A program made the translations under genes and the position numbers. Below, piece after piece: positions 1 through 64,000 of a DNA stretch of 64,000 bases (within the stretch, counting starts at the first letter, position 1; the number at the start of each line of letters is the position of its first letter). The DNA is from an uncultured cyanobacterium (lineage in GTDB: Bacteria > Cyanobacteriota > Cyanobacteriia > Pseudanabaenales > Pseudanabaenaceae): assembly GCA_963750795.1 (NCBI GenBank), contig CAVVRZ010000018.1, forward strand, positions 40,245 through 104,244. The letters run 5' to 3'. Below the pieces are notes generated by a model. The model searched no databases, had not been told where the DNA came from, and saw only the letters and a list, made by a program, of their open reading frames with translations.

Positions 1-1
1 T

Positions 2-541
2 CATTTCAAAGGTGAGAATTTACCCGTAGAGAATGTGTCTTGGAATGATGCAAGACTTTTTTGCGAAAAAACCTCAGAGTCAACTGGAAAAAACTTTCGA
101 TTACCGACAGAAGCGGAATGGGAATATGCTTGCCGTGCAGGTACAACCACTAATTATCATTTTGGTGATGTAATTACTACAGATATTGCTAATTACAATG
201 GTGGTAACTCTTTAAACTTTGCACAGGGTGAATTTCGAGCAAAGACTGTTCCTGTAAATTCATTTTATCCAAATCAATGGGGACTTTATCAAATGCACGG
301 AAATGTTTGGGAATGGTGTTTAGATGAATGGCATGATAAATATTCAGGAAAATCTCCTCACTTAAAGGCAAATGGAAATAAACCTTGGGTCAGCAAAACA
401 GGAAATAGTTCTTGTCTACATCGTGGGGGTAACTGGAAGTTTCATTCTTTCTATTGTCGTTCTGCAACTCGATATGAAAAATCACTCACATATTTTTTCA
501 GCGACTATATTGGGTTTCGTGTTGTTGTTACTTTTTCTTAA
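2..541 (+). CDS. FGE-sulfatase (SUMF1/formylglycine-generating-enzyme-like, C-type-lectin fold) domain protein, 5'-truncated by window edge
   Basis: Frame is open from nt 2 with no stop. Motifs PVENVSWNDA, RLPTEAEWEYACRAGT, GNVWEWC, HRGGNW, CRSATR and IGFRVV are typical of the FGE-sulfatase domain. Confidence 0.8.
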   Translation, partial: HFKGENLPVENVSWNDARLFCEKTSESTGKNFRLPTEAEWEYACRAGTTTNYHFGDVITTDIANYNGGNSLNFAQGEFRAKTVPVNSFYPNQWGLYQMHGNVWEWCLDEWHDKYSGKSPHLKANGNKPWVSKTGNSSCLHRGGNWKFHSFYCRSATRYEKSLTYFFSDYIGFRVVVTFS

Positions 542-604
542 CAGCGAAGAGCCTTTGGAAAATAATTTATATTTAGCTAATGTTTGAATTGAGGACTTTA
601 AGAT

Positions 605-940
605 GTGAAAATTCCTGACGATGCAGTTATCCCTGATGGCAAAATTACTCATTACTTGCTTGTACTAAAAGCAAAAGACGACAAATCACAATTCTTAGCT
701 CAGGCAGGATTTACTCAAAACAATCCAGACTTACTCAAGGTAGCAATTCGAGAACTAGCGAATAATGTTGAAGCAATCCCAGATATCCAGAATGAATATG
801 GACAATTTTTTCTAGTTATTGGCGAAATTACTGGATTAGACAATTACCAACTATCTGTAATTACAGTTTGGTTGCAAAGAGCGATCGATCAAAAGTTTCA
901 ATTCATTACACTGAAACCATACAAGGAGAAAAAATCATGA
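605..940 (+). CDS. DUF6883-like small protein (TA-like pair with next gene)
   Basis: 111-aa ORF with a GTG start. Contains KITHYLL...KSQFLAQAGF. Its TGA stop overlaps the next ATG (ATGA). Confidence 0.55.
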   Translation: MKIPDDAVIPDGKITHYLLVLKAKDDKSQFLAQAGFTQNNPDLLKVAIRELANNVEAIPDIQNEYGQFFLVIGEITGLDNYQLSVITVWLQRAIDQKFQFITLKPYKEKKS

Positions 941-1185
941 ATCTCGAACTATATCAACAAGTTTATCTAAATCACGATCTACCAGAATATCAACTAAAAA
1001 AAGGTGATATCGCCACCCTAATCGACTTTGTACCCCATCCTCATAACCAAGAAGAAGGCTGTATTTTGGAAGTATTCAACGCATTAGGTGAGTCTATTCA
1101 TATTGTTGCTATTCCTAAATCTTGGGTTATTCCCCTACAATCCAACCAAATCTTTAGTGTGCGTACTTTTGCCCTAGCAAGTTAG
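937..1185 (+). CDS. DUF4926 domain protein
   Basis: ATG at 937 overlaps the upstream stop. LNHDLPEYQLKKGDIATLIDFV matches the DUF4926 pattern. The upstream part of the 868 ORF is out-of-frame overlap. Confidence 0.6.
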   Translation: MNLELYQQVYLNHDLPEYQLKKGDIATLIDFVPHPHNQEEGCILEVFNALGESIHIVAIPKSWVIPLQSNQIFSVRTFALAS

Positions 1186-1220
1186 TTAAAAAGTAAAGCG
1201 TTATTGGTAGGAGAACAATC

Positions 1221-1421
1221 ATGAAAGTTAAATACGATGCAGAAGCAGATATTCTCATTTTCATCTTGCAAGACGATTTGCCATACGATGCTATATCCGA
1301 GCAAGGCGGCGTAATTGTTAGCTACAACGAAGCCCAAGAACCCGTCAGCATTGAGTTTTTAAATGCTTCTAAACGTCAACTATTCAATCCTAACGAAACC
1401 AATTTAGTTGTTTCTAGATAA
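1221..1421 (+). CDS. DUF2283 domain protein
   Basis: MKVKYDAEADILIF...VSIEFLNASK pattern. GGAG lies upstream of the ATG. Confidence 0.65.
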   Translation: MKVKYDAEADILIFILQDDLPYDAISEQGGVIVSYNEAQEPVSIEFLNASKRQLFNPNETNLVVSR

Positions 1422-1771
1422 TCAAAAATATATTTTCAGTAATTCCAAAACAACAAAATCCTGTAGGGGCAGAGCATTATCGCCACAATTCATAAATTTT
1501 AAGATCAATTTAAATCGGTAATGCTCTGCCCTTAACCTTCGCAAATAATCAACAATCCCCAAACCGCAGGGAGAAATGATGGGTAACAGCGAAGAGGGTA
1601 GAGCATTTGCGTATAGAGATTTTCAATTTCTTTAGAGATTGGGCATTTGCGCTACAATTTCTAAACTCATCACCACAATATCACTCCGCAAGTACTTAAC
1701 TCTCTTCGCTTTCACTTCTTTTTAAGATTTTTGCGAGAACCCTATGGAAACTGCCTAAATCGACAAAAACT

Positions 1772-2083
1772 ATGCCCCTTATTACATCCGCTAAAAACGG
1801 ACTAACCATTCGCTTAACCGAGGAAAGATGGGAACATATAACCGCAGGACATCCCGAACTTATCAACCTCCAATCCGAAATCCTGCAAACCATAGAAAAT
1901 CCTGATAAAATTTTAGAAGGCAATAATGGTGAGTTTTTAGCAGTCAAGCTGGTAGGTGATAATAAGTATTTGGTTACAATTTACAAAAAAGCAGAAGAAG
2001 ATGGGTTTGTCATCACCGCCTATCTAACTAAACGTATCAATTCTCTCAACAAACGTAAAGAAGTATGGTCACGCTCCCCTTAA
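1772..2083 (+). CDS. hypothetical protein, possible toxin partner of the following DUF2283 protein
   Basis: 103-aa ORF that overlaps the next ORF by 19 nt. No recognisable catalytic motif. Confidence 0.45.
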   Translation: MPLITSAKNGLTIRLTEERWEHITAGHPELINLQSEILQTIENPDKILEGNNGEFLAVKLVGDNKYLVTIYKKAEEDGFVITAYLTKRINSLNKRKEVWSRSP

Positions 2084-2313
2084 ACCCTCTCAAAATTCCT
2101 AGCTATCTCAACTTAGCTACTGCAATCAAAAACCTGCCCAAGAAAAATACTTGGACTTTTTATGATGTTGAAGCCGATGTGTTATACATCAATTTTCATC
2201 AACCCGCACTTCCTGCCGATGATAGCGAATTGACAGATGACGATATTTTAATCCGCTATCGAAATGATGAAATTATTGGTCTGACTATCTTAAATGTCAA
2301 TAATCGAGTGTAA
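2065..2313 (+). CDS. DUF2283 domain protein
   Basis: FYDVEADVLYINF...IIGLTILNV pattern. Translationally coupled to the upstream ORF. Confidence 0.6.
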   Translation: MVTLPLNPLKIPSYLNLATAIKNLPKKNTWTFYDVEADVLYINFHQPALPADDSELTDDDILIRYRNDEIIGLTILNVNNRV

Positions 2314-2346
2314 AAATCCACTCCGCGATCGCAAAGAGGCAAAAAC

Positions 2347-2766
2347 ATGAGTAAGTTTCAAATGTTTGATTCCGTCACCTTAAATCAAGACATCCAACTT
2401 AGTCGAGGTGAAACTGCCCCCAGAGGAACAGATGGTGCGATCGTGGAAATATTTAAAGATGGTGAAGCCTACCTAGTTGAACTATTTGGTGGATGGCTAA
2501 AGTTCACCACTGAAGGCAATATGATCGAAGCATCTCAAGACGATCCCGAAGCATTTCGTGACACCCTAGATGTAGAGATGCTCTGCCCTCATCAAATAAA
2601 TCTAATAAATGCTCATCAACAAAGCGACAAACAGAAAGTAAAGCAACAACTTTTAGCATTACTAGAACTACTTCCAGAAGAATCGATTTTGCAAGTTAAA
2701 GACTTCACAGAATTTCTTTGTTACAAGCAACAAGCTACATCAGCCTCAGTAGTTTCCAAAAAATGA
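2347..2766 (+). CDS. DUF4926-like N-terminal domain protein with C-terminal extension
   Basis: FDSVTLNQDI...GTDGAIVEIF resembles DUF4926. The C-terminus LLELLPEESILQVKDFTEFL is DUF2281-like. Confidence 0.5.
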   Translation: MSKFQMFDSVTLNQDIQLSRGETAPRGTDGAIVEIFKDGEAYLVELFGGWLKFTTEGNMIEASQDDPEAFRDTLDVEMLCPHQINLINAHQQSDKQKVKQQLLALLELLPEESILQVKDFTEFLCYKQQATSASVVSKK

Positions 2767-2937
2767 CAAACATTAAACAGATATTTTTTTAGCGGAAGAA
2801 AGTTAAGTAGTTACGCGATCGCATTTTTTGTGGAGAGATTAGCGATCGCAATACAAATGCTCAATCTTGTCATAGGCAGAAATAAAAACAAAAGCCTCAG
2901 GCACTGAAATTCAGATTCTAAGATCGAACGCCCGAAG

Positions 2938-2980
2938 GCTTCCTCAAAGTATTGCTCTAATACTTTGAGGAAGCTTTTGA
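2938..2980. terminator. bidirectional hairpin terminator between convergent genes
   Basis: 16-bp perfect stem GCTTCCTCAAAGTATT/AATACTTTGAGGAAGC followed by TTTT. Confidence 0.6.
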
Positions 2981-3007
2981 GTTTAACCCATAGCACAGAG
3001 TGCTAAT

Positions 3008-4003
3008 TTATTTAGGATTATAAACTCGATTAGGAACAGGAAAACCACAGGAAGTTCCATCTTTATGGATGACTTCATCTTCCCAAGGTAGATAATATTT
3101 ACCCTTGACCATATCCTCCATGTAGGTGTAGGGGCAATCTTGAGCGCCACCCTTAACCGCAACATAGCCGCGATGACCAAACTGATAAATATTATTTTCT
3201 ACAGCCCAATGTTTACGGGCTTCACGCACTAAATCAGGACGGACTTCAGCCGTGATGATTTCATCGGGACGATGGCTACCCATCACCAAGGGCTGACCAT
3301 CAAAATTCACGATCATTCCTTCCCCCATTGAGTCAAAACTGCCATCAGAACCGCACATACAGACAGAAGCTGTCACCATCAGATTACAAAAAGCATTTGC
3401 TTGATTGGTGATTTGCCAAGAGTGGCGAATCGGTGCTGTATAGCCTGCTGTGCGAATCATGATCTCTGCCCCCTTATAAGCGCATTCCCTCGCCATTTCA
3501 GGAAACATTCCATCATGGCAAATAATCAGCGCGAGTTTACTGCCATTTGGTCCATCGCAAACTGGAATACCCACATCTCCCGGCTCCCAAGGTTCCACAG
3601 GAACCCAAGGATGCAACTTACGGTAATAAAGCTGCAATTCTCCATGATCATCAATAATCAGTCCACTATTGTAAGGATTGCCGTGAGGATTGTATTCCAT
3701 AATTGAGAAACATCCCCAGATTTTATTGTCAATGCAAGCTTGCTTAAAAGCGGATACTTCCATTCCATCTAGTTTGCACATAATCTCAGGATTAATATCC
3801 ATCGACAAGCCATGCAATGAGTATTCAGGAAATACCACCAAATCCATCGATGGCATATTCCGCCTTGCTTTGGCTACCATCTCACAAATGCGTTGGGTCT
3901 GTGCTGCCAAATCCTGTGGAGTTACAACCGTTGGCAATTGAAGTTGTACCATTCCTAAAACAACGCCATTAGGAGTTTTGTTTAAGCCACCGAGTCCACT
4001 CAT
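3008..4003 (-). CDS. amiF: formamidase / aliphatic amidase (nitrilase superfamily, AmiF/AmiE-like)
   Basis: Motifs VVFPEYSLHG, KLHPWVPVEPW, ALIICHDGMFPE, CNLMVTASVC and GSDGSF match the Glu-Lys-Cys amidase family. ATG at 4003 (MSGLGG) is preferred over the TTG at 4051. Confidence 0.8.
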   Translation of the reverse strand: MSGLGGLNKTPNGVVLGMVQLQLPTVVTPQDLAAQTQRICEMVAKARRNMPSMDLVVFPEYSLHGLSMDINPEIMCKLDGMEVSAFKQACIDNKIWGCFSIMEYNPHGNPYNSGLIIDDHGELQLYYRKLHPWVPVEPWEPGDVGIPVCDGPNGSKLALIICHDGMFPEMARECAYKGAEIMIRTAGYTAPIRHSWQITNQANAFCNLMVTASVCMCGSDGSFDSMGEGMIVNFDGQPLVMGSHRPDEIITAEVRPDLVREARKHWAVENNIYQFGHRGYVAVKGGAQDCPYTYMEDMVKGKYYLPWEDEVIHKDGTSCGFPVPNRVYNPK

Positions 4004-4293
4004 GTCAATCTTGTTCCATAATTTTTTACAGCACTTTGCACTTAAACTCAAGCCATAGGAGTTTTTTAAAACCTTGCCGAGCAGTGCTTTTAAAAATTCC
4101 TATGGGCTCTGTTTGGGCAAAAACTGCTGTAATTCTACAAAGTTTATTGTTGATCGCAAATATTTGAAAAACAGTGTTAATAAATACGCATTTAATTGCA
4201 ACCATCGTGCTACACAGCTTGCAAAATCAAGGCAAGAGTTAGTTAGTACAAATTAACACTTAATCTCTGCACTATTACTACCCATCATAATCC

Positions 4294-4326
4294 GTTTTCT
4301 ATGTGTTTTCTATGTATTTTCTATGC
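4294..4326. repeat. 3 x 11-bp tandem repeat (GTTTTCTATGT)
   Basis: Read directly: gttttctatgt gttttctatgt attttctatgc. Confidence 0.8.
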
Positions 4327-4348
4327 GTGATCGTGGTTCTATAGTAGT

Positions 4349-4439
4349 TCCAAATAAATTCAAGAGGCTTCGACTCCGCTCAGCCATCGTATATTGCTGG
4401 CTGAGCGGAGTCGAAGCCCTATTTTTCTTATTTGAATTG
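4349..4439. mobile_element. MITE family 1, short form (GGCTTCGAC...GCTCAGCC hairpin core)
   Basis: ttccaaataaattcaagaggcttcgactccgctcagcc...ggctgagcggagtcgaagccctatttttcttatttgaattg. Six related copies occur in the window. Confidence 0.75.
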
Positions 4440-4549
4440 TCTATATTTTCTTAGACGATAAACTTATGTTGCATTTCGATTAATGCTAATTCTATACAGG
4501 TTAGATTTGATCATTAGGTTAAATAGTCTTAACCACTAGGTAAATAACC

Positions 4550-5269
4550 ATGAGCAAACTAAGCTTGATGATTTGCCCCCACGATACAGCCAAAAATCCT
4601 GAAAAATGGTTTCGTTTTGTGCAGTATCTTAACCGTCACCTTGATTTCACTGTTCACTTCGATATTTCTTTAGATTTTAAAGACTTCCATGATCACTTGT
4701 TAGAAGCAGATTTAGTTTATGCCAATCCTGCGGATGGTATACAGCTTGTCAAAGATCATCAGTTTATCCCCGTTGTCCGTTCCACTAACCTCTTTGATGA
4801 AGCAGTATTTATTGCAAATCCAAATCTTAGTAATCCTTCATTACACTCCTACCAAGGATCTGAAGTAGTGACTGTGAGTAGTATGGTCACGAAGCTGGCT
4901 ACTTCAATGCTTCAGCGCCAAGGTATCGTTCCGACTAAACTGATCAGTAAGGACTCTTGGCTAGGGGTGATCAATGCTGTTGCTAGGGATGAAGTGCATT
5001 TAGGATTTGTCTATAAAGACACCTATGATGAATTGTCGCCTAGAACTAAAGAGATGATTTCCGCGATCGCTACGTCTACAGAGCATAGCGCCTTTCACGC
5101 TCTATATCTCAATCCTAAAGCTAGCGATCGCGCTCAGATTATTTCAGAAACACTCCAACAAATGCACCTTGATCCTAAGGGGCAGGATGTCCTGAGGGAT
5201 TTAAAAGTTGCATCTTGGGAATCTGTACCCGCAGATGCGCTTCAACTGCTCTGCGAGATGGCTGAGTAA
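4550..5269 (+). CDS. PhnD/SsuA-like substrate-binding-domain protein (no obvious signal peptide)
   Basis: 239 aa with LMICPHDTAKNPEKW...ADLVYANP...VFIANP, as in phosphonate-type binding proteins. Confidence 0.55.
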   Translation: MSKLSLMICPHDTAKNPEKWFRFVQYLNRHLDFTVHFDISLDFKDFHDHLLEADLVYANPADGIQLVKDHQFIPVVRSTNLFDEAVFIANPNLSNPSLHSYQGSEVVTVSSMVTKLATSMLQRQGIVPTKLISKDSWLGVINAVARDEVHLGFVYKDTYDELSPRTKEMISAIATSTEHSAFHALYLNPKASDRAQIISETLQQMHLDPKGQDVLRDLKVASWESVPADALQLLCEMAE

Positions 5270-5301
5270 AGCAATAAATTTCTGGGTAATAACGTGAAAC
5301 T

Positions 5302-7095
5302 ATGGTTTCTCCAATTAACTCTCTTCCTCACTATTGCTATCGGAAATTAGTTTTAGTTGTGGGAATGATTTTGGCAGTTTTATTGCTGGTTCCACCTATT
5401 GCCATGGCTCAATCAACTGATGATTGGGTGCATCCACAACAAAAGGATGGCAGACAACAGTGGATTCAAGATCGTGCTGATTTGCTGGATTGGCAAACAG
5501 AACTTAACTTAAACCTTCGGATCAACAAACTAACTGGAAGAACTAGCGCTGAATTGGCGATCGCCACTATCCCCAAAATTGCCCCAGAGTCATCTCCCCG
5601 TGCTTTTGCCATCAAGCTATTTAATACCTTGGGCATCGGTAAGCGAGAAACTAATAATGGTGTGTTGTTATTTGTCAGTAAAAATGATCGGCGTATTGAA
5701 GTCATTACTGGCAAAGGATTAGAAGAAATACTGCCCGATCAGGAAGTTAGCGACTTAATTCAGCAAGAAATTGTGCCTTCATTTCGGCAACAGCAGTATG
5801 CGACAGGAATTATTCAGGGCGTAAACGCGATCGCTCAACGATTGGAATTGCGCCTTCCTAGCAGGATTTTTCCAGACTGGATGCCGACGATCTGTGTGGG
5901 AATTCCTTGGTTAATGGCGATCGCTGGTGCAGGTTGGATGCTTTTCAGCACGGTTCAAGTAATCTTCTTAAGGTTTACACCAATTCAAATACCCATCCCC
6001 ACGCAAGGATTTAATACCGAGGCGTTTCCTTCTTCGCAGCTATTAGCTTCCTATTCTTTTACAGACCTACTTGCAAAAGTTTGCACAGACAAAAGAGCGC
6101 GAGGTGAAGAGAAAGTCCGTAACTTAGCGATTAATATATTGACGGGTGGATGGATATTTGGATTTGGATTAATATATGGATTTTGGCAATTTGTCTTGAT
6201 CCATCCTGAAGCAGAATTTTGGCAAAGCGATCGCCTGATTTGGTTTGTCTTTGGGATAGCGGGCAGCATTGGACTGCTTTGGGGACTACTGGTGAGTTGG
6301 ATTGTTTGCCGTGGTTTACCTTGGCTCTCAGTTTTGCTATCGCTCTTAGTAGCAGGATTTCTTGCATGGTTGAGTGGCTTTTTTGGCTTTCTGATGACGA
6401 CAGCTTGGAGCGGCAATGGCATGATCGTCATGCTGTTGGTAGGGACTATAGCTGCATTGGCTTGGGCAATTCTGATAGATCCGCATCTAAGCTGCCAACG
6501 TCAACGGGATTATCGTAGCGATCGCACAGGCAGGACACCGCAAGAACTTACTACTCAAGAGATTGAAGCTGTACTAGCTCCAAAGGAAGTATCGGCGCGA
6601 TCGCTGGGGAAACTAGAATTTCGAGGATGGCGAGAAGCGGAGCTTACTTTACCAATCACGCGAGAACAGGTTTATCTAGTTCAGCGCATTGATCGTAGTG
6701 CCAGTATCTGCGCCCATTGTCAATCCTATGCGGTTGATGTCTCTGAGCAGACTATCGAACGCGAAATTACATCAATTAAAAAGAAGAAGAAAAAGAGCGA
6801 TCGCCAACCCCAAGAAAAAACTACTTCTGTCCGCTTAGTCAAACAAACGGTCTATACCTGTCATTTTTGCGGCTGCGTCTTTGCTTACGATCAAAGGGAA
6901 CCTGTAGTTGTTACTGGTAGCGAGGCGGACAATTATAGTTCCATTGATCCTAGCTATAGCAGTTCTAGTAGCTATAGCAGTTCTAGTAGTGATTCCAGTA
7001 GCTATGACAGTTCCTACAGTAGCGATTATGGCAGTTCTTCTAGTGATTTTGGTGGTGGGAGTAGTGATGGTGGTGGCGCAGGTAGTGATTGGTAG
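5302..7095 (+). CDS. TPM-domain (YgcG-like) membrane protein with Ser/Gly-rich tail
   Basis: Signal peptide, then the TPM core AELAIATIP...NNGVLLFVSKNDRRIEVITGKGLE. Several TM helices, CxxC...CxxC, a K6 run, and the tail SSSDFGGGSSDGGGAGSDW. Confidence 0.75.
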   Translation: MVSPINSLPHYCYRKLVLVVGMILAVLLLVPPIAMAQSTDDWVHPQQKDGRQQWIQDRADLLDWQTELNLNLRINKLTGRTSAELAIATIPKIAPESSPRAFAIKLFNTLGIGKRETNNGVLLFVSKNDRRIEVITGKGLEEILPDQEVSDLIQQEIVPSFRQQQYATGIIQGVNAIAQRLELRLPSRIFPDWMPTICVGIPWLMAIAGAGWMLFSTVQVIFLRFTPIQIPIPTQGFNTEAFPSSQLLASYSFTDLLAKVCTDKRARGEEKVRNLAINILTGGWIFGFGLIYGFWQFVLIHPEAEFWQSDRLIWFVFGIAGSIGLLWGLLVSWIVCRGLPWLSVLLSLLVAGFLAWLSGFFGFLMTTAWSGNGMIVMLLVGTIAALAWAILIDPHLSCQRQRDYRSDRTGRTPQELTTQEIEAVLAPKEVSARSLGKLEFRGWREAELTLPITREQVYLVQRIDRSASICAHCQSYAVDVSEQTIEREITSIKKKKKKSDRQPQEKTTSVRLVKQTVYTCHFCGCVFAYDQREPVVVTGSEADNYSSIDPSYSSSSSYSSSSSDSSSYDSSYSSDYGSSSSDFGGGSSDGGGAGSDW

Positions 7096-7110
7096 AAGAA
7101 TCTTCACCAT

Positions 7111-7216
7111 TAAGTAGCTTAGCGAAGTAAAACCCAGAATCCCAAAAGCTGTGACGCACGCTGCGCGTGCGTCACAGCTTTTGGGATTTTAAGGTTTCTT
7201 ATACCTAACTACTTAG
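7111..7216. mobile_element. MITE family 2 (TIR TAAGTAGCTWRG, central GC hairpin)
   Basis: taagtagcttagcg...cccaaaagctgtgacgcacgc tgc gcgtgcgtcacagcttttggg...cctaactacttag. Confidence 0.7.
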
Positions 7217-7408
7217 CAGTAGAAACTTGGGTTCTTCAGTCTGGCAGTCAATCTGTTAGCAATCTCTAGAGAAATCCTGATATTCGTAATTTAAAACACT
7301 CTAATAAAATATTCTGATGAAATATTCTAGATTTTCTACTTATTCCCTATAAAAAAGTATTGTATTCTACAGAATGATTATATTTCTATTAAAATATTGT
7401 ATTTAATA

Positions 7409-9550
7409 ATGAACCAAGTTGTAATCCAGAGGGAAAGACAGGTTTTACTGAAAACAAAAGTTTTGCAAATTGGAGTTTTAGCATATCGGGGGATAGATCA
7501 AGCACTACAAATGTGGGAGCCAACTGCTCAATATTTAAGTAATCAATTGCCTGAATATACTTTTAAAATTACACCTTTAAGCTTTGACCAAATTTATATT
7601 GAAGCTGCTACAAATAAGCTTGATTTTGTAGTAACTGACTCTAGTGTGTATGTAGAGTTGGAGACTCTATATCAATTGAATCGACTAGCGACCCTAAAAA
7701 ATTTGAGGATGGATAAAGCCTACACTCTATTTGGTGGAGTGATTTTGCGGAGAAGCGATCGCCAAGACATCCAAAACTTACGGGATCTAGTCGGTAAAAG
7801 ATTTGCAGGAACAAATGAACATTCGCTAGGAGCGTGGCAGGCGGCTTGGCGCGAGATTAAAGCCGCAGGCATTAATCCCTATCGCGACTTTCTCTCGCTT
7901 CAGTTTATGGGAACCCATGACGCTGTGGTTTATGCCGTGAGGGATGGATTAGTTGATGCTGCCACGATTCGGACTGATGCCCTAGAGCGGATGGCAGCCG
8001 AAGGTAAAATCAACCTAGGGGAGTTTGAGATTATCAATCAACAAACCCAATATGCTAAGGAGTTTCCCTTTGCTCTGAGTACAAGGCTTTATCCAGAATG
8101 GGCTTTTGCAGCTAGTCGTCAAGTTGAGCAAGATCTAGCAGAACGAGTGGCGATCGCTTTATTACAAATATCGCGACTTGATCCTGAGGCGGCTCTGGCA
8201 GCTTTTTCGCAGGGTTGGACAGTACCTCTTAACTATGGACCAGTCCATGAATGCCAAAAAGAACTAAATTTAGGGGCTTACGCTGGCAAGAATCATATTA
8301 ACTTTGACCTCGCAATTAAAGGATCCGATGATGGTTTATGGGATTGGAACATTGAAACAGACGAGATGTTCTTCTCAACTCGCTGGAAGCAAATGTTGGG
8401 CTATGCAGAGCAAGAAATCACCAACCATCGTCAGGAATGGGAACAGCGTATTCATCCCGATGATAGAGAACGTGTGAAGTTAAATATTCGCAATTATCTA
8501 CAGGGTAATATTTCTGAATATGCGGCAGAATACCGTCTTCAACACAAAGATGGTTCCTATCGCTGGATTTTATCGCGGGGAATCCTGTTGCGTGATGTCC
8601 ACGGGACTCCTTACCAAATGGCAGGTTCCCACAGTGATATTACTAATCGTAAGTTAGCAGAATCAGCCCTGCGTAAATCGGAGGCAAGACTCAAGGAAAG
8701 AACTTTAAATCTCAAAAATACTTTGCGAAAGTTGCAGCAAACGCAAGCGCAATTAATTCAAACTGAGAAGATGTCCAGTCTAGGACAATTAGTGGCAGGA
8801 ATTGCCCATGAAATTAATAACCCAGTTAATTTCATTCATGGCAATGTTAACTATGCCTTCGACTACATCACTAATATTATTGATCTCTTAAATTTATATC
8901 GTCATCACTATGCACAAACTCACTCAGAGATTGTACAAAAGTCTCAAGAGATCGATCTAGAATTTATCTTGACTGACCTGCCTAAGCTTTTAAAATCAAT
9001 GCAGGTGGGAACAGATCGAATTACTAAAATTGTGCATTCTCTACGCAATTTTTCACGATTGGATGAAGCCGAGCGCAAACCTGTGGATCTTCATGAAGGT
9101 TTAGAGAACACGATTTTGATTTTGCAATATAACTTAAGAGGAAAAACAGGTGATCTCAATGTAGAAATCATCAAAGAATACAGTGATCTGCCCTTGGTTG
9201 AATGCTATGCGGGTCAAATCAATCAAGTATTCATGAATATTCTCAGTAATGCGATCGATGCTTTTCCCAGAGAGGCAATCAACCCTCAGATTCGGATTAA
9301 AACAGAATTGATTGGCGATCGCGTTGCCATTGCGATCGCAGACAATGCTACAGGGATCTCTCCAGAAATACAAAAGCGCTTATTCGATCCATTTTTTACC
9401 ACTAAGCCTGTTGGTCAGGGTACAGGATTAGGTTTGGCGATTAGTTATCAAATTATTGTCGAGAAACATCGAGGAAGTTTGCAATGTTTTTCAGAGCTAG
9501 GCAAGGGGACTGAATTTAAAATTGAGATTCCTCTACATACAACTACATAA
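7409..9550 (+). CDS. sensor histidine kinase (PhnD-like binding domain - PAS - HisKA - HATPase_c)
   Basis: H-box LVAGIAHEINNP, N-box NILSNAIDA, G-boxes DNATGI and GQGTGLGLAIS. PAS segment GLWDWNIETDEMFFSTRWKQMLGY. ATG at 7409 is preferred over the TTG at 7397. Confidence 0.85.
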   Translation: MNQVVIQRERQVLLKTKVLQIGVLAYRGIDQALQMWEPTAQYLSNQLPEYTFKITPLSFDQIYIEAATNKLDFVVTDSSVYVELETLYQLNRLATLKNLRMDKAYTLFGGVILRRSDRQDIQNLRDLVGKRFAGTNEHSLGAWQAAWREIKAAGINPYRDFLSLQFMGTHDAVVYAVRDGLVDAATIRTDALERMAAEGKINLGEFEIINQQTQYAKEFPFALSTRLYPEWAFAASRQVEQDLAERVAIALLQISRLDPEAALAAFSQGWTVPLNYGPVHECQKELNLGAYAGKNHINFDLAIKGSDDGLWDWNIETDEMFFSTRWKQMLGYAEQEITNHRQEWEQRIHPDDRERVKLNIRNYLQGNISEYAAEYRLQHKDGSYRWILSRGILLRDVHGTPYQMAGSHSDITNRKLAESALRKSEARLKERTLNLKNTLRKLQQTQAQLIQTEKMSSLGQLVAGIAHEINNPVNFIHGNVNYAFDYITNIIDLLNLYRHHYAQTHSEIVQKSQEIDLEFILTDLPKLLKSMQVGTDRITKIVHSLRNFSRLDEAERKPVDLHEGLENTILILQYNLRGKTGDLNVEIIKEYSDLPLVECYAGQINQVFMNILSNAIDAFPREAINPQIRIKTELIGDRVAIAIADNATGISPEIQKRLFDPFFTTKPVGQGTGLGLAISYQIIVEKHRGSLQCFSELGKGTEFKIEIPLHTTT

Positions 9551-9590
9551 ACTCTAGTAGTTATGTCTCGATTAAAGCATGGGATTTTCT

Positions 9591-9694
9591 TAAGTAGCTA
9601 GGCGCAATTAAATATAAAACCCTAAAACCTGTGGCGCACGCACAGCGTGCGCCACAGGTTTTAGCTTGAAGTTTTAATTATACCTAGCTACTTA
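9591..9694. mobile_element. MITE family 2, best copy (perfect 12-bp TIR TAAGTAGCTAGG)
   Basis: taagtagctagg at 9591 and cctagctactta ending at 9694. Central perfect hairpin aaaacctgtggcgcacgc aca gcgtgcgccacaggtttt. Confidence 0.75.
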
Positions 9695-10306
9695 TTAGAC
9701 GGTTATTACTACCTATTTAACATGAGTTCGACAAAAGCGCAAAATGGGGAAAATTGCTCTGTACCCCGCATTTTGCGCCATTTGCACCGCACAAAGCACG
9801 GGGAAAATGAGTATATATATCTATGGTCACATGTATTAGAACAAAGTCAAAACCCTAGAAAGCGAGTGGCAGCGCTTTGCACTGCCACTCGCTTTCTAGG
9901 GTTTTATGTCTTAACAAGAATGGCTATGGCTATAGCATTTCTTAGTCTAATAAAGTACAGAGTCATTTCCCCGCCAAAGGTGAGAAAACAACCTCACATA
10001 CCTTGCTTGCTTTAAAAGTACTACATCAAACTCACGTTAATATAGCCAAGCAAGATTTGCTTAGAAAAAGCAACAAAAGGCTAGAGATAGTTCGTGCCAT
10101 TCTTCACCTTTTGTTATTGGATTTATATTAGCTAGCTCTATTTTGATAGAAAATAATTTCACAATATCTTATTATTATTGTTTGTTAATAATTTTAACTG
10201 ATATAAATCTAAATCTAAAAAAAGAAATAAACTTAGAGAAGAAATAAACTTAAAGCAAAAAAGTTAGATCTTCGTAAGTCCTATTATCTGTAGAGAGGAG
10301 ATCATC

Positions 10307-12718
10307 TTGAAGATTTTATTAGTTGAAGATGATGTGCAATCTGCGGCAATACTTTTACAACTACTCGCAGACTCCTATTACACAATTGACGCAGTAACTG
10401 ATGCAAAAACTGCTTGGCAATATGTGCAAACCTACGAATATGACTTGATTATTCTTGATGTGATACTGCCCGATAGTGACGGGATTGGGCTATGTACTAA
10501 GCTACGTAATTCAGGCTATACCAATCCTGTATTGTTGTTGACAGCAAAGGATAGTCCTAGCGATCGCGTGATGGGTTTACAAGCAGGTGCAGATGACTAT
10601 GTGGTTAAGCCCTATAACTCTCAGGAATTAGCAGCAAGAATCCGAGCGTTATTGCGCCGCTACCGTGAGAGCACTCCTCTCATTCAAGAATTTGCTTGGG
10701 AAGACTTACAGCTTAATCTGAGGACAAATACGGTTACTTACAAACAGAAACCTTTACGATTGACGCAAAAAGAATATGGACTATTAGAAATATTTCTTAG
10801 GCATCCACAACAAATATTTAGCCGTAGTGTTTTGATTGATCGCGTCTGGTCGGCGGGAGAGTTTCCTAGTGACGAGGCAGTAACCACACATATTAAGGGA
10901 TTACGTCAAAAGCTGAAGGCGGCAGGATTGCTGACAGATCCCATTGAGACTTTGTACGGGATTGGTTATCGACTTAAATCTGCACCTGTGAATCCATCTG
11001 TGCAAGCAACTACTCAGCCCGTAGCCAGCAATTCTTCGCTTAACGAAAATGAACCTGAATCTATAAATGATGGCAGCATATCACCTCAAAATAAGCTGCG
11101 AGTGCAGGAAGTAATTGCAATCATGTCCAAAAAATTAATGGCTGGCTTACCAGAAACGATCGCCATGTTTCAACAGATCGCGATTAGTTTGAGTCAGGAC
11201 AAATTGGACGTGGATCTGCGCCATGAAGCATATATGCAAGCACATCGACTGATTGCTTCTTTAGGTTCGTTGGGTTTTCCTGAAAGCTCGGCGATCTGCC
11301 GTCAGATCGAGAAGATGCTGCATTATGACTTCCCTTTGGTTAGCTCTAATGCCGATTTGCTAGGGCAGTTGATTACCAAACTGGAACAGATTACCCTCAA
11401 ACCTTCGCCACCTGCTTTTACAGAGCCGCTATTACCATCCCATCATTCTCATGCGGTATTACCTCTATTATTGATTGTCGATGATGATGATTTGTTAGTG
11501 CAAGAGATTGTGCTAGAGGCGGAAACTTGGGGAATGCGGGCGCAAATGGCAGCAGATCTGACAACTGCTAGGGAAAAAATTGCGAAGGAAATCCCTGATG
11601 TAATGCTTTTAGATTTGATGTTTATCAACTCTAACGAGAATGGGTTGACGTTGTTGGATGAGATAATTCAGAAGGAAGTAAAAATCCCTACGGTGATGAT
11701 GGCGGCTTCGGGTGAATTGAGCGATCGCGTAATGGCGGCGCGTAAATGTGGTTACTCATTTATCGAGAAACCTGCTTCTACGGAAGAAATTTTAAATACA
11801 GTGTCCCAGACTCTTTATCAACGCTGTGGCGATCGGTCTAAGGTAATGATTGTTGACGATGATCCAGTTTTGCTCAAAATCCTACGGCGATCGCTAGAAA
11901 GTAAGGAGATTGAAGTCATTACATTACAAAATCCCCAGAAGTTTTGGCAGGTATTAGAATCCACGGCTCCCGACCTCCTGATTTTGGATTTGATCATGCC
12001 AGACTATAGCGGTATTGACCTGTGCCAAGCGGTGCGAACGGCTGCTCTTTGGCATGATTTGCCGATTGTATTTTTATCGGCGCATAGCGATCGCGAAACC
12101 ATTCGGCAATTATTTGTGGCGGGGGCTGATGACTATCTGAGCAAACCTATTGCGGAGAATGATCTATACACCCGTATTCTCAGTCGTTTAGATCGCAGTC
12201 GCCTATCAAGACAATCCGCCGACTTTGATGGTCTCACAGGGATTTATACCCACCGTCGTGGCATCCAAATTTTGACACAACTTTTGCGAATGGCAGCCCG
12301 CAATCAGCAAACGCTCTGCTTAGCAATTTTGGATTTAGATTTGTTTAAGCAAGTAAATGATCACTATGGTCAAAGTATGGGCGATATGGTGCTAAAGCAG
12401 TTTGGCAGTCTGTTACGTCAAAGTTTTCGGGATGAAGATGTAACAATGCGCTGGGGAGGCGAAGAGTTTGTGGTGGGTTTGTATGGTGCAAATCTTCAGC
12501 AAAGTTTAGAGAGATTAAATCTTGTATTGTCAGTATGGCGAGAGGAACGATTTGTCTCTCTGGGTGGAGAGTCTTTTGCGAGTACTTTTAGCGCGGGTGT
12601 AGTGGAATATCCCCAAGATGGGGAGACGCTAGAGACTTTATACCGCAGGATGGATGCAGCATTGTATCAAGCAAAAGCCTCAGGTAGGAGTCGGGTTATA
12701 GCAACAAGTGATCTATAG
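10307..12718 (+). CDS. multidomain response regulator / diguanylate cyclase (REC-wHTH-Hpt-like-REC-REC-GGDEF)
   Basis: TTG start preceded by GAGAGGAG. OmpR-type REC plus winged helix (LTQKEYGLLEIFLRHP...YGIGYRL). Hpt-like AHRLIASLGSLGF. Two further REC domains (LLDLMF and ILDLIMPDYSG). GGDEF domain with RWGGEEFVV. Confidence 0.85.
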   Translation: MKILLVEDDVQSAAILLQLLADSYYTIDAVTDAKTAWQYVQTYEYDLIILDVILPDSDGIGLCTKLRNSGYTNPVLLLTAKDSPSDRVMGLQAGADDYVVKPYNSQELAARIRALLRRYRESTPLIQEFAWEDLQLNLRTNTVTYKQKPLRLTQKEYGLLEIFLRHPQQIFSRSVLIDRVWSAGEFPSDEAVTTHIKGLRQKLKAAGLLTDPIETLYGIGYRLKSAPVNPSVQATTQPVASNSSLNENEPESINDGSISPQNKLRVQEVIAIMSKKLMAGLPETIAMFQQIAISLSQDKLDVDLRHEAYMQAHRLIASLGSLGFPESSAICRQIEKMLHYDFPLVSSNADLLGQLITKLEQITLKPSPPAFTEPLLPSHHSHAVLPLLLIVDDDDLLVQEIVLEAETWGMRAQMAADLTTAREKIAKEIPDVMLLDLMFINSNENGLTLLDEIIQKEVKIPTVMMAASGELSDRVMAARKCGYSFIEKPASTEEILNTVSQTLYQRCGDRSKVMIVDDDPVLLKILRRSLESKEIEVITLQNPQKFWQVLESTAPDLLILDLIMPDYSGIDLCQAVRTAALWHDLPIVFLSAHSDRETIRQLFVAGADDYLSKPIAENDLYTRILSRLDRSRLSRQSADFDGLTGIYTHRRGIQILTQLLRMAARNQQTLCLAILDLDLFKQVNDHYGQSMGDMVLKQFGSLLRQSFRDEDVTMRWGGEEFVVGLYGANLQQSLERLNLVLSVWREERFVSLGGESFASTFSAGVVEYPQDGETLETLYRRMDAALYQAKASGRSRVIATSDL

Positions 12719-12933
12719 CGATCGGCTTGATCTCCTCAGATCAATCTCTTCAGATTGTTCACATTTTTAGTTGTTATCTTTAAGTCTTAGTCAAGCAATT
12801 GATAGCTGTAGTCATACCAAACGCCGTAAGAGTTTCAAATCAAAAAATGGTGTAGCCATTTTTTGATTTGGTATTAGGGAGAGGTGCTAGAACTCCAGTC
12901 TTTTATTAATTGTTCTTTAAGGAATCTTTAAAT

Positions 12934-13362
12934 ATGCAAATATTCGAGCAGTTTTATGAATGTCCTGTTACTGGTCATGAGTCAGCAATTTGGCAGTTAA
13001 AATGCCATCTACAGATTATTTACCACCAGTTTGGACAACAGATTGCGATCGTCTCTGTGCAGAACTGTGAGATTGGCTGGTTTATTCCTTTTCAACTTGA
13101 GCAACTTGCCACACATATAGTTCGAGTGTTTCAGCTTGATCCCGATCATTTAATTTGGATCGAACGCGATCCCCATTACGCTAGCCGCCCCATCAGTACT
13201 GAATATAGCGAGGTTTCATTTAATTGGTATCAAGGAGTTGCCACTAATCCTCAATGGAAAGCAATCACTAATGAATCAATCGAATCTATCAGCCTCCAAG
13301 CACTTACTTGGAAGCATAATTATTTTAATCCTGCCCTAAAAATGGCTCTAGCAAGTGCTTAA
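12934..13362 (+). CDS. hypothetical protein
   Basis: ORF with an ATG at 12934. No recognisable motif. Confidence 0.4.
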   Translation: MQIFEQFYECPVTGHESAIWQLKCHLQIIYHQFGQQIAIVSVQNCEIGWFIPFQLEQLATHIVRVFQLDPDHLIWIERDPHYASRPISTEYSEVSFNWYQGVATNPQWKAITNESIESISLQALTWKHNYFNPALKMALASA

Positions 13363-13426
13363 ACAAACTTCTCATATAGTAATCCTAGATTATTTGTAGA
13401 TTGTAGGATTGCTATTTCATCCAAAC

Positions 13427-13640
13427 AAAAGCGATCGCCTCTAAATTAAAGCCTAATAGACTGAGTGCTATCGCCAAATTATCTACATAAAAATGCGATC
13501 GCCCTCAACTCAATACCTACAGAAAGCGATCGCCTAAATCACAATCCATCAAAAAGCGATCGCCCCTCAACTCAATCTCAACAACCCGCGATCTCTTCAA
13601 ACACAAACCATCAGAAGACGATCCATTCAAACTTCTTTAC
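13427..13640. repeat. degenerate tandem array of 28-37-bp units, each seeded by a HIP1 site (AAAGCGATCGCC-CTCAACTCAAT...)
   Basis: Five to six units read directly, decaying toward 13640. Confidence 0.6.
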
Positions 13641-14119
13641 TTTCCCGAAGATGCTTGTTGTGACCAATTTTCTTGTGCTTGAGACCAAATTTCCATTAAA
13701 CGTTTTGAGAATAACTGAAGACGTTCTGACTCATCTTGCAGATCGGAATATTCTCCAGTACTTTGTAAATACAAGAAAAGGTTGGTCTGACACTCTTGAG
13801 ATATATTACGAGACTGCACCCACATTTTTTGTGAGTTTGTTTGACTCAATAGCGTTGTTGAAAGCGTTGCTAAGCCGCTGATAGCCAAGACTATCCAATC
13901 CAACTGACCAAGTGCTTTACTCGCAGATAAAGCAGAAAGAACGGTTGTACAAACAGCCAAAGCAATACTCGCGAATTGAAGTCTTTTATATTTAACCTTG
14001 TGACGATCAGCACGATTAGCAAAATCTCTGATTAGATGGTCACATTGACGAAGAGCCTGTTGCTTTTTTTCTTCTAATGTCTCCACAGATGATAGTGGGT
14101 TATACCTTTCCATAGTCAC
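13637..14119 (-). CDS. DUF4231 / SLATT-like two-TM protein
   Basis: N-terminal helix, two predicted TM helices (FASIALAVCTTVLSALSA and WIVLAISGLATLSTTLL), and a C-terminal helical region, as in DUF4231. Confidence 0.55.
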   Translation of the reverse strand: MTMERYNPLSSVETLEEKKQQALRQCDHLIRDFANRADRHKVKYKRLQFASIALAVCTTVLSALSASKALGQLDWIVLAISGLATLSTTLLSQTNSQKMWVQSRNISQECQTNLFLYLQSTGEYSDLQDESERLQLFSKRLMEIWSQAQENWSQQASSGK

Positions 14120-14228
14120 TCTTAACTAAAATAGATCGCTTGGAGTAATACTACCGTAGTATATACAAACGTTAGTCCTTCTTTATCATTCTGCTGTTTT
14201 TGTAAAATCAAAATCAAAAAAGTACAAA

Positions 14229-14585
14229 CTAAATACGCCACTGATTGAGCCAACGCACTTGCCCTATCCAATTTTCTGACTCTTCTTCAGATAACAAAAC
14301 ATCTAACGCTACTATCAACTCCGAAAGCGTCCAACTATTCTGAGCCGCAAGAATTATCCCACCATGCTGAGGCTGCTTCTGGTCGAGCGCAATAAAATCT
14401 TTCACATTGAACGTAAATATGGCTCTACCCTGAGCAGTCGATTCGTTTAACTGCACCTCATCACTAGCATCAAAAGGCATCCAACTATTTGGAGTACGAG
14501 TTACATCATGTCCTTTGTCTATTAGAGCCTTATGCAAAGCCTTTTTAGAAGTGTCAGCATCTAAATGGAGCTTTAATTTAGCCAT
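14229..14585 (-). CDS. DUF5615 (Mut7-C/PIN-like) putative toxin
   Basis: MAKLKLHLDADTS...IFTFNVKDF...GGIILA pattern. Overlaps the upstream DUF433 gene by 8 nt. Confidence 0.65.
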   Translation of the reverse strand: MAKLKLHLDADTSKKALHKALIDKGHDVTRTPNSWMPFDASDEVQLNESTAQGRAIFTFNVKDFIALDQKQPQHGGIILAAQNSWTLSELIVALDVLLSEEESENWIGQVRWLNQWRI

Positions 14586-14961
14586 GAATAGCCTCTAATT
14601 CTTGCTCAGAAGCGATCGTCAAATCAACCTGTTCCTTATTTACTGCATAAAATCTCAAAGCTTCTGTTACTTGCTCCTCAGATAAATCGTATTCATTAGC
14701 AATTTGAGCAGTACTCATACCCCACTTGTGAGAAGCGATCGCTAATGTTTGCACCCTTACTCCCGTTCCCTTCACCACAGGAAAAATTTGTCCACTCGTA
14801 CCTTGACGATAAGCAATCAGAGAAAACGATGCTTTAAGTGTACTGACCTTTTCTGTAACCGCCCACAGTACAAACTGATCTAGCGAAATTCCCTGACTCT
14901 GTGCTAACTGCTCGACTTCCTGCTTTAAGCGATCGGGTAAATTTAATGCGTAGGCTGTCAT
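14578..14961 (-). CDS. DUF433 domain putative antitoxin
   Basis: PVVKGTGVRVQTLAIASHKWGMSTAQIANEYDLSEEQVTEALRFY is the DUF433 HTH pattern. Confidence 0.65.
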   Translation of the reverse strand: MTAYALNLPDRLKQEVEQLAQSQGISLDQFVLWAVTEKVSTLKASFSLIAYRQGTSGQIFPVVKGTGVRVQTLAIASHKWGMSTAQIANEYDLSEEQVTEALRFYAVNKEQVDLTIASEQELEAIHG

Positions 14962-15001
14962 AAATTATGCCATTTGATTTATTTCTAGTTTATCTGAATC
15001 A

Positions 15002-15589
15002 TTATTTGTATCGATCTCCAAAAGCCAGCATTGCATCTAACTGAGAATCCATCAACAGACATTGCTCCAAATGCTTAATATCCAAATCAGGCAAACATAA
15101 ACTATGGGAACTCTGCACATAATCCCCATCCTGCAAGCAAAAAACACTAATCTTCCCATCTTCCCAAAACCAAACTTCAGGAACCTCTAGCAATTGATAT
15201 TTTCTGAGCTTAGCGACATTACCACTCGTCACCACCACCTCAATACACAAATCCGAAATCTCTTTCTCTGTATCAAAGTTATAGGACAAATCCGCCTGAA
15301 ATTTGGTGCGTCCTTGCAAAGACTGCGTATAAGCACCAGTAGAAACAAACCGAATACGCTTGATCGTGAAATATGAAATTAACAATGCCCCCAGCAAAGT
15401 ACAGATCATTTCATGCAGTCGTCCAATACCCACAATTTCTAAAACTCCTTCGCAATAAATCAGGCGCACACCATCAATATCTGCAAAAGCAGCCTCTAAG
15501 GCTTGGAACTGCTCCCACGTTACGAACTGCCTAACAATATGTTCGCGATCGCCCTCAGTTAAAGTTTGGATCATGGTTTGGAGACTCAC
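15002..15589 (-). CDS. Uma2 (DUF820) family endonuclease
   Basis: IYCEGVLEIV...ADLSY...IEVVVTSG core, as in Uma2 PD-(D/E)xK proteins. Confidence 0.7.
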   Translation of the reverse strand: MSLQTMIQTLTEGDREHIVRQFVTWEQFQALEAAFADIDGVRLIYCEGVLEIVGIGRLHEMICTLLGALLISYFTIKRIRFVSTGAYTQSLQGRTKFQADLSYNFDTEKEISDLCIEVVVTSGNVAKLRKYQLLEVPEVWFWEDGKISVFCLQDGDYVQSSHSLCLPDLDIKHLEQCLLMDSQLDAMLAFGDRYK

Positions 15590-15727
15590 AGCTTAACGTG
15601 ATGATTTTAACTTGAATTTTTAGATGCTGTAAGGCGATCGCCACCATAATTTCCTCAGATCGCGATCAATGTCACGGTGGTGACTGTAAATTAGTAGTTA
15701 GAACCAAAAGCAAAAGCAAAACTAGAT

Positions 15728-17161
15728 ATGTTTGATGAAATCGCCGATAAATTTGAGGCGGCTTGGAAAAAGTTACGCGGACAGGACAAAATCTCTGACT
15801 CCAATATCCAAGGCGCGATCCGTGAAGTACGCAGGGCGCTATTAGAGGCAGATGTCAACTTACAGGTTGTCAAGGAATTTGTCGAAGAAATCTCTAAACA
15901 GGCTCAAGGTGCTGATGTGATCGCAGGGGTGCGCCCCGATCAGCAATTTATCAAGATCGTCTATGACGAGTTGGTAAAGACGATGGGTGAGGCAAATGTG
16001 CCACTTGCCGAGGCTGATAACGCGCCGACGGTAATTTTGATGGCAGGTTTGCAAGGTACAGGTAAAACAACTGCTACCGCCAAATTAGCTTTGCACCTAC
16101 GCAAATTAGATCGCACTGCCTTACTGGTCGCCACTGACGTATATCGTCCTGCGGCGATCGATCAGTTGATCACCCTTGGTAAGCAAATTAATGTACCCGT
16201 CTTTGACATGGGCGCAGATGCTGACCCTGTAGAGATTGCGCGTCAAGGTTTGGCGAAGGCTAAGGAATTGGGCGTTAATACCGTGATTGTCGATACGGCG
16301 GGACGCTTGCAGATCGATCGCGACATGATGGATGAACTCAAGCGCGTCAAGGATGCGATTAATCCCGATGAGGTACTACTGGTTGTCGATGCGATGACAG
16401 GGCAAGAGGCGGCGACATTAACCCGTACTTTCCATGATGAGATTGGGGTTACAGGCGCAATCTTGACCAAGATGGATGGCGATACCCGTGGTGGTGCGGC
16501 GCTATCGGTGCGGCAGATTTCGGGACAGCCGATTAAATTTATTGGTGTCGGTGAAAAAGTTGAGGCACTGCAACCTTTCTATCCTGAGCGGATGGCTTCG
16601 CGGATTTTGGGCATGGGCGATGTGCTGACTCTGGTGGAGAAAGCTCAGGAAGAAATCGATATCACCGATGCAGCCAAGCTTCAAGAAAAGATTCTCAGTG
16701 CCAAGTTTGACTTTGACGACTTCCTGAAGAATACGCGCATGATGAAAAACATGGGTTCCTTTGGTGGAATGTTAAAGATGCTGCCAGGGATGAAGATTAA
16801 CGATACCCAAATCCAAGAAGCAGAGAAGCAACTTAAACGCTGCGAGTCGATGATTAGCTCCATGACTAAGCAGGAGCGCAAAGATCCCGATCTCATCGCC
16901 AAGAGTCCTAGCCGTAAACAGAGGATTGCCAATGGCTCAGGGCATAAGCTTCAAGATGTGACTAAGCTGGTTGCGGATTTCCAGAAGATGCGAACTTTGA
17001 TGCAACAAATGGGTAAAGGTAATATGCCAAATATTCCAGGAATGCCTAACTTCGGTGGTGGTGGTTTCCCCGGAATGGGTGGGATGGGCAACCAAGCACC
17101 ATCGGGTAATCCTGCCTATGGCAAGAAGAAGAAAAAGAAGAAGGGCTTCGGCGAGTTGTAA
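15728..17161 (+). CDS. ffh: signal recognition particle protein Ffh
   Basis: GLQGTGKTTATAKLA, DTAGRL, TKMDGDTRGGAALS, a Met-rich M domain and a basic tail. Confidence 0.95.
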   Translation: MFDEIADKFEAAWKKLRGQDKISDSNIQGAIREVRRALLEADVNLQVVKEFVEEISKQAQGADVIAGVRPDQQFIKIVYDELVKTMGEANVPLAEADNAPTVILMAGLQGTGKTTATAKLALHLRKLDRTALLVATDVYRPAAIDQLITLGKQINVPVFDMGADADPVEIARQGLAKAKELGVNTVIVDTAGRLQIDRDMMDELKRVKDAINPDEVLLVVDAMTGQEAATLTRTFHDEIGVTGAILTKMDGDTRGGAALSVRQISGQPIKFIGVGEKVEALQPFYPERMASRILGMGDVLTLVEKAQEEIDITDAAKLQEKILSAKFDFDDFLKNTRMMKNMGSFGGMLKMLPGMKINDTQIQEAEKQLKRCESMISSMTKQERKDPDLIAKSPSRKQRIANGSGHKLQDVTKLVADFQKMRTLMQQMGKGNMPNIPGMPNFGGGGFPGMGGMGNQAPSGNPAYGKKKKKKKGFGEL

Positions 17162-17205
17162 AAATACAATTTCGAGCAAAATCTTGAATTTAAGGAGCAA
17201 AACAA

Positions 17206-17667
17206 ATGTCCCAAGCGATCGCACCATCATTAACCCTATACGAGCGTGATCTTGACCTATGGTTTGAGAATGCGATCGCTCAATTAAAGGCAGGTGACTT
17301 CCAAAATCTTGATGTGGAGAACTTAATTGAGGAGTTAGAGGGTTTGACAGGTAGCCATAGACGTGAGGTGGAAAGTCGGCTGATTAGACTGATTGAGCAT
17401 ATTCTCAAGCGATGCTATGTGAAGATGCCTGATTGCTATAGAGGTTGGGAAGTCACAATTATTAACCAACGAGGCAAACTTAAGAGGCTTCTCAAACAGT
17501 CTCCCAGTCTCAAACGTCACTTCTTGCAATCCTTTGATGAGTCTTTTGCCGAGGCTCTAGAGATAGTAAGAACCGAATATGATACGGATTTTCCCGACAC
17601 ATGGCAGTTTAGTCGTGATCTTGACACGATGTTGAGTGCTAAGTTTTGGGAATCAGAACAGTCTTAA
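17206..17667 (+). CDS. DUF29 domain protein
   Basis: LYERDLDLWFENAIAQLKAGDFQNLDVENLIEELEGL is the DUF29 signature. Confidence 0.75.
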   Translation: MSQAIAPSLTLYERDLDLWFENAIAQLKAGDFQNLDVENLIEELEGLTGSHRREVESRLIRLIEHILKRCYVKMPDCYRGWEVTIINQRGKLKRLLKQSPSLKRHFLQSFDESFAEALEIVRTEYDTDFPDTWQFSRDLDTMLSAKFWESEQS

Positions 17668-17690
17668 TCAAATAAGCAAAGGTAAAAACT

Positions 17691-18335
17691 ATGCCACTGT
17701 TGCAGACCAAACCATTACTAGATACATGGATAACAGCCCCTTGGCAAGAATTTGTGAATATTGCCGATGCGACCGATTCCACCAAACTCAAAAGCTACTA
17801 TTACAACGGCAGGATGAGGTTTGAACCCATATCCACAGGCTCTGATCATTCCAATGACCACGCATTAATTCTGTTTGCCCTATCCTTTTTTGCGGCTAGT
17901 CAGCGCATTCCCATGACTGCTAAAGATGGTTGCTCCTATCGCAAAAAAGGATATACAGAATTTCAGCCTGATGCCTCATACTATATTGGCGCAAATGCCG
18001 ATGTTATCCCTTGGGGAACGAGAATCATTGACTTAGATCAATATCCATTACCTGATCTAGTAATTGAAATCTCAGATACTTCTCTTGCCGATGACTTAGA
18101 TGCAAAACGCTTGCAGTATGAGGATTTAGGAATCTCTGAATATTGGATTGTGAATGTGCAAACCATGCAGATTTTCGCCTTTGCTCATGGACAGGACGGC
18201 AGCATTAGAAGGATTCGCGAGTCACTGGTATTAACAGGATTAAAACTAGAAATTCTCGAACAATCTCTCCAACGCAGTCGCCAAGAAAATCAAAGCGCCA
18301 TCACCGCATGGCTAATAGAACAATTTCGTTCTTAA
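17691..18335 (+). CDS. Uma2 (DUF820) family endonuclease
   Basis: PDLVIEISDTS...KRLQYEDLGISEYWIVN signature. Confidence 0.75.
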   Translation: MPLLQTKPLLDTWITAPWQEFVNIADATDSTKLKSYYYNGRMRFEPISTGSDHSNDHALILFALSFFAASQRIPMTAKDGCSYRKKGYTEFQPDASYYIGANADVIPWGTRIIDLDQYPLPDLVIEISDTSLADDLDAKRLQYEDLGISEYWIVNVQTMQIFAFAHGQDGSIRRIRESLVLTGLKLEILEQSLQRSRQENQSAITAWLIEQFRS

Positions 18336-18403
18336 CGGAAATTCCCAAAGCTAAAAGTTAACAGCTAATTCCCAATCCCCAATCCCCAATTACCAAATAA
18401 AAA

Positions 18404-19276
18404 ATGCAACCCAAAATTATCATTCATGGCGGTGCAGGTAGCACTGTTGAAAGTAAAGGCGGCTATGAACCAGTTCGCAAATCTCTGTTTACTGTTTTAG
18501 AAGCAGTCTATCCAATGCTGCTTAATGGCGCTAAGGCGATCGATGCCGTAGTTAAGGCTTGTCAAATGTTAGAAGATGATCCGCGATTTAATGCAGGGAC
18601 TGGCTCGGTATTACAGTCCGATGGACAGATTCGCATGAGTGCTTCGATTATGGATGGCGATCGCCAAAGTTTTAGTGGCGTAATCAATACGGTGCGAGTT
18701 AAAAATCCCATTGATTTAGCGAAGCATTTACAAACCAGCGACGATCGCGTTCTCTCTGATTACGGCTCGGCGGAACTGACGCGCGAGCTAGGGATTCCCA
18801 TTTACAATCCCCTCACCGATGAACGCCTTGCCGAATGGGTGGAGGAACGCAAGACTAACTTCACTCGCAAAATGGCAGATGTGGCAATGGGAACGATCGG
18901 TGCGGTAGTTCTCGATCAATATGGCAATATTTGTGCGGGAACTTCCACAGGTGGACGTGGATTTGAGCGGATTGGTCGAGTTAGCGACTCCGCCACACCT
19001 GCGGGTAACTATGCCACCAAGTCTGCGGGGGTGAGTTGTACGGGGGTGGGCGAAGATATTCTCGATGAAGGCTTTGCGACGAGAGTTGTGGTGCGCGTTA
19101 CCGATGGTATGACCCTTCAGCAAGCCGTTGAGAAGTCAATTAATGAAGCCAAAAGTCGCGATCGCGATTTTGGTGCAATTTGCCTTGATGCTACAGGTGC
19201 GATCGCTTGGGGTAAGACTTGTCCAGTATTATTTGCTGCTTACCATGATGGTGAAAAGATGCAAGATACTCTGTAA
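18404..19276 (+). CDS. isoaspartyl peptidase / L-asparaginase (Ntn hydrolase)
   Basis: IIIHGGAG, FNAGTGS and the autocleavage site GTIGAVVLD. Confidence 0.85.
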   Translation: MQPKIIIHGGAGSTVESKGGYEPVRKSLFTVLEAVYPMLLNGAKAIDAVVKACQMLEDDPRFNAGTGSVLQSDGQIRMSASIMDGDRQSFSGVINTVRVKNPIDLAKHLQTSDDRVLSDYGSAELTRELGIPIYNPLTDERLAEWVEERKTNFTRKMADVAMGTIGAVVLDQYGNICAGTSTGGRGFERIGRVSDSATPAGNYATKSAGVSCTGVGEDILDEGFATRVVVRVTDGMTLQQAVEKSINEAKSRDRDFGAICLDATGAIAWGKTCPVLFAAYHDGEKMQDTL

Positions 19277-19402
19277 AGCAATAAAAGTAGAGAGTAGCGC
19301 AATTACATTTTTGCCGCCCATGACGGCAAAAATGTAATTTTGAATTACCGCGATCGTCATAAACATGAGCTAAGCTCTTCAAGAGGCACAAACTAAAAGT
19401 AT

Positions 19403-20413
19403 ATGAAAGACGTAATCGTGATTGGCGCAGGTATGGCAGGCTTAACCTGCGCTCAACAACTCAAGCAAGCGGGTCTAGATGTTAGCATCGTTGAAAAATC
19501 CGCAGGAGTCGGCGGACGTATGGCAACTAGACGTTTGCAAGGTACTTGGGTTGATCATGGCGCACAGTTAATCTCGGTGAAGAGTGACGACTTCGGTAGA
19601 TTTATCCGCAAACTTCAAGACAAAGGTATTGTTAATCCTTGGACTCGTGATGTCTATCAGCTCTCTGCCATTGGATTACAGCCGCCTGATAGCTATGCTC
19701 GTCATCAGCGCTATTGCTGCCCTCTCGGTATGACCGCGATCGCCAAATATCTTGCCAGTGACCTCACGATTATCAATAATGCTCGTATCGTTGCCATTAG
19801 TCACCGCGATCATAAATGGCAACTGGTGAGCGATCGCCAAGAATTGTTAGAAACCAGAGCGATTATCTCCACAATTCCTGCGCCACAGTTTCTACCATTA
19901 TTTGAGGAAGTACTTGCCCCTGCGCCTAGTTTTTTGCAGGCAGTCCAGTCCGTTAAGTTTGTGCCTAGTGTCACGATTATGGCTGGTTATAGCTCAAATC
20001 ATATCGTCCCCGAAGAATGGCAAGCGATCGCCTGTAATGACTCCGTATTGAGCTGGATCAGCCACGATAGTAGTAAGCACGCTGATCACTCAACTCAACC
20101 AGTATTTGTATTTCAAAGTACTGCCGAGTTTGCTAGACAATCTATGGAAGAAGCTGATTTGGAAATCGCTGGCAAACCATTGCTCAATCAAGCGGGAAAA
20201 CTGTTAGCCCCATGGTTGGCTAGTCCTGAGTGGTGGCAAGTTCACCGTTGGCGTTATGCCCTTTCTGAAGAATCCCTAGGAGTTTCCTGTCTATCTACGG
20301 CGATTCCACTACCTCTAGTCTGTGCGGGAGATTGGTGTGCGGGCAAAAACATTGAAGCCGCCTATCACTCTGGTCTAGCCGCCGCCGACTCCGCGATCGA
20401 GTTACTCAAATAA
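19403..20413 (+). CDS. NAD(P)/FAD-dependent oxidoreductase (renalase-like)
   Basis: N-terminal GAGMAGLTCA...VEKSAGVGGR dinucleotide-binding fold. C-terminal GDWC motif. Confidence 0.8.
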   Translation: MKDVIVIGAGMAGLTCAQQLKQAGLDVSIVEKSAGVGGRMATRRLQGTWVDHGAQLISVKSDDFGRFIRKLQDKGIVNPWTRDVYQLSAIGLQPPDSYARHQRYCCPLGMTAIAKYLASDLTIINNARIVAISHRDHKWQLVSDRQELLETRAIISTIPAPQFLPLFEEVLAPAPSFLQAVQSVKFVPSVTIMAGYSSNHIVPEEWQAIACNDSVLSWISHDSSKHADHSTQPVFVFQSTAEFARQSMEEADLEIAGKPLLNQAGKLLAPWLASPEWWQVHRWRYALSEESLGVSCLSTAIPLPLVCAGDWCAGKNIEAAYHSGLAAADSAIELLK

Positions 20414-20426
20414 AATCCCAAAGCAA

Positions 20427-20482
20427 GGGCTTCGACTTCGCTCAGCCACCGTACACCGATGGCTGAGCGAAGTCAAAGCCTC
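20427..20482. mobile_element. MITE family 1 core copy
   Basis: gggcttcgacttcgctcagccaccgtacaccgatggctgagcgaagtcaaagcctc. Confidence 0.65.
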
Positions 20483-20534
20483 TTTTAAATTATTTAAATT
20501 AAATTATTTAAAAATGCTATGAAGCTATAACTCG

Positions 20535-21968
20535 TTATGGTTTTGTTGTCACTGTCAAAATTTGTGGGGGTGTGGCATCGGCAGGATAAAGGAAATCAAA
20601 CTGGACAACACGGCGATCGCCTGGGGGCATCGTCAGCGTAACTAAGGGCTTGCCACGCTCACCACGGCGCATCATCAGATGCACATAGCGAGTTTGGGCA
20701 TTGCCTTGATCATCTTTAAATCTTGTCCTAACCGAGCCACGGAAAAATACATCGTCGGGCAGTGGCTCAAAAAACTGTAAACCACCAACGGGTTTATCGT
20801 ATTTGATCGGATTTTGAAAAGAGAGTACCACCGTCTGGGTTTGATCAGTGGGGTTGTGCAGAGGCATGGTCAAGTTATACTGCACACCGTAATTACCATG
20901 AGCAGAATAGGCGGTATCGGGGTAGCGCACGGCTAGGGGTGCAGTCTGGACTTGTCCCGTTCCCATCGTGCCGTATTGCAGCAAGCTCAACCCGTAGGAA
21001 TAGGAAGCACCACTCTGGGGAATTGCCAGATCGCGACTATTCTCATCGGTCAGGTTGCCGAACCATTGCGAACCAAGCTGGACACCCGCGACGCGACTAT
21101 ATTCAAACCTGCCCTCCTTGAGATCGGGGGGCGTTGGTACAACATCACGGGGTTTTGAGAGTTCGCCTGTTTTGAGGATATTTTCCCACTCTGCCAAGGT
21201 GGGAGCGCGTTCAGTTCCATCAGCATTAAGCCGCGCATAGAGTGCCAAAGTCGCCACATAGACCTTGCCATTGCTGCGTAATCTTGATAGTCCCGATCGC
21301 CCGTTTAGAGGTGGCTCTAATTCTTTAACAGGAATCGGCACATTCATTAACATCCGACTCTCTCGCGGTGGAATCACGACTTGAGCAGGGAAAATATCTT
21401 GACGACGACCGCGCAGAATATCCAGCATCGCGCGATCGCCAGGTCCGCGATAGGTGGCTCCATCATTATTCAGCGAAAAATTGGGCGCGTCGTAAAAAGG
21501 CGCATCGGGCTGACTAAGATAGCTAGCAGCTTGCAGAATATCGATAGTTACGGGCTGATCAGTGGGATTATGGGCGATCGCGCCAATATATAGAGTGCGG
21601 AGATCCTCTGGTGGTGGCGCTTTGGAGATGTGATGTGTAAATACATCAAAGCGTCCCTCAAAGGGGAAATTAAGGTGGGCATTGGGATGCTCCATCCCCG
21701 CAGGTGGAAATGCGGATAGTAAGATGCCTTCAGTCTGCACAATTTCAGGGCTATTGCTATTCAGCATCGGCACTGTATCGAGACTGCCGTTGATCGGACG
21801 CATTTCCTGCGGTTCTAAAATGATTTGTCGCTGACTCGCTGCCTGTGCAAGATTGGGGTTGCGATCGCTAATCTGTAGCTCAGCACTTTTAGCGGGAGTC
21901 ATCGCAATGACAGGCGCAGTGGTTGGTGAACTCGGCACTAATAGCGAAAGTAAAAAAGCTGTCAGCAT
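20535..21968 (-). CDS. secreted conserved cyanobacterial protein (DUF3370-like)
   Basis: 477-aa ORF with a signal peptide. The family name is from memory only. Confidence 0.55.
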   Translation of the reverse strand: MLTAFLLSLLVPSSPTTAPVIAMTPAKSAELQISDRNPNLAQAASQRQIILEPQEMRPINGSLDTVPMLNSNSPEIVQTEGILLSAFPPAGMEHPNAHLNFPFEGRFDVFTHHISKAPPPEDLRTLYIGAIAHNPTDQPVTIDILQAASYLSQPDAPFYDAPNFSLNNDGATYRGPGDRAMLDILRGRRQDIFPAQVVIPPRESRMLMNVPIPVKELEPPLNGRSGLSRLRSNGKVYVATLALYARLNADGTERAPTLAEWENILKTGELSKPRDVVPTPPDLKEGRFEYSRVAGVQLGSQWFGNLTDENSRDLAIPQSGASYSYGLSLLQYGTMGTGQVQTAPLAVRYPDTAYSAHGNYGVQYNLTMPLHNPTDQTQTVVLSFQNPIKYDKPVGGLQFFEPLPDDVFFRGSVRTRFKDDQGNAQTRYVHLMMRRGERGKPLVTLTMPPGDRRVVQFDFLYPADATPPQILTVTTKP

Positions 21969-22068
21969 AGGCTTTGAGTCGATGAGGGGATATTAGGTTA
22001 ATTAAATCTTGTAATACCAAAACACAAAATGGCATAGCCATTTTGTGTTTTTAAAATCTTTATCACAA

Positions 22069-22107
22069 AAAAAGAAGATCCAGCGCAAAGCGCTGGATCT
22101 TCTTTTT
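22069..22107. terminator. hairpin terminator downstream of the ABC ATPase gene
   Basis: 18-bp perfect stem AAAAAGAAGATCCAGCGC/GCGCTGGATCTTCTTTTT. Confidence 0.65.
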
Positions 22108-22109
22108 CT

Positions 22110-22793
22110 CTAGCTTTTTTCTAACAAGACCTGCTTGAGACGCATGGGATCGCCACGGTCTACAACTTGCCCCCGCTCTAACAAAAATGCTCCATCAGCA
22201 TAGTCCAATTCATTTAAGCGATGGGTCACCCATAGAGCCGTGAGATTTTTTTGCTTAACTAGATTTCGTACCGAGGCAACCAAATCAGTTTGATTGCTGC
22301 TGTCTAACAATGCCGTGGGTTCATCTAGCAACAAAACTTCGGCATGACGCGCGATCGCCCCTGCGATCGCTACCCGTTGTTTTTGTCCACCACTGAGAGC
22401 ATAAATGGGACGACGTAACATTTGCGAGAGATTCACCGCCCCCAAAGCTTCGACTACTCGATCCTGAGTTTCGCTGTAGGAGAGATTTTCCGATACTAGA
22501 CCAAAGGCAATATCTGCGCCCACCGTGGGCATTACCAATTGATGATCGGGATTTTGAAATACAAAGCCAACGCGATCGCCAATTTCAATTTCTCCAGAAC
22601 TAGGCTTGAGTAAACCCGCTAACAATCTTAGGAGTGTGGATTTACCACTGCCATTCGTACCCAAAAGCATCCAAAATTCACCCCTCGGCACACTGAGGCT
22701 ACAGTTTTTGAGAACCGTCTCACCCGATGCCCAAGCAAAGTTAAGATTGTGAACGCTAATTGCCGATGTTGTCACAGACTGATCTATGGGCAT
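22110..22793 (-). CDS. ECF/cobalt-type ABC transporter ATP-binding protein
   Basis: Walker A GTNGSGKST, signature LSGGQKQRVAIAG, Walker B LLLDEP, and FQNPDHQL typical of EcfA/CbiO. Confidence 0.85.
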   Translation of the reverse strand: MPIDQSVTTSAISVHNLNFAWASGETVLKNCSLSVPRGEFWMLLGTNGSGKSTLLRLLAGLLKPSSGEIEIGDRVGFVFQNPDHQLVMPTVGADIAFGLVSENLSYSETQDRVVEALGAVNLSQMLRRPIYALSGGQKQRVAIAGAIARHAEVLLLDEPTALLDSSNQTDLVASVRNLVKQKNLTALWVTHRLNELDYADGAFLLERGQVVDRGDPMRLKQVLLEKS

Positions 22794-22899
22794 AGTTAGG
22801 TTTAAAAATTTTACCTACAGGTTTTTTAATATCTAAATTCAAATCACGATCTGCAAACTAAGAAGGGCGACACTTTTCGCCGCCCTTCTGAAGATCTAT

Positions 22900-23163
22900 C
22901 TAACCGCGAATAAAGCCCGCGCCCATATTTGTAGAAGCGCCTGACTTCTCAGAAACCTGAATCGCCGAGATTTCATTAGTAATTACGGTGATTTTTTTGC
23001 CCTCTTGCTTCTCACAGGTTAGCTCCAAAACCTTGGTATTACCATCGGCGATCGCGCTAACAATCTGTTGATAGAGTGCTTCCGCAGTTTCTTGTTCTTT
23101 GCGCTGCACAGACAGAGCGATCGGATTGCTTTTGAGAATGAGTTCGACTGTATACATCAACAT
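22900..23163 (-). CDS. UPF0367-like small cyanobacterial protein
   Basis: MYTVELILKSNPIALSVQRKEQETAEALYQQI...LELTCEK resembles UPF0367. Family name is from memory. Confidence 0.55.
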   Translation of the reverse strand: MLMYTVELILKSNPIALSVQRKEQETAEALYQQIVSAIADGNTKVLELTCEKQEGKKITVITNEISAIQVSEKSGASTNMGAGFIRG

Positions 23164-23649
23164 TAATAGGGATTCCTATCTAAATATGGAAATTGAGAGT
23201 TGTAGGCAAGGAAGTTTTGTCTAGACCATAAACCTCGAAGCTAAGTTGCGGCACGAAGCGTCGTAACTTGCTTTCTTGGATTTTAGTTTGTACTAGCTAA
23301 ATCTTGCTTTGCTATGTAGAAGAAATTGAAATAATAGGCTGATTCTGATGATAAGCGGCACAAACCACTATTGATCATCGATTCCTCTAAAATTATAGCC
23401 ATAGCTAAGCAAGAGTTATCTAAACCCAAGAAGCAAGTGGCGATCGCTATAGCAAATAATTTTGATGTTAGTGAATAGAGAGAATTAATACTTAAAACCG
23501 AATTTTGCAAGCAAAATATGAGGCTCCAACTCGTCTATATGTTCTTATCAAGACATATTCGAGAATCAATATGAGTTTTGAGTTCTGCGATACCAAAATT
23601 TGAGCACTGATAGCCTAAATTGATGTGAATTGGTTAGAAACACTCCGCC

Positions 23650-23826
23650 ATGACACAAAATAGCAATCTTCAAAGAGTCAGATATCTTCGTCAGCAAATT
23701 ATTACGGAGACTCGCGATCAGTTTGCTGATTGGGATCATGTCCAACATCTACTAGATGAGTTGATGTTGAACCATAATCAGTACAAGCAGTCTGCTATCA
23801 AAGAAAATATTCGCCTTTACCACTAA
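23650..23826 (+). CDS. small hypothetical protein (58 aa, not in the ORF track)
   Basis: ATG to TAA ORF followed 13 nt later by a 22-bp hairpin. No homology recognised. Confidence 0.3.
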   Translation: MTQNSNLQRVRYLRQQIITETRDQFADWDHVQHLLDELMLNHNQYKQSAIKENIRLYH

Positions 23827-23839
23827 TTTTATAGAAATC

Positions 23840-23888
23840 AAAAGCCAAGGACTTCATGGCACGCAGTGCCATGAAGTCCTTGGCTTTT
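23840..23888. terminator. hairpin terminator
   Basis: aaaagccaaggacttcatggca / tgccatgaagtccttggctttt perfect stem plus a T-run. Confidence 0.6.
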
Positions 23889-23924
23889 TGCATGGCAAAG
23901 TCAGGTCTGCTTGGGACAAAAAAC

Positions 23925-23967
23925 CAGAAGATGAGTGGCGGCGGTTTGCGCCGCCACTCATCTTCTG
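23925..23967. repeat. GC-core palindrome family member (GAGTGGCGGCG...CGCCGCCACTC)
   Basis: cagaagatgagtggcggcg gtttg cgccgccactcatcttctg, a perfect 19-bp stem. Confidence 0.7.
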
Positions 23968-24008
23968 ATCAAGTGAGAGTTGGCGTGACGTGAGTTCGAT
24001 ATACAGAT

Positions 24009-24125
24009 AATTCAAATAAGAAAATTAGGGCTTCGACGCTTCGACAAGCTCAGTGCATCGCTTCGCTCAGCCAGCAATATACGATGGCTGAGCGAAGTCG
24101 AAGCCTCTTGAATTTATTTGAAATT
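24009..24125. mobile_element. MITE family 1, long form
   Basis: aattcaaataagaaaattagggcttcgacgcttcgacaagctcagtgcatcgcttcgctcagcc...gtcgaagcctcttgaatttatttg. Confidence 0.75.
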
Positions 24126-24194
24126 ACTACAGAACTGCTATAGCCATTTGCGTCTTCGTCACACTGACATTAACGTCAGTTTGGAGTAGTCTAT

Positions 24195-24278
24195 AGGCAA
24201 TAAAAATCCCAAGCCGCGCGATGCGCGGCTTGGGATTTTTATTGCCTAGACAGGGTTTGCACCGCAAACCCTGTCTAG
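24195..24278. terminator. two adjacent perfect hairpins downstream of nadA
   Basis: aggcaataaaaatcccaagccgcgc/gcgcggcttgggatttttattgcct, then ctagacagggtttgc/gcaaaccctgtctag. Confidence 0.6.
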
Positions 24279-24308
24279 GAGATTGATTGAATTTAATCCG
24301 CTCTGAGA

Positions 24309-25304
24309 TTAGACGGACATTTCCAGCATTCGCTGCATTGGTTTGAGTGCAGCTAGACGAACTGTTTCATCTAGTTCAAGGGCGGGAGACTTAGTTTTCA
24401 TCGCTAGATACACTTTTTCAAGGGTATTCAGCCTCATATAGGGGCATTCATTACAGGCGCAGTTGCTATTGGGTGGTGCAGGGATAAACTTTTTAGCTGG
24501 AGCCGCTTTCTGCATCTGATGGATTACCCCTGACTCAGTAACCACGATAAATTCTTGGCGATCGCTCTTCTGCACGTACTTTAATAAGCCAGTGGTGGAG
24601 CCGATGTAATTCGCATGGCGCAAAATATTAGTCTCACATTCAGGATGGGCAATGATTTCAGCTTGGGGGTGTACTAGCTGGAGATCAATTAATTTCCGCT
24701 CGGAAAATATCTCATGAACCATACAGGCTCCATCCCATAGCAACATCTCCCTGCCTGTCTGCTCCATCACATAACGACCCAAATTGCGATCAGGCGCGAA
24801 AATGATTGGTTGATCCTTGGGTATTTGATTAACAATCTTGACCGCATTGGCGCTCGTACAGATGATATCGCTCATCGCCTTGATGTCCGCCGAACAGTTT
24901 ATGTAGGAAATCACCAAATGATCGGGATGTTGTGCCTTAAATTCGGCGAAGCGATCGGGCGGACAGCTATCAGCTAGGGAACAGCCCGCATCAAGATCAG
25001 GCAGTAGCACTAGGCGATCGGGATTGAGGATTTTGGCTGTCTCTGCCATGAAATGTACGCCCAAAAACACGATCACATCGGCTTCACACTTGACCGCCGC
25101 CTGTGATAGTCCTAGCGAATCACCAATATAATCAGCAATATCTTGAAGGTCTGGATCTTGGTAATAATGCGCCAAAATCACTGCATTTAGTTCTTTTTTA
25201 AGATCAGCGATCGCTTGAAATAAATCTTGAGGTCGGCTATTGGATTGCTGAATATTAGGAATCTGGCTGGCGACGGCAGTAGATCGTTCGGTGGTAAGGA
25301 ACAC
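24309..25304 (-). CDS. nadA: quinolinate synthase NadA
   Basis: [29 protein letters not shown] and CACNECPYM motifs. Confidence 0.95.
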
Positions 25305-25804
25305 AATTTACCTCGCGGAGATATGGTGAATATTTTGGGAAGACTTGAAAGCAAAAATTAAGGACAGAAATTATGGATAAAAACTAATAGTAAAGATTGT
25401 TGATTCTTTATATTTGATTATAGTGGAAATCACCAAAAGCGAAACCATCAAAGCTGATTATTATTCGGCAAAAATTTTCAGATCCTTAGTCTTGATTTTT
25501 TGCGCTAGCCTTGTCAAAAATAGGCAGAATCTGGCAACTTTTCATTCTGTTTGAACGTCTCCAAAGTTTAGGAATACCTGAGCAAGGTATAAATACCAAA
25601 TTAAAGGCTGCTCAAATAACGGAAATCAGGGCAGAAAGCGATCGCGGGTTTTGCAAATTATCGACAGGTTTTTTACAAACTTTATTGATTTTGCTCCTAG
25701 CAATGCTCGACTATGTGGAGAGGGGGAAATAGCCTAGTCTGGAATATTCCGCTTAGCTGAGCTTGGAGTAATTGCATTATTTCGAGGTAATTACAATTAT
25801 TTAG

Positions 25805-26680
25805 ATGAAGTATATGAAGATGTCATTTTTACAACCAGTATTCACCAGACTTCAGCGCCATTGGAAATTTGCGATCGCCATGACGATGGCACTAACTCTA
25901 TCCATATCGCTCAATCCTTTCACCGCTAACGCTTTCGATTTAACAAATCTACTGCGAGTTTTGCCATCAGCTTTACAAATCATCCAACTTTCCAATATCG
26001 GTGATGCTGAAGAAGTCCAGTTAGGCAGACAGATTGATGCCCAAATTCAGCAGGAGGTAAGGATTAGTCGTGATCCTGCGGCGAATGCCCTAGTAACACG
26101 TCTCGGACAGATGCTTGCTCGCACTAGCGATCGCCCCAATATTCCCTACACATTCCGCGTAGTTGATGACAATAATCTCAATGCTTTTGCCACGATGGGG
26201 GGCTTTGTCTATATCAATACGGGTACGATCGCCGCATCGGATAACGTGGCTCAGTTGGCAAGTGTGATCGGTCATGAGATTGGACATATCACAGGTCAAC
26301 ACTCCCTAGCCCAAATGCGGCAAATGGCGATCGCTCAGGGCATCGCCACAGTTGCTGGAGTCGCCGATGATCGTCTCGTCGGTATCGGCGTAAACCTAGC
26401 CCTGCGCTTGCCCAACAGCCGAGAAGCAGAATTTGATGCTGATCGTCGTGGCTTGCTGAATATCACGAGATCGGGATTTGCAGCTAGAGCCATGCCTGCA
26501 TTTATGCAGAAGCTAGCCAGTTCTGGCGGTGGCGGCGCACCAACTTTCTTGAGTTCTCACCCTGCCACGGGCGAGCGCATCTCTGCCCTCAATCAGACCA
26601 TTCAAGCCAATAACCTCAATACATCAGGTGGCTTAAACGATAGTGAATATCAAAGAATTTGGCGATCGCGTTTTCGCTAA
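25805..26680 (+). CDS. M48 family metallopeptidase
   Basis: Signal/TM N-terminus. Motifs NAFATMGGFVYINTG, the zinc site GHEIGHITGQH, and EFDADRRG. Confidence 0.85.
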   Translation: MKYMKMSFLQPVFTRLQRHWKFAIAMTMALTLSISLNPFTANAFDLTNLLRVLPSALQIIQLSNIGDAEEVQLGRQIDAQIQQEVRISRDPAANALVTRLGQMLARTSDRPNIPYTFRVVDDNNLNAFATMGGFVYINTGTIAASDNVAQLASVIGHEIGHITGQHSLAQMRQMAIAQGIATVAGVADDRLVGIGVNLALRLPNSREAEFDADRRGLLNITRSGFAARAMPAFMQKLASSGGGGAPTFLSSHPATGERISALNQTIQANNLNTSGGLNDSEYQRIWRSRFR

Positions 26681-26684
26681 ATCC

Positions 26685-26729
26685 AATAACAAATAGGGGC
26701 GACGCAATGCGTCGCCCCTATTTGTTATT
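26685..26729. terminator. hairpin terminator after the M48 gene
   Basis: 21-bp perfect stem aataacaaataggggcgacgc/gcgtcgcccctatttgttatt. Confidence 0.65.
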
Positions 26730-26841
26730 GACTACTGGCTGCACAAAGTCGCAGCCCTCTTTCATCTGAAAACTTTAATAAACTCCGAAAACTTTAGTAC
26801 AATACCTAACAGTCCCTTGGTAAGTATTTATTCTCATTGAC

Positions 26842-28557
26842 ATGACACTAGACCAATTTCCTTGGCTTACCGCGATTGTCCTGCTGCCCCTTTTAGCCTC
26901 TTTACTGATCCCAATCTTGCCAGATAAAGAAGGTAAAACCATACGTTGGTACGCATTAGGTGTAGGCATCGCTGATTTTGTTTTGATGTGCTATGCCTTC
27001 TGGCGAAACTATGACTCCAGCAGTACGACTTTTCAACTCGCGGAAAAGTACACATGGATACCCCAACTAGGTCTGAGTTGGGCGGTTTCAGTGGATGGCA
27101 TCTCTGCACCCTTGGTGCTACTAGCAGGGTTAGTCACTACCCTTGCCATATTCGCTGCTTGGCAGGTCAACATCAAGCCTCGTCTGTTTTATTTCTTGAT
27201 GTTGGTTCTTTACTCTGCCCAGATCGGCGTATTTGTTGCTCAAGATTTATTGATGTTCTTCATCATGTGGGAAGTTGAGCTAATTCCCGTTTATCTGCTC
27301 GTTTCCATTTGGGGCGGACAGAAGCGTCAATATGCCGCCACCAAGTTTTTGCTATACACCGCCGCCGCCTCGATCTTTATCTTGGTCGCAGGTTTGGCAA
27401 TGGCTCTCTACGGTGGCAATCTGACCTTTGACATGGCAGAGCTAGCCCTCAAGGATTTCCCCCTCGCCCTAGAATTACCACTCTACGCAGGTTTGTTGAT
27501 TGCCTTTGGAGTCAAATTGGCAATCTTCCCATTACATACTTGGCTGCCCGACGCTCACGGTGAGGCATCTTCCCCAGTCTCAATGATCCTTGCAGGAGTA
27601 CTGCTGAAGATGGGCGGCTATGGTTTGATTCGGCTAAATATGGGACTGCTCGATCAAGCTCACGTTTACTTTGCGCCAGTTTTAGCAATGCTAGGGGTGA
27701 TTAACATCGTTTACGGTGCGGTTAACTCCTTTGCTCAGACCAATATGAAGCGCCGTCTTGCCTTCTCATCGGTCTCACACATGGGGTTTGTCCTGATTGG
27801 CATTGCTTCATTTACCGATCTGGGGATTAGTGGCGCAATGTTGCAAATGCTCTCCCACGGCTTGATTGCCGCAGTACTATTCTTCCTTGCGGGCGTTACG
27901 TACGATCGCACCCATACGATGCTGCTCAATGAAATGGGATACATCGGCAAGGTCATGCCTAAGGTGTTTGCTTTATTTACCGTTGGTGCATTAGCTTCGC
28001 TAGCATTGCCGGGGATGAGCGGATTCGCTAGTGAGATTGCGGTATTTGTGGGGATGACTTCTAGTGATGTTTATAGCTCGACTTTCCGCACCGTTACCGT
28101 ATTTTTAGCAGCAGTTGGTGTAATTTTGACTCCGATTTATTTGTTGTCGATGTTGCGTCAAATCTTCTATGCGTCCGACGGCAATCCTACCTGTGATATC
28201 AATCCTTCCTGTGAACTGTCTGATATTAGTCTCAAGGCTCAGGGCAATCAAGATGTGGTTTGCTTCGGTACAAATTGTGTGCTGCCGATTAATGCTGAGT
28301 TTACGGATGCTAAGCCCCGTGAGGTCTTCATCGCTGTATGTTTCCTAGTACCGATTATTGCGATCGGTGCTTATCCCAAGCTCGCCACTAATTTTTATGA
28401 TGCGACTACGGTGGCAATTAATTCGCAGATGGTCAGCGCCCATGAACAGGTATCAACGACCAGAAAGTCCCAAATTTTGGCGGAACAGGTTGATCCATCT
28501 GGCAAGCCCTTAGAACTCTTGATCACACCATCCCTTGCGGCTGTGACAACAAGATAA
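26842..28557 (+). CDS. ndhD: NAD(P)H-quinone oxidoreductase subunit 4 (NdhD, D1/D2-like)
   Basis: [35 protein letters not shown] and [10 protein letters not shown]. Polytopic membrane protein. Confidence 0.9.
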
Positions 28558-28571
28558 AAAGGTTTAGACAC

Positions 28572-28618
28572 CCACAAAAAGCAAAAGCCGCGCTAATCGC
28601 GGCTTTTGCTTTTTGTGG
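28572..28618. terminator. bidirectional hairpin between convergent ndhD and the TPR gene
   Basis: ccacaaaaagcaaaagccgcg/cgcggcttttgctttttgtgg perfect stem. Confidence 0.65.
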
Positions 28619-28665
28619 ATTCTTAGAAAACGTCAGTTCGACAAGTAGCTATATCAAGATCGCTT

Positions 28666-29574
28666 TTAGTTAGAGCGGATTCTCGAAGGATTTTGATTAG
28701 AGACTTGACTCTCGTCAATGATCTGTTTAACTTGAGGCTGTGCCAAGATGACTTGGACATCGGCAATCAAGCGATCGCCCCAGAGATTTTCGATCAGATA
28801 GGGGATCTTGCCATAGCGTGGATCAATCTTCATCGCTTCGACTGCTAACTGCACACCCTTAGCGCGATCGCCTTTGCGATAAAAAGCCGTGGCGAGGGCA
28901 AGGGTTGGCTCAGCCGCCATAAACTCTACTTTTTCAGCTTGGGTAAGAGAGTTTTGCCATTTGTCGATCGCTTGATCGACATTGCCACGTTCATATTCGA
29001 CTAGACCAATGTTGTTGGTCGCTGCCCAAAACTTATCATCAAGGGTCAACACATCTTGATAGACGTTTACGGCTTCGTTGTAGCGTTTGGTCAAGAAATA
29101 GGCATTGGCAAGATCAAACATTGCTGTGGCAGACTTTGGTTCTAAGCTTAAGCCCTTTTGAATGTTGCTAATAGCTTCGGGATAGTTTTTGTTTCGCAAA
29201 TAGGCAGCACCCAACTCAAAAAGAATTCTTGGCTCATCTTTTTTGAGATTGTGGGCGATATTTAGAGAAGCGATCGCATCCTGATACTTTTCGGTACGCA
29301 GGTAAATGCTCCCGAGGATACCGTGGGTTTGGAAAGACTTTGGAGCCAACTGGGTGGCGAGGCGGGCGCGGGATAAGGCTAGATCATACTGCTCAAACTG
29401 AGCGCGTCTTGCCGCTTCGATAGATAGGCTCAACGCTTGTCTTTCTAGATTCTCAAATTTGATACGAGTTGTATGGGGAAATAGGGCTTGAGCATGGCTA
29501 GACGCAACTCCAATCCCTAGAGAGGATAGGGAGGTGATGAGGGCAATTAACCAAGACTTGTAACGCACAGGCAT
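28666..29574 (-). CDS. TPR-repeat protein with signal peptide
   Basis: Repeated A..Y...g.Y..Ai..y..al.l.P units along the whole ORF. Confidence 0.8.
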   Translation of the reverse strand: MPVRYKSWLIALITSLSSLGIGVASSHAQALFPHTTRIKFENLERQALSLSIEAARRAQFEQYDLALSRARLATQLAPKSFQTHGILGSIYLRTEKYQDAIASLNIAHNLKKDEPRILFELGAAYLRNKNYPEAISNIQKGLSLEPKSATAMFDLANAYFLTKRYNEAVNVYQDVLTLDDKFWAATNNIGLVEYERGNVDQAIDKWQNSLTQAEKVEFMAAEPTLALATAFYRKGDRAKGVQLAVEAMKIDPRYGKIPYLIENLWGDRLIADVQVILAQPQVKQIIDESQVSNQNPSRIRSN

Positions 29575-29640
29575 AATTCTTAGCGATTTTAGAGCAATTG
29601 TAGATATTTTATTGTAGTCGCATATTAGGATTGCTTTGTA

Positions 29641-29745
29641 TGAGTAGCTATGGACAATTAAATATAAAGCCTTAAAACCCTTGGCGGACGCTGCGCGTCC
29701 GCCAAGGGTTTTAGCTTTGGTTCACGATTAAGCTCAACAACTTAT
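29641..29745. mobile_element. MITE family 2 copy (right end degenerate)
   Basis: tgagtagctatggacaattaaatataaagccttaaaacccttggcggacgc tgc gcgtccgccaagggttttagc... Confidence 0.65.
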
Positions 29746-29750
29746 AGTAA

Positions 29751-29866
29751 TTCCAAATAAATTCAAGAGGCTTCGACTTCGCTCAGCCATAGTATATTGC
29801 TGGCTGAGCGAAGCGATGCACTGAGCTTGTCGAAGCGTCGAAGCCCTATTTCTCTCATTTGAATTG
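29751..29866. mobile_element. MITE family 1, long form
   Basis: ttccaaataaattcaagaggcttcgac...aagcgatgcactgagcttgtcgaagcgtcgaagccctatttctctcatttgaattg. Confidence 0.75.
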
Positions 29867-29944
29867 TCCATAGTTAACGTGAGTTCAACATCGCCATTTG
29901 CGCCGCGCTTCGCGCGGCGCAAATGGTGAAAAACTGGCTTTTAT

Positions 29945-30096
29945 TTAACGTGAGTTCGAGATAACTTGAAACCTTCACCCTAGCCCTCTCCCAGAACGGG
30001 AGAGGGAACAGGAAAACTGCGTCTTGCTCCCCTTCTCCCAGCTTAGGAGAAGGGGTTGGGGGATGAGGGATGTTTCTTAGCCCGAACTGACGTTAA
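29945..30096. mobile_element. MITE family 3 (TIR TTAACGTSAGTTCGRG) enclosing two CCCTCTCCC/GGGAGAGGG-type hairpins
   Basis: ttaacgtgagttcgag at 29945 and its inverted copy cccgaactgacgttaa ending at 30096. Confidence 0.6.
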
Positions 30097-30182
30097 TAAT
30101 TTTGAGCGCGATTTGTTAACGATGATTGCTAGAATAACGCTACAATCTTTTGTGATTAACCAATTTTTTTTAAGAAACTGCT

Positions 30183-30314
30183 ATGGAATTTCTTACTTCT
30201 ACCCTATCAGGCATTAACTTTCAGCTAATTTTTCAATTAACTTGTCTAGCTTTAATTGTTATTTCTGGCCCCGTCATCATTTTCTTACTATCTGCTGGCG
30301 GTGGTGATCTGTAA
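30183..30314 (+). CDS. psb30: photosystem II protein Psb30/Ycf12 (43 aa, not in the ORF track)
   Basis: MEFLTSTLSGINFQLIFQLTCLALIVISGPVIIFLLSAGGGDL. Single TM helix with the GPxxIxLL...G(G/N)(D/N)L end typical of Ycf12. A terminator hairpin follows. Confidence 0.65.
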   Translation: MEFLTSTLSGINFQLIFQLTCLALIVISGPVIIFLLSAGGGDL

Positions 30315-30328
30315 TCACTCAGATCAAT

Positions 30329-30376
30329 CCCCAAAAGCAAAAAAACTCGCTAAGCGAGTTTTTTTTGCTTTTGGGG
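30329..30376. terminator. bidirectional hairpin between psb30 and the WD40 gene
   Basis: ccccaaaagcaaaaaaactcgc/gcgagttttttttgcttttgggg. Confidence 0.65.
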
Positions 30377-30403
30377 ATTAGTAGAAACCAAGCATTACTT
30401 GGG

Positions 30404-32617
30404 TCACTTAGTCTGATCGCAGCCAAGGGCAGGGACACGATTAGTTTTTTGACTGAGAATTTTCCCCTCAGCAGTTCCACTCAAGACCAAGATTTCTTTG
30501 GGGGTGAGATCAATATCAACAGCCGTAACGGGCGTATTAGAAGTGATCATAGTTTTGCCATTCAGTTCACCCGATGCCCTACGACCATTACTGGTTAATC
30601 CCCATAGCTTTACCTCACCATCGTCGCCACCGCTAACCAAATAACAACCTTGATTACTAAAAGCGATCGAGCGGACGGGTTTAGCCTTGTGAGCATCTTT
30701 CCATACTTCAACCAGTTGACAAGGCTGGCTCCCGACTTGACCGCTACTGTTGTTATTAGGTAAACAATTATTCAAGTTCCAGAGGGTGATGTAGCCTTGG
30801 TTGTCCGCAGTGGCGAGGAGATTGCGTTGGCGCTCGGGGACGCTGATACTTTGGATATAGTCGTCCTGTCCACCTGAGTTGGGATAGGTCAGAGTTTTGG
30901 TGGTGTCAGTAACCCAGTTCCAGAGGACTAGCTGGTTGTAACGCCCTGCGATCGCTAGGGTATTGTCATTATCATTGCCCACAAGAGCGATCGCATTGAT
31001 CGCAAAATCAAACTGCTTAGTTTGTCTAGGTTGCGTCGGCGGATTGGTAAATAAATTTTGTAAATCCCAACGCAGTAGTAAACCACTGCCATGACCGCTA
31101 AAGAGATTACGCGCATCAAGTGTATATTCCAGTCCAAAGACGCGATCGTCATTTTGATTACTAAAGGTCGCGATCGGGCGCTGGCTACCTTGGGTATTTA
31201 GGATTTGGATCTCACCATTTTCTAATCCTGCGGCGAGAAGATCATTATTAAAGGGGCGATAGCGGACGGTTCTAATGGCTTTTTGAGCTTCCGTCAATAC
31301 GCCTAGGTCATACTTCACAAACAGTGTGTGAAAACCTTCCACTTCCCAAGTGCGAATTGTGCGATCGTTAGAACTACTAACAGCGTGATTGCCAATGCCA
31401 TCGTACTGCACGGAGGTGACGGCTCCTTTGTGGGGTAAGAAAGGATTATTGGGATTAAATCCTAGCAATAACCCAAGAATAAACATCAAAATAAAGAAAA
31501 GAACTAATAACCACCAGATCGAAATAATTGGCTTAACAATCACTTCGATCGCTTGGATTTCATCTACGGTATTCACCCGCGTATCTTGCCAATTTGCCTT
31601 GATTAATAGCTCTAACTGCTGCTCTCTACCAAGCCAAGGTCTAGGCTTATCGATTTGCAAGATTAGTTCTGACTGACTAAAGGGGTTAACTGCTGACTCA
31701 TTGGGCAAAAACTCATAGCTAAAATCTTCAGTATTACTGGAATAGGCACTCTCTACTTCAAAACTAATCGTTTGATTTAAGTTACTAGCATTGACTGCCG
31801 TGAGATTAAAAATCGCAGGGGTATATCGCCAAAATTTCCACCATGTTTTCCACCAAGAGCGCCAAGGCTGTTGATTAGGAATAGTTTGTAGTTTTTCAGG
31901 ACAGCTAACCGACAACTCGCCTTTAGGTAATACTTCGAGATTGCACTGCAATTGCGAAGGCAGTCCATTGGTGTGGGAAACATTGATCGTAAAGGGATAG
32001 GTCTTAGCGATCGCCTCTTCATCAAAGGGTAGATTACATAAGAAGGAAGTACTAATCTGTGCGCCTGCTTTGAGCTGCAACTGTTGGATATGCCCATTGG
32101 GAAACCAAAATGGGGGCAAATCTACACAGGTGAGGGTGACATTAGTATTTTGTTGGCTAAGATTGCTGATTAAAACAGGGATTTCTAGATCATTAAGGGG
32201 GATTGCTTGTAGTTTTTGGGAAGGAACATTGACCTTGAGAATGGCACGGCTAGCTCCTTCCTGTAGGTTGACTCGCAAAATCTCCCGATTCTCTTCGCGT
32301 AGCTCCATCGAGAAGGCGCGTACCGTGATGTTCATGATGCCCATAAAACCAGCGATCGGTGGTTCAATGATCGAAACCATAAACTCCACCAGATCCCCTG
32401 GGGGAATCTTGACGCTGACATCGGGAGAGATCGTATACCATTCATAGGTAATGGCATCAGCATCAGCACCTGCGGCAATCAGCTCAATCTGAAAGCTAGA
32501 GAACTGATTACTCTCATTGACGACGATCACGGGAAAAGAATTACCCGCTTCACCAACTTTAAAATTTAACTCTTTCTTGGGGATTTCTAAACCAACATGA
32601 TTCGCGGGCATCGCCAT
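30404..32617 (-). CDS. membrane-anchored WD40-repeat protein (N-terminal Ig-like region, one TM helix, C-terminal beta-propeller)
   Basis: TM helix IISIWWLLVLFFILMFILGLLLGF at about aa 360. Downstream repeats include GHKGAVTSVQY..S.DRTIRTWEV and SGGDDGEVKLWGL. Starts 12 nt after the Cache-HAMP stop. Confidence 0.8.
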   Translation of the reverse strand: MAMPANHVGLEIPKKELNFKVGEAGNSFPVIVVNESNQFSSFQIELIAAGADADAITYEWYTISPDVSVKIPPGDLVEFMVSIIEPPIAGFMGIMNITVRAFSMELREENREILRVNLQEGASRAILKVNVPSQKLQAIPLNDLEIPVLISNLSQQNTNVTLTCVDLPPFWFPNGHIQQLQLKAGAQISTSFLCNLPFDEEAIAKTYPFTINVSHTNGLPSQLQCNLEVLPKGELSVSCPEKLQTIPNQQPWRSWWKTWWKFWRYTPAIFNLTAVNASNLNQTISFEVESAYSSNTEDFSYEFLPNESAVNPFSQSELILQIDKPRPWLGREQQLELLIKANWQDTRVNTVDEIQAIEVIVKPIISIWWLLVLFFILMFILGLLLGFNPNNPFLPHKGAVTSVQYDGIGNHAVSSSNDRTIRTWEVEGFHTLFVKYDLGVLTEAQKAIRTVRYRPFNNDLLAAGLENGEIQILNTQGSQRPIATFSNQNDDRVFGLEYTLDARNLFSGHGSGLLLRWDLQNLFTNPPTQPRQTKQFDFAINAIALVGNDNDNTLAIAGRYNQLVLWNWVTDTTKTLTYPNSGGQDDYIQSISVPERQRNLLATADNQGYITLWNLNNCLPNNNSSGQVGSQPCQLVEVWKDAHKAKPVRSIAFSNQGCYLVSGGDDGEVKLWGLTSNGRRASGELNGKTMITSNTPVTAVDIDLTPKEILVLSGTAEGKILSQKTNRVPALGCDQTK

Positions 32618-32629
32618 ATACTCCTGTAG

Positions 32630-34003
32630 TTATCTTTTCTCTCGCACAGCTCGTGAACGCTGCAAAATCAGTTGTAATGAGTTAGTTTGCCCCATTTGTG
32701 AAGCGATCGCTGCTTTTTTAGCCTCATCCTTCTCTAGGCGCAGCTTATGCAGTTGACTCAGCATTCCCTGTTGACGCTCGGCAATGGTATTACCCATTTC
32801 CTGAAAAACCCTTGCCATTTGTCCCAATTCATCTTGGCGAGTCGCAACATCCTGCAACTCTTCAGGATTAAAGGTTTCTTCCTCAATTTCTTTGGCGGCG
32901 TTCATTAGTTCTTTGATGGGCTTTAGTAACCATGAAGCGATCGCTAAGCCGATGATGATATTAACACCCAGCATAATGACGATGATGCCGATGGTTAGAC
33001 GGTTGTTTGCGTCAATTTCCTCCATAAAAACTGATTTTGGCACGATAATTCCCACCGACCAATCAGGCTGATCTTTATTGTCCAGTTTGTGGGTGCTTAC
33101 AAAGTAGGTTTCACCATTAGATTCAAATTCAAGAATTTGGGAATTTTCTAAATTCCCAAATCCACCAAACTTTTCTTGCACCAACTGTCCCACCTTCTGT
33201 AAGCGTGGATTGCCACTTTGAGACGCATCAAAGCGTTGTATGCTTTTACCATCTTTGAGAAATACAGGCTCATCGGCAGTGCTACCCACTAACTTCCCAT
33301 CGGATTCCACCAAAAATAAATGCCACTTATCTGTGGGGCGAATCTCCTGCATAAATTGCTTGATTTGCTTTAGAGAAATATTTACTCCCGCCACACCTTG
33401 AAATTCTCCCTTACTGTCGTAAATAGGAGTAGCTTTGGTAGTAGTCAGTTCGCCATCGGTGGTACTGACAAACACAGAAGTCCACACAGGCGCTCCTATC
33501 TCTTTTGCAGCTTTATACCAAGGGCGATCGCGATGGTCATAGATTTCATTCATTACAATTTTGCCACGTTCTCCCCGCTCATTTAGCTCGTAGGTCGGGC
33601 GGTTGGGCGCAGTAGTATTATCCCGAATTCGTAATAAAAGGCTAGAATCAGCAAGCCGATCAACCCCCACCATTGATCCATTTTTATTGCCAAAGAAGAG
33701 AATATTATTAACTTGAAGTTCTTGAGATTTGTTGAAAATATATTCCTGTACTTCGCTAATATTATCGGGGTTAATATTACCTTTATTCAGGGCAAAGGAT
33801 AGAGCTTGATTACTTTGAATAGAGCGATCAAGATAGGAACCTATTTGCTGTTCAACTCGATAATTTAGATTATCACAAAGTTGAGTAGTTAGCTTCTTAA
33901 TCGCTTTTTCGCTACTACTAAAGGAAATCCAACCTGTAACACCAACGGCAACGGCGATCTGAAGACTAAGAACTATGGGAAAGACTTGACGAATGGAAGA
34001 CAT
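32630..34003 (-). CDS. Cache-HAMP membrane sensor with no recognisable output domain
   Basis: N-terminal TM, dCache-like periplasmic region (WYKAAKE...PVWTSVFVS...TTTKATPIYD), second TM and HAMP (LLKPIKELMNAAKEI...LGQMARVFQEM). Only about 60 aa of coiled coil lie before the stop. Confidence 0.7.
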   Translation of the reverse strand: MSSIRQVFPIVLSLQIAVAVGVTGWISFSSSEKAIKKLTTQLCDNLNYRVEQQIGSYLDRSIQSNQALSFALNKGNINPDNISEVQEYIFNKSQELQVNNILFFGNKNGSMVGVDRLADSSLLLRIRDNTTAPNRPTYELNERGERGKIVMNEIYDHRDRPWYKAAKEIGAPVWTSVFVSTTDGELTTTKATPIYDSKGEFQGVAGVNISLKQIKQFMQEIRPTDKWHLFLVESDGKLVGSTADEPVFLKDGKSIQRFDASQSGNPRLQKVGQLVQEKFGGFGNLENSQILEFESNGETYFVSTHKLDNKDQPDWSVGIIVPKSVFMEEIDANNRLTIGIIVIMLGVNIIIGLAIASWLLKPIKELMNAAKEIEEETFNPEELQDVATRQDELGQMARVFQEMGNTIAERQQGMLSQLHKLRLEKDEAKKAAIASQMGQTNSLQLILQRSRAVREKR

Positions 34004-34026
34004 AATTAGATTAACCTCACAAAGAA

Positions 34027-34113
34027 ATCAAATAAAGTTCTCTATCTCTTTCATAGCTTCGGCTACGCTCAGCCACCAATATACGATAGCTGAGCGCAGT
34101 CAAAGCCTCTAGA
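34027..34113. mobile_element. MITE family 1 remnant abutting or overlapping the stop codon of the 487-aa gene
   Basis: cttcggctacgctcagccaccaatatacgatagctgagcgcagtcaaagcctctag. Confidence 0.55.
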
Positions 34114-35572
34114 TATACATATTGGTAATACGACGCTGCTCCTTGATCGGTTGATCACTGTTACTTGTGTACTGGGGATTGACCTGCATGGCTTGCATAA
34201 TTCGATGACGTTGGGCGGCATAGTTAAGGATGTTGATGCCCAATTCTTGACAAGTGCGAATACATTCTCTAGTGAGTAAGCGATCGCTCTGACCAGCCCA
34301 AATCGAAGATAGATTGCCTAATACAGTGATCACTCCATTGCTAGTTAGTACTTGTAAAGGTTGTTCGGCAAAGATAGGTAGTTGATGGAATAAGAATGGT
34401 TGACTGCGGAGTGGATGATCGTGATTTAGTTCAGCAAAAGATCGCATTGCCTTAATTTCGGGGATTAAGCTACTTAAGGAGTTAGTGAGTTCTTGGCGAT
34501 ACATATTTAATTCGGCAGCGATCGCTTCCAGCTCTTCTAATAACTGAGCCTGAATGATATCGGATTCATTGCCATCGTTAAAAGAGATATCTCCATTGAG
34601 CTTATTGAGGTGATTCTTCGTGTTGGTTTGGAGTTTGTGATGAGCATTTTGAAGTTCGTCATAAATAGAAAGTAAACTTTCAACTCTAGTATTGGCGATC
34701 GCCACTTCGATCAACAATAAGCCACCTGCTTTAACATATCTTTGTAGAGCGTCTTGGGTATTGACAGTGAGGCTAGAAATTTGACTCTCTTGGATGTGAA
34801 TTAATTGGTAATTAATTAATTTCTCAATAGTCAAGTCATCATTAATACTTAGTTGATCAATGACCGAAATATTAGCAAGCTGTGGAGTCATGCTCGCTGT
34901 AGCCTGTCCCAAGAAATCAAAACTCCGAGAGATATTATGCTCACTCTGATCGCTAGTCTGGTTATTAACACAACAGGCGATCGCTAGATTATATTCAGGT
35001 CTTAGCTTGATCGATAGGCGATGGCGCAAATCCAATTGCGAAATTTGCGGATGGATGATGTCAGTCGGTTGTTGAATCGCTAACTGTCCTTCCGCGATCG
35101 CCACACGACATAATTCAATATCTGTATCTAGAGGTGGATCGGTTTTTTCATTGATCCTGAAGGTTTCCACCAATATCTCATTATGTTCTGAACGCTTCAA
35201 CTTCGCAGGATCAACATAGCTGAGAACTAAATAGACCGTATCAATCCGTTGCTCATAGGCTGCGGTCGAGATCCGAAAATCAAGAGGCGATGGCACGACA
35301 ATAAAATTGCCATGCACATCAATCGCAATCCCCGGCTGAATCTGTACCCAACGATCATCCCGAAATTTTGCAGGCATATCCATCGGCGCAGTTATTGGCG
35401 CGACTCCCAAGCCGCAGACGATCCCGGGAGAGAATAGAGATTGATAGAGAACGTTTTGACGTTGATGGTGATAAGCATGGGCAAGCTGCCAACGTTCGCT
35501 ATTGATCATCAAGCCATCGGAGACTTGTAGCCGCTCAAAGGATTGAATTTCAGGATCGGGAAAGTTTTTCAT
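34109..35572 (-). CDS. CIS-associated 487-aa protein: N-terminal baseplate/fibre-associated-like domain fused to a DUF4159-like C-terminal domain
   Basis: N-terminal LAHAYHHQRQNVLYQSLFSPGIVCGLGV...IQPGIAIDVHGNFIVV. C-terminal YVKAGGLLLIE...LGNLSSIWAG...CQELGINILNYAAQR. Confidence 0.5.
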   Translation of the reverse strand: MKNFPDPEIQSFERLQVSDGLMINSERWQLAHAYHHQRQNVLYQSLFSPGIVCGLGVAPITAPMDMPAKFRDDRWVQIQPGIAIDVHGNFIVVPSPLDFRISTAAYEQRIDTVYLVLSYVDPAKLKRSEHNEILVETFRINEKTDPPLDTDIELCRVAIAEGQLAIQQPTDIIHPQISQLDLRHRLSIKLRPEYNLAIACCVNNQTSDQSEHNISRSFDFLGQATASMTPQLANISVIDQLSINDDLTIEKLINYQLIHIQESQISSLTVNTQDALQRYVKAGGLLLIEVAIANTRVESLLSIYDELQNAHHKLQTNTKNHLNKLNGDISFNDGNESDIIQAQLLEELEAIAAELNMYRQELTNSLSSLIPEIKAMRSFAELNHDHPLRSQPFLFHQLPIFAEQPLQVLTSNGVITVLGNLSSIWAGQSDRLLTRECIRTCQELGINILNYAAQRHRIMQAMQVNPQYTSNSDQPIKEQRRITNMYI

Positions 35573-35629
35573 GGATGATTTTTAAATCTGAGAATTTAAG
35601 TCTGAGAGTTTAAGTCTGAAGATTTTGGG

Positions 35630-36742
35630 CTAAATAATTTCCAAATCATAGGTACAAAAAGCAGGCTTCTCCCGTTCAATAATTTGATGAATTAGATCGG
35701 TATTGATCATGCTCGGCAAATCATTGCGAATACGGACAATGAAATGAAAAGGTCTGCCGCCACCCGCCGAAGCATCAACGCCTAATTGAGCTTCATTTAA
35801 GATGAATCCTCTACCTGTCACCTCAAAAATATCAATATGCTTTTGTCCCTCTGGTAAATGCTCATCTAGGGGTAAACCCGTAAATAGGTGAATGTAAAAA
35901 CGTAATCCCCTGCGAGTACCGCGCCAACGATAGATCTGCATTGCCTGCTTAATCAAATAGCGCTGCCGTTTAACATCTAGCAATGGTGACATTTCCCAAC
36001 CGACCCAATGGGCGAGAAACGGTAACATCGTCTCAGGCGCTAAGATTGGGTCAACATATGCCCAGAGTGCGTTAAAAATCTGGACATCAGGCTCAAGGGA
36101 TTCTTCAAAAATCTTTAGCAGTCGCCCCACAAAGTCAACTTCTCGGAAAATATCAGGTAAAAACCCTAGATAAAGGCTATGGGGACGAATATAGAGATGA
36201 ATAGGAGCAATGTCCAATAGTTCTAATTTTACCATTGGTGTTAAGACCTCAGAACTAGCACTGTTGCTACCCTCAAGTTTTGGAGTAGGGGTATCGGTCG
36301 GATCTGCGTAACCTCCGTATATATGCAGATGACCGTGGTAATTGATGGTTAAGGCTTGATCATGGGCGATCGCTTCTTGATTTTCAAAGAAGTCTATCGG
36401 CACTTGAAAATAGAGAACGGCTTCCATTTCACCATAGGCAGGAATGCGATCGCCTTCCATCCCAATCCGACACCACTGATTAGGAAAATCACCTTCTAAG
36501 CGCAAGTTAACAACTAGCGGTCGGGCATTAGTATTTTTGATTTTAACGATAATTTCACTAGGATCTCCAGGATTGATCAAAAGCTGGCAGGAACTGGCAG
36601 CCACATCCAACTCGGCAATCCCTCCATTGTCCCGCTTGTCCTTAGCTTGCTCAGCACTATTCAGACTCTGATCGGAGACATTGGGAGCCTTCATGGAGAT
36701 CAGTTGAATGCTAAGAGCTTGTAGCTTACTTGGGGAGGGCAT
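35630..36742 (-). CDS. baseplate protein with phage P2 gpI-like (tail protein I) domain
   Basis: LPDIFREVDFVGRLLKIFEE...LAPETMLPFLAHWVGW...KRQRYLIKQAMQIYRWRGTRRGL is the Tail_P2_I pattern. Starts 6 nt after the upstream stop. Confidence 0.7.
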   Translation of the reverse strand: MPSPSKLQALSIQLISMKAPNVSDQSLNSAEQAKDKRDNGGIAELDVAASSCQLLINPGDPSEIIVKIKNTNARPLVVNLRLEGDFPNQWCRIGMEGDRIPAYGEMEAVLYFQVPIDFFENQEAIAHDQALTINYHGHLHIYGGYADPTDTPTPKLEGSNSASSEVLTPMVKLELLDIAPIHLYIRPHSLYLGFLPDIFREVDFVGRLLKIFEESLEPDVQIFNALWAYVDPILAPETMLPFLAHWVGWEMSPLLDVKRQRYLIKQAMQIYRWRGTRRGLRFYIHLFTGLPLDEHLPEGQKHIDIFEVTGRGFILNEAQLGVDASAGGGRPFHFIVRIRNDLPSMINTDLIHQIIEREKPAFCTYDLEII

Positions 36743-36748
36743 AGAGAT

Positions 36749-39004
36749 TTAGTTAACAATATTAATGACGTGGCTAGAACGTAGACGAGGACTGCGCCAA
36801 GAACAAATCAAACCCGATGTACCCGGGTCGATCACGGGTTGCGGAGCAAGTCGTCTCACCCACTGGTTATTTTCATAGCGCAATTCAAAAAGTTGAACTG
36901 TGCCTAAAAATCTAATGCCCTGTACACTTTGCAAAAGTTTAACGATATCCGAGGGATAGACAGGACGACCAAATTCCCAACCTTGACCTTGGATACCTCC
37001 CGTAATCGGATTGAGGAACCGATAGAGCATCACCTTGACCTGTTGGACGATCTCTTGTTGAACTTGCGGGTTGGTATAGGAAGGTTCGAGGTTAATCTCG
37101 GTCTGGACTGAGACTCCGACATACTGGGGTGATGCCAGTTGGATCTGCACTCCCAGCATTTTTCGCTCCTCCAAGTAGGTCAGGACTTTATTTGTCAGTT
37201 GCGGCGTAATCATTAGTTCATCGGGGTGGATGCCTTGACCTTGTTCTATACCTTCAGTGCGTACCTTCGGCACAATTAGTAATTTGACAATACCCGCATC
37301 TTCCTTTCGTTTTGCAGAAGAACAAAGCACCCGTGAGACATTGCCTTCCCCAGCAAGAAGGGTGAGATATTCAAAATCCGTTTGATTGACAGCGCGATCG
37401 CGGGTTTTTAAAATTTTAGGTACGCGCATCACCACGTCATCAAGGGACTCTGCATCTGTACCGTTGTAGGCAGAGACATGATTAATCAGACTTGCCACAT
37501 AGGGAATCGCACTTTTAGCAACTTGAATACTGCCCCGTTGAACATTGCCACGGAAGCCTCCGCCTGTGCGATATTTGACGATCTGGATCACTGCACCCCT
37601 AGGTGGTACGGCTCCGTACTGTGTGCCTGTCGTCGCCGCGTTACTGGCATTGACAAGATTAGCGCTATCAGCTTGATTGGCAAGAGTACCATTAGCGCCA
37701 ATACCATTGACGATCGCCCTCTGCATAGGGTCACCTTGTACCCGCATCCGTTGCAAAATATGCTGACTTTGGTAATTTGGCGATCGCACAAAGGGTCCAA
37801 ATTGAATCGTTCCCGAAGTGGAATCCAGAACATAGTGCAGATCGCTATCCGTAGATTCCGAAAAGTCCTCTACTTCATGCCAGATTTGCGGTAAACCAAC
37901 GGCAGGAATAACTAATACATATTCATCCGCTGCCCTTGGTAAAACTGGTCGGTTTTGCAATTGAAACAATTGTCCCGATGTGCCATCACTTTCCCCAACA
38001 ATCTCATTAGTCATTGTGGAGCATTGGGTGACTGTGACTGTGCCGCCAACGGATCTAACACTCATACCAATAATTTGGGGAGGATGACTGTAGCCAGATT
38101 GATTGTTCATCGGCTCAACATAACTACAGCGTAACCATCTGCCGCGATAGGTCGCAAATTGGACAACATTCCAATTTAGGGGTAAGTGTAAGATTACTTC
38201 TGCTCCCTGTGCGGGGTTAACCCCTTCTTCTGGTGAGGAACTAAAGCTAAATCCCCTTGTGTGATCGTCATTTTCCTTTAAAAGTACCGATTGCCATGCA
38301 TACCCATTCCAAGCCTCCCAAAATCGTGGTGGACTATTGGGATTGATCCCCGTGGTTGTTGCCGATGCACCTTTGAAGTTAATGGCGATCACATTGCCAT
38401 CGACGGGGCGATCTTCGGTAAAGACAATATAAAAGCAGTTGTTCGGTTCAGGAGGATCGCTGAATAGGGGAATTTCTTGCCCTGACCATTGCTCAATGTT
38501 GTCCTCTGTCCAAACATCTTGGAGTAAATCGCGAAAGGACTCAGGGCGATCGTCAGTTCTGGGAGCAGATAGTAAATGGGAAATTCGTGGCTTCGCAATT
38601 ACTAGGGGTTGATTGGTACTAAAGATAATTGCTTCTTCGTCTTCAGTACGGAGAGTCGCGATTTCACTATCCTTAGGAATTATATAGGTGTCAGGAAGAG
38701 AAGCAGTGAGATAGAAGGTAATATCTGTCTGGGCAGAAGTCGGTGGCTGTAAACGGATGCCCAGTAGTTCTAGAAAGGCAATGTAGTTACGGCGAGGAAC
38801 TTGATTAAACCGCATCAACATCTGATCGGTTAGCCAAGCAAATAGTTCAATTAGCGTAACGCCAGGGTCACTAGGATTATAGTTTGTCCATTCTGGACAA
38901 TAACGGGGAATTCTTAATAAACATTCATTTACTAATTCCGCAAAAGTGCGATCGTCAAGATCTGATTTTGGCAAATTAGGAAGAAAATCAAACTCTCTCG
39001 TCAT
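36749..39004 (-). CDS. baseplate J / gp6-like putative baseplate assembly protein (Afp11-like)
   Basis: N-terminal RTFAELVNECLLRIPRYCPEWTNYNPSDPGVTLIELFAWLTDQMLMRFNQVP matches eCIS baseplate assembly proteins. 751 aa. Confidence 0.75.
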   Translation of the reverse strand: MTREFDFLPNLPKSDLDDRTFAELVNECLLRIPRYCPEWTNYNPSDPGVTLIELFAWLTDQMLMRFNQVPRRNYIAFLELLGIRLQPPTSAQTDITFYLTASLPDTYIIPKDSEIATLRTEDEEAIIFSTNQPLVIAKPRISHLLSAPRTDDRPESFRDLLQDVWTEDNIEQWSGQEIPLFSDPPEPNNCFYIVFTEDRPVDGNVIAINFKGASATTTGINPNSPPRFWEAWNGYAWQSVLLKENDDHTRGFSFSSSPEEGVNPAQGAEVILHLPLNWNVVQFATYRGRWLRCSYVEPMNNQSGYSHPPQIIGMSVRSVGGTVTVTQCSTMTNEIVGESDGTSGQLFQLQNRPVLPRAADEYVLVIPAVGLPQIWHEVEDFSESTDSDLHYVLDSTSGTIQFGPFVRSPNYQSQHILQRMRVQGDPMQRAIVNGIGANGTLANQADSANLVNASNAATTGTQYGAVPPRGAVIQIVKYRTGGGFRGNVQRGSIQVAKSAIPYVASLINHVSAYNGTDAESLDDVVMRVPKILKTRDRAVNQTDFEYLTLLAGEGNVSRVLCSSAKRKEDAGIVKLLIVPKVRTEGIEQGQGIHPDELMITPQLTNKVLTYLEERKMLGVQIQLASPQYVGVSVQTEINLEPSYTNPQVQQEIVQQVKVMLYRFLNPITGGIQGQGWEFGRPVYPSDIVKLLQSVQGIRFLGTVQLFELRYENNQWVRRLAPQPVIDPGTSGLICSWRSPRLRSSHVINIVN

Positions 39005-39249
39005 TGCTGAATGCTCTGCTCGTTGCTTGGGTTTGAATAGTGATGCTGACTATAATCGAATTCTACTGGTTAGCGTCTTACTTTGTTACTGAAATACTAA
39101 ATTATTTAACCTAAATGACTACATTTGTCGAAAATATCGCAAACCATCAATAAGCGATCGCTATTTTCTACAGCAAAAGAAGCTTTTGGAGGTTTAGTTT
39201 GTACCAATAGCTCTTGCTTTGCCATATTTCAACATCAGTTCAATGAAAT

Positions 39250-39292
39250 CTCAAAGTGGTGAGAATCACAGAGCGATTTTCACCACTTTGAG
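39250..39292 (-). terminator. 13-bp stem hairpin between the tube/chaperone module and the baseplate module (terminator or attenuator)
   Basis: ctcaaagtggtga (17-nt loop) tcaccactttgag. On the minus strand it is followed by ATTT. Confidence 0.4.
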
Positions 39293-39324
39293 GCATTTGC
39301 ATAGAATTTTCCAATCCATAGAGT

Positions 39325-39642
39325 CTATTCAGTATTTACTTCCCAAGCCGTATCACCCAAATCATTAATCTGGCGATAAAACTTTTGCAAATAATTTAAG
39401 TCAGTGGCAAACATATTTTCGACGATCATTGTGCTGACCTCCTCCAGACCACCCAGCTTCGTAATTACCCTTGACAGGATTACTACCGTGGCATAGGCAG
39501 GATTTGCCCTCACCCTTGGATCGCGCATGGGAGTAATCTCATCGATCGCCCTAGACAAACGCATCACACCCTTACGATGTACATTGCCATCGCTATCGAC
39601 ATAGCCCTTAGGCAAAGTAAATTCAAACTGAGTTTGAATCAT
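39325..39642 (-). CDS. small phage-tail-associated protein, gpE-like tail assembly chaperone candidate
   Basis: 105 aa located 17 nt downstream of the third tube gene. FTLPKGYVDSDGNVHRKGVMRLSRAIDEI resembles tail assembly chaperone N-termini. Weak call. Confidence 0.4.
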   Translation of the reverse strand: MIQTQFEFTLPKGYVDSDGNVHRKGVMRLSRAIDEITPMRDPRVRANPAYATVVILSRVITKLGGLEEVSTMIVENMFATDLNYLQKFYRQINDLGDTAWEVNTE

Positions 39643-39659
39643 TGATCTCTATTTAATCC

Positions 39660-40157
39660 TTACTTAATCCTGAGAAAGTCTGTAACACTCAATTCTATTT
39701 CGATTACCGCAAATTCGCCAGTACCAGCCTTAAAGTCCGACAACTTATACCGAACGGGCCAAGCACCATTAAAGCGGAATCTTGCTTTTTCCGTTGCTGC
39801 TTGATCGTAAATAGTAATATCGCCATCACGCATTTGTTTTGACCAATTACCATCCTCGACTGCCTTTAGCCAATCCCAAAGGGTCATAGAAATCGTCAAA
39901 CCCTGCCGCAACACAATATTTTCACTCTTAACATTTCCCGGCAGCTTAGTACGTATAACACGCCCTTTACTAGAGTTGCTTCTACCCCATACTTGGGGAG
40001 TTACTTCCATAATCTCAATTACTTCTTGACTGCGGGTCAAGCCACTACATTCCATAAAGTAGCCATCAACCTGCTCTGTACTACCTTGTAAGGTAATCTC
40101 TATGTAAAAGCGGGAATTAGTTAAATATTCAAGTTGAGTGGCGCTGGCTGTCATCAC
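39660..40157 (-). CDS. phage tail tube-family protein (T4 gp19-like; tube initiator/Afp5-like candidate)
   Basis: SRFYIEI...GYFMECSGL...E...LPG..K..NIVLRQG...LWDW pattern of the gp19 family. Confidence 0.7.
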   Translation of the reverse strand: MMTASATQLEYLTNSRFYIEITLQGSTEQVDGYFMECSGLTRSQEVIEIMEVTPQVWGRSNSSKGRVIRTKLPGNVKSENIVLRQGLTISMTLWDWLKAVEDGNWSKQMRDGDITIYDQAATEKARFRFNGAWPVRYKLSDFKAGTGEFAVIEIELSVTDFLRIK

Positions 40158-40221
40158 AATTACCTTTATTTTTTGAAGTTAGGATATGAGAATCTTGGCT
40201 TCTCATATCCTAACTTCATGA

Positions 40222-40698
40222 CTACACCGCAACGCGATGCAAAGATTCATATACAAACTCAACAGTTTCTGTAGCAAGTCCCTCTGCACCTGCCTCTAGC
40301 TTGATGGATTTGTAACTAGATGGCATCATTCCCTTTACTTCCCATCTGGCGGCTTCTTCTCCGCCCTGATTGTAAAGACTAATTTTACCTGTGCGACGTA
40401 CACCCTTAGTTTTGGAACCTCCTCCGCCCAAAGGCTCAGTATGGGAGTCGCTGTACCATTGCATTAGCCTTTCATCCCCAGCTGTACAAACAAACTCCAC
40501 AGTAAGTTTGCCATTGGTGACACCTGTAACTGTAGCTTGGATTACAGATTTGGCAGCTTTAGAGACCCCATAGGATTTACTATCCCCTGCTGTTTGCAGA
40601 GTAGTACTAATGCCGCCAACACTTTTGATAATCAAATCAGCCAGTTGATCGATCTCAAAATAATACTTAGAACAGGCTAAAACTTCGCCAGCTGCCAT
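40222..40698 (-). CDS. phage tail tube protein (inner tube paralog 2)
   Basis: SKYYFEIDQL...IKSVGGIS. C-terminal ETVEFVYESLHRV parallels paralog 1. Confidence 0.7.
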   Translation of the reverse strand: MAAGEVLACSKYYFEIDQLADLIIKSVGGISTTLQTAGDSKSYGVSKAAKSVIQATVTGVTNGKLTVEFVCTAGDERLMQWYSDSHTEPLGGGGSKTKGVRRTGKISLYNQGGEEAARWEVKGMMPSSYKSIKLEAGAEGLATETVEFVYESLHRVAV

Positions 40699-40887
40699 AA
40701 TTGATTGACCTCAGAAATATTGATAGTAATACGTTAAGTTACGTATCTAATGAACCCAGATGCTTATACTAATTCACGAAAGTGTGTCAGCACTTTTGCA
40801 AGTTAAAAGACAAGCTTAGTAAAGCATTGACTAAAGACGAAATGTCTATGTCTCTATGTCACTAAAAGATAAAATTATCCTCTAGTG

Positions 40888-41361
40888 TTATACAGGGACG
40901 CGGTTAATCTGCTCAGCAATAATTTCAAATGTCTCGACTGCCAAATCTTTACTCTCAGAGTTAAAATCACTAACTTTGTAGCTTTTGATCCAGCAATTGA
41001 CGAGATTCCATCGGATTGCTTCTTTGTCTTCACTGGTGTAGGCGACGATGGAACCTGCTTTACGCCTTTGAGACCATAGCCCTTTGCCACCTTCACTCTT
41101 GGGCATAGTGTCCAACATCCAATTGTAAAAAGACATATCATCGGTTACATACACTTCGATAGTAACGTTGGGGTTCTCTTCAAAACCTGATGATGTACTT
41201 TGCCAAAGGGTTTTTCCACCTTTAGTAGAAGCAAGGGGCTTTTCATGCCCTGCTGTTTGTCCTGAGAAACTAACCTCAGATACACTCTTGATGAGTTTCT
41301 CTTCTAATCCCTCAAATGATACATAGTATCGACTAGTTGGAATTGGTATAAGTTCAGCCAT
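40888..41361 (-). CDS. phage tail tube protein (inner tube paralog 1, Afp1-like)
   Basis: SRYYVSFEGLEEKLIKSVSEVS...AVETFEIIAEQINRV. Located directly downstream of the sheath gene. Confidence 0.75.
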   Translation of the reverse strand: MAELIPIPTSRYYVSFEGLEEKLIKSVSEVSFSGQTAGHEKPLASTKGGKTLWQSTSSGFEENPNVTIEVYVTDDMSFYNWMLDTMPKSEGGKGLWSQRRKAGSIVAYTSEDKEAIRWNLVNCWIKSYKVSDFNSESKDLAVETFEIIAEQINRVPV

Positions 41362-41568
41362 TTTTTCTCCTTAAATTATAAGTTTTATGGGATTGTTTGA
41401 TTGGCTTTGGATTAGCTACTGCTGTTAAGCGATCGCATAGTTGCTTATTTTAAGAGATAAGACTGTAGGTCTAGATTTAGAACACCACAAATCTTAAGAA
41501 AGTGATAGGTTCCTTAAGAGAAAGGGTTTGAGAATCTTTTGATCCTCAAACCCTTAATGATAAGTCAA

Positions 41569-43284
41569 CTAGCTATTGGGAGACCACTGACTGACGCGGA
41601 AGATTACAAATTCCGCAGGACGGACGGGGCAGATACCAACTTCGATATATAAACGACCCATCATCATAGTTTCGTTAGTATTCAAAGTAGCGTCACACTT
41701 GACATAGAAGGCTTCAGTACTTGCGCCACCAAATAAAGCACCGTTGCGCCATAGTCCTTCGAGGAAGTTGCTGACGGTACGACTAACTCTTGCCCAGAGG
41801 TCGGTGTCATTGGGTTCAAAGACGACCCACTGCGTACCGATTTCAATGGACTTCTCAATGTAGCTAATTAAGCGGCGAACGCTGATATAACGCCATTGAA
41901 TGTTGTCTGGCTCAACGAGGGTGCGTGCGCCCCATACTTTGAAGCCGCGATTGTAGCTGGCAAAGTTACGGATGCAGTTAATGCCGATGGGGTTGAGCAG
42001 TTCTTGCTCACGCATATTGGTTTCGTAAGCGAGTCCAATCACACCTCTAGGGGTATCATTAGCTGGCGCTTTGAAAATGCCTCGGCTTTGGTCAGTGCGA
42101 CACCAGAGACCCATGACATGACCACAGGGTGGAACGTAGGAAGGTTTGCCACCTTTGCGGGGATTGGGAACCTTGATCCAAGGATAGTAAAGAGCGCCAT
42201 ACATGGAACGGCGGTTAAACATACTCAACCATTGGGCGACATCTTGAGGCTTTTGGCGATCGGGGCTGACGGCTTCCATACCCTTAGAAGGCTTAATTGG
42301 AGGCGGATCAATTACTGCCATCCGAAATGCAGGACCGGGGAAGGAGTTTTCGCACATACTGAGCATCATTTCCATGACTCCATGCACTTGATCGATGTCG
42401 ATCAGACCTGCTTCGTAGACACGCATCAAGTCTGGGCAAGCAATCATCGCAGTTTCGTCAATTTCAAACATCCCTTGGATGCCTGTGCGATCATCTCTTT
42501 GTCCTAGGAGATCACGGGAGAATCGCTCAATCGATGAAATATATGGAGGTGGAGCAATTTCGTAGGAGCCATTGGCGGGACGACGCGAGAGAGGCTGTCC
42601 ATTGGTGGAGATATCGGCAATGGTGATGTATTCTGAATCGGCGATCGCAGTAACCACATAGTCGGCAACTTCCGTCGCAACTTCGGGGTTCATCGATACA
42701 TATTCATATTTTTCTAATTCTTCACCGTCACGAGTCACGATCACGGTAAAGAATTCACCTGTATTTAAAGGCTCTTCAGCATCTTCAGGCGCATCTTCAG
42801 CTAGGGGCTTGGGAGTGCTTTCGCGGATTAAAACTTTAATGCGATCGCTACCACTACTGCTTGCCAATGCTAGTTGGCTTTCCGCAGCGTCAGCAGGCTT
42901 GATGTTAAACATCAAAGAAGGGCGATTGCTGGAAGTACCAATCCGCAAAGCTGTGGCTTCGGGAGGAGGTGGTGGAGACCCTGGTAATTGTGTGCCAATG
43001 CTAGTTACCCAACAGCGTCCACCACCATTGACGAACCAACCACTGACAGCAAAAGGCAAGTAAGCATCAAAATCTGTATATCCATCAGAACCGGGTGCGG
43101 CGAAATATTCACGGTATTGATCCCATGAAGTTACCATCATCGGTTTGAATAGCTCAGCATCACCACGTACATCTTCGGTGAAACCCACGAAACCCGCCAC
43201 ACTCATGCTGATGCCTTCGATGGGACGACTGCCTCTGTCAACCTCTTCGACGTACACACCCGGGGCGAAGTAGTCTAGTGCCAT
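41569..43284 (-). CDS. contractile tail sheath protein
   Basis: N-terminus MALDYFAPGVYVEEVDRGSRPIEG and C-terminal region YYPWIKV...FKAPAND...GINCIRNF...GFKVWGARTL are canonical sheath motifs. ATG at 43284 is preferred over 43314. Confidence 0.9.
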   Translation of the reverse strand: MALDYFAPGVYVEEVDRGSRPIEGISMSVAGFVGFTEDVRGDAELFKPMMVTSWDQYREYFAAPGSDGYTDFDAYLPFAVSGWFVNGGGRCWVTSIGTQLPGSPPPPPEATALRIGTSSNRPSLMFNIKPADAAESQLALASSSGSDRIKVLIRESTPKPLAEDAPEDAEEPLNTGEFFTVIVTRDGEELEKYEYVSMNPEVATEVADYVVTAIADSEYITIADISTNGQPLSRRPANGSYEIAPPPYISSIERFSRDLLGQRDDRTGIQGMFEIDETAMIACPDLMRVYEAGLIDIDQVHGVMEMMLSMCENSFPGPAFRMAVIDPPPIKPSKGMEAVSPDRQKPQDVAQWLSMFNRRSMYGALYYPWIKVPNPRKGGKPSYVPPCGHVMGLWCRTDQSRGIFKAPANDTPRGVIGLAYETNMREQELLNPIGINCIRNFASYNRGFKVWGARTLVEPDNIQWRYISVRRLISYIEKSIEIGTQWVVFEPNDTDLWARVSRTVSNFLEGLWRNGALFGGASTEAFYVKCDATLNTNETMMMGRLYIEVGICPVRPAEFVIFRVSQWSPNS

Positions 43285-43491
43285 ATGCCACCCTTTAACT
43301 ATGTCTATAGGCATATAGATTAGGTAAGATTAGTTAGAAGGGTTATTAGACTTTAGTCTATACTTCGATTAAAATCTAATTGCTAAAAAACGCTCAAGGT
43401 TAAGTCAAGTTTAAATACTAAGAATTAATTAAAAAAATGTTAACAAATGCAAACAATTACGGTCTATTGAGATTTTAAGTAGTAAACAGAG

Positions 43492-43530
43492 ATTCTTATA
43501 AATTTCGATGTAATCGGACTTTATAAGAAT
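43492..43530. promoter_or_regulatory. perfect 11-bp inverted repeat (ATTCTTATAAA-N17-TTTATAAGAAT) in the divergent CIS promoter region
   Basis: Read directly. Lies between the sheath start (43284) and the response regulator start (43682). Confidence 0.4.
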
Positions 43531-43681
43531 TTGTCTGGGTTTTAACCCAATGGCAAAGTGCCGTAACAGAGTCATCACATTCCGTTAAGGGCAAATAGTT
43601 TGTCCTTGTCTTTGTTAAGAAAAGTCTTGATTAATGTATCTCTGCAATTTCAATCGTTCAAAATGCTACACAGAATAGTCT

Positions 43682-44392
43682 ATGACGACAACAACTCAAA
43701 TAGTGTCGGTTTTGTTGGTAGAAAATGATCATAATTTTCGGAGGGGCTTACATACTTTATTAGGGTTTTATAGTGATGATTGCTATTTGCAGTTTAAGAT
43801 TGTTGGCGAGGCGACCTGTAGTGATCAAGCACTTAAATTAGTCCTCGAGCAGAAGCCCACTCTCATTCTTTTAGATGTGCAGTTGGATGTGCAGTTACCC
43901 CAAGATAGTGGATTCAAAGTATTAATGGATCTCAAAAAATTGGACTATCATGGCAAGGTGTTGATTTTATCAACACACCGTGATGACGAGTTGATTTTTC
44001 GGGCGATGCAGCTAGGGGCTAGGGGTTATGTGACTAAGGAAAAGATTGGAAGTCAACTCTATGAAGCAATTTCAACGGTGATGAATGAGGAAATATTTTT
44101 ACCTCCTGACATTGCTACTAGTTTTTTTCGGATTTTCCACTTCTATGCAGGGCGATCGCTACAATGTCAAAATCAAAGTCAAAATCAAATTCACTTGACC
44201 GATCGCGAACATGAAGTCTTACATTGGTTGATCAAAGGAGCTTCCAATGAACAGATTTCTGGGTATCTCCATGTGACGATCGCCACAGTCAAAGCCCATT
44301 TAACCAGTGTATTTGAGAAGTTGGGCGTAGTTAGCCGCACTCAGGCAATTGTGAAAGCATTGAAATTAGGTTTAGTTAATACCGATGAGTAG
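43682..44392 (+). CDS. NarL/LuxR-family response regulator (REC + LuxR HTH)
   Basis: VLLVENDH...LILLD...VLILSTH...YVTKE REC motifs. LTDREHEVLHWLIKGASNEQISGYLHVTIATVKAHLTSVFEKLGV is the LuxR HTH. Confidence 0.85.
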   Translation: MTTTTQIVSVLLVENDHNFRRGLHTLLGFYSDDCYLQFKIVGEATCSDQALKLVLEQKPTLILLDVQLDVQLPQDSGFKVLMDLKKLDYHGKVLILSTHRDDELIFRAMQLGARGYVTKEKIGSQLYEAISTVMNEEIFLPPDIATSFFRIFHFYAGRSLQCQNQSQNQIHLTDREHEVLHWLIKGASNEQISGYLHVTIATVKAHLTSVFEKLGVVSRTQAIVKALKLGLVNTDE

Positions 44393-44407
44393 TGATGAGT
44401 AGTACCG

Positions 44408-45685
44408 ATGAGTAATTATTTAGCGATCGCCACAGTTACGGCAACTCTCCAAAGGGTATTACAAACAGTCTTGCAACAGGATATCGAAGGCGCGAGGGTG
44501 ACTACTTTGCCCCCTGCGAATATTTCGTCAGGAGCGCCTGAAGTGGGTGTGAATATCTACTTGTATCAGGTGGCAAGCAACCCTGCTTTGGCAAACTATG
44601 ACTCTACCCCCAATCGCACTAAAGGTAATCCCCTTAATCGTCAAGTGGCGATCGATCTCTACTACATGATGAGTTGCTACGGCAATGATGTCGAGCTGCA
44701 ACCCCAGCGAGTTTTGGGAAGTATCGTCAGTACGCTAGCAGACAAGCGCATTCTCACTCCCGATTTGATTCGTTCCACTTGTAATGACTCGACATTGCCA
44801 TTTTTAATAGATTCTGATCTGGCGGATCAGATTCAGCTTGTGACGATTGTCCCCGTGGATATTACCTTGGAGGATCTTTCCAAAACTTGGTCAGTCTATC
44901 AAGCCCCCTACGTTCTATCAATCGCTTACCGTGCTTGTTTGGTCGTGATTGAAGGAAGGGAAAACTTCCAAAGGGCATTACCAATTCGTGATACCTCTCC
45001 TGCGGGGATTACACCCTTTAGTAATGCTCCTTACATAGAACAGATAATGGTGCAGGGCAGTCGCTTTGAACAGATTACGATTGGTAGCACTCTAGTGATT
45101 CGGGGCAGAAACTTACTCAATCAAGTCGATACTAGCAATGATGCCGTCCAAATTCAAATTGGAGACTTGACGGTTACTCCCACAGAAATCAAAGATCGGG
45201 AAATCATCTTCTCTTTGGAAGCAACGCCTTTGCCAATGCTCCAAGCGGGAGTGCAGAGTTTGCAGGTTATCCATCGCATGGCGAGTACTTCACCACTAAT
45301 TACCAACGCGATCGCTTCTAATCTAATGGCATTGGTTCTCTGTCCGACCCTAGTCGAAATTCAGGTGCATGATGTGGAAGAGATTGAAGAGGATCTACGA
45401 TCTGCGATCGTCACAGTACATTTAGATGTACTAGTGAGAGAAAAGCAAAAAGTAATCTTGGCACTGAATGAATGGACTCTGAATGATCCACAGGTATATA
45501 TGTTCGATCGCCCACCATTACCTAGCACTAGCTCTGTCATTGATATTCCGATCACCAATGTTAAAGCGGGAGAATATCTGGTTAGGATTAGAGTAGATGG
45601 CGCAGAGAGTAAGTTGGGAATTGATGAAAACCCCGATAGCTCCACCTATAACTGGTACAACAGTCCAAAATTGATCATTCCTTAA
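44408..45685 (+). CDS. DUF4255 (Pvc16/Afp16 N-terminal, tail cap/terminator-like) protein with about 230-aa C-terminal extension
   Basis: MSNYLAIATVTATLQRVLQTVLQ...VNIYLYQV matches the DUF4255 N-terminus. 15 nt downstream of the response regulator. Confidence 0.7.
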   Translation: MSNYLAIATVTATLQRVLQTVLQQDIEGARVTTLPPANISSGAPEVGVNIYLYQVASNPALANYDSTPNRTKGNPLNRQVAIDLYYMMSCYGNDVELQPQRVLGSIVSTLADKRILTPDLIRSTCNDSTLPFLIDSDLADQIQLVTIVPVDITLEDLSKTWSVYQAPYVLSIAYRACLVVIEGRENFQRALPIRDTSPAGITPFSNAPYIEQIMVQGSRFEQITIGSTLVIRGRNLLNQVDTSNDAVQIQIGDLTVTPTEIKDREIIFSLEATPLPMLQAGVQSLQVIHRMASTSPLITNAIASNLMALVLCPTLVEIQVHDVEEIEEDLRSAIVTVHLDVLVREKQKVILALNEWTLNDPQVYMFDRPPLPSTSSVIDIPITNVKAGEYLVRIRVDGAESKLGIDENPDSSTYNWYNSPKLIIP

Positions 45686-45736
45686 AACCAAAGGATAGGT
45701 GGCGGCGCAAAGCGCCGCCACCTATCCTTTGGTTTT
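45684..45736. terminator. 25-bp perfect-stem hairpin overlapping the DUF4255 stop codon
   Basis: aaaaccaaaggataggtggcggcgc aaa gcgccgccacctatcctttggtttt. Confidence 0.7.
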
Positions 45737-45876
45737 AGCTTGTCCCATAAGGCGTGAGTTCGATGAAAGTGCAAAATGGTGCAAATGGTTATATCTAACT
45801 GACGCTAAAAAGCATTAAAAGCAACGTAAAGCGCTGCTTTTAATGCTTTTTAGGGAATTTTGCAATAGAGTCTTTT

Positions 45877-46314
45877 CTATTTCGCTTCCTTCTTTTTAGT
45901 CACACTATTAAAGTATTCCTTTGCCTTGCTAAAAGCATATTGGAACTTGTCACCAAGGGTAGGTTCTGGTATCACTGCAACGGTGATCTCTTCATCAGGA
46001 AACTCCTTAAGACGATAGCCATATTCAAGATTTTCTTGATACTTACGCAGGATTGGATAGAGACGCACAGCACCTTTTAGCAGCTCTTTTTCTTGTTGGA
46101 AGATCGCCCGACTAATTAAGTTGCTGCGTTCCACTGCCATCGAACCCGCAGGAACCCATTCTTTGCCCTTGATGCGGATGTAAATATTGAACTCTGGCAA
46201 GCCCTTATCCTTCATTTCATCATAGCGATTGGCTGCCACCTGATGCTTGTTGGGGGCTTTCTTCTTCTTCTGCCCCGAACCACCAGCAAAACCTTTTACT
46301 TTAGTTGAACTCAT
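45877..46314 (-). CDS. HHL1-like conserved cyanobacterial/plastid protein
   Basis: KGFAGG...YDEMKDKGLPEFNIYIRIKGKEWVPAGSMAVERS...LEYGYRLKEF. Family name is from memory. Confidence 0.5.
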   Translation of the reverse strand: MSSTKVKGFAGGSGQKKKKAPNKHQVAANRYDEMKDKGLPEFNIYIRIKGKEWVPAGSMAVERSNLISRAIFQQEKELLKGAVRLYPILRKYQENLEYGYRLKEFPDEEITVAVIPEPTLGDKFQYAFSKAKEYFNSVTKKKEAK

Positions 46315-46481
46315 CGCTTTACCTTTAATTTTTTAAAAGAGTTTATAAAAACATGATGCGTAGCGCTTTGCATCACACAATATTTTTTGTGATCATGAAA
46401 TGCGTTAACAAAAGTTTACTTTAGTCGATGATCCAAACACAATCATTCTTTAGGCAAGAAAAGTTTTGCTCAAAAGCTAGC

Positions 46482-46955
46482 TCATAAGTTATCGTCAACG
46501 GCAATGTCAAAATGAAGCACATCTTCACGCACACCCAGCTTTGTATAGAGTGCGATCGCAGGGTCATCGCCAAGGTCAGCCTGCACAAAAATAACGTAAG
46601 CTCCTCGGGCTACAGCAATCTTTTTTAATTCGTTAATTAATGCCGTGGCAATGCCTTCAAGTCGATGTGCGGCGGCAACAGCTAGATCATAAATATAAAT
46701 TTCACTCCGCTCTTGTTCAAATTTCTGTAGCTCGTAAGCGGCAAGACCTCCAACTACTGCTCCATTTTTTAACGCGGCGATCGCAATGAAATAATCGCGA
46801 CCTAATAAACGCTGGAGATAAGCATTATTTGGTCGCGATGAGCTATAGGTATCAACTTCTTCAAAAGCCTCACCAAAGACAGTTAATAATTCTTCCATAC
46901 GTGCCAAGTCATTGGCAAAAAGCTGCTGGATACTAATTGATTCAGATAAAGACAT
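46482..46955 (-). CDS. GNAT acetyltransferase closely resembling AAC(3)-I aminoglycoside N-acetyltransferases
   Basis: [85 protein letters not shown] is nearly collinear with the AAC(3)-Ia core as I recall it. Confidence 0.65.
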
Positions 46956-46968
46956 TTTTTACTCCATG

Positions 46969-47493
46969 TTATGAATTACCTTGATGCTTTACAAAAGGTA
47001 TCAAATGCATCATGAAATCACGCTTACCTATGGGTACTCCTTCCATACGCAGGATATTGTAGGCTGTGGTCAAATGGAAGTAAAAATTTGGCATCAGAAA
47101 ATCATCCACATATGAGAGTCCAGATAGTTCGAGGTATAGACCTTCCCCAAGTTCAATCCGCTTGATCTCTGCAAGCATGGTATCGCTAACATTGATACTT
47201 GCCAAAAGTTCCTTTGTAGATGAAATATGACCGCGAGCTTCATCTAGGGATGCTACGTCGGGAGGTAAGTTGTTCGCCGCCTGTCCTAAGCACCACAAGG
47301 CAAAGTTGCGGGGCTGATTGCAAGTAAATACAATTTGTGTACCGAAGGGCAACATATCAGGAGCTATGCGGCGCTGCAATATAGATTCCACATCAGCTCC
47401 GAAATGACTCTCTGCTAACTTTAAGAGATGGCTCAATGTGTCGAGTCTAGAACTAAAGATATTTTGTATTGCTTTGATCTTCTCATTTTCCAT
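46969..47493 (-). CDS. DUF1993 domain protein
   Basis: RRIAPDMLPFGTQIVF...MPNFYFHLTTAYNILRMEGVPIGKRDF is the DUF1993 signature. Confidence 0.75.
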   Translation of the reverse strand: MENEKIKAIQNIFSSRLDTLSHLLKLAESHFGADVESILQRRIAPDMLPFGTQIVFTCNQPRNFALWCLGQAANNLPPDVASLDEARGHISSTKELLASINVSDTMLAEIKRIELGEGLYLELSGLSYVDDFLMPNFYFHLTTAYNILRMEGVPIGKRDFMMHLIPFVKHQGNS

Positions 47494-47550
47494 ATATATT
47501 CGAGTCAGATAAATTTTGGTTTGTAATGCAATTATGGCTTAATTACTTTG

Positions 47551-47646
47551 GAGATCGCATTAACAATCTATCTATATAAAGGCGATCGCTTGTACTTTGA
47601 GTCTTGATTTTCAGGCGATCGCATCAATCATCTATCTGCTAAAGGG
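47551..47646 (+). repeat. two direct copies of a ~32-bp motif (GATCGC-N2-YAAYNATCTATCT-N2-5-CTAAAGG) downstream of the HNH cassette
   Basis: gagatcgcattaacaatctatctatataaagg at 47551-47582 and ggcgatcgcatcaatcatctatctgctaaaggg at 47614-47646. Confidence 0.7.
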
Positions 47647-47684
47647 TTTGCTGTAGACGATCAATTAGACAAATGTAGAAATAA

Positions 47685-48086
47685 TTATGGAAACAAACCC
47701 AAACGAATCCATAGTTTTCGAGCAGCTACTTGAGCAGCGCTATTCATCTTTAAATTTTCCACAGTCACCTTTCCAACGGCAGTAATTCCCATAACCATGC
47801 CAGCCTCCGTATCGCTCTGAAAATGTTCACCCCACAAATTCTGTCTTGGATGAAAAAATTGAACTTTACTGTTTGAATCATTGTCAATGCCGCTAATACG
47901 AGTGCCTTTACGAAGATTGCAGGATCGACAGGCAAGAGCTAGATTCGACTCGTCATTTGTCCCTTGCTGGGAGAGAGGGATGATATATTCAACCTCAAAA
48001 GGGAAGTTAAAAACCAATTCTGGAGCATGGCAGTATTCGCAACGATAATTAGCGCGTTCTGCGATCGCACTATAATAGGGATTCAT
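47685..48086 (-). CDS. HNH endonuclease-family protein with Tyr in place of the first catalytic His
   Basis: CEYCHAP...FEVEYIIPLSQQGTNDESNLALACRSCNLRKG. The canonical sequence is (D/E)HIIP. Confidence 0.7.
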   Translation of the reverse strand: MNPYYSAIAERANYRCEYCHAPELVFNFPFEVEYIIPLSQQGTNDESNLALACRSCNLRKGTRISGIDNDSNSKVQFFHPRQNLWGEHFQSDTEAGMVMGITAVGKVTVENLKMNSAAQVAARKLWIRLGLFP

Positions 48087-48094
48087 ATACTTAG

Positions 48095-48445
48095 TTACTG
48101 CATTAAGGCGGTTATTCGTGCAGTTGCTGCCCTTAGTTCAGCATCAACTAAATTATCTAGCTCTGCTTGTTGTTCCAGTAGTAATGTTTCTCCCCGATCG
48201 CGTGCTACTCGCCATAAATTCATTAACTCCGATAACCGTTTTTGTTGATCGGCGCTAAAAAATAGATCTGGATGAAAACTGTTGATAACGATCAGCGCAC
48301 TGAAATCAACTTCACCTAACTGAGCAGTTAATCCATCTAGAGCTTGCCCCGCAGTTTTACCAACCCACTGCTTATCTCCTGCGATCGCCCGATAGGATTT
48401 TTCACCGCTAACACTAGATATTGGCAAGATTGATACTGTGGTCAT
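48095..48445 (-). CDS. hypothetical protein co-transcribed with the HNH gene
   Basis: 116-aa ORF ending 8 nt before the HNH start. Confidence 0.5.
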   Translation of the reverse strand: MTTVSILPISSVSGEKSYRAIAGDKQWVGKTAGQALDGLTAQLGEVDFSALIVINSFHPDLFFSADQQKRLSELMNLWRVARDRGETLLLEQQAELDNLVDAELRAATARITALMQ

Positions 48446-48498
48446 ACCCCTAACCTGAAGATCTTTTGCTACCTCACATTATAGCTTTGAGATATCTT

Positions 48499-48534
48499 AC
48501 GATCGCCTCAATGATCTATCTATTTGCTAAATGC
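48499..48534 (+). repeat. third direct copy of the GATCGC...ATCTATCT...CTAAA motif, upstream of the HNH cassette
   Basis: acgatcgcctcaatgatctatctatttgctaaatgc. Confidence 0.65.
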
Positions 48535-48825
48535 AAGGAAGCCCTTCATCGCTACACTGTCCAATCTTCGGTTACTAAACTTGGAACTGAGTTTATCGAG
48601 CCAATTGTCGGAGCTAGACTGACTTTTAAATTTATGTTGAAGATCGAAAACTAATTGTTCAAGGTTTATCAAGCGTTGCTCAAGTGTTGCTGTGTCAAGC
48701 ATGGCTGAGCCTAGATTGAAAGTTATTACTCAGCAGTCTAACTAAAAATTTGTAACTGTGTTCAAGTCAGTATCAATAAAAACAAAAATAAGGTGCGTTC
48801 ATTAACTACAAGATTGGCGATCGCA

Positions 48826-50325
48826 CTACTCTCTAACATAGTTAATGTTAATTAAGGGGGTAAATCCAGCATCTATGAGATTCTTTTTCCAATCCACAAG
48901 TTTCATGTGAAAAATGATGGAATTGATGTCTGAGAGCTTTTCAATTGCCGTCCTACGATCAAGAATCAACCACAAACAAATTGTCTTTATATTTACAACT
49001 TCTTCATCTATTACAATAGAATCGGTATTATTTTGAAGTATTTTTACAGTATTTATAGCCTGATCAATTACATATGAAAGTTTTTGTGGAGTCCCCTTTT
49101 TGACAAAATACAAAGCGCTATCTTTATATAAATCCATTTTTTCAACTGAGTATCTACCACCTAAACTATTTAAATTTCGATCATAGTTTAGGTATCCGTC
49201 ACCTACACGATCTTGATTGAATTGAACCTCATCAATTCCAGAACTGATATCAAAACGAGGCTCATAATTTATATCGATCTTGTCAACTTCCTCTTCTAAA
49301 AAATCTACATATGATTGATTGAACTTGTGCCAAACTCCATCTATTAAACAATAACGTTCATCTTCCTGAATAAAATCTAGATAGAATTTTAGTGGCTTTG
49401 TATGATCTCTTCCATACTCATTGTGAACTTTCACTTTCAGGTTATTAATTTGCTCTTCAAGATTTATTCTATTGCTCCTCAAGAAATCAATCAGTGACCT
49501 TATACTGAGTTCATTTAGACGAACAGCCTCATCACTTTTCCATTTTAAATAGAGGCTATATTCATAGCTATCTGCAAAAATAAAATCTACCCCAGACATA
49601 CTAAACTCTTCAATATTAATTTCAGAGTTCCCTGAATTTAATATTGCTCTAGCCAAAACTTTATCTAAGCGTTGAATTTCATTGCTATCTTTGACAATAT
49701 CTACTTTGGGTAGTTTTACTCTAGTTGGCTGTCTGAGGACATCTTCAATATTATTTATAAGACTTGCAATCTCATGTGGTTCTTTAGCTATATTCAAATG
49801 TACAGAAGTGCCAAAGCTAACCATTTCCCCCCATATATTTTTATTGATGGTTTTAGCCTTGATGTAGTGCATTGATTCTCCACTATCAATAGTCATTTGG
49901 CTACCTTGTTGATAGGTCGTTATCATCTTACTTTTAGCACTTTTATAGTATTTAGAGTTCTTGATTTTAAGATCTTTTTCGTCAATAATTCTTTCTGCCA
50001 AGTTTAAACCAAATTCAGTATCACAGAATTGACTTAAGTAAAAATGTGCTTTGCCTAGACTTACCGCATAGCAAGTTTCTTGCCCTGAGATTAGTAAGAC
50101 TCCAAAGTGCATTAGATTCTTGGGTGTCTCTAAATCTCCTAAAAATCCTTTATATGTTTCGACCCACCAAATATCAATCTCATCTGGCTGACTCGAAAAG
50201 AAAAACTTCATATGGAAGCCTTCTAAGTTTTGCTCACTAATTTGCTCCAAGCCAGATATTCTTAGCTTGTCGATTAAACTCTCTTCTCTAGCTTTAGGAA
50301 TTCTATAAAGATTGTATTTAGCCAT
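48826..50325 (-). CDS. DUF6119 / TIGR04141-like sporadically distributed protein (AT-rich, HIP1-free gene)
   Basis: 499 aa. N-terminus MAKYNLYRIPK. C-terminal YSVEKMDLYKDSALYFVKKGTPQKLSYVIDQA resembles an E-x-K nuclease-like core. Family assignment is from memory. Confidence 0.5.
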   Translation of the reverse strand: MAKYNLYRIPKAREESLIDKLRISGLEQISEQNLEGFHMKFFFSSQPDEIDIWWVETYKGFLGDLETPKNLMHFGVLLISGQETCYAVSLGKAHFYLSQFCDTEFGLNLAERIIDEKDLKIKNSKYYKSAKSKMITTYQQGSQMTIDSGESMHYIKAKTINKNIWGEMVSFGTSVHLNIAKEPHEIASLINNIEDVLRQPTRVKLPKVDIVKDSNEIQRLDKVLARAILNSGNSEINIEEFSMSGVDFIFADSYEYSLYLKWKSDEAVRLNELSIRSLIDFLRSNRINLEEQINNLKVKVHNEYGRDHTKPLKFYLDFIQEDERYCLIDGVWHKFNQSYVDFLEEEVDKIDINYEPRFDISSGIDEVQFNQDRVGDGYLNYDRNLNSLGGRYSVEKMDLYKDSALYFVKKGTPQKLSYVIDQAINTVKILQNNTDSIVIDEEVVNIKTICLWLILDRRTAIEKLSDINSIIFHMKLVDWKKNLIDAGFTPLININYVRE

Positions 50326-50530
50326 AGAGATTTAATTGCCATACTGAGGACAAATTACTGTAAATCCTACTTTAAGTCAAATAAGCTCGCATTAACATTA
50401 AGCTCGATCACTATTATTGGTAGTCGTGATTTATGGGGCGATCAATAGTTTGCGAAATGTGATCGCTGGTTGATTTTTTGCGAAATTGGAATACAAGTGT
50501 TATGCTTGACGTAACACATAAAACTTGCCT

Positions 50531-50815
50531 ATGCCTCAAAAATATAAAGACAAACGCACAGCCAAATTTGCTGAGGGCGATCGCGTCAAAGAATTTCAGG
50601 CATTTGAAAGACAAGCATACAAACGTCTAGAAATTCTAGATGCCGCACCTGATAAAGAATCCTTAATGGCTCTGCCAAGCAACCGTTTTGAGGCATTAGG
50701 TGGAGATAGAAAAGGGCAGTACAGCATCCGCATAAATGACAAATGGCGTATTTGTTTTGAGTGGACAGAAACAGAAAATCGCCCATTTAATATCGAAATT
50801 GTCGATTATCACTAA
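50531..50815 (+). CDS. higB: HigB-type (RelE/ParE superfamily) toxin
   Basis: KDKRTAKFAEGDRVKEF...LEILDAA...LPSNRFEALGGDRKGQYSIRINDKWRICFEW. ATG at 50531 is preferred over the TTG at 50525. Confidence 0.75.
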   Translation: MPQKYKDKRTAKFAEGDRVKEFQAFERQAYKRLEILDAAPDKESLMALPSNRFEALGGDRKGQYSIRINDKWRICFEWTETENRPFNIEIVDYH

Positions 50816-50829
50816 AGGAGAAAATAACT

Positions 50830-51144
50830 ATGGGAAGACCCGCAATTCACGCTGGCGAAATCTTAGCAGATGAGCTAGAAGAACTTGGAATTAGTGCATC
50901 AGAACTAGCGCGATCGCTCCATATACCCACAAATCGGATTACGCAAATTCTCAAAGGACAAAGAGGCATCACGGCTGACACTGCATTACGTCTGGGACGA
51001 TGGTTTGGGACTGGTGCAGAACTATGGCTTAATTTGCAAAAAGCCTATGAGTTACGCCTAGCCGAGGAGTTATCGGGGGAAGAAATTCAAAAAACGATTC
51101 AACCTCGTTCAGCGATAAACAATCAGCAGTTAGTTCAAGTTTAA
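50830..51144 (+). CDS. higA: HigA-family antitoxin (XRE HTH)
   Basis: IHAGEILADELEELGISASELARSLHIPTNRITQILKGQRGITADTALRLGRWFG. Confidence 0.8.
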   Translation: MGRPAIHAGEILADELEELGISASELARSLHIPTNRITQILKGQRGITADTALRLGRWFGTGAELWLNLQKAYELRLAEELSGEEIQKTIQPRSAINNQQLVQV

Positions 51145-51229
51145 ATAGATAAATTTGGGTTATTGGGAATGCGATCGCTATTCCTGTGAGTCATAATTTT
51201 TAGGCGATCGCAATACTTGACAACTAAAT

Positions 51230-51263
51230 AATAAAAAAGCCGCCTGTTGGCGGCTTTTTTATT
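51230..51263. terminator. bidirectional hairpin between higA and hemA
   Basis: aataaaaaagccgcc tgtt ggcggcttttttatt. Confidence 0.7.
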
Positions 51264-52563
51264 AACCTTCTTTAAGTTGACTAGAAGGTGAATCTAGGTC
51301 AAAGAGAACTTGCAACATTTGCATAGCCTTGCGGCGCGTCTCGATGTCCTGTTGGGCGCGAAGCTGTACCATCGGATCATGGAGGATTTTATTGATGATG
51401 CCGCGAGTCATGCTCTCGATTACATCCTGATGCTTGTCCGCAAAATCATTGCCGAGACGAGATAGAGCTTTCTCCATTTCCTGCTCGCGGATGATTTCCA
51501 TCTTTTGACGCAGCTTGCTGATCGTGGGCACTGTCTCTAGCGATCGCCACCATAGATCAAAACCAGCCACACAGCCTTCTAATAAAACCTCAGCTTGCAT
51601 CGCCATTTGACGGCGGCTTTCTTGATTTTCCGCAACCACCGCTTGCAGATCATCAACGTTGTAGGCTTTGGTGTTGGGCAACTCGTTGACATCGGAGCCA
51701 ATATTGCGGGGAACCGAAATATCAACGAGGGTCAAGCCCGTGTGATTTGCGGCAATTTCTAACAAATGCTGCTTACCAATGATTACCTCAGTGGAAGCCG
51801 TACTGGTAAATACCAAGTCCGAAATTGCCACGCAATCAAACATCTGCTCTAGGGGACGAATATCAAACTCCGCACCACTAGCTTCAAATTCTTTGATTAG
51901 ATCTTCGGCACGTTTGCGCGATCGGTTGACGATCGCAATTTTTTGAGCGCCCTTAGAAATTAAATGCTTCACCAATAGGCGTGACATCTTGCCAGCACCA
52001 ATGATCGTAGTGTGCTTATCTGACAGATTTTGGAGCTTGATCTGAGCAAGCTCCACTGCTGCCGAACTGATCGATACTGCACCCGTGCCAATTTCAGTTT
52101 CGGTGCGTACCCGTTTACCTGCGGATAGAGCGTCTTTAAATAATTGATTGAGGATACGACCTGCGCCGTTGTGCTGTTGAGCCAATCGATGGGTAGTTTT
52201 GACTTGGGCGAGGATCTGACCTTCCCCCAACACTAGACTGTCTAAGCCTGAAGCCACCCGCATCAAGTGCGTAACGGCATCTTGACGTAGCAAAATAAAT
52301 AAATAGCGGCGGAGAAACTGTAGAGGTAGTTGGCTAAATTCCGACAAGAACTGCATAATTTCGCGAATGCCACCTTCAGCTTCGCTAGTAACCACATACA
52401 ATTCGAGGCGGTTACAGGTACTCAAAATCGCAGCTTCTTCAATGTTCGGATAGCTCATAAGTTGAGCGATCGCTGCTTCCATGCGATCTTCAGGAATGCT
52501 CAACTTTTCGCGTACTTCCACAGTCGCCGTTTTGTGACTCAAGCCAACAACTGCAATATTCAT
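51262..52563 (-). CDS. hemA: glutamyl-tRNA reductase
   Basis: [30 protein letters not shown] and GAGKMS motifs. Confidence 0.95.
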
Positions 52564-52828
52564 ATCGTAAATGCGTTTCTTATTTAAGAATTGGACTAGA
52601 AATGATTATGTTATTGGTAGAGCTTATCAGGAGATAGATACCAATGTAGTAGGTACTTATTACTCCTTAACTTTCTGTAACAGAGTTCGGCTGACGTAGC
52701 AGTCCTGAATTATTTGCGAGAAAATCATGGTTTAAGTACTTCGACAAATTCACCCCTATGATCAGCTTAGCAAAGGACATAACTAAAATAATCCCAAGGC
52801 GATCGCTATTTAAACGATGTTATAGACA

Positions 52829-52940
52829 ATTCAAATAAGAAAAATAGGGCTTCGACCCTTCGACAAGCTCAGTGCATCGCTTCGCTCAGACAGCAATATA
52901 CGATGGCTGAGCGAAGTCGAAGCCTCTTGAATTTATTTGG
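52829..52940. mobile_element. MITE family 1, long form
   Basis: aattcaaataagaaaaatagggcttcgacccttcgacaagctcagtgcatcgcttcgctcagac...gtcgaagcctcttgaatttatttgg. Confidence 0.75.
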
Positions 52941-53023
52941 TTTATAGGATTTTAGCTAGGGGGCTATGGCAATCTAAGCAGACTATCAACATTACTAGAA
53001 CATCTGCTCAAGCATTACTTGCG

Positions 53024-54604
53024 TCAATTGATATTAGGGGGACGGTTATATTTACGAGAGACCTCTTTCTTTTGGCGTTGGGGAGGAAACCACGATCGCC
53101 AAACCCAAACTAAAATGCTTTCGAGCATTTCCGCCAGTTCGATCGCCGCTTTACTTACTTTTTGCAAAGGTGATAATTGGCGAGATGGACGGCTCGAACG
53201 GCTGGTTGAAGATGATCTTGGGGCTGGGTTTGTGGAGGCTTTGCGAGGTTGAGCAGATCGGCGATCGCGATGGGGAGAATTTTGTGGGGAATTAACAGGC
53301 GATCGTCTAGGAGCAACTCGCGCTTGAGCAGGTTGGCGGTAGCTTTGCTGGGCGAGGTGGGTTTCCAGTTCGGTATGGGTGGGAATGTTATGGAAATCGG
53401 CATCGGTTTCATAAATTTCGACGCAGCGCTTCGGCAGACTGGGCAAATCGATTTGGGCTTTGGGCAGATCAAGTATGGGCTGTTCGATCAAAGCTTCTGC
53501 AACTGGAGCCGAAACTTCTTCCTCCAATCCCTGCAATGTCCAGTTTCGCTCCGCCTTGGCTCCCCCCAAGCGCAAACAATTACCCGCATGATCGAGAATC
53601 AAAGCTTTACGTCCACCTTTAGGACGCAAGCCTCGACCGAGCATTTGTAAATGTAGGGCAACGGATTTGGTGGGACGACAAAGTTGAATCACTTCGATTT
53701 CAGGAACATCAAAGCCTTCAGTGAATAAATTGACATTGCAAAGTACCTTAGTGTCACCAGCGCGAAAGCGTGCCAGAATTGCCTGTCGCTCTTTGGGGAC
53801 AGTCTCACCATCGATATGTTCGGCGGCAATCCCTGCGGTTTGATAACGTTCGGCGATCGCCTTGGAATGGTCTAAGTTAATGGCAAAGACGACACAGCGT
53901 TTTTGGTGAGCATGGCGCAAATAGGCATCGACAGCGCAACCTGCCACATAGCGGCGATCAATCCGTTCCGCAAGATCCGCCGAATTAAAATCTCCCCCCG
54001 CAATACGAATCCCTTCCTCAGTCGGTAAAAAGCTTTCGGGCGCAAGTACGTCATAATCGGCAAGAAAACCCCGCCAGATCAATTCCGATACCGAAGGTCC
54101 CACGACTAAGGCTTCGTAGAGGCGATCGAATCCCCTGCCGTCTAATCGCGAAGGAGTTGCTGTTACCCCCAAAATCAACGCTTCGGGGAAATGGCTCAAA
54201 ATCTTTAAATAACTAGGGGCAAGGGAAAGATGGGCTTCGTCAACGATGACAAGAGCGATCGCCCCCAAATCGATTTCTTGTTTTTCGAGACGCTTCACCA
54301 AGGTTTGCACGGAGGCACATTGTACGGAATGCTCTAGGTGCATCGGTTGATCAGCTTTAATGATGCCGACAGGCGATCGCAGAGTTTTTTCTAGGGTGTT
54401 TCGAGATTGCCATAGCAACTCTTCACGGTGAACTAACAGAAGAATGCGCTGTTGGCGATCGTAGAAATGTTTAGCAATTTCGCTAAAGGTGCGGGTTTTG
54501 CCTGAGCCTGTGGGCATGGCGAGCAAGATCGACCGTTTGCGCGATCGCCAAGTGGCATAAATCTCGTCGATCACCCGTTTTTGATAGTCTCGTAACTCAG
54601 ACAT
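53024..54604 (-). CDS. SF2 DEAD/DEAH-box (ResIII-type) helicase with basic Ser/Pro/Arg-rich C-terminal tail
   Basis: LRDYQ, motif I MPTGSGKT, motif II VDEAH, motif III TATP, motif VI QMLGRGLR. The tail has RRSPVNSPQNSPHRDRRSAQPRK... Confidence 0.8.
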   Translation of the reverse strand: MSELRDYQKRVIDEIYATWRSRKRSILLAMPTGSGKTRTFSEIAKHFYDRQQRILLLVHREELLWQSRNTLEKTLRSPVGIIKADQPMHLEHSVQCASVQTLVKRLEKQEIDLGAIALVIVDEAHLSLAPSYLKILSHFPEALILGVTATPSRLDGRGFDRLYEALVVGPSVSELIWRGFLADYDVLAPESFLPTEEGIRIAGGDFNSADLAERIDRRYVAGCAVDAYLRHAHQKRCVVFAINLDHSKAIAERYQTAGIAAEHIDGETVPKERQAILARFRAGDTKVLCNVNLFTEGFDVPEIEVIQLCRPTKSVALHLQMLGRGLRPKGGRKALILDHAGNCLRLGGAKAERNWTLQGLEEEVSAPVAEALIEQPILDLPKAQIDLPSLPKRCVEIYETDADFHNIPTHTELETHLAQQSYRQPAQARVAPRRSPVNSPQNSPHRDRRSAQPRKASTNPAPRSSSTSRSSRPSRQLSPLQKVSKAAIELAEMLESILVWVWRSWFPPQRQKKEVSRKYNRPPNIN

Positions 54605-54713
54605 CGCACGCCTCAAAAAAATCCCTAGTATTATGTCAGAAGTTTCTCAAAACGCATTAAAGATTTTGCTAGTCTGAGTCCTATAGCAAAAAAATAGTTA
54701 GCCAGTACAAACC

Positions 54714-54767
54714 AAAACCCAAGAAGCGAGTTGCGGCGCGGAGCGCCGCAACTCGCATTCTGGTTTT
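54714..54767. repeat. AAAACC...GGTTTT GC-core palindrome element
   Basis: aaaacccaagaagcgagttgcggcgc gga gcgccgcaactcgcattctggtttt. Near-identical to the reverse complement of 58356-58409. Confidence 0.7.
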
Positions 54768-54823
54768 ATGCCCTAAACAAAGCTTGTTTTGCTATCTACT
54801 GCAACCTAAATGAAGTTCAATCT

Positions 54824-55648
54824 ATGGTTATTGATCTCACTAATTCGATTCAAAAAATTGGACGTTTGCTGTCTATTGATCAAGAAGGCTATGTGGTCAA
54901 TGAATGCAGTTGGGAAGTGATCCAATCACCTTGGCGTGATCTAGTCATGGCGATCGCTAATCTTTGCCAACAACATTTAGGCGATCGCTTGCATAGTCTG
55001 TATTTGCGTGGCTCCGTCCCCCGTGGGCAGGCGATCGCTAAGGTATCTGACATCGATGCGATCGCCATAATTGACGGTGACATCACAGCAGACTTAGTGG
55101 ATCTCACAACCAGCTTAGAATCGCAATTGGAAAAGCAATATTTATTCTGTTCTAAGGTAGAACTTGATCCAGTATCCCTAGCGAAAGTTCAGGCTGATGT
55201 GCATTGGCAGATGCTCTTGCAGACCCAAGGCTTATGTATCTACGGCGAAGACTTGCGATCGCAATTTCCCAAATTCAAACCAGACCAAACCATGATCTCC
55301 CATGCGCCACAGTTAAAGGAAGATCTGGCAGAAGTGCAGCAACTTCTGCGATCACTGGTTCCGACTCAAAGTAATTATGAAGCGATCGTCAGGCAGAACT
55401 GTAGCTGGATCTGCAAAAGAATTGTTCGTTCTGGATTTGAACTGATTATGCCAACAGATCACTCATTTACAAGGGATCTTTATCCTTGTTATGAGAGGTT
55501 TAGCCATTACTTTCCTGCCCAATCACACCTGATGTATAAAGCCTTAGAATTGGCTATTCACCCATCGAGCAATCGCAACGGTTTATTAATGTTTCTCAGT
55601 CATTTTGGTACATGGTTGGGGCAGCAGATAGAAAATGAACTTACTTAA
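54824..55648 (+). CDS. nucleotidyltransferase-domain protein
   Basis: LYLRGSVPRGQAIAKVSDIDAIAIID is the G[SG]-x9-DxD Pol-beta NTase motif. ATG at 54824 is preferred because the upstream part of the ORF is the palindrome element. Confidence 0.6.
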   Translation: MVIDLTNSIQKIGRLLSIDQEGYVVNECSWEVIQSPWRDLVMAIANLCQQHLGDRLHSLYLRGSVPRGQAIAKVSDIDAIAIIDGDITADLVDLTTSLESQLEKQYLFCSKVELDPVSLAKVQADVHWQMLLQTQGLCIYGEDLRSQFPKFKPDQTMISHAPQLKEDLAEVQQLLRSLVPTQSNYEAIVRQNCSWICKRIVRSGFELIMPTDHSFTRDLYPCYERFSHYFPAQSHLMYKALELAIHPSSNRNGLLMFLSHFGTWLGQQIENELT

Positions 55649-56786
55649 CTAAGAGAACTCCTGCGGTGACTAGGCGAGTTAGTAAAGGAATAACATCAGC
55701 CTCTAAATCTAGTTCTGGTGACCAATCCGCTAGATCGAGAATACTAAAACTATCCTGCTGAAATAATTTCTCAACCACCTCAACGGCTAATCCTTTGACC
55801 GATATCTGTTTCGAGCCAACGGTAATTTGACAATCGTTTTGATCAAATACAGCGATTTCCATTCTTTGATGGGGTGGCACAACAAATTCTGTCTCTAAAC
55901 CACCATCAAAGATATTAAATCCTAACTGCGTCGGCAAGGAGAAGGGGGCGATCGCTTGATTTTGTAATTGTAAATCGTGGATATATCGCGAAATTAAATC
56001 TGGTTGTTGCAAATAGGTAATTAGATCCTGTCGCATCACCTCTAAATGCTGTTCTAGATCCTGCGTATTTTCATGGCAAGCTAGAGGCAAATTTTGTCGC
56101 CATGCTGATTGCTCTTGCAGGTCGAGATTTAGCCAGTTGAGCCAGTCCAAACCAGTACAGCAGTCAATGCCAATCGTCAGATGTAAAGAGGGGCGATCGC
56201 AGGAAATTGCATAATGCCAATGTCCACGGGGAATATACAGCACATCCCCTTGCTGCAAAGTACATTGCAAATAGGGCGGCAGGTCGGGGGGCTGATGGGC
56301 AGTTAATCGCATCTCAGAAGTGGGAAACTGCACAGTTTCAGGAAAAACAAACCATTCTTTTTTGCCTTCAATTTGCAAAATTAAGACATCATGGGTATCG
56401 AAATGACAACTAAATCCACGCTGCATTGCAGGTGAACAGTAGAGATTTGTCTGCACTGGATGCCCAATTTCATTGCTTAGGGATCTGGCTAAATCTACGA
56501 TCGCAGGGACAGTCTCATCAACGCCATTTACCACTAGGGTCGCGCCCTGTTGCAAGTAAGTCCGCCAATGTTGGCGACCCAGATCCACTAAGGATTGTCC
56601 ATCAAGGGAAAAATTAATCTGAGGAGCCTGTAACTTATGGAAGTTAAGTAAGTAATTAAGATCTTGCCAAGAGAAAAGCTGAGCAAATTTATTCTTTTCC
56701 AGAGCAGGGATATACACAGCCTGCTTTGTCCAGTTATCCATCAGAAACTGCTCAGCGGAATAGGGCGACAGAAGACTCTTGAGCAT
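55641..56786 (-). CDS. JmjC/cupin-4 domain protein (putative 2OG-Fe(II) oxygenase)
   Basis: FSCHFDTHDVLILQIEGKKEW...GDVLYIPRGHWHYA carries the HxD...H facial triad. ATG at 56786 is preferred over the TTG at 56828, which lies inside a hairpin. Confidence 0.7.
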   Translation of the reverse strand: MLKSLLSPYSAEQFLMDNWTKQAVYIPALEKNKFAQLFSWQDLNYLLNFHKLQAPQINFSLDGQSLVDLGRQHWRTYLQQGATLVVNGVDETVPAIVDLARSLSNEIGHPVQTNLYCSPAMQRGFSCHFDTHDVLILQIEGKKEWFVFPETVQFPTSEMRLTAHQPPDLPPYLQCTLQQGDVLYIPRGHWHYAISCDRPSLHLTIGIDCCTGLDWLNWLNLDLQEQSAWRQNLPLACHENTQDLEQHLEVMRQDLITYLQQPDLISRYIHDLQLQNQAIAPFSLPTQLGFNIFDGGLETEFVVPPHQRMEIAVFDQNDCQITVGSKQISVKGLAVEVVEKLFQQDSFSILDLADWSPELDLEADVIPLLTRLVTAGVLLVK

Positions 56787-56899
56787 ATCGGGGAATAAAT
56801 GGAAGCTTGAATAATTATTGGTGAGCAAGGAAATGCTGTACGCAGTGCAGCATTTCCTTGCTTTCAGAAGGCTAGAGTGCCTACAAAGTTACAGGATGA

Positions 56900-57274
56900 T
56901 TACAAACCAAGTCGTATATTAATGGAAGGTCGAGGCTGCACAGGAATTACCCGCACAGGTCTAACCACCTGAACTGGTTGTCTAATCACTCTAACGGGCT
57001 GACGATAGATCACAGTCCCAGAGTTACGAGAATTACGATTGTCGTAGTCCTTTGAGCGATCATTACCACGCTTATTGTCTTTATTACTGCGATCGCGATT
57101 GGCGATCAGAGTTGGTTGTGAGTCTTGATTTAACTCAGTAATTTCTACTTCTACACCAGAACGTTGACTGAGTTGCAGATTAGCAGGCTCGTTAACGGCA
57201 GCAATAGAAGCGAGGGGAAGCAGTAGGGAAGCCTTAAACCCTAAAAGTACTCCTAGTAGTAATTTGGGGTTCAT
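56900..57274 (-). CDS. secreted hypothetical protein with basic VRxxxQPV repeats
   Basis: Signal peptide, then RQPVRVIRQPVQVVRPVRVIPVQPRP. Confidence 0.45.
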   Translation of the reverse strand: MNPKLLLGVLLGFKASLLLPLASIAAVNEPANLQLSQRSGVEVEITELNQDSQPTLIANRDRSNKDNKRGNDRSKDYDNRNSRNSGTVIYRQPVRVIRQPVQVVRPVRVIPVQPRPSINIRLGL

Positions 57275-57458
57275 ATCCTATCTCCAATGATTTAAACTGA
57301 GTCGAACTTGTTGAACAAAAGTTAACAAAATTCGACATGACCCAGTTAGACCCAATCGATGGATTAATTGTTCCCAATTGAAATGAAGTTAAAAATGACA
57401 AGGTTTTAGCTCTAGGATCATCAAGGCTAAGATTTACCAGTTTTAGCGTCTTCTTTAG

Positions 57459-58292
57459 CTAGGCAACGCCATTTTTCTTAAACCAAGCCAATAGCTTCTG
57501 CCAACCATCTTCAGCGTCAGCTTGACGATAGGAAGGACGATAATCAGCATGGAAAGCATGGGGGGCATCAGGATAGACAACGATTTCCGAAGATTCATTA
57601 CAGCCCTTTAACTTCTCACGCATCTGCTCCACCGTATCAAGGGGAATACCCGTATCTTTGCCACCATAAAGACCAAGGACAGGAACGCGCAACATCGGAG
57701 CCACATCAACGGGATGTTTGGGAGTTAGCTCGGTGGATGCGCCCACCAACCTGCCGTACCATGCCACCCCTGCCCTAATGCTGGGATTGTGGGCAGCATA
57801 TAGCCATGTTATTCTGCCACCCCAACAAAAACCTGTGATCCCGACTCTTTGAATATTGCCCTTACTAAACTTGCCAGCCCAAGCGATCGCCGCATCGAGA
57901 TCTGACATTACCTGAGCATCGGGTACTTTACCGACAACCTGACGGATCTGATCAATATCGGTGAGTTTAGAAACATCTCCCTGCCGATAAAACATTTCTG
58001 GGGCGATCGCCAAGTAACCTAACTTCGCAAATCGACGACAGACATCTTGAATATAAGCATGAACACCAAAGATTTCTTGGATTACTAATACCACGGGGAA
58101 ATCTTTACCCACAGCAGGCATGGCGCGATAGGCGGGAATAGTGCTACTACCAACAGGGATTTTCACTTCCCCAGCAATTAGCCCTTTGCTGTCGGTAGTG
58201 ATGGCTTTTGCCGAAACAGGCTGTACGGCGATCGCAAAACCAGCCGTTAAAGCACTGACGGTAATAAATTCACGTCTTGTAAGTTTTGACAT
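57459..58292 (-). CDS. dienelactone hydrolase family protein with Tat-type signal
   Basis: [14 protein letters not shown]. Nucleophile motif GFCWGG and C-terminal HAFHAD. Confidence 0.85.
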
Positions 58293-58355
58293 TATGATAA
58301 TCCTGCGATTTTTGATGAATCCTTTCTATAGATGCTGCCATGCTTATTAGGACAT

Positions 58356-58409
58356 AAAACCAGAATACGAGTGGCGGCGCAAAGCGCCGCCACTCGCTTC
58401 TTGGGTTTT
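58356..58409. repeat. AAAACC...GGTTTT GC-core palindrome element (inverted relative to 54714-54767)
   Basis: aaaaccagaatacgagtggcggcgc aaa gcgccgccactcgcttcttgggtttt. Confidence 0.7.
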
Positions 58410-58476
58410 GATTTGCCCCAAAACAAATGGCGATAGCTATATTTTGCCTTTACAAAGCTTAATCTGGACATCCCCC

Positions 58477-58521
58477 AAACAAACCAAAAAGCAACGCTAA
58501 GCGTTGCTTTTTGGTTTGTTT
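58477..58521. terminator. hairpin terminator downstream of gpmI
   Basis: aaacaaaccaaaaagcaacgc taa gcgttgctttttggtttgttt. Confidence 0.7.
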
Positions 58522-58539
58522 AATTAATTTCAAGACCAA

Positions 58540-60144
58540 CTATTTGCCAATCTTGACAGGAGTTTTGAGGGCTTGAACTTCATAAACTGCTGGTTCTAGG
58601 AGCGATACCCCTGTCATTTCCTCAGGTTGAGGAATCTGTAAAATCTCTAAGATAGTGGGGGCAATATCTGCCAACCGACCACCCGTAGGCTTGAGTTTGA
58701 CATCGGCTCCATGACCATAGATTTTGCACTTTTCACCCTCTACGAGAATAAATGGCACAGGGTTATTAGAGTGGGCAGTCCAAGGATTGCCATTTTCATC
58801 CCACATATATTCGGCATTGCCATGATCGGCGGTGATTAGGGCTGTCCCACCTGCATTGGCAATGCTAGACAGTAGCTTTCCTAAACATCGATCTACATGT
58901 TCAAGGGCAATAACCGTGGCTTCAAAATTACCCGTATGCCCAACCATGTCAGGATTGGCATAGTTAATTACGATTAAAGAATAAATACCTTTAGCGATCG
59001 CTTCACTGGCGATGCGGGTGACTTCTGCTGCCGACATAGCTGGCTCTTGATCATAGGTGGAGACGCGAGGGCTATTTACCAAAACGCGATCGTCACCTTT
59101 GCTAGCTTCTTCCATACCACCGTCAAAGAAATAGGTCACATGGGCATATTTCTCAGTTTCGGCAAGGCGTAGTTGCTTAAGTCCCTGCTCAGATACCACC
59201 TGACCCAACAGATGCGTCAAATTTTGCGGTGTAAAGGCGACAGGCACAGGCAGGGAGCTGTCGTACTGGGTAAACGTAGCATAGGCAAGATTTTTGATGC
59301 GATCGCGCTCAAACCCAGTGAAATTATCCGCAACCAGAGCTTGAGTGATCTCGCGGGAGCGATCAGGACGGAAGTTAAAGCAGATTACGCCATCACCTTC
59401 AGCGATCGAGCCTTGGGCAATCCTTGTGGGCGGCAAAAACTCATCGGTAACTTTCTCTTTGTAAGCGGCTTCCAACACATCTACTGCCGATTTGAGATCG
59501 GTAGTAATCTGGTCATTAGTCATAATCTCATAGGCTTTCTGGACGCGATCCCAGCGCTTATCTCGATCCATAGCGAAGTAGCGACCACTGATGGTCACAA
59601 TGCGCCCGACTCCAATTTGGTTGGCGTAGGTTTGTAAGGTCTTGACAAATTTTATGCCTGAGTTGGGCAGAGTATCGCGACCATCGGTAATCACATGGAT
59701 ACAGACATCCTGTACCCCTTGATACTTGGCAAGATCAAGTAATCCTAATAGGTGATCGACGTGGGAATGAACGCCGCCATCGGAGCAGAGTCCTAATAAA
59801 TGCAGTTTACTGTTATTGGCTTTTACCTTCTCACAAACTGTAACTAGAGCTTCATTGGACAATAATGAGCCGTCATCTACAGCATCGGAAATTCTAACTA
59901 ATTCTTGAGGGACAACGCGACCCGCGCCAATATTCAGATGACCAACCTCTGAGTTGCCCATCTGTCCTTTAGGTAAGCCCACATCTTTGCCAGATGCTTG
60001 GAGGAGAGTTTTTGGGTAAGTACTCCACAAACTATCCATAACGGGAGTGTTTGCTGCGGCGATCGCATTACCCTCGGTTTCTTCTCTATGCCCCCAGCCG
60101 TCTAGAATGATCAGCACCAGTGGAGAAACAGACCCCGTTTGCAT
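58540..60144 (-). CDS. gpmI: 2,3-bisphosphoglycerate-independent phosphoglycerate mutase
   Basis: LIILDGWG, GNSEVGHLNIGAGR, ANPDMVGHTG and ADHGNAE. Confidence 0.95.
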   Translation of the reverse strand: MQTGSVSPLVLIILDGWGHREETEGNAIAAANTPVMDSLWSTYPKTLLQASGKDVGLPKGQMGNSEVGHLNIGAGRVVPQELVRISDAVDDGSLLSNEALVTVCEKVKANNSKLHLLGLCSDGGVHSHVDHLLGLLDLAKYQGVQDVCIHVITDGRDTLPNSGIKFVKTLQTYANQIGVGRIVTISGRYFAMDRDKRWDRVQKAYEIMTNDQITTDLKSAVDVLEAAYKEKVTDEFLPPTRIAQGSIAEGDGVICFNFRPDRSREITQALVADNFTGFERDRIKNLAYATFTQYDSSLPVPVAFTPQNLTHLLGQVVSEQGLKQLRLAETEKYAHVTYFFDGGMEEASKGDDRVLVNSPRVSTYDQEPAMSAAEVTRIASEAIAKGIYSLIVINYANPDMVGHTGNFEATVIALEHVDRCLGKLLSSIANAGGTALITADHGNAEYMWDENGNPWTAHSNNPVPFILVEGEKCKIYGHGADVKLKPTGGRLADIAPTILEILQIPQPEEMTGVSLLEPAVYEVQALKTPVKIGK

Positions 60145-60633
60145 AAAAGACAGTTCCTTGTTAAGTACATATTCACTCGCTTTCAGTAGTCATGCTGTTT
60201 TGAGCATTTATACTGCTAGGGCAAATTACTGATTATCTTAACAATACTTGGCAATTCGCGCGATCGCAATGTATCGCAGAAAACTTTTAAGATTTGGGGT
60301 TACGGTTCCATCACAACTAAAGTCCCCAATTGATCCCCGACGATTACTCAATCAATCTCCGATTAAGAACCCAAAACGTTTTTAGCTTTAGATGCCAGAG
60401 CCGTAAATGTCAATACATCGCGATTCGTAAATTCTCAAAAATTATTCCTATCGAATGTATGATAAGTAAGCTGTGATACATTCACAAAACATTCCAGCCC
60501 ACGACGATAATGTCTTTCCCTAGGATCGATTTCCAGCAGTGGCAGCGTTCTTGGGACTATTGAGAAAAGTTTAGTTTTCTTAGGTTCCTCAAGTTTTTCA
60601 AATTTTTGTATTTCTCTTAAATCCCCTCCCCGA

Positions 60634-62505
60634 ATGGCGCTAATAGTTCAAAAGTATGGTGGCTCCTCCGTAGCCGATGCCGATCGCATTAAAGCAGTAC
60701 GAGATCGCATCAAACGGACTGTTGACAATGGCAATCAGGTTGTGGTCGTAGTCTCGGCGATGGGCAAAACCACAGATGGTTTAGTTGCCCTTGCCAACTC
60801 CGTAGCGGCAACCCATGAGCAGACCCTCACCGAGATCGCAGCGACCGAACGAGAGATGGATCTGCTTTTGGCAACGGGTGAACAGGTAACCATTGCCCTG
60901 CTGAGCATGGCGTTGCAAGCGGCGGGACAACCTGCGATCGCCATGACGGGTTCGCAAGTAAGGGTCGTGACCGAGCCGAATTATGGACGCGCCCGCATTT
61001 TATATGTGGAGTCGGAGCCAATCAAAGCCGCCCTCTCCCTCGGCAAGGTCGTCGTCGTGGCAGGCTTCCAAGGAGTCGCCATTAATGAACATACTGATCT
61101 GCCTAGCACCGAAATTACGACCCTAGGGCGTGGTGGTTCCGACACTTCGGCAGTAGCGATCGCGGCAGCAATCAATGCCGATATTTGTGAAATCTATACC
61201 GATGTCCCCGGTATTTTAACTACCGATCCCCGCATTGTCCCTAAGGCACAGATGCTCAGCGAGATCACCTGTGATGAAATGCTCGAACTAGCTAGCCTCG
61301 GAGCCAAGGTACTACACCCGCGATCCGTGGAGATTGCCCGTAATTTTGGCGTACAAATGTGCGTGCGATCGAGTTGGCTCGATGACGCAGGAACAGTAAT
61401 TACCTCCCCCAAATCCGTGACAGGTAATCTCGCCACCCTCGAAGTAAATCGTTTTGTAGAGGCGGTGACTATTGATACCGATCAAGTGAAGATCGCCCTT
61501 TTGCAAGTACCCGATCGCCCAGGGATCGCCTCACAGCTATTTACTTCTCTAGCTGACCAAGGCATTAACGTTGATCTAATCATTCAAGCGGTACAGGAGC
61601 ATGAAGGGGTTAATGATATTGCCTTCACGATCCCCAAGGAACAGTTAGAGATAGCTGAAGTCGTGACGCGAGGTCTCGAAATTGGCGCAAGCCTTGTCAC
61701 CGTCGATGCCGCAGTTGCTAAAATCAGCATCATCGGCGTTGGCATGATCGGCAGACCTGGAGTTGCTGCCAAAATGTTTACGGTACTGGCAGAGGCAGGG
61801 ATCAATATTCAGATGATCTCCACCTCCGAGATTAAAATTAGCTGTGTAATTGCTGCCAAAGATGGTCTAGCGGCAATCGCTGCTCTTCGTGAAGCTTTTG
61901 ATGTCCCCGAATCCCCTGAAATTATTACTAATCAGTACAGTGATCCTGCAAACTTGCCAGAATCTAGCTTCAAGACCATATCAACCATGAACCAGTCACC
62001 AGTGCGTGGCGTGGCTCTAGATCGCAATCGCGCCCGTATCGCTGTGCAGCAAGTACCCGATCGCCCCGGCATGGCAGCCAAAATTTTGGAACAGCTAGTT
62101 GAGCAAAATATCAGCCTTGATATGATTGTGCAGTCCCAGTCTGAGGGAGAAGTCAATGAAATCGCTTTTACTGTGGCAAGCACTGATCTGACCAAAGCCG
62201 AAGCTGCCCTCAAGGAATATGCCAAGGTATTGGGCTATGGGGAGGTATCCTGTGATGCCAACATTAGTAAGGTGAGTATTGTCGGTTCTAATATGATCCA
62301 TCAGTCAGGGATCGCCGCTCGGATGTTTCGCGCCCTCGCTGATGCCAATATCAATATTGAAATGATTGCTACTTCTGAGATTAAAGTCAGTTGTTTAGTG
62401 CATCAAGATCATGCCGAACAAGCCTTGAAGATCATTCATCAAGAATTTGATCTATCTGGCGATCGCGCGATCGAAGTCGCTAGTGCTGCTAAAACCACCA
62501 TCTAG
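60634..62505 (+). CDS. lysC: aspartate kinase with duplicated ACT-domain pairs (cyanobacterial long form)
   Basis: VQKYGGSSV, VVVVSAMGKTTD, TLGRGGSD and YTDVPGILTTDPR. Two VPDRPG(I/M)A ACT units. Confidence 0.95.
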   Translation: MALIVQKYGGSSVADADRIKAVRDRIKRTVDNGNQVVVVVSAMGKTTDGLVALANSVAATHEQTLTEIAATEREMDLLLATGEQVTIALLSMALQAAGQPAIAMTGSQVRVVTEPNYGRARILYVESEPIKAALSLGKVVVVAGFQGVAINEHTDLPSTEITTLGRGGSDTSAVAIAAAINADICEIYTDVPGILTTDPRIVPKAQMLSEITCDEMLELASLGAKVLHPRSVEIARNFGVQMCVRSSWLDDAGTVITSPKSVTGNLATLEVNRFVEAVTIDTDQVKIALLQVPDRPGIASQLFTSLADQGINVDLIIQAVQEHEGVNDIAFTIPKEQLEIAEVVTRGLEIGASLVTVDAAVAKISIIGVGMIGRPGVAAKMFTVLAEAGINIQMISTSEIKISCVIAAKDGLAAIAALREAFDVPESPEIITNQYSDPANLPESSFKTISTMNQSPVRGVALDRNRARIAVQQVPDRPGMAAKILEQLVEQNISLDMIVQSQSEGEVNEIAFTVASTDLTKAEAALKEYAKVLGYGEVSCDANISKVSIVGSNMIHQSGIAARMFRALADANINIEMIATSEIKVSCLVHQDHAEQALKIIHQEFDLSGDRAIEVASAAKTTI

Positions 62506-62584
62506 AGTCTAGGCTAGACAATGAGCCATCTTCTAAAATCTGGTAAACAAGCTTAAGATAAGTACACACACTGCGAGCATTACT

Positions 62585-63295
62585 ATGTCATCCGATAAGT
62601 TCAGCGATCGCCCTAACGATCCTCCAACCGATCCGCTTGGCGATCCTAAGCAAGATCCATCAGTAAAGCCAGAAAGTTCTTTTAAAAATGTTCTGGCGGA
62701 AAATCTTCCAACAGTTGCAGTAGCGATTTTACTTGCGATCGGTGTTCGCGTATTTATTGCGGAGCCACGCTTTATTCCTTCTAGCTCCATGGAGCCAACT
62801 CTACTCATTGATGATCGGTTGATTATTGATAAACTCTCAATCCGTTGGAGTAAGCCTCAAAGGGGAGAAATTATTGTCTTTAATCCACCTGCACATCCCG
62901 TTGTCACGGATCCTAGCAAGGTATACATCAAACGGGTAATTGGTTTACCAGGCGATCACGTTAGTATCCGTGAAGGTAAGGTTTTTATTAACAATGTGCC
63001 GCTTAATGAGCCGTACATCGCTTCACCAATGAACTACACTTTACCGACCACCGATGACACCCTATGTCGTGGTTGTTTTGCGCCCACAACTGTTGGCAAA
63101 GAAGACGGCAACCTATACTTCACTGTCCCTAAAGGTAGCTATTGGGTGATGGGGGACAATCGCAACAATAGTCTGGATTCCCACGCATGGGGATTTATGC
63201 CTGAAGAAAATTTAGTTGGACGTGCGACGTTCCGCTATTGGCCGCTCGATAATCGCGCGGGAGCGCTGAGAGTGCCTACGTATAATCAGCCATAG
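62585..63295 (+). CDS. lepB: signal peptidase I
   Basis: SSSMEPTL, KRVIGLPGD and GDNRNNSLDSH boxes. Confidence 0.85.
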   Translation: MSSDKFSDRPNDPPTDPLGDPKQDPSVKPESSFKNVLAENLPTVAVAILLAIGVRVFIAEPRFIPSSSMEPTLLIDDRLIIDKLSIRWSKPQRGEIIVFNPPAHPVVTDPSKVYIKRVIGLPGDHVSIREGKVFINNVPLNEPYIASPMNYTLPTTDDTLCRGCFAPTTVGKEDGNLYFTVPKGSYWVMGDNRNNSLDSHAWGFMPEENLVGRATFRYWPLDNRAGALRVPTYNQP

Positions 63296-63410
63296 CAAAT
63301 GTATCAGTCCTAATTTGTTACTCTAATCAGCTCTCCCACGATTTTAGAGCTGGACTTATGTCAAGTTTAAGTATCTAACCCCCTATTAATCCTTCATTAC
63401 CAGCCGTTTC

Positions 63411-63986
63411 ATGACCATAGAAAGCGTAGAAAGCAAAACTGATCCGCAGGGTTCTCATCCAACTTGGTGGCAAAAGTACGGCGAAACTATTCGTATTTTT
63501 GCCATTGCTTTGGCGATCGCCCTATTTCTACGCTTTTTTGTAGTGGAGCCACGCTTTATCCCATCGGGATCGATGGAGCCGACTTTACAGGTTGGCGATC
63601 GCATTTTGGTCGATAAAATTTCGCAGCAATGGCAAAGTTATCAACGGGGAGACATTTTGATTTTTTATCCCCCCGCATCCCCTGCGATTGGTGATACCAG
63701 CAAGGCTTATATCAAGAGACTAATTGGTGTAGAAGGCGATCAGATTATGGTTCAAAATGGCAAGGTCTATCGCAATGGCGTTCCTCTCGAAGAATCCTAT
63801 ATTGCAGAAGCACCACGATACAATATGCGTCCTGTCAACGTACCGAAGGGTTTCTATTGGATGATGGGTGACAATCGCAATCACAGTAACGATTCCCATG
63901 TGTGGGGTTTTTTGCCTAAGCAAAATGTGATTGGCAAAGCCGCACTGCGATTTTTTCCCTTAGATGATCGCCTTGGCAAGATCTAA
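63411..63986 (+). CDS. lepB: signal peptidase I (tandem paralog)
   Basis: SGSMEPTL, KRLIGVEGD and GDNRNHSNDSH boxes. Confidence 0.9.
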   Translation: MTIESVESKTDPQGSHPTWWQKYGETIRIFAIALAIALFLRFFVVEPRFIPSGSMEPTLQVGDRILVDKISQQWQSYQRGDILIFYPPASPAIGDTSKAYIKRLIGVEGDQIMVQNGKVYRNGVPLEESYIAEAPRYNMRPVNVPKGFYWMMGDNRNHSNDSHVWGFLPKQNVIGKAALRFFPLDDRLGKI

Positions 63987-64000
63987 ACAACCTCAGTCCG

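Follow-up and report, generated by a model that had tools for sequence, protein, structure and literature searches.

The contractile injection system (CIS) of Streptomyces coelicolor/venezuelae (CIS-Sc; PDB 8BKY, 8BL4, 9GTP) provides the best solved homologues for the sheath, the tube, Cis11 and part of Cis12 of the locus analyzed here. Like this locus, it has a single Afp11-type gene, belongs to a multicellular filamentous host and encodes a bitopic membrane protein directly 3' of the baseplate genes (CisA there, a TM-WD40 protein here). The thylakoid-anchored CIS (tCIS) of Anabaena sp. PCC 7120 (PDB 7B5H), for which a role in stress-induced cell death was proposed, shares a cyanobacterial host, membrane association through cluster-encoded proteins and, at the fibre position, a protein whose N-terminal baseplate-binding domain is Cis13-like. 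In the haloarchaeal T6SS-like CIS (Halogeometricum borinquense, PDB 9EZM) a cluster-associated membrane protein likewise correlates with the mode of action, but the host is archaeal, toxin-immunity pairs are known and the six-TM anchor has an unrelated architecture. Loci of type IId were catalogued in filamentous cyanobacteria (PMC6899500, PMC10020575); dbeCIS (Chen et al., 2019) lists them, for example in Calothrix NIES-4101, and Vladimirov et al. (2023) mention them again. These loci are probably of the same family as the one described here. In the literature searched, no description of WD40, DUF4159, Cache or regulator companions of IId loci was found, and querying full texts for 'contractile injection system' together with 'WD40' returned nothing relevant.

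Overall organization of the locus

The window, a 64-kb stretch of DNA from a Pseudanabaena-type cyanobacterium, contains a chromosomally resident, phage-tail-like CIS locus in which three of a system's four operon-sized modules are present. These are a regulator-cap unit (LuxR-type response regulator and Cis16), a module of sheath, three tube proteins and assembly chaperone, and a wedge/periphery operon (Cis11, Cis12, a TssK/Cis13-like DUF4159 protein, a dCache-HAMP sensor and an Ig3-TM-WD40 protein). All 12 ORFs, ten on the minus strand and two in the divergent unit, are intact and were confirmed at the coordinates previously given. Compared with CIS-Sc, the locus differs in the last three of these accessory proteins (the Cache sensor in Pseudanabaena), in the regulator and conserved palindrome linked to the sheath operon, and in the dispersal of its genes over operon modules, with spike, gp25 and ATPase genes lacking from the window. 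We consider it probable (about 0.72) that the locus is a resident Streptomyces-like CIS that is linked to a membrane and a sensor and has its hub/spike module elsewhere in the genome.

Sheath, tube and wedge proteins point to the Streptomyces lineage

The sheath, tube and chaperone module consists of the following genes.

41569..43284, minus strand: contractile sheath (Cis2), 571 aa (Pfam PF04984, E 2e-12; PF17482, E 9e-18)
40888..41361, minus strand: inner tube protein A (Cis1-like), 157 aa (PF06841, 3e-20; TIGR02241)
40222..40698, minus strand: inner tube protein B, paralogue, 158 aa (PF06841, 7e-18)
39660..40157, minus strand: third gp19-type tube protein, 165 aa (PF06841, 2e-29), nearest to Cis5-type tube adaptor/initiator
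39325..39642, minus strand: tail-assembly-chaperone-like protein, 105 aa (PHROG 508 'tail assembly chaperone', E 1.8e-5)

The sheath start at 43284 was upheld; the close relative L003 has no counterpart of the ATG that lies further upstream, at 43314. Sheath homologues are found across cyanobacteria with 72-97% identity. Among solved structures, the Streptomyces sheath ranks first (8bky/9gtp, E 5e-106, residues 4-569) and the haloarchaeal sheath 9ezm third (E 6e-84), whereas the tCIS sheath All3325 matches the C-terminus only (E 1.8e-45). Tube protein A is likewise closest to the Streptomyces tube (8bl4_v/9gtp). For the third tube protein the best equivalog-type match is NCBIfam CIS5_fam, but with 44 bits against a cutoff of 260. 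The 105-aa protein had no match in Pfam, NCBIfam or PDB and is 72% identical to a 100-aa gene product that follows the tube genes in locus L004.

The wedge/periphery operon starts with three components, of which p487 is treated further below.

36749..39004, minus strand: Cis11/Afp11 baseplate wedge (gp6/Baseplate_J), 751 aa (TIGR02243, 599 bits against a cutoff of 156)
35630..36742, minus strand: Cis12/Afp12 wedge, 370 aa (Tail_P2_I / TIGR02242, 9e-31)
34109..35572, minus strand: p487, fibre-position baseplate-periphery protein, 487 aa (TssK/Cis13-like N-terminal domain, DUF4159, helical hairpin)

Cis11 has its best solved match in Streptomyces CIS chain 9gtp_1K (E 6e-111) and 2920 homologues at E<=1e-20, with 55-77% identity in Pseudanabaena, Nostocales and others; like the sheath, it aligns with its Streptomyces counterpart along most or all of its length. 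Cis12 carries an N-terminal extension of ~190 aa, and its residues 193-290 match the 190-aa chain 9gtp_E, presumably the Cis12 of the Streptomyces CIS.

Best matches and published notes on IId, rather than a phylogeny, thus suggest that the locus belongs to the lineage of cytoplasmic CIS known from Streptomyces (published type IId), which is widespread among filamentous cyanobacteria. The preliminary description had seen the signature of Afp/PVC/MAC-type or thylakoid-anchored systems and had been unable to name a described subtype; both statements give way to this placement. Profile-HMM searches found the sheath, tube, baseplate, P2-I and Pvc16 families that it had named. Membership in the Anabaena-type tCIS, to which the filamentous cyanobacterial host and the weakly Cis13-like N-terminus of p487 could point, is very improbable. 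The NCBIfam CIS1/5/12/13 equivalog models scored 20-44 bits against cutoffs of 220-860, the sheath likeness is C-terminal only, no Cis19 crown gene was identified here, and p487 lacks the TM helix that anchors tCIS through its Cis13; the anchor here would be the separate TM-WD40 protein. Thylakoid localisation via this protein is possible but would be convergent.

A resident locus distinct from prophage tails

Phage tails have homologues of the sheath, tube, baseplate-J, P2-I and chaperone genes, as would be expected for a prophage tail module or an R-type tailocin released through lysis. This reading is effectively refuted. Pfam searches of nearly every ORF of 100 aa or more in the 64-kb window detected no capsid or other head, portal, terminase, integrase or lysis (holin, endolysin) families, a Pvc16/DUF4255 cap is present, and phage sheaths are distant, the best one having 36.5% identity over 58% of the query and a search of IMG/VR yielding no close phage relative. 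Moreover, sheaths from many cyanobacterial genera share 72-82% identity with the one here. HIP1 occurs 116 times in the window, with about 0.5 sites expected from base composition, and the 22 sites in the locus (1.44/kb vs 1.81/kb window-wide) match the density of the genome. Because of this density and the housekeeping flanks, the locus is regarded as chromosomally resident, as had been concluded before along with the exclusion of a prophage.

The missing spike/hub block suggests dispersal of modules

Genes for VgrG, PAAR/DUF4280, gp25, a Cis7-type tube initiator, a tape-measure-like giant protein, DUF6760 and an AAA+ ATPase are absent from the 64-kb window, and tblastn of the window with the relatives' proteins (E<=10) gave no match to the missing spike, hub or ATPase genes. 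Therefore, the locus alone cannot build a particle, and of the earlier claim of a CIS signature the CIS type stands while the complete machine does not. In relatives, a fourth module (tube-like protein, giant tape-measure-like protein, Cis7-like initiator, VgrG, PAAR, gp25) sits between the chaperone gene and cis11, where a gap of 320 nt is found here.

39005..39324, minus strand: chaperone-cis11 junction, position of the spike/hub block in relatives
30339..30365, unstranded: bidirectional terminator-like hairpin just 3' of the WD40 gene, operon end

Alignment with L003 revealed a window-specific insert of ~213 nt in the junction, with a long hairpin at 39250-39292 whose arms are unique in the window; the junction folds with -79 kcal/mol (z -3.1). 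About 105 nt 5' of cis11 (about 39005-39110) are conserved in eight Pseudanabaena loci and include a promoter-like site, GTAACA-18-TAGAAT, at 39089-39060. Given this conservation, Cis11-to-WD40 appears to be a separate transcription unit.

The canonical order giant-Cis7like-VgrG-PAAR-gp25-Cis11-Cis12-p487-(Cache)-WD40 is found in Pseudanabaena and Nostocales loci, some of them split or truncated. Calothrix sp. 336/3 (L050) carries the gene set as one contiguous system. In P. biceps PCC 7429, giant-Cis7-VgrG-PAAR and gp25-x-Cis11...WD40 lie on different scaffolds, each with housekeeping flanks; the sheath module is solitary in two other genomes, and in a MAG contig (L009) no cis11 lies within the roughly 600 nt that follow giant-Cis7-VgrG-DUF4280-gp25. 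L003, a second lineage, has the same chaperone-to-cis11 junction, and dN/dS against it is 0.002-0.05 at dS 0.4-1.4 (sheath 0.026; tube protein B 0.011; tube protein A 100% identical in amino acids at dS 1.2), indicating strong purifying selection since the junction arose.

The shared junction, the low dN/dS, the scatter in P. biceps and the conserved cis11 upstream region together suggest modular dispersal, not decay, and the missing module and the AAA+ ATPase are likely to be located elsewhere in the genome. Alternatively, the central 13-14 kb of an ancestral, contiguous CIS (spike, PAAR, gp25, initiator, tape measure) would have disappeared together with the ATPase, and what is left would be non-functional or in the course of being lost. 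Although hub/spike genes occur nowhere in the 64 kb, the junction carries window-specific insertions and cis16 is not followed by an ATPase gene as in L049 and L050, such a remnant is quite unlikely: 12 of 12 ORFs are intact under the selection described, at dS up to 1.4, the cis11 upstream region and the sheath palindrome (below) are both conserved, and module dispersal is normal within the clade. The CIS here may still be non-functional or only partly functional. Context-based screens would overlook or shorten split loci like the dispersed one proposed here.

A response regulator and a conserved palindrome accompany the sheath operon

The divergent unit and the region upstream of the sheath gene contain the following elements.

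43682..44392, plus strand: NarL/LuxR-type response regulator, first gene of the divergent two-gene unit (REC, Response_reg 1e-17; HTH, GerE 8e-18)
44408..45685, plus strand: Cis16/Afp16-type cap (tail terminator; Pvc16_N, E 2.6e-37; IPT/TIG-like domain, TIG 8e-5)
45687..45733, plus strand: strong terminator-like hairpin closing the regulator-cis16 unit (20-bp stem, 12-13 G-C pairs)
43342..43360, unstranded: conserved palindromic element TAGACTAAAGTCTAATAAC, 63 nt 5' of the sheath ATG

Cis16 starts 15 nt past the regulator gene, and the cap is 91% identical to that of L003 (dN/dS 0.045). A regulator homologue adjoins the sheath module in L003, L004, L047 and L049, with a histidine kinase adjacent to it in L004 and L047. 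The palindrome was found 5' of the first sheath-operon gene in five regulator-carrying lineages (the window, L003, L049, L004/L005 and L047), and the two sheath loci without the regulator (L048, L050) also lack the palindrome. This co-occurrence makes the palindrome a candidate operator at which the adjacent regulator would act, or else a promoter element; as numbers are small (five with both, two with neither), such a promoter element may have nothing to do with the regulator.

p487 and the TM-WD40 protein as putative membrane adaptors

The operon ends with two membrane proteins.

32630..34003, minus strand: membrane sensor (TM1, extracytoplasmic dCache_1, TM2, HAMP, short coiled-coil tail)
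30404..32617, minus strand: bitopic TM-WD40 protein, 737 aa (Pfam WD40), last gene of the baseplate operon

No hydrophobic or TM segment was found in p487. Its N-terminus matches NCBIfam CIS13_fam (2.7e-9, far below the model cutoff), followed by Pfam DUF4159, and its 66 homologues are cyanobacterial. The AF2 model (pLDDT 86) shows a long helical hairpin besides the ThuA/GATase1-like DUF4159 domain. Foldseek retrieved ThuA-like 1t0b (probability 0.99), the tCIS baseplate chains 7b5h_AA/AC and, for the N-terminal half, TssK (probability about 0.9), the T6SS protein that links baseplate to membrane complex; the TssK/Cis13 likeness comes with weak E-values of about 1e-3. Unlike TssK, p487 has a C-terminal ThuA/DUF4159 domain, and sequence homology between the two is not detectable. 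No other T6SS components are present, in line with the earlier view that the locus is not a T6SS.

The Cache sensor has no output domain by Pfam, as had been described, and its TM segments lie at about 6-29 and 333-363. In the TM-WD40 protein, modelled by AF2 with pLDDT 91, three Ig-like beta-sandwich domains (residues 1-362, with a Trp/Lys-rich loop around 250-275) precede a TM helix (367-386) and a 7-bladed propeller (400-726; TM-score 0.85-0.87). The predicted topology would place a canonical propeller outside the cytoplasm, which is unusual.

In the proposed working, an unlinked kinase would phosphorylate the response regulator, which would act at the palindrome and set expression, and particles would form in the cytoplasm around a hub provided in trans. 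The TssK/Cis13-like p487 on the baseplate rim would bind the TM-WD40 protein at its cytoplasmic Ig-like domains and so dock the baseplate to the cytoplasmic or thylakoid membrane, by analogy with CisA of Streptomyces, the TM-bearing Cis13 of Anabaena and the haloarchaeal anchor. In Pseudanabaena, the co-encoded sensor would couple an extracytoplasmic signal to docking or firing. By analogy with the closest studied relatives, stress may trigger self-lysis or a regulated death of cells within the filament as the output; injection on contact is also possible.

A membrane-anchored contact-dependent weapon in a T6SS-like mode, as in haloarchaea, would depart from this explanation in the output step only: TM-WD40 protein and Cache sensor would anchor it at the cytoplasmic membrane for signal-triggered outward firing at neighbours or grazers. 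The rank of 9ezm among sheath matches and the two operon-encoded membrane proteins with large extracytoplasmic domains favour it. It is nonetheless unlikely, as cytoplasmic Streptomyces systems are the closest relatives by sequence, neither toxin-immunity pairs nor effector genes (e.g. DUF4157/eCIS_core) were seen in the 64-kb window, and firing would have to pass the cyanobacterial outer membrane and peptidoglycan.

Conservation of the signalling companions

In 27 other loci, too, the baseplate operon closes with the WD40 gene. The Cache gene occupies the same position in 12/12 other Pseudanabaena-type loci and in 0/15 loci of Nostocales and other genera. By gene content, the sensor is a Pseudanabaena-specific addition and the TM-WD40 protein a widely conserved accessory. 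Together with regulator and palindrome in five lineages, this indicates that the signalling link is real, and that signalling and scaffold genes are conserved CIS companions, not chance neighbours. The signal-controlled variant suggested earlier is therefore borne out in its companions, while the membrane-adaptor and sensor-gating mechanism is one we infer. The N-domain family of the TM-WD40 protein comprises 212 representatives, with WD40 in 10/10 sampled, and one WD40 protein variant has fused HisKA and REC domains.

Gene content and lineage of the locus

The ten co-oriented minus-strand ORFs reported in the preliminary description (43284/43314 down to 30404) and the divergent pair on the opposite strand (43682-44392 and 44408-45685) were reproduced in the ORF listing, and profile searches upheld the product assigned to each ORF. 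The sheath start chosen there, 43284, is the conserved one; the close relative L003 has no upstream ATG.

Genes of the contractile injection system (CIS) locus: position in the window, strand, product and family matches
41569-43284, minus: sheath; PF04984 and PF17482
minus: three gp19-type tube proteins; PF06841, all three above gathering scores, the third nearest to Cis5-type adaptors
39325-39642, minus: tail assembly chaperone-like protein, 105 aa (p105); PHROG 508, E 1.8e-5
36749-39004, minus: baseplate protein Cis11, 751 aa; TIGR02243, 599 bits vs cutoff 156
35630-36742, minus: wedge protein Cis12, 370 aa; Tail_P2_I / TIGR02242, 107 bits vs 52
34109-35572, minus: two-domain protein p487, 487 aa; N-terminus weakly NCBIfam CIS13 (E 2.7e-9), DUF4159 in the middle
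32630-34003, minus: sensor; dCache_1 and HAMP, without output domain
30404-32617, minus: membrane WD40 protein (TM-WD40), 737 aa; single hydrophobic helix, then WD40 repeats
43682-44392, plus: response regulator (LuxR-type); REC and GerE
44408-45685, plus: cap (cis16); Pvc16_N, E 2.6e-37, and TIG

The profile searches thus returned the components by which the eCIS/CIS superfamily is recognized, namely a sheath, a gp19-type tube, Afp11-type and Afp12-type proteins and an Afp16/Pvc16 (DUF4255) cap, and we infer that the locus belongs to such a system. PDB sequence searches with p105, Cis16 and p487 yielded no useful match. A prophage or R-type tailocin was rejected, as no head, terminase, integrase, replication or lysis family was found among the window ORFs with Pfam and the flanks are housekeeping genes; the remaining genes of the window encode Ffh, NadA, NdhD, HemA, iPGM, aspartokinase, signal peptidases and the like. 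The best phage sheath was 36.5% identical across 58% of the query, and no close relative of the sheath was found in IMG/VR. A T6SS was rejected as well, since TssB/TssC, TssM/TssL and ClpV were absent from the Pfam matches of the window ORFs. The core of the initial reading, a CIS with signalling genes attached that is neither prophage nor T6SS, was therefore correct. HIP1 sites occur within the locus genes, as had been claimed (22 sites, 1.44/kb), at a density comparable to that of the whole window (116 sites, 1.81/kb, vs about 0.5 expected).

The host is a relative of Pseudanabaena, its Cis11 being 73-77% identical to those of Pseudanabaena spp. The preliminary description could not match the locus to a described subtype, but its best matches place it in a described lineage, that of the cytoplasmic CIS of Streptomyces (CIS-Sc, type IId). 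When compared with all PDB sequences, sheath residues 4-569 aligned end to end with the CIS sheaths of S. coelicolor and S. venezuelae (8BKY/9GTP, E 5e-106; 8BL4, 2e-103), followed by the sheath of the haloarchaeal T6SS-like system (9EZM, 6e-84). Cis11 matched the CIS-Sc baseplate protein (E 6e-111), the CIS-Sc tube was the best match of tube A, and the C-terminal half of Cis12 matched the 190-aa chain 9gtp_E of a CIS-Sc entry, presumably CIS-Sc Cis12. Taken together, the best matches of sheath and Afp11 homologue argue strongly for the type IId/CIS-Sc lineage. Type IId is characterized by a single afp11 gene and an uninterrupted VgrG ORF (Chen et al. 2019); the first trait is shared here, with one Cis11 gene, and the second is seen in homologous loci of relatives, where VgrG is a single ORF of 625-653 aa. 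CIS-Sc is itself type IId, and IId loci of filamentous cyanobacteria are already known from dbeCIS and from Vladimirov et al. (PMC6899500, PMC10020575). The core machine thus probably belongs to a catalogued, experimentally unstudied cyanobacterial branch of a known lineage. Type IId/CIS-Sc is known as free-floating cytoplasmic particles that act in stress-induced cell death.

The thylakoid-anchored CIS of Anabaena (tCIS) was considered as an alternative identity and rejected. The NCBIfam CIS1/CIS5/CIS12/CIS13 equivalogs missed widely (20-44 bits vs cutoffs of 220-860), and the sheaths of tCIS (All3325), Pvc2-4, Afp2-4 and AlgoCIS matched in the C-terminal domain only, at 1e-45 or weaker. In contrast to tCIS Cis13, which has a C-terminal transmembrane helix, p487 has no hydrophobic segment, and DUF4159 and helical domains are found in its model. 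In addition, no unassigned ORF in the locus is of a size fitting the tCIS crown protein Cis19. Some relatives encode a short Pvc16_N protein of 174-182 aa (L004 9448-9972, L047 9394-9942). The L004 locus has a long (442 aa, 1696-3024) plus a short form, a pair reminiscent of the bipartite cap (Cis16A/B) in Anabaena tCIS; only the long form is encoded in the window.

The spike and hub genes are absent from the window

The CIS signature described earlier holds for sheath, tube, baseplate and cap, but not for a complete machine. VgrG, PAAR/DUF4280, gp25, a Cis7-type (PF19266) initiator, a tape-measure-like protein, DUF6760 and an AAA+ ATPase were all absent from the 64 kb in Pfam searches, and no AAA family that could represent an Afp15-type ATPase was found among the scanned window ORFs. 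The spike/hub genes occur in the homologous loci of relatives, and with these proteins as queries no tblastn match was obtained in the whole 64-kb window even at E<=10. The locus by itself is incomplete. Elsewhere, the gene order is a giant protein of 2,400-2,500 aa, CIS_tube, VgrG, PAAR/DUF4280, gp25, Cis11, Cis12, a DUF4159 protein of ~490 aa, dCache-HAMP and TM-WD40. This order covers most of the twelve other Pseudanabaena-type loci (that of P. biceps is split) and, without the Cache gene, fifteen loci of Nostocales and other genera. In Calothrix sp. 336/3 (L050) the whole system is contiguous, with cis16, a 75-aa gene and an AAA ATPase in a first arm and the sheath, three tubes, chaperone-like genes, DUF6760, a tube-like gene and the giant protein onward in the divergent arm; an AAA+ ATPase gene likewise adjoins cis16 in L048 and L049. 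Compared with the Calothrix arrangement, precisely the central block is gone from the window, where 320 nt separate the chaperone gene from cis11. The giant protein (L001 1-6203, L002 1-6488, L050 15525-21713, L009 1-1334) has ~46-aa repeats and the position of a tape measure; it is much longer than known CIS tape measures, and conservation is confined to ~250 C-terminal residues.

Decay of the system would be one explanation for the absent block, dispersal of its operons another. The metagenomic relative L003 (protein identity 97% for the sheath and 92% for Cis11, about 83-93% at the nucleotide level) shares the chaperone-to-cis11 junction with the window, and in the comparison of the two dN/dS was 0.002-0.051 at dS 0.38-1.41 for every gene compared. 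Every compared gene has been under strong purifying selection since the shared junction arose. Moreover, scattering of modules is normal for this clade: in P. biceps PCC 7429, giant-Cis7-VgrG-PAAR occupies one scaffold, with ribBA and further housekeeping genes after it, and gp25, a 397-aa gene and Cis11 through WD40 lie on a separate scaffold, and a stand-alone sheath-tube module is found in two further genomes. About 105 nt 5' of cis11, including a promoter-like site, are kept in 8/8 aligned Pseudanabaena-type loci (the window among them), so that Cis11-to-WD40 seems to form a transcription unit of its own, with the rearrangement breakpoints between operons. These comparisons argue that the central block was dispersed and did not decay. 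L009, a 5.3-kb MAG contig, carries giant-Cis7-VgrG-DUF4280-gp25 followed by ~600 nt without cis11, the layout expected of the missing module; its VgrG is <=81% identical to every other, comparable to the Cis11 of the window, which is also an outlier. CIS genes in these genomes are dispersed as operon modules; locus-based catalogues would undercount or mis-score such systems, and a single locus is unfit to judge completeness.

Relative to L003, the window carries two inserts. The first (~213 nt, 39111-39324) follows the chaperone gene at the junction and bears a 13+6-bp hairpin, and the second (~150 nt, about 43440-43590) lies in the regulator-sheath intergenic region. A repeated mobile element was ruled out for the hairpin, since its arms occur just once in the window. 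In Pseudanabaena sp. ABRG5-3 the baseplate module (L002) is located on a small secondary replicon or plasmid-sized record (AP017564.1, 125,503 bp), and a homologous module is borne by a megaplasmid of Kovacikia minuta (P0120); the system family is thus not always chromosomal.

Accessory proteins of the baseplate operon

The signalling companions named in the preliminary description are genuine, and the Cache sensor proved to be a genus-level addition: the dCache-HAMP gene was present in 12/12 other Pseudanabaena-type loci and in 0/15 loci of Nostocales and other genera. The TM-WD40 gene is the last of the baseplate operon in 27/27 other distinct loci that reach far enough downstream, and its homologues in Nostocales and Jaaginema are 33-42% identical over the full length. 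The accessory genes are real companions of the CIS. In phmmer searches, TM-WD40 residues 1-405 defined a family with 212 representatives (50% clustering), almost all of them 700-800 aa long. A C-terminal WD40 domain was found in 10/10 sampled members, and N-domain, TM and WD40 was the only such architecture among them. One of the ten, P0313 (1043 aa), has HisKA and REC (receiver) domains fused N-terminally, a fusion that ties the family directly to two-component signalling.

The AlphaFold2 model of the TM-WD40 protein (pLDDT 91) contains three Ig-like beta-sandwiches (1-362), one part of which has a Trp/Lys-rich loop, a TM helix (367-386) and a seven-bladed propeller. Foldseek matches of the full model were dominated by the propeller and uninformative on the Ig-like domains. 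With CisA (SCO4242) the protein shares position and topology as an analogy, nothing further being claimed, and Sco4256-58 are of comparable architecture, in which an N-domain and a TM segment are combined with a variable C-domain. For p487, 66 cyanobacterial homologues were obtained at E<=1e-10. Its model (pLDDT 86, pTM 0.86) includes a long helical hairpin, and the protein lacks TM segments; the N-terminal half resembles TssK and baseplate chains of Anabaena tCIS, and the DUF4159 part resembles ThuA-like GATase1 folds, both with weak E-values.

A candidate operator upstream of the sheath operon

A LuxR-type regulator gene adjoins the sheath module in the window, L003, L004, L047 and L049, in L004 and L047 together with a histidine kinase gene. 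A conserved palindromic element, T(A/C)GAC(T/C)(A/T)AAGTCTAATAA(C/A), was detected 63-155 nt 5' of the first gene of the sheath operon (window 43342-43360; L003 3324; L049 7338; L004 9374; L047 9320). It is present in exactly the five lineages with the LuxR-type regulator and absent in both sheath loci without it. This makes the palindrome TAGACTAAAGTCTAATAAC a candidate operator of the regulator. Four Nostocales loci (L019 6752, L021 5831, L029 4845, L035 4224) have a related motif, TAGACTTTTGGCTAAT, ~240 nt 5' of the tube-like gene with which the spike/baseplate module begins, a hint that the dispersed modules may form a single regulon.

A proposed mode of action

In the proposed mode of action, the LuxR-type regulator, co-transcribed with the cap gene, would be phosphorylated by an unlinked kinase and regulate sheath and tube expression from the palindrome, which lies in the 367-nt intergenic region between the divergent units; in this way it would probably coordinate the dispersed operons. 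The components of the hub, namely Cis7-like, VgrG, PAAR, gp25 and the tape-measure-like protein, would come in trans, Cis11 and Cis12 would form the wedges, and the TssK/Cis13-like p487 may take the fibre position on the baseplate rim. Lacking a signal peptide, the Ig-like domains of the TM-WD40 protein are expected to be cytoplasmic; by binding the rim they could hold the baseplate at a membrane, with the WD40 propeller and, in Pseudanabaena, the dCache domain on its far side. A comparable pattern is known from the TM-bearing Cis13 of Anabaena (PMC8894136) and, in haloarchaeal systems, from a six-TM anchor (PMC11566945). If CIS-Sc and tCIS are taken as a guide, the output would likely be stress-triggered lysis or regulated cell death within the filament; the main alternative is outward, contact-dependent firing. 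The full reading is of a sensor-gated CIS, in which the dCache-HAMP receptor and the Ig3-TM-WD40 protein dock the baseplate via the TssK/Cis13-like DUF4159 protein, only ligand binding licenses firing, and a dedicated LuxR-type regulator with its own operator coordinates the scattered operons. We give this combination a probability of roughly one in five. If true, sensor gating would couple a receptor directly to a phage-tail baseplate, and CIS control of this kind has not been described for eCIS, T6SS, tCIS or CIS-Sc.

No paper linking CIS and WD40 was found in the literature search, and CIS-associated WD40, DUF4159 and Cache proteins, the pairing of regulator and palindrome and the operon-modular dispersal appear to be undescribed in the literature searched. 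In every recently studied case, membrane docking and firing control of a non-canonical CIS hinged on a membrane protein encoded in the cluster (CisA in Streptomyces 2025, the haloarchaeal anchor 2024, Anabaena tCIS 2022). The present family offers a conserved, architecturally distinct candidate adaptor, Ig3-TM-WD40, and, judging from the model of p487, a putative TssK-like connector; in addition, the Pseudanabaena baseplate operon holds a bona fide ligand-sensing receptor, and the regulator has a recognisable candidate operator. Docking, triggering and regulation are directly testable in culturable carriers, including Pseudanabaena sp. ABRG5-3 and a number of strains of Nostoc and Anabaena, and the family may bear on regulated cell death in bloom-forming filamentous cyanobacteria.

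Other observations in the window and in relatives

In L004, from a 7.25-Mb cyanobacterial genome, a 1,174-aa NB-ARC-WD40 STAND NTPase (5734-9258) lies between the kinase/regulator/cis16 unit and the sheath operon, a further cell-death-type signalling protein beside a CIS. In the window, an HNH endonuclease (133 aa), the product of an unassigned 116-aa ORF and a 499-aa DUF6119 protein are encoded at 47685-50325, coinciding with the lowest GC of the window (0.356 at 48-50 kb); this stretch may be a small defence or mobile island beside the CIS locus. A defence/toxin-antitoxin-like cluster interleaved with ffh is located at 13637-18335 and comprises a 2TM effector-domain protein of the DUF4231/SLATT type, DUF5615 next to a small ORF, two nucleases of the Uma2 family and DUF29. 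At 4550-12718, ~20-35 kb from the locus, a signalling neighbourhood encodes a 717-aa histidine kinase with a phosphonate-binding domain and PAS, a TPM-domain protein and an 803-aa protein that combines three receiver domains with GGDEF and an OmpR-type DNA-binding domain. No specific link of the 717-aa kinase to the CIS regulator was found, its likeness to the L004 kinase being limited to the ATPase domain. Finally, signal peptidase I is encoded twice at 62585-63986, by paralogous genes in tandem (236 and 191 aa).

Follow-up and report, generated by a model that had tools for sequence, protein, structure and literature searches.

The DNA analyzed here is a 64,000-nucleotide stretch from an uncultured cyanobacterium (referred to as the window). 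It carries genes of a contractile (CIS) apparatus and, as the initial annotation had placed them, a sensor gene and a WD40 gene at the 3' end of the string of baseplate genes. The features are as follows, with subfeatures of each protein listed below its gene.

44408-45685, plus strand: Pvc16_N cap protein, divergent from the sheath gene (Pfam)
43682-44392, plus strand: LuxR-type response regulator, divergent from the sheath gene (Pfam)
41569-43314, minus strand: sheath (Pfam, PHROG; PDB 8bky/9gtp, E 6.8e-106)
39660-41361, minus strand: three tube paralogues (Pfam, PHROG)
39325-39642, minus strand: tail-assembly-chaperone-like gene (Pfam, PHROG)
39005-39324, minus strand: spacer of 320 nt between the tail-chaperone-like gene and Cis11, containing a hairpin of 13 bp and, at 39089-39060, a promoter-like site (pattern matches only)
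36749-39004, minus strand: Cis11-like baseplate wedge (Baseplate_J, Pfam; PDB 9gtp_1K, Streptomyces CISSc Cis11, E 5.8e-111)
35630-36742, minus strand: Cis12-like wedge, 370 aa (Tail_P2_I / TIGR02242; Pfam, NCBIfam; PDB 9gtp_E, E 5.4e-7)
34109-35572, minus strand: p487, soluble adaptor at the Cis13 or tail-fibre position (NCBIfam, Pfam, AF2)
34027-34113, no strand assigned: one copy of a dispersed ~90-nt hairpin repeat, in the p487/sensor spacer, arms at 34056-34073 and 34089-34106
32630-34003, minus strand: output-less sensor gene, 457 aa (ORF call, Pfam, hydropathy)
33920-33976: sensor TM1, aa 10-28 (hydropathy)
33047-33865: sensor dCache_1, aa 47-319 (Pfam PF02743)
32936-32992: sensor TM2, aa 338-356 (hydropathy)
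32783-32941: sensor HAMP, aa 355-407 (Pfam PF00672)
32633-32782: sensor conserved tail, aa 408-457 (50 aa)
32618-32629, minus strand: sensor/WD40 spacer CTACAGGAGTAT, 12 nt, preceded by the TAA stop of the sensor gene, containing AGGAG and followed by ATG at 32617
30404-32617, minus strand: bitopic Ig-TM-WD40 gene, 737 aa (ORF call, AF2, Foldseek, Pfam)
31535-32596: three Ig-like domains, aa 8-361 (beta-sandwiches aa 8-119, 127-246 and 268-361; AF2)
31457-31519: TM helix of the WD40 protein, aa 367-387 (AF2)
30440-31420: 7-bladed WD40 propeller, aa 400-726 (AF2, Foldseek)
30339-30365, either strand: terminator-like hairpin ~40 nt past the WD40 stop, flanked by A- and T-runs (consensus scan only)

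Sheath, tube, Cis11 (Baseplate_J), Cis12 (P2_I) and cap (Pvc16_N) genes are all present in the window, and the pair of LuxR-type regulator and Pvc16_N cap also adjoins the sheath gene in another locus (L098). Genes for gp25, VgrG and PAAR were not detected in the 64-kb window by tblastn with the proteins of locus L001 as queries; they were found in L001, L085, L091 and other loci. The spacer ahead of Cis11 may be the start of a separate transcription unit running from Cis11 to the WD40 gene, and the hairpin that follows the WD40 stop is probably the end of a transcription unit.

By sequence, the CIS in the window is nearest to the cytoplasmic CIS of Streptomyces, whose sheath and Cis11 give the closest matches. 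An intracellular or thylakoid-attached CIS had initially been considered. In the thylakoid CIS of Anabaena (tCIS), Cis12 carries an extension (~1100 aa), Cis13 reaches into the thylakoid membrane with a C-terminal TM helix and Cis19 forms a crown (PMC8894136); the apparatus here is not of this type. Cis12 here has no such extension, p487 has no TM segment, and membrane insertion would be left to separate proteins; Cis19 was not found here, and the sheath matches Anabaena All3325 in its C-terminal domain only (E 2e-45). The tCIS remains a useful comparison as a cyanobacterial, intracellular CIS that is anchored via proteins at the tail-fibre position, and the N-terminal part of p487 fits the CIS13 family profile.

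The first gene of the pair encodes a protein with the TM-Cache-TM-HAMP architecture first described for it and no output domain. Its dCache_1 domain (88.6 bits, cut-off 45, E 6e-25) is flanked by two TM segments and HAMP directly follows TM2 (31.8 bits, cut-off 25, E 1.9e-7), which places the protein among the dCache_1-HAMP sensors; MCP-like_PDC_1 was matched as well. Beyond these domains, no other Pfam family was detected at E<=0.1. HisKA plus HATPase_c, MCPsignal, Guanylate_cyc, GGDEF/EAL and SpoIIE were absent in Pfam and NCBIfam at this threshold, and the NCBIfam kinase and phosphodiesterase matches were confined to the Cache/TM/HAMP part. The input half is the same as in transmembrane dCache-HAMP histidine kinases, MCPs, cyclases and SpoIIE/RsbU-type phosphatases, but the enzymatic or MCP signaling domain is replaced by a conserved tail. 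A short tail between HAMP and the stop had been noted with a length of about 60 aa; it is present, but comprises 50 aa.

This tail is still conserved in orthologues that are 24-33% identical to the sensor. A tail HMM gave 38 matches at E<1e-5, every one in Ig-TM-WD40 loci, and none in ~75 other Cache-HAMP loci. Four sensor variants occur (dCache-HAMP, dCache-HAMP-cNMP, Tll0287-like-HAMP and Tll0287-like-HAMP-cNMP), some orthologues carrying a C-terminal cNMP-binding domain, and all four have the HAMP-tail part in common. The sensory domain is swapped between loci, while HAMP and tail do not vary and mark Ig-TM-WD40 loci specifically; Tll0287-like-HAMP sensors share the tail, which occurs only beside Ig-TM-WD40 genes.

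The second gene encodes the Ig-like repeats, single TM helix and C-terminal WD40 propeller that had been proposed for it. The AlphaFold2 model, with 93 homologues as input, has a mean pLDDT of 92.6. The best PDB match in Foldseek is a 7-bladed WD40 protein (7big, E 3e-19, target-normalised TM-score 0.88), and the Pfam WD40 score (PF00400) is 62.8 bits, with a cut-off of 27, which makes this a WD40 propeller. The Ig-like fold is backed by FixG_C matches in 24 of 34 family members, and Ig domain 2 is homologous to the N-terminal Ig-like domain of Cis12 (hhalign probability 94%, E 1.2e-7). The family comprises 212 representative clusters, nearly all of 700-800 aa. Two cysteines bounding a loop of 4-48 aa are nearly invariant (Cys618 in 91/93 and Cys633 in 90/93 sequences). 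The protein has no signal peptide, and K+R counts in the flanks of its TM helix (1.5 vs 1.46) make the positive-inside rule uninformative.

As first reported, the WD40 ORF begins 12 nt after the sensor stop. The AGGAG in the spacer is Shine-Dalgarno-like and lies 5 nt ahead of the WD40 ATG. The corresponding spacers elsewhere measure 12 nt (L003), 3 nt (L014), 30 nt (L005) and 122 nt (L001).

Upstream of the sensor gene, p487 begins with a helix, which is followed by a beta 'shoulder' domain and then by an alpha/beta domain of GATase1/ThuA-like type (DUF4159 in Pfam; AF2 pLDDT 80.5) with an inserted helical hairpin at aa 296-367. Residues 26-120 match positions 18-101 of CIS13_fam (NCBIfam NF053767; Anabaena All3316) with E 2.7e-9 and 36.8 bits; this is a match of the N-terminal part only, and no full-length match reached the family cut-off of 370. 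In BFVD, p487 matched receptor-binding proteins (RBP shoulder domains) and tail fibres with E down to 8e-5. Foldseek matches to TssK were weak (5y0e, probability 0.85, E 0.027; 5m30; 6n38; TM-scores ~0.2), as were those to ThuA-like proteins. No hydrophobic stretch of p487 reached the hydropathy threshold for a TM segment, and no PDB sequence match to the chains of 7b5h was obtained. The N-terminal domain is predicted to have the fold by which phage RBPs and TssK attach to baseplates, and the distal part a GATase1-like fold with the helical hairpin.

The element between p487 and the sensor, initially called a MITE remnant, is real and belongs to a dispersed hairpin repeat: its 19-mer has 8 matches in the 64-kb window, against 0.01 expected by chance. 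Because p487 and the sensor are separated by only 39 nt in L001, the repeat must have inserted in this genome. The hairpin has no T-run directly after it on the sense strand. Short assembled metatranscriptome contigs of low depth fall on all three genes with 97-100% identity, and none of them spans an intergenic spacer.

The initial annotation had set co-occurrence with CIS loci as a check, and the linkage held. CIS genes are present in 45 of 49 non-redundant Ig-TM-WD40 loci (clusters at 90% identity, all retrieved with the WD40 or Cache query, so that the set covers loci with the module), and in none of the ~75 other Cache-HAMP loci. Among representative loci with enough flanking sequence, Cis11 and Cis12 lie within 8.5 kb in 25/37; with enough upstream sequence, p487 is upstream of the WD40 gene in 40/45 and a HAMP sensor directly upstream of it in 26/45. 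The order Cis11 - Cis12 - p487 - sensor - Ig-TM-WD40 is found in Pseudanabaena and Spirulina, in a MAG of an unclassified member of the Cyanophyceae and in numerous metagenomic contigs (L001, L003, L004, L005 and L014 among the loci), and a short Trichocoleus contig (L035) holds p487 - sensor - Ig-TM-WD40 only. Since the sensor is missing from ~40% of representative loci, it is not essential: it is an optional element, and the constant core consists of p487 and the Ig-TM-WD40 protein. The sensor/WD40 pair, judged from these data, is an intact and conserved accessory part of a module appended to the CIS wedge genes Cis11 and Cis12 in filamentous cyanobacteria. In a search of the literature, we found no description of such a sensor plus Ig-TM-WD40 module.

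We consider it rather likely that the sensor and the Ig-TM-WD40 protein form a signal-responsive complex for membrane docking or triggering of the CIS. An anchor or trigger role had been suggested at the outset; the CIS linkage supports the suggestion, and the role itself is one that we infer. Because the WD40 protein has a single internal TM helix and no signal peptide, its Ig-like domains would be cytoplasmic and its propeller would lie in the periplasm or thylakoid lumen, and an outer-compartment propeller is supported by the two near-invariant cysteines at the base of a loop of variable length. The topology of HAMP proteins is established, and by it the dCache domain of the sensor would share the outer compartment with the propeller, with the HAMP-tail part in the cytoplasm. 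The cytoplasmic Ig domains, together with p487, could then dock the baseplate to the membrane. A ligand at the Cache domain would alter the conformation of the HAMP-tail part, and docking would change or a baseplate trigger be released. In other lineages, the input may be a heme or redox signal at the Tll0287-like domain, or a cNMP. The sensor had also been proposed to signal through contact with the WD40 protein: partnership is supported by the 26/45 adjacency, by the HAMP-tail part being retained when the sensory domain is swapped and by two loci (L103 and L120) that keep the pair without nearby CIS genes, which argues for the two being partners in their own right, and they may be in physical contact.

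Such docking would resemble the action of CisA in Streptomyces, and that of TssK with the T6SS membrane complex. CisA (SCO4242) of Streptomyces coelicolor is a bitopic protein whose N-terminus is cytoplasmic and whose C-terminal domain is extracytoplasmic; its gene lies just downstream of CISSc's baseplate genes, and firing depends on it (PMC12237407). Like the module here (25/37 loci), CisA is encoded directly after the baseplate genes, where tail-fibre genes usually lie, and it comes from the CIS lineage that provides the nearest solved relatives of the window's sheath and Cis11. However, the N-terminus of CisA is largely disordered and its C-terminal domain resembles periplasmic substrate-binding domains (PMC12237407), whereas the protein here has three folded Ig-like domains and a WD40 propeller; CisA has neither a partner HAMP sensor nor an RBP-like adaptor, both of which occur here. 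The likeness, set apart by these published domain descriptions, would thus be one of analogy and not of family membership.

In T6SS, TssK acts with TssJLM as an RBP-shoulder-type adaptor that joins the wedges to integral membrane proteins, and p487 is weakly TssK-like, its matches to N-terminal domains of phage RBPs being clear ones. Homologues of TssJ, TssL and TssM are absent here, the distal domain of p487 is GATase1-like, and the membrane partners are the Ig-TM-propeller protein and the HAMP sensor. A further comparison is the TagQRST-PpkA-Fha1 pathway of Pseudomonas aeruginosa, in which threonine phosphorylation, through kinase and phosphatase signaling, triggers assembly of H1-T6SS. As is proposed for the module here, a contractile machine is under post-translational control by a sensor module in the envelope; unlike that pathway, the module here has no kinase.

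An alternative is that what the module controls is not docking or firing but how the CIS is produced or assembled, for example by sequestering or releasing a transcription factor, such as the LuxR-type regulator, or an assembly factor upon an envelope signal. The conserved position of this regulator next to the sheath and cap genes, the classical signal-input domains of the sensors and the fusion of one family member (L087) to a receiver domain are all in line with this, but kinase, phosphatase and DNA-binding parts are lacking in the sensor. Moreover, the tail-fibre position of the module, the RBP-like p487 beside it and the Ig domain held in common with the wedge protein Cis12 suggest structural association with the baseplate, and we regard control of production as unlikely.

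It is also conceivable, but distinctly improbable, that p487 and the Ig-TM-WD40 protein substitute for tail fibres in target recognition by an extracellular or exposed CIS, the propeller binding a target-cell surface after lysis of the producer, along the lines proposed for Anabaena ghost cells. WD40 propellers do serve as binding platforms, the genes lie where tail-fibre genes are expected, the p487 fold resembles phage receptor-binding proteins, and tCIS is exposed on Anabaena ghost cells (PMC8894136). A central TM helix and a co-encoded transmembrane HAMP sensor, however, suit a complex integral to the producer's own membrane, and the closest relatives of the sheath and Cis11 belong to the cytoplasmic, fibre-less CISSc.

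A third alternative, that the pair is an independent envelope signaling unit that accompanies CIS genes through genomic linkage only, appears very improbable. L103 and L120 carry the pair although the 10 kb to each side are free of CIS genes, L087 and L116 are family members outside CIS loci in two-component context with receiver domain fusions, and the repeat insertion in the window separates the pair from p487. Against this, the order beside the baseplate genes is kept across lineages whose sensors are just 24-33% identical, CIS genes accompany 45/49 loci, the tail signature is restricted to Ig-TM-WD40 loci, and an Ig domain is common to Cis12 and the WD40 protein.

Finally, it is scarcely credible that the Cache-HAMP gene is what remains of a kinase, cyclase or phosphatase gene that lost its 3' part, a check also set beforehand: its nearest output-bearing paralogues, Pseudanabaena Cache-HAMP-SpoIIE proteins (P0070-P0072), are 50-53% identical to it but differ in the TM2/HAMP segment, and such an identity is contradicted by the constant length of the output-less form (454-463 aa in ~65 orthologue clusters at 52-91% identity) and by the tail, which is kept in these clusters, in distant orthologues and across sensor types. 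As a separate observation on the composition of the module, most lineages outside Pseudanabaena add to it a paralogous Ig-TM protein, whose ectodomain is a different one.

The genes downstream of the contractile injection system (CIS) baseplate in this cyanobacterial contig are best read as encoding a putative CIS membrane adaptor of a hitherto undescribed, sensor-coupled kind. The genes concerned are as follows.

30404-32617, (-) strand: WD40 protein, 737 aa, from the ORF listing
32630-34003, (-) strand: sensor, 457 aa, from the ORF listing, adjoining the WD40 gene
34109-35572, (-) strand: p487, a 487-aa protein, upstream of the sensor gene
35630-36742, (-) strand: Cis12-like protein (Tail_P2_I), upstream of the p487 gene
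36749-39004, (-) strand: Cis11-like protein (Baseplate_J), upstream of the Cis12-like gene
43682-44392, (+) strand: LuxR-type response regulator, divergent, between the sheath and Pvc16_N cap genes
44408-45685, (+) strand: Pvc16_N cap protein, divergent, with an extra TIG/IPT Ig-like domain

In the sensor, Pfam identified dCache_1 (aa 47-319, E 6e-25), MCP-like_PDC_1 and HAMP (aa 355-407), with no further domain at E<=0.1, and hydropathy placed TM segments at aa 10-28 and 338-356. Matches to NCBIfam kinases, phosphatases and a phosphodiesterase were confined to the Cache/TM/HAMP part. The output-less TM-Cache-TM-HAMP architecture read in the initial annotation is thus borne out; the tail, put there at about 60 aa, has 50 residues after HAMP. 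Sensor topology is deduced from HAMP, whose placement on the cytoplasmic side of TM2 is well established. Homologues fell into ~65 clusters (52-91% identity), all named members being Pseudanabaena; nearly all are 454-463 aa long and none carries an output domain. The post-HAMP tail, which ends in a basic motif, is conserved in the alignment. Constant length and the conserved tail rule out a truncated pseudogene, so that the check for a 3'-truncated kinase or cyclase left the sensor as an intact gene. The nearest output-bearing paralogues, Cache-HAMP-SpoIIE proteins at 50-53% identity, have the Cache domain in common with the sensor and differ in the TM2/HAMP segment. PHROGs gave the sensor a single match, of unknown function, over the part from the Cache C-terminus through TM2 to HAMP.

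The WD40 gene follows closely: the sensor stop codon TAA is succeeded by CTACAGGAGTAT and then by the ATG of the WD40 gene, which confirms the 12-nt spacer noted earlier. An AlphaFold2 model of the WD40 protein, built on 93 homologues (mean pLDDT 92.6), has beta-sandwich domains at aa 8-119, 127-246 and 268-361, a TM helix at aa 367-387 and a propeller at aa 400-726. Foldseek matched it to 7-bladed WD40 proteins, and the Pfam family FixG_C, an Ig-like fold, was detected in 24 of 34 family members; model, Foldseek and Pfam therefore agree with the Ig-like repeats, one TM helix and C-terminal propeller originally proposed. A search of PDB sequences with the Ig-domain profile gave nothing meaningful, and no PADLOC or PHROGs model matched the Ig-like region. 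The absence of a signal peptide and the single central TM helix imply a predicted topology with the N-terminus inside and the propeller outside; the positive-inside rule was uninformative for this helix. Cys618 occurs in 91 and Cys633 in 90 of the 93 sequences, with a loop of 4-48 residues between them; an oxidising compartment and a putative disulfide bond would suit this pattern. The family defined by the N-terminal Ig-like region comprises 212 representative clusters, nearly all of 700-800 aa, as determined by exhaustive representative search; a word-indexed search with the N-terminal 398 aa returned 4 proteins and missed obvious orthologues.

The third protein, p487, contains a DUF4159 domain (Pfam) and no TM segment by hydropathy. 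Its N-terminal part matches the NCBIfam CIS13 family at E 2.7e-9, a score that falls well short of the family cut-off, and in BFVD resembles phage receptor-binding and tail-fibre proteins (18 matches at E<=1e-3). The AlphaFold2 model (pLDDT 80.5, pTM 0.80) consists of a helix, a beta domain and an alpha/beta domain with an inserted helical hairpin; against PDB structures it gave a weak TssK match (probability 0.85) and ThuA/GATase1-like folds. Neither p487 nor its profile found anything meaningful among PDB sequences, and no PADLOC or PHROGs model matched it. The family comprises 625 clusters, and all its named members are from filamentous cyanobacteria. The N-terminal, Ig-like part of the neighboring Cis12 (aa 9-133) and Ig domain 2 of the WD40 protein are homologous (hhalign probability 94%, E 1.2e-7).

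The order Cis11 - Cis12 - p487 - sensor - Ig-TM-WD40 is repeated in P. minima (L001), a 52%-identity relative (L003), an unclassified Cyanophyceae MAG (L005) and Spirulina subsalsa (L014), and a short Trichocoleus contig (L035) retains p487 - sensor - Ig-TM-WD40. Identity to the window sensor is as low as 24-33% in L005, L014 and L035. In L035 (1412-2005), the p487 and WD40 genes are separated by two sensor genes, one for a short HAMP-tail protein (197 aa), the other for a dCache protein (463 aa). A genome scan with the Cache-HAMP alignment listed mostly unrelated Cache proteins with generic dCache patterns; ~75 other Cache-HAMP loci among the matches listed served as a negative control set, and none had CIS genes. 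A metagenome scan with a 6-sequence alignment added 57 loci, and annotation with family profiles and de-replication at 90% identity left 49 clusters. CIS genes were present in 45 of these 49. The p487 gene lay upstream in 40 of the 45 clusters with enough upstream sequence, Cis11 and Cis12 within 8.5 kb in 25 of 37, and a HAMP sensor directly upstream in 26 of 45 (elsewhere in the cluster in one more). These counts, from loci retrieved with the WD40 or Cache query and set against the control loci, tie the pair to CIS loci as the co-occurrence check had asked. The exceptions were L103 and L120, which have sensor and WD40 protein and are free of CIS genes over 10 kb in each direction, and L087 and L116, where the WD40 protein is fused to a receiver domain in a two-component context. 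In the latter two (L087, 7456-10587), HisKA and Response_reg precede the Ig-TM-WD40 architecture in a 1043-aa variant that adjoins a stand-alone receiver gene, away from CIS genes.

A paralogous protein with one TM helix, designated Ig-big, is encoded directly downstream in 23 of 36 clusters (L005, L014, L085, L101, L107, L121 and others). This family (~800-1190 aa) has an N-terminal Ig-like region as in the WD40 protein and a different, unannotated C-terminal ectodomain; it is often succeeded by a ~600-aa TPR protein, and is absent from the Pseudanabaena clade and the window. A TPR gene at 28666-29574, downstream in the window, has matches among the TPR proteins that accompany the clusters of other lineages; it was left out of the module, TPR-to-TPR matches being generic and Pseudanabaena relatives having no TPR gene at that position.

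The sensors are of four types: dCache-HAMP; dCache-HAMP-cNMP_binding (639-641 aa; L005, L014, L126); Tll0287-like-HAMP (L085, L103, L120); and Tll0287-like-HAMP-cNMP (L111, L113). HAMP and the ~50-aa tail are alignable across all of them, and a profile built from post-HAMP residues alone, on which tail specificity rests, gave 38 matches at E<1e-5, all in Ig-TM-WD40 loci (best match elsewhere, E 2.9e-4), so that the constant part of the sensors is the HAMP-tail, on the predicted cytoplasmic side. Judged from sequence, it would behave like a transmitter addressing a conserved partner. In two further loci (L145, 8632-11452, and L015) there is a Cache-HAMP protein, 26-29% identical, that likewise has no output domain and shows the tail only in weak form. 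Its upstream partner is a conserved ~451-aa protein without a Pfam match, and the context is non-cyanobacterial (L015 is an Anaerolineales MAG) and without CIS genes; this may be another sensor family acting through a partner protein.

As to the type of machine, an Anabaena-like thylakoid-anchored CIS (tCIS) was rejected: the nearest solved relative of the sheath and of Cis11 by sequence is the cytoplasmic CIS of Streptomyces coelicolor (8bky, E 6.8e-106, and 9gtp, E 5.8e-111, respectively), and the Anabaena tCIS sheath matches the window sheath in its C-terminal domain only (E 2e-45). In the Anabaena tCIS, membrane contact is also made by Cis12 and Cis13 themselves (PMC8894136). The likeness is to CisA, a bitopic protein needed for firing whose gene has the corresponding position in the closest CIS so far characterised; no other adaptor has been described for the cytoplasmic type, and CisA has no known signal (PMC12237407). 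Chloroflexota relatives are without close cisA homologues (PMC12998442). No account of the module was found in the full-text literature on CIS with WD40, HAMP or DUF4159, nor is it mentioned in a 2026 catalogue of eCIS fibre domains.

We tentatively propose a ligand-gated CIS, a reading we hold to be possible rather than probable, in which chemoreceptor-like HAMP sensors, whose inputs can be exchanged (dCache, heme-PAS-like Tll0287, cNMP), act directly, with no enzymatic relay, on a bitopic Ig-TM-propeller adaptor and an RBP/TssK-like connector, docking an intracellular, phage-tail-like machine to a membrane and releasing its trigger. In the mechanism we think more likely, that of a signal-responsive complex for membrane docking or triggering, p487 would bind the wedge much as TssK or a tail fibre does; the HAMP-tail and the cytoplasmic Ig domains would meet p487 and Cis12 at the baseplate periphery; the Cache domain and propeller would face the periplasm or thylakoid lumen; and a ligand-driven HAMP rearrangement might alter docking or free the trigger. 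TssK and the T6SS membrane complex offer a parallel to docking by p487 and membrane proteins. The earlier suggestion that the sensor may signal by contact with the WD40 protein, and that the pair could be an anchor or trigger for the contractile apparatus, is supported in its main lines by the CIS linkage and the constant tail; the contacts and function we infer.

This cyanobacterial lineage offers, at the CisA position, a candidate adaptor together with a membrane protein and with sensors whose ligand-binding domains can be recognised. The cue by which cytoplasmic and thylakoid-type CIS dock to a membrane and fire thereby becomes directly testable, the handles being the dCache ligand, the Tll0287-like redox input and cNMP. 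The output of this HAMP sensor family appears to be protein-protein contact, not an enzyme. The module also bears on stress-induced lysis in filamentous cyanobacteria that form blooms and mats. If true, the ligand-gated reading would in these filamentous organisms tie small-molecule sensing, directly and physically, to firing of the CIS or to programmed lysis of the cell.

Within the window, a tail-chaperone-like gene, three tube genes and the sheath gene lie on the same strand beyond a 320-nt spacer upstream of Cis11. No gp25, VgrG or PAAR homologues were found in the 64 kb, nor a kinase near the LuxR-type regulator; L098 has the same sheath - LuxR regulator - Pvc16_N cap arrangement. In relatives (cf. 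L098, L001), initiator tube, VgrG, PAAR and gp25 genes precede Cis11; none of them lies in the window, where the sheath/tube/chaperone block abuts Cis11 directly (36749-43314), which suggests that a rearrangement split the cluster. The junction (39005-39324) contains a 13-bp hairpin and a promoter-like site.

One copy of a ~90-nt dispersed hairpin repeat lies in the 105-nt spacer between the p487 and sensor genes, in agreement with the MITE remnant reported between the pair and the baseplate genes. Repeats of this family (4367-4417, 20429-20479, 24086-24104, 29770-29788, 34056-34106 and 52905-52923, all intergenic) have the core GGCTGAGCGAAGTCGAAGC, in many cases as two inverted copies with a T-run after them; a 24-nt insertion is present in one variant. 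Short freshwater metatranscriptome contigs matched the p487, sensor and WD40 genes at 97-100% identity; none spanning a spacer, sought as a sign of co-transcription, was found. A hairpin flanked by A and T runs lies 3' of the WD40 gene and is terminator-like on either strand. Finally, 47685-50325 (-), within the lowest-GC stretch of the window (0.356), encodes an HNH nuclease matching PtuB (Septu) defence models close to a DUF6119 protein, and could represent a small island of defence or mobile genes.
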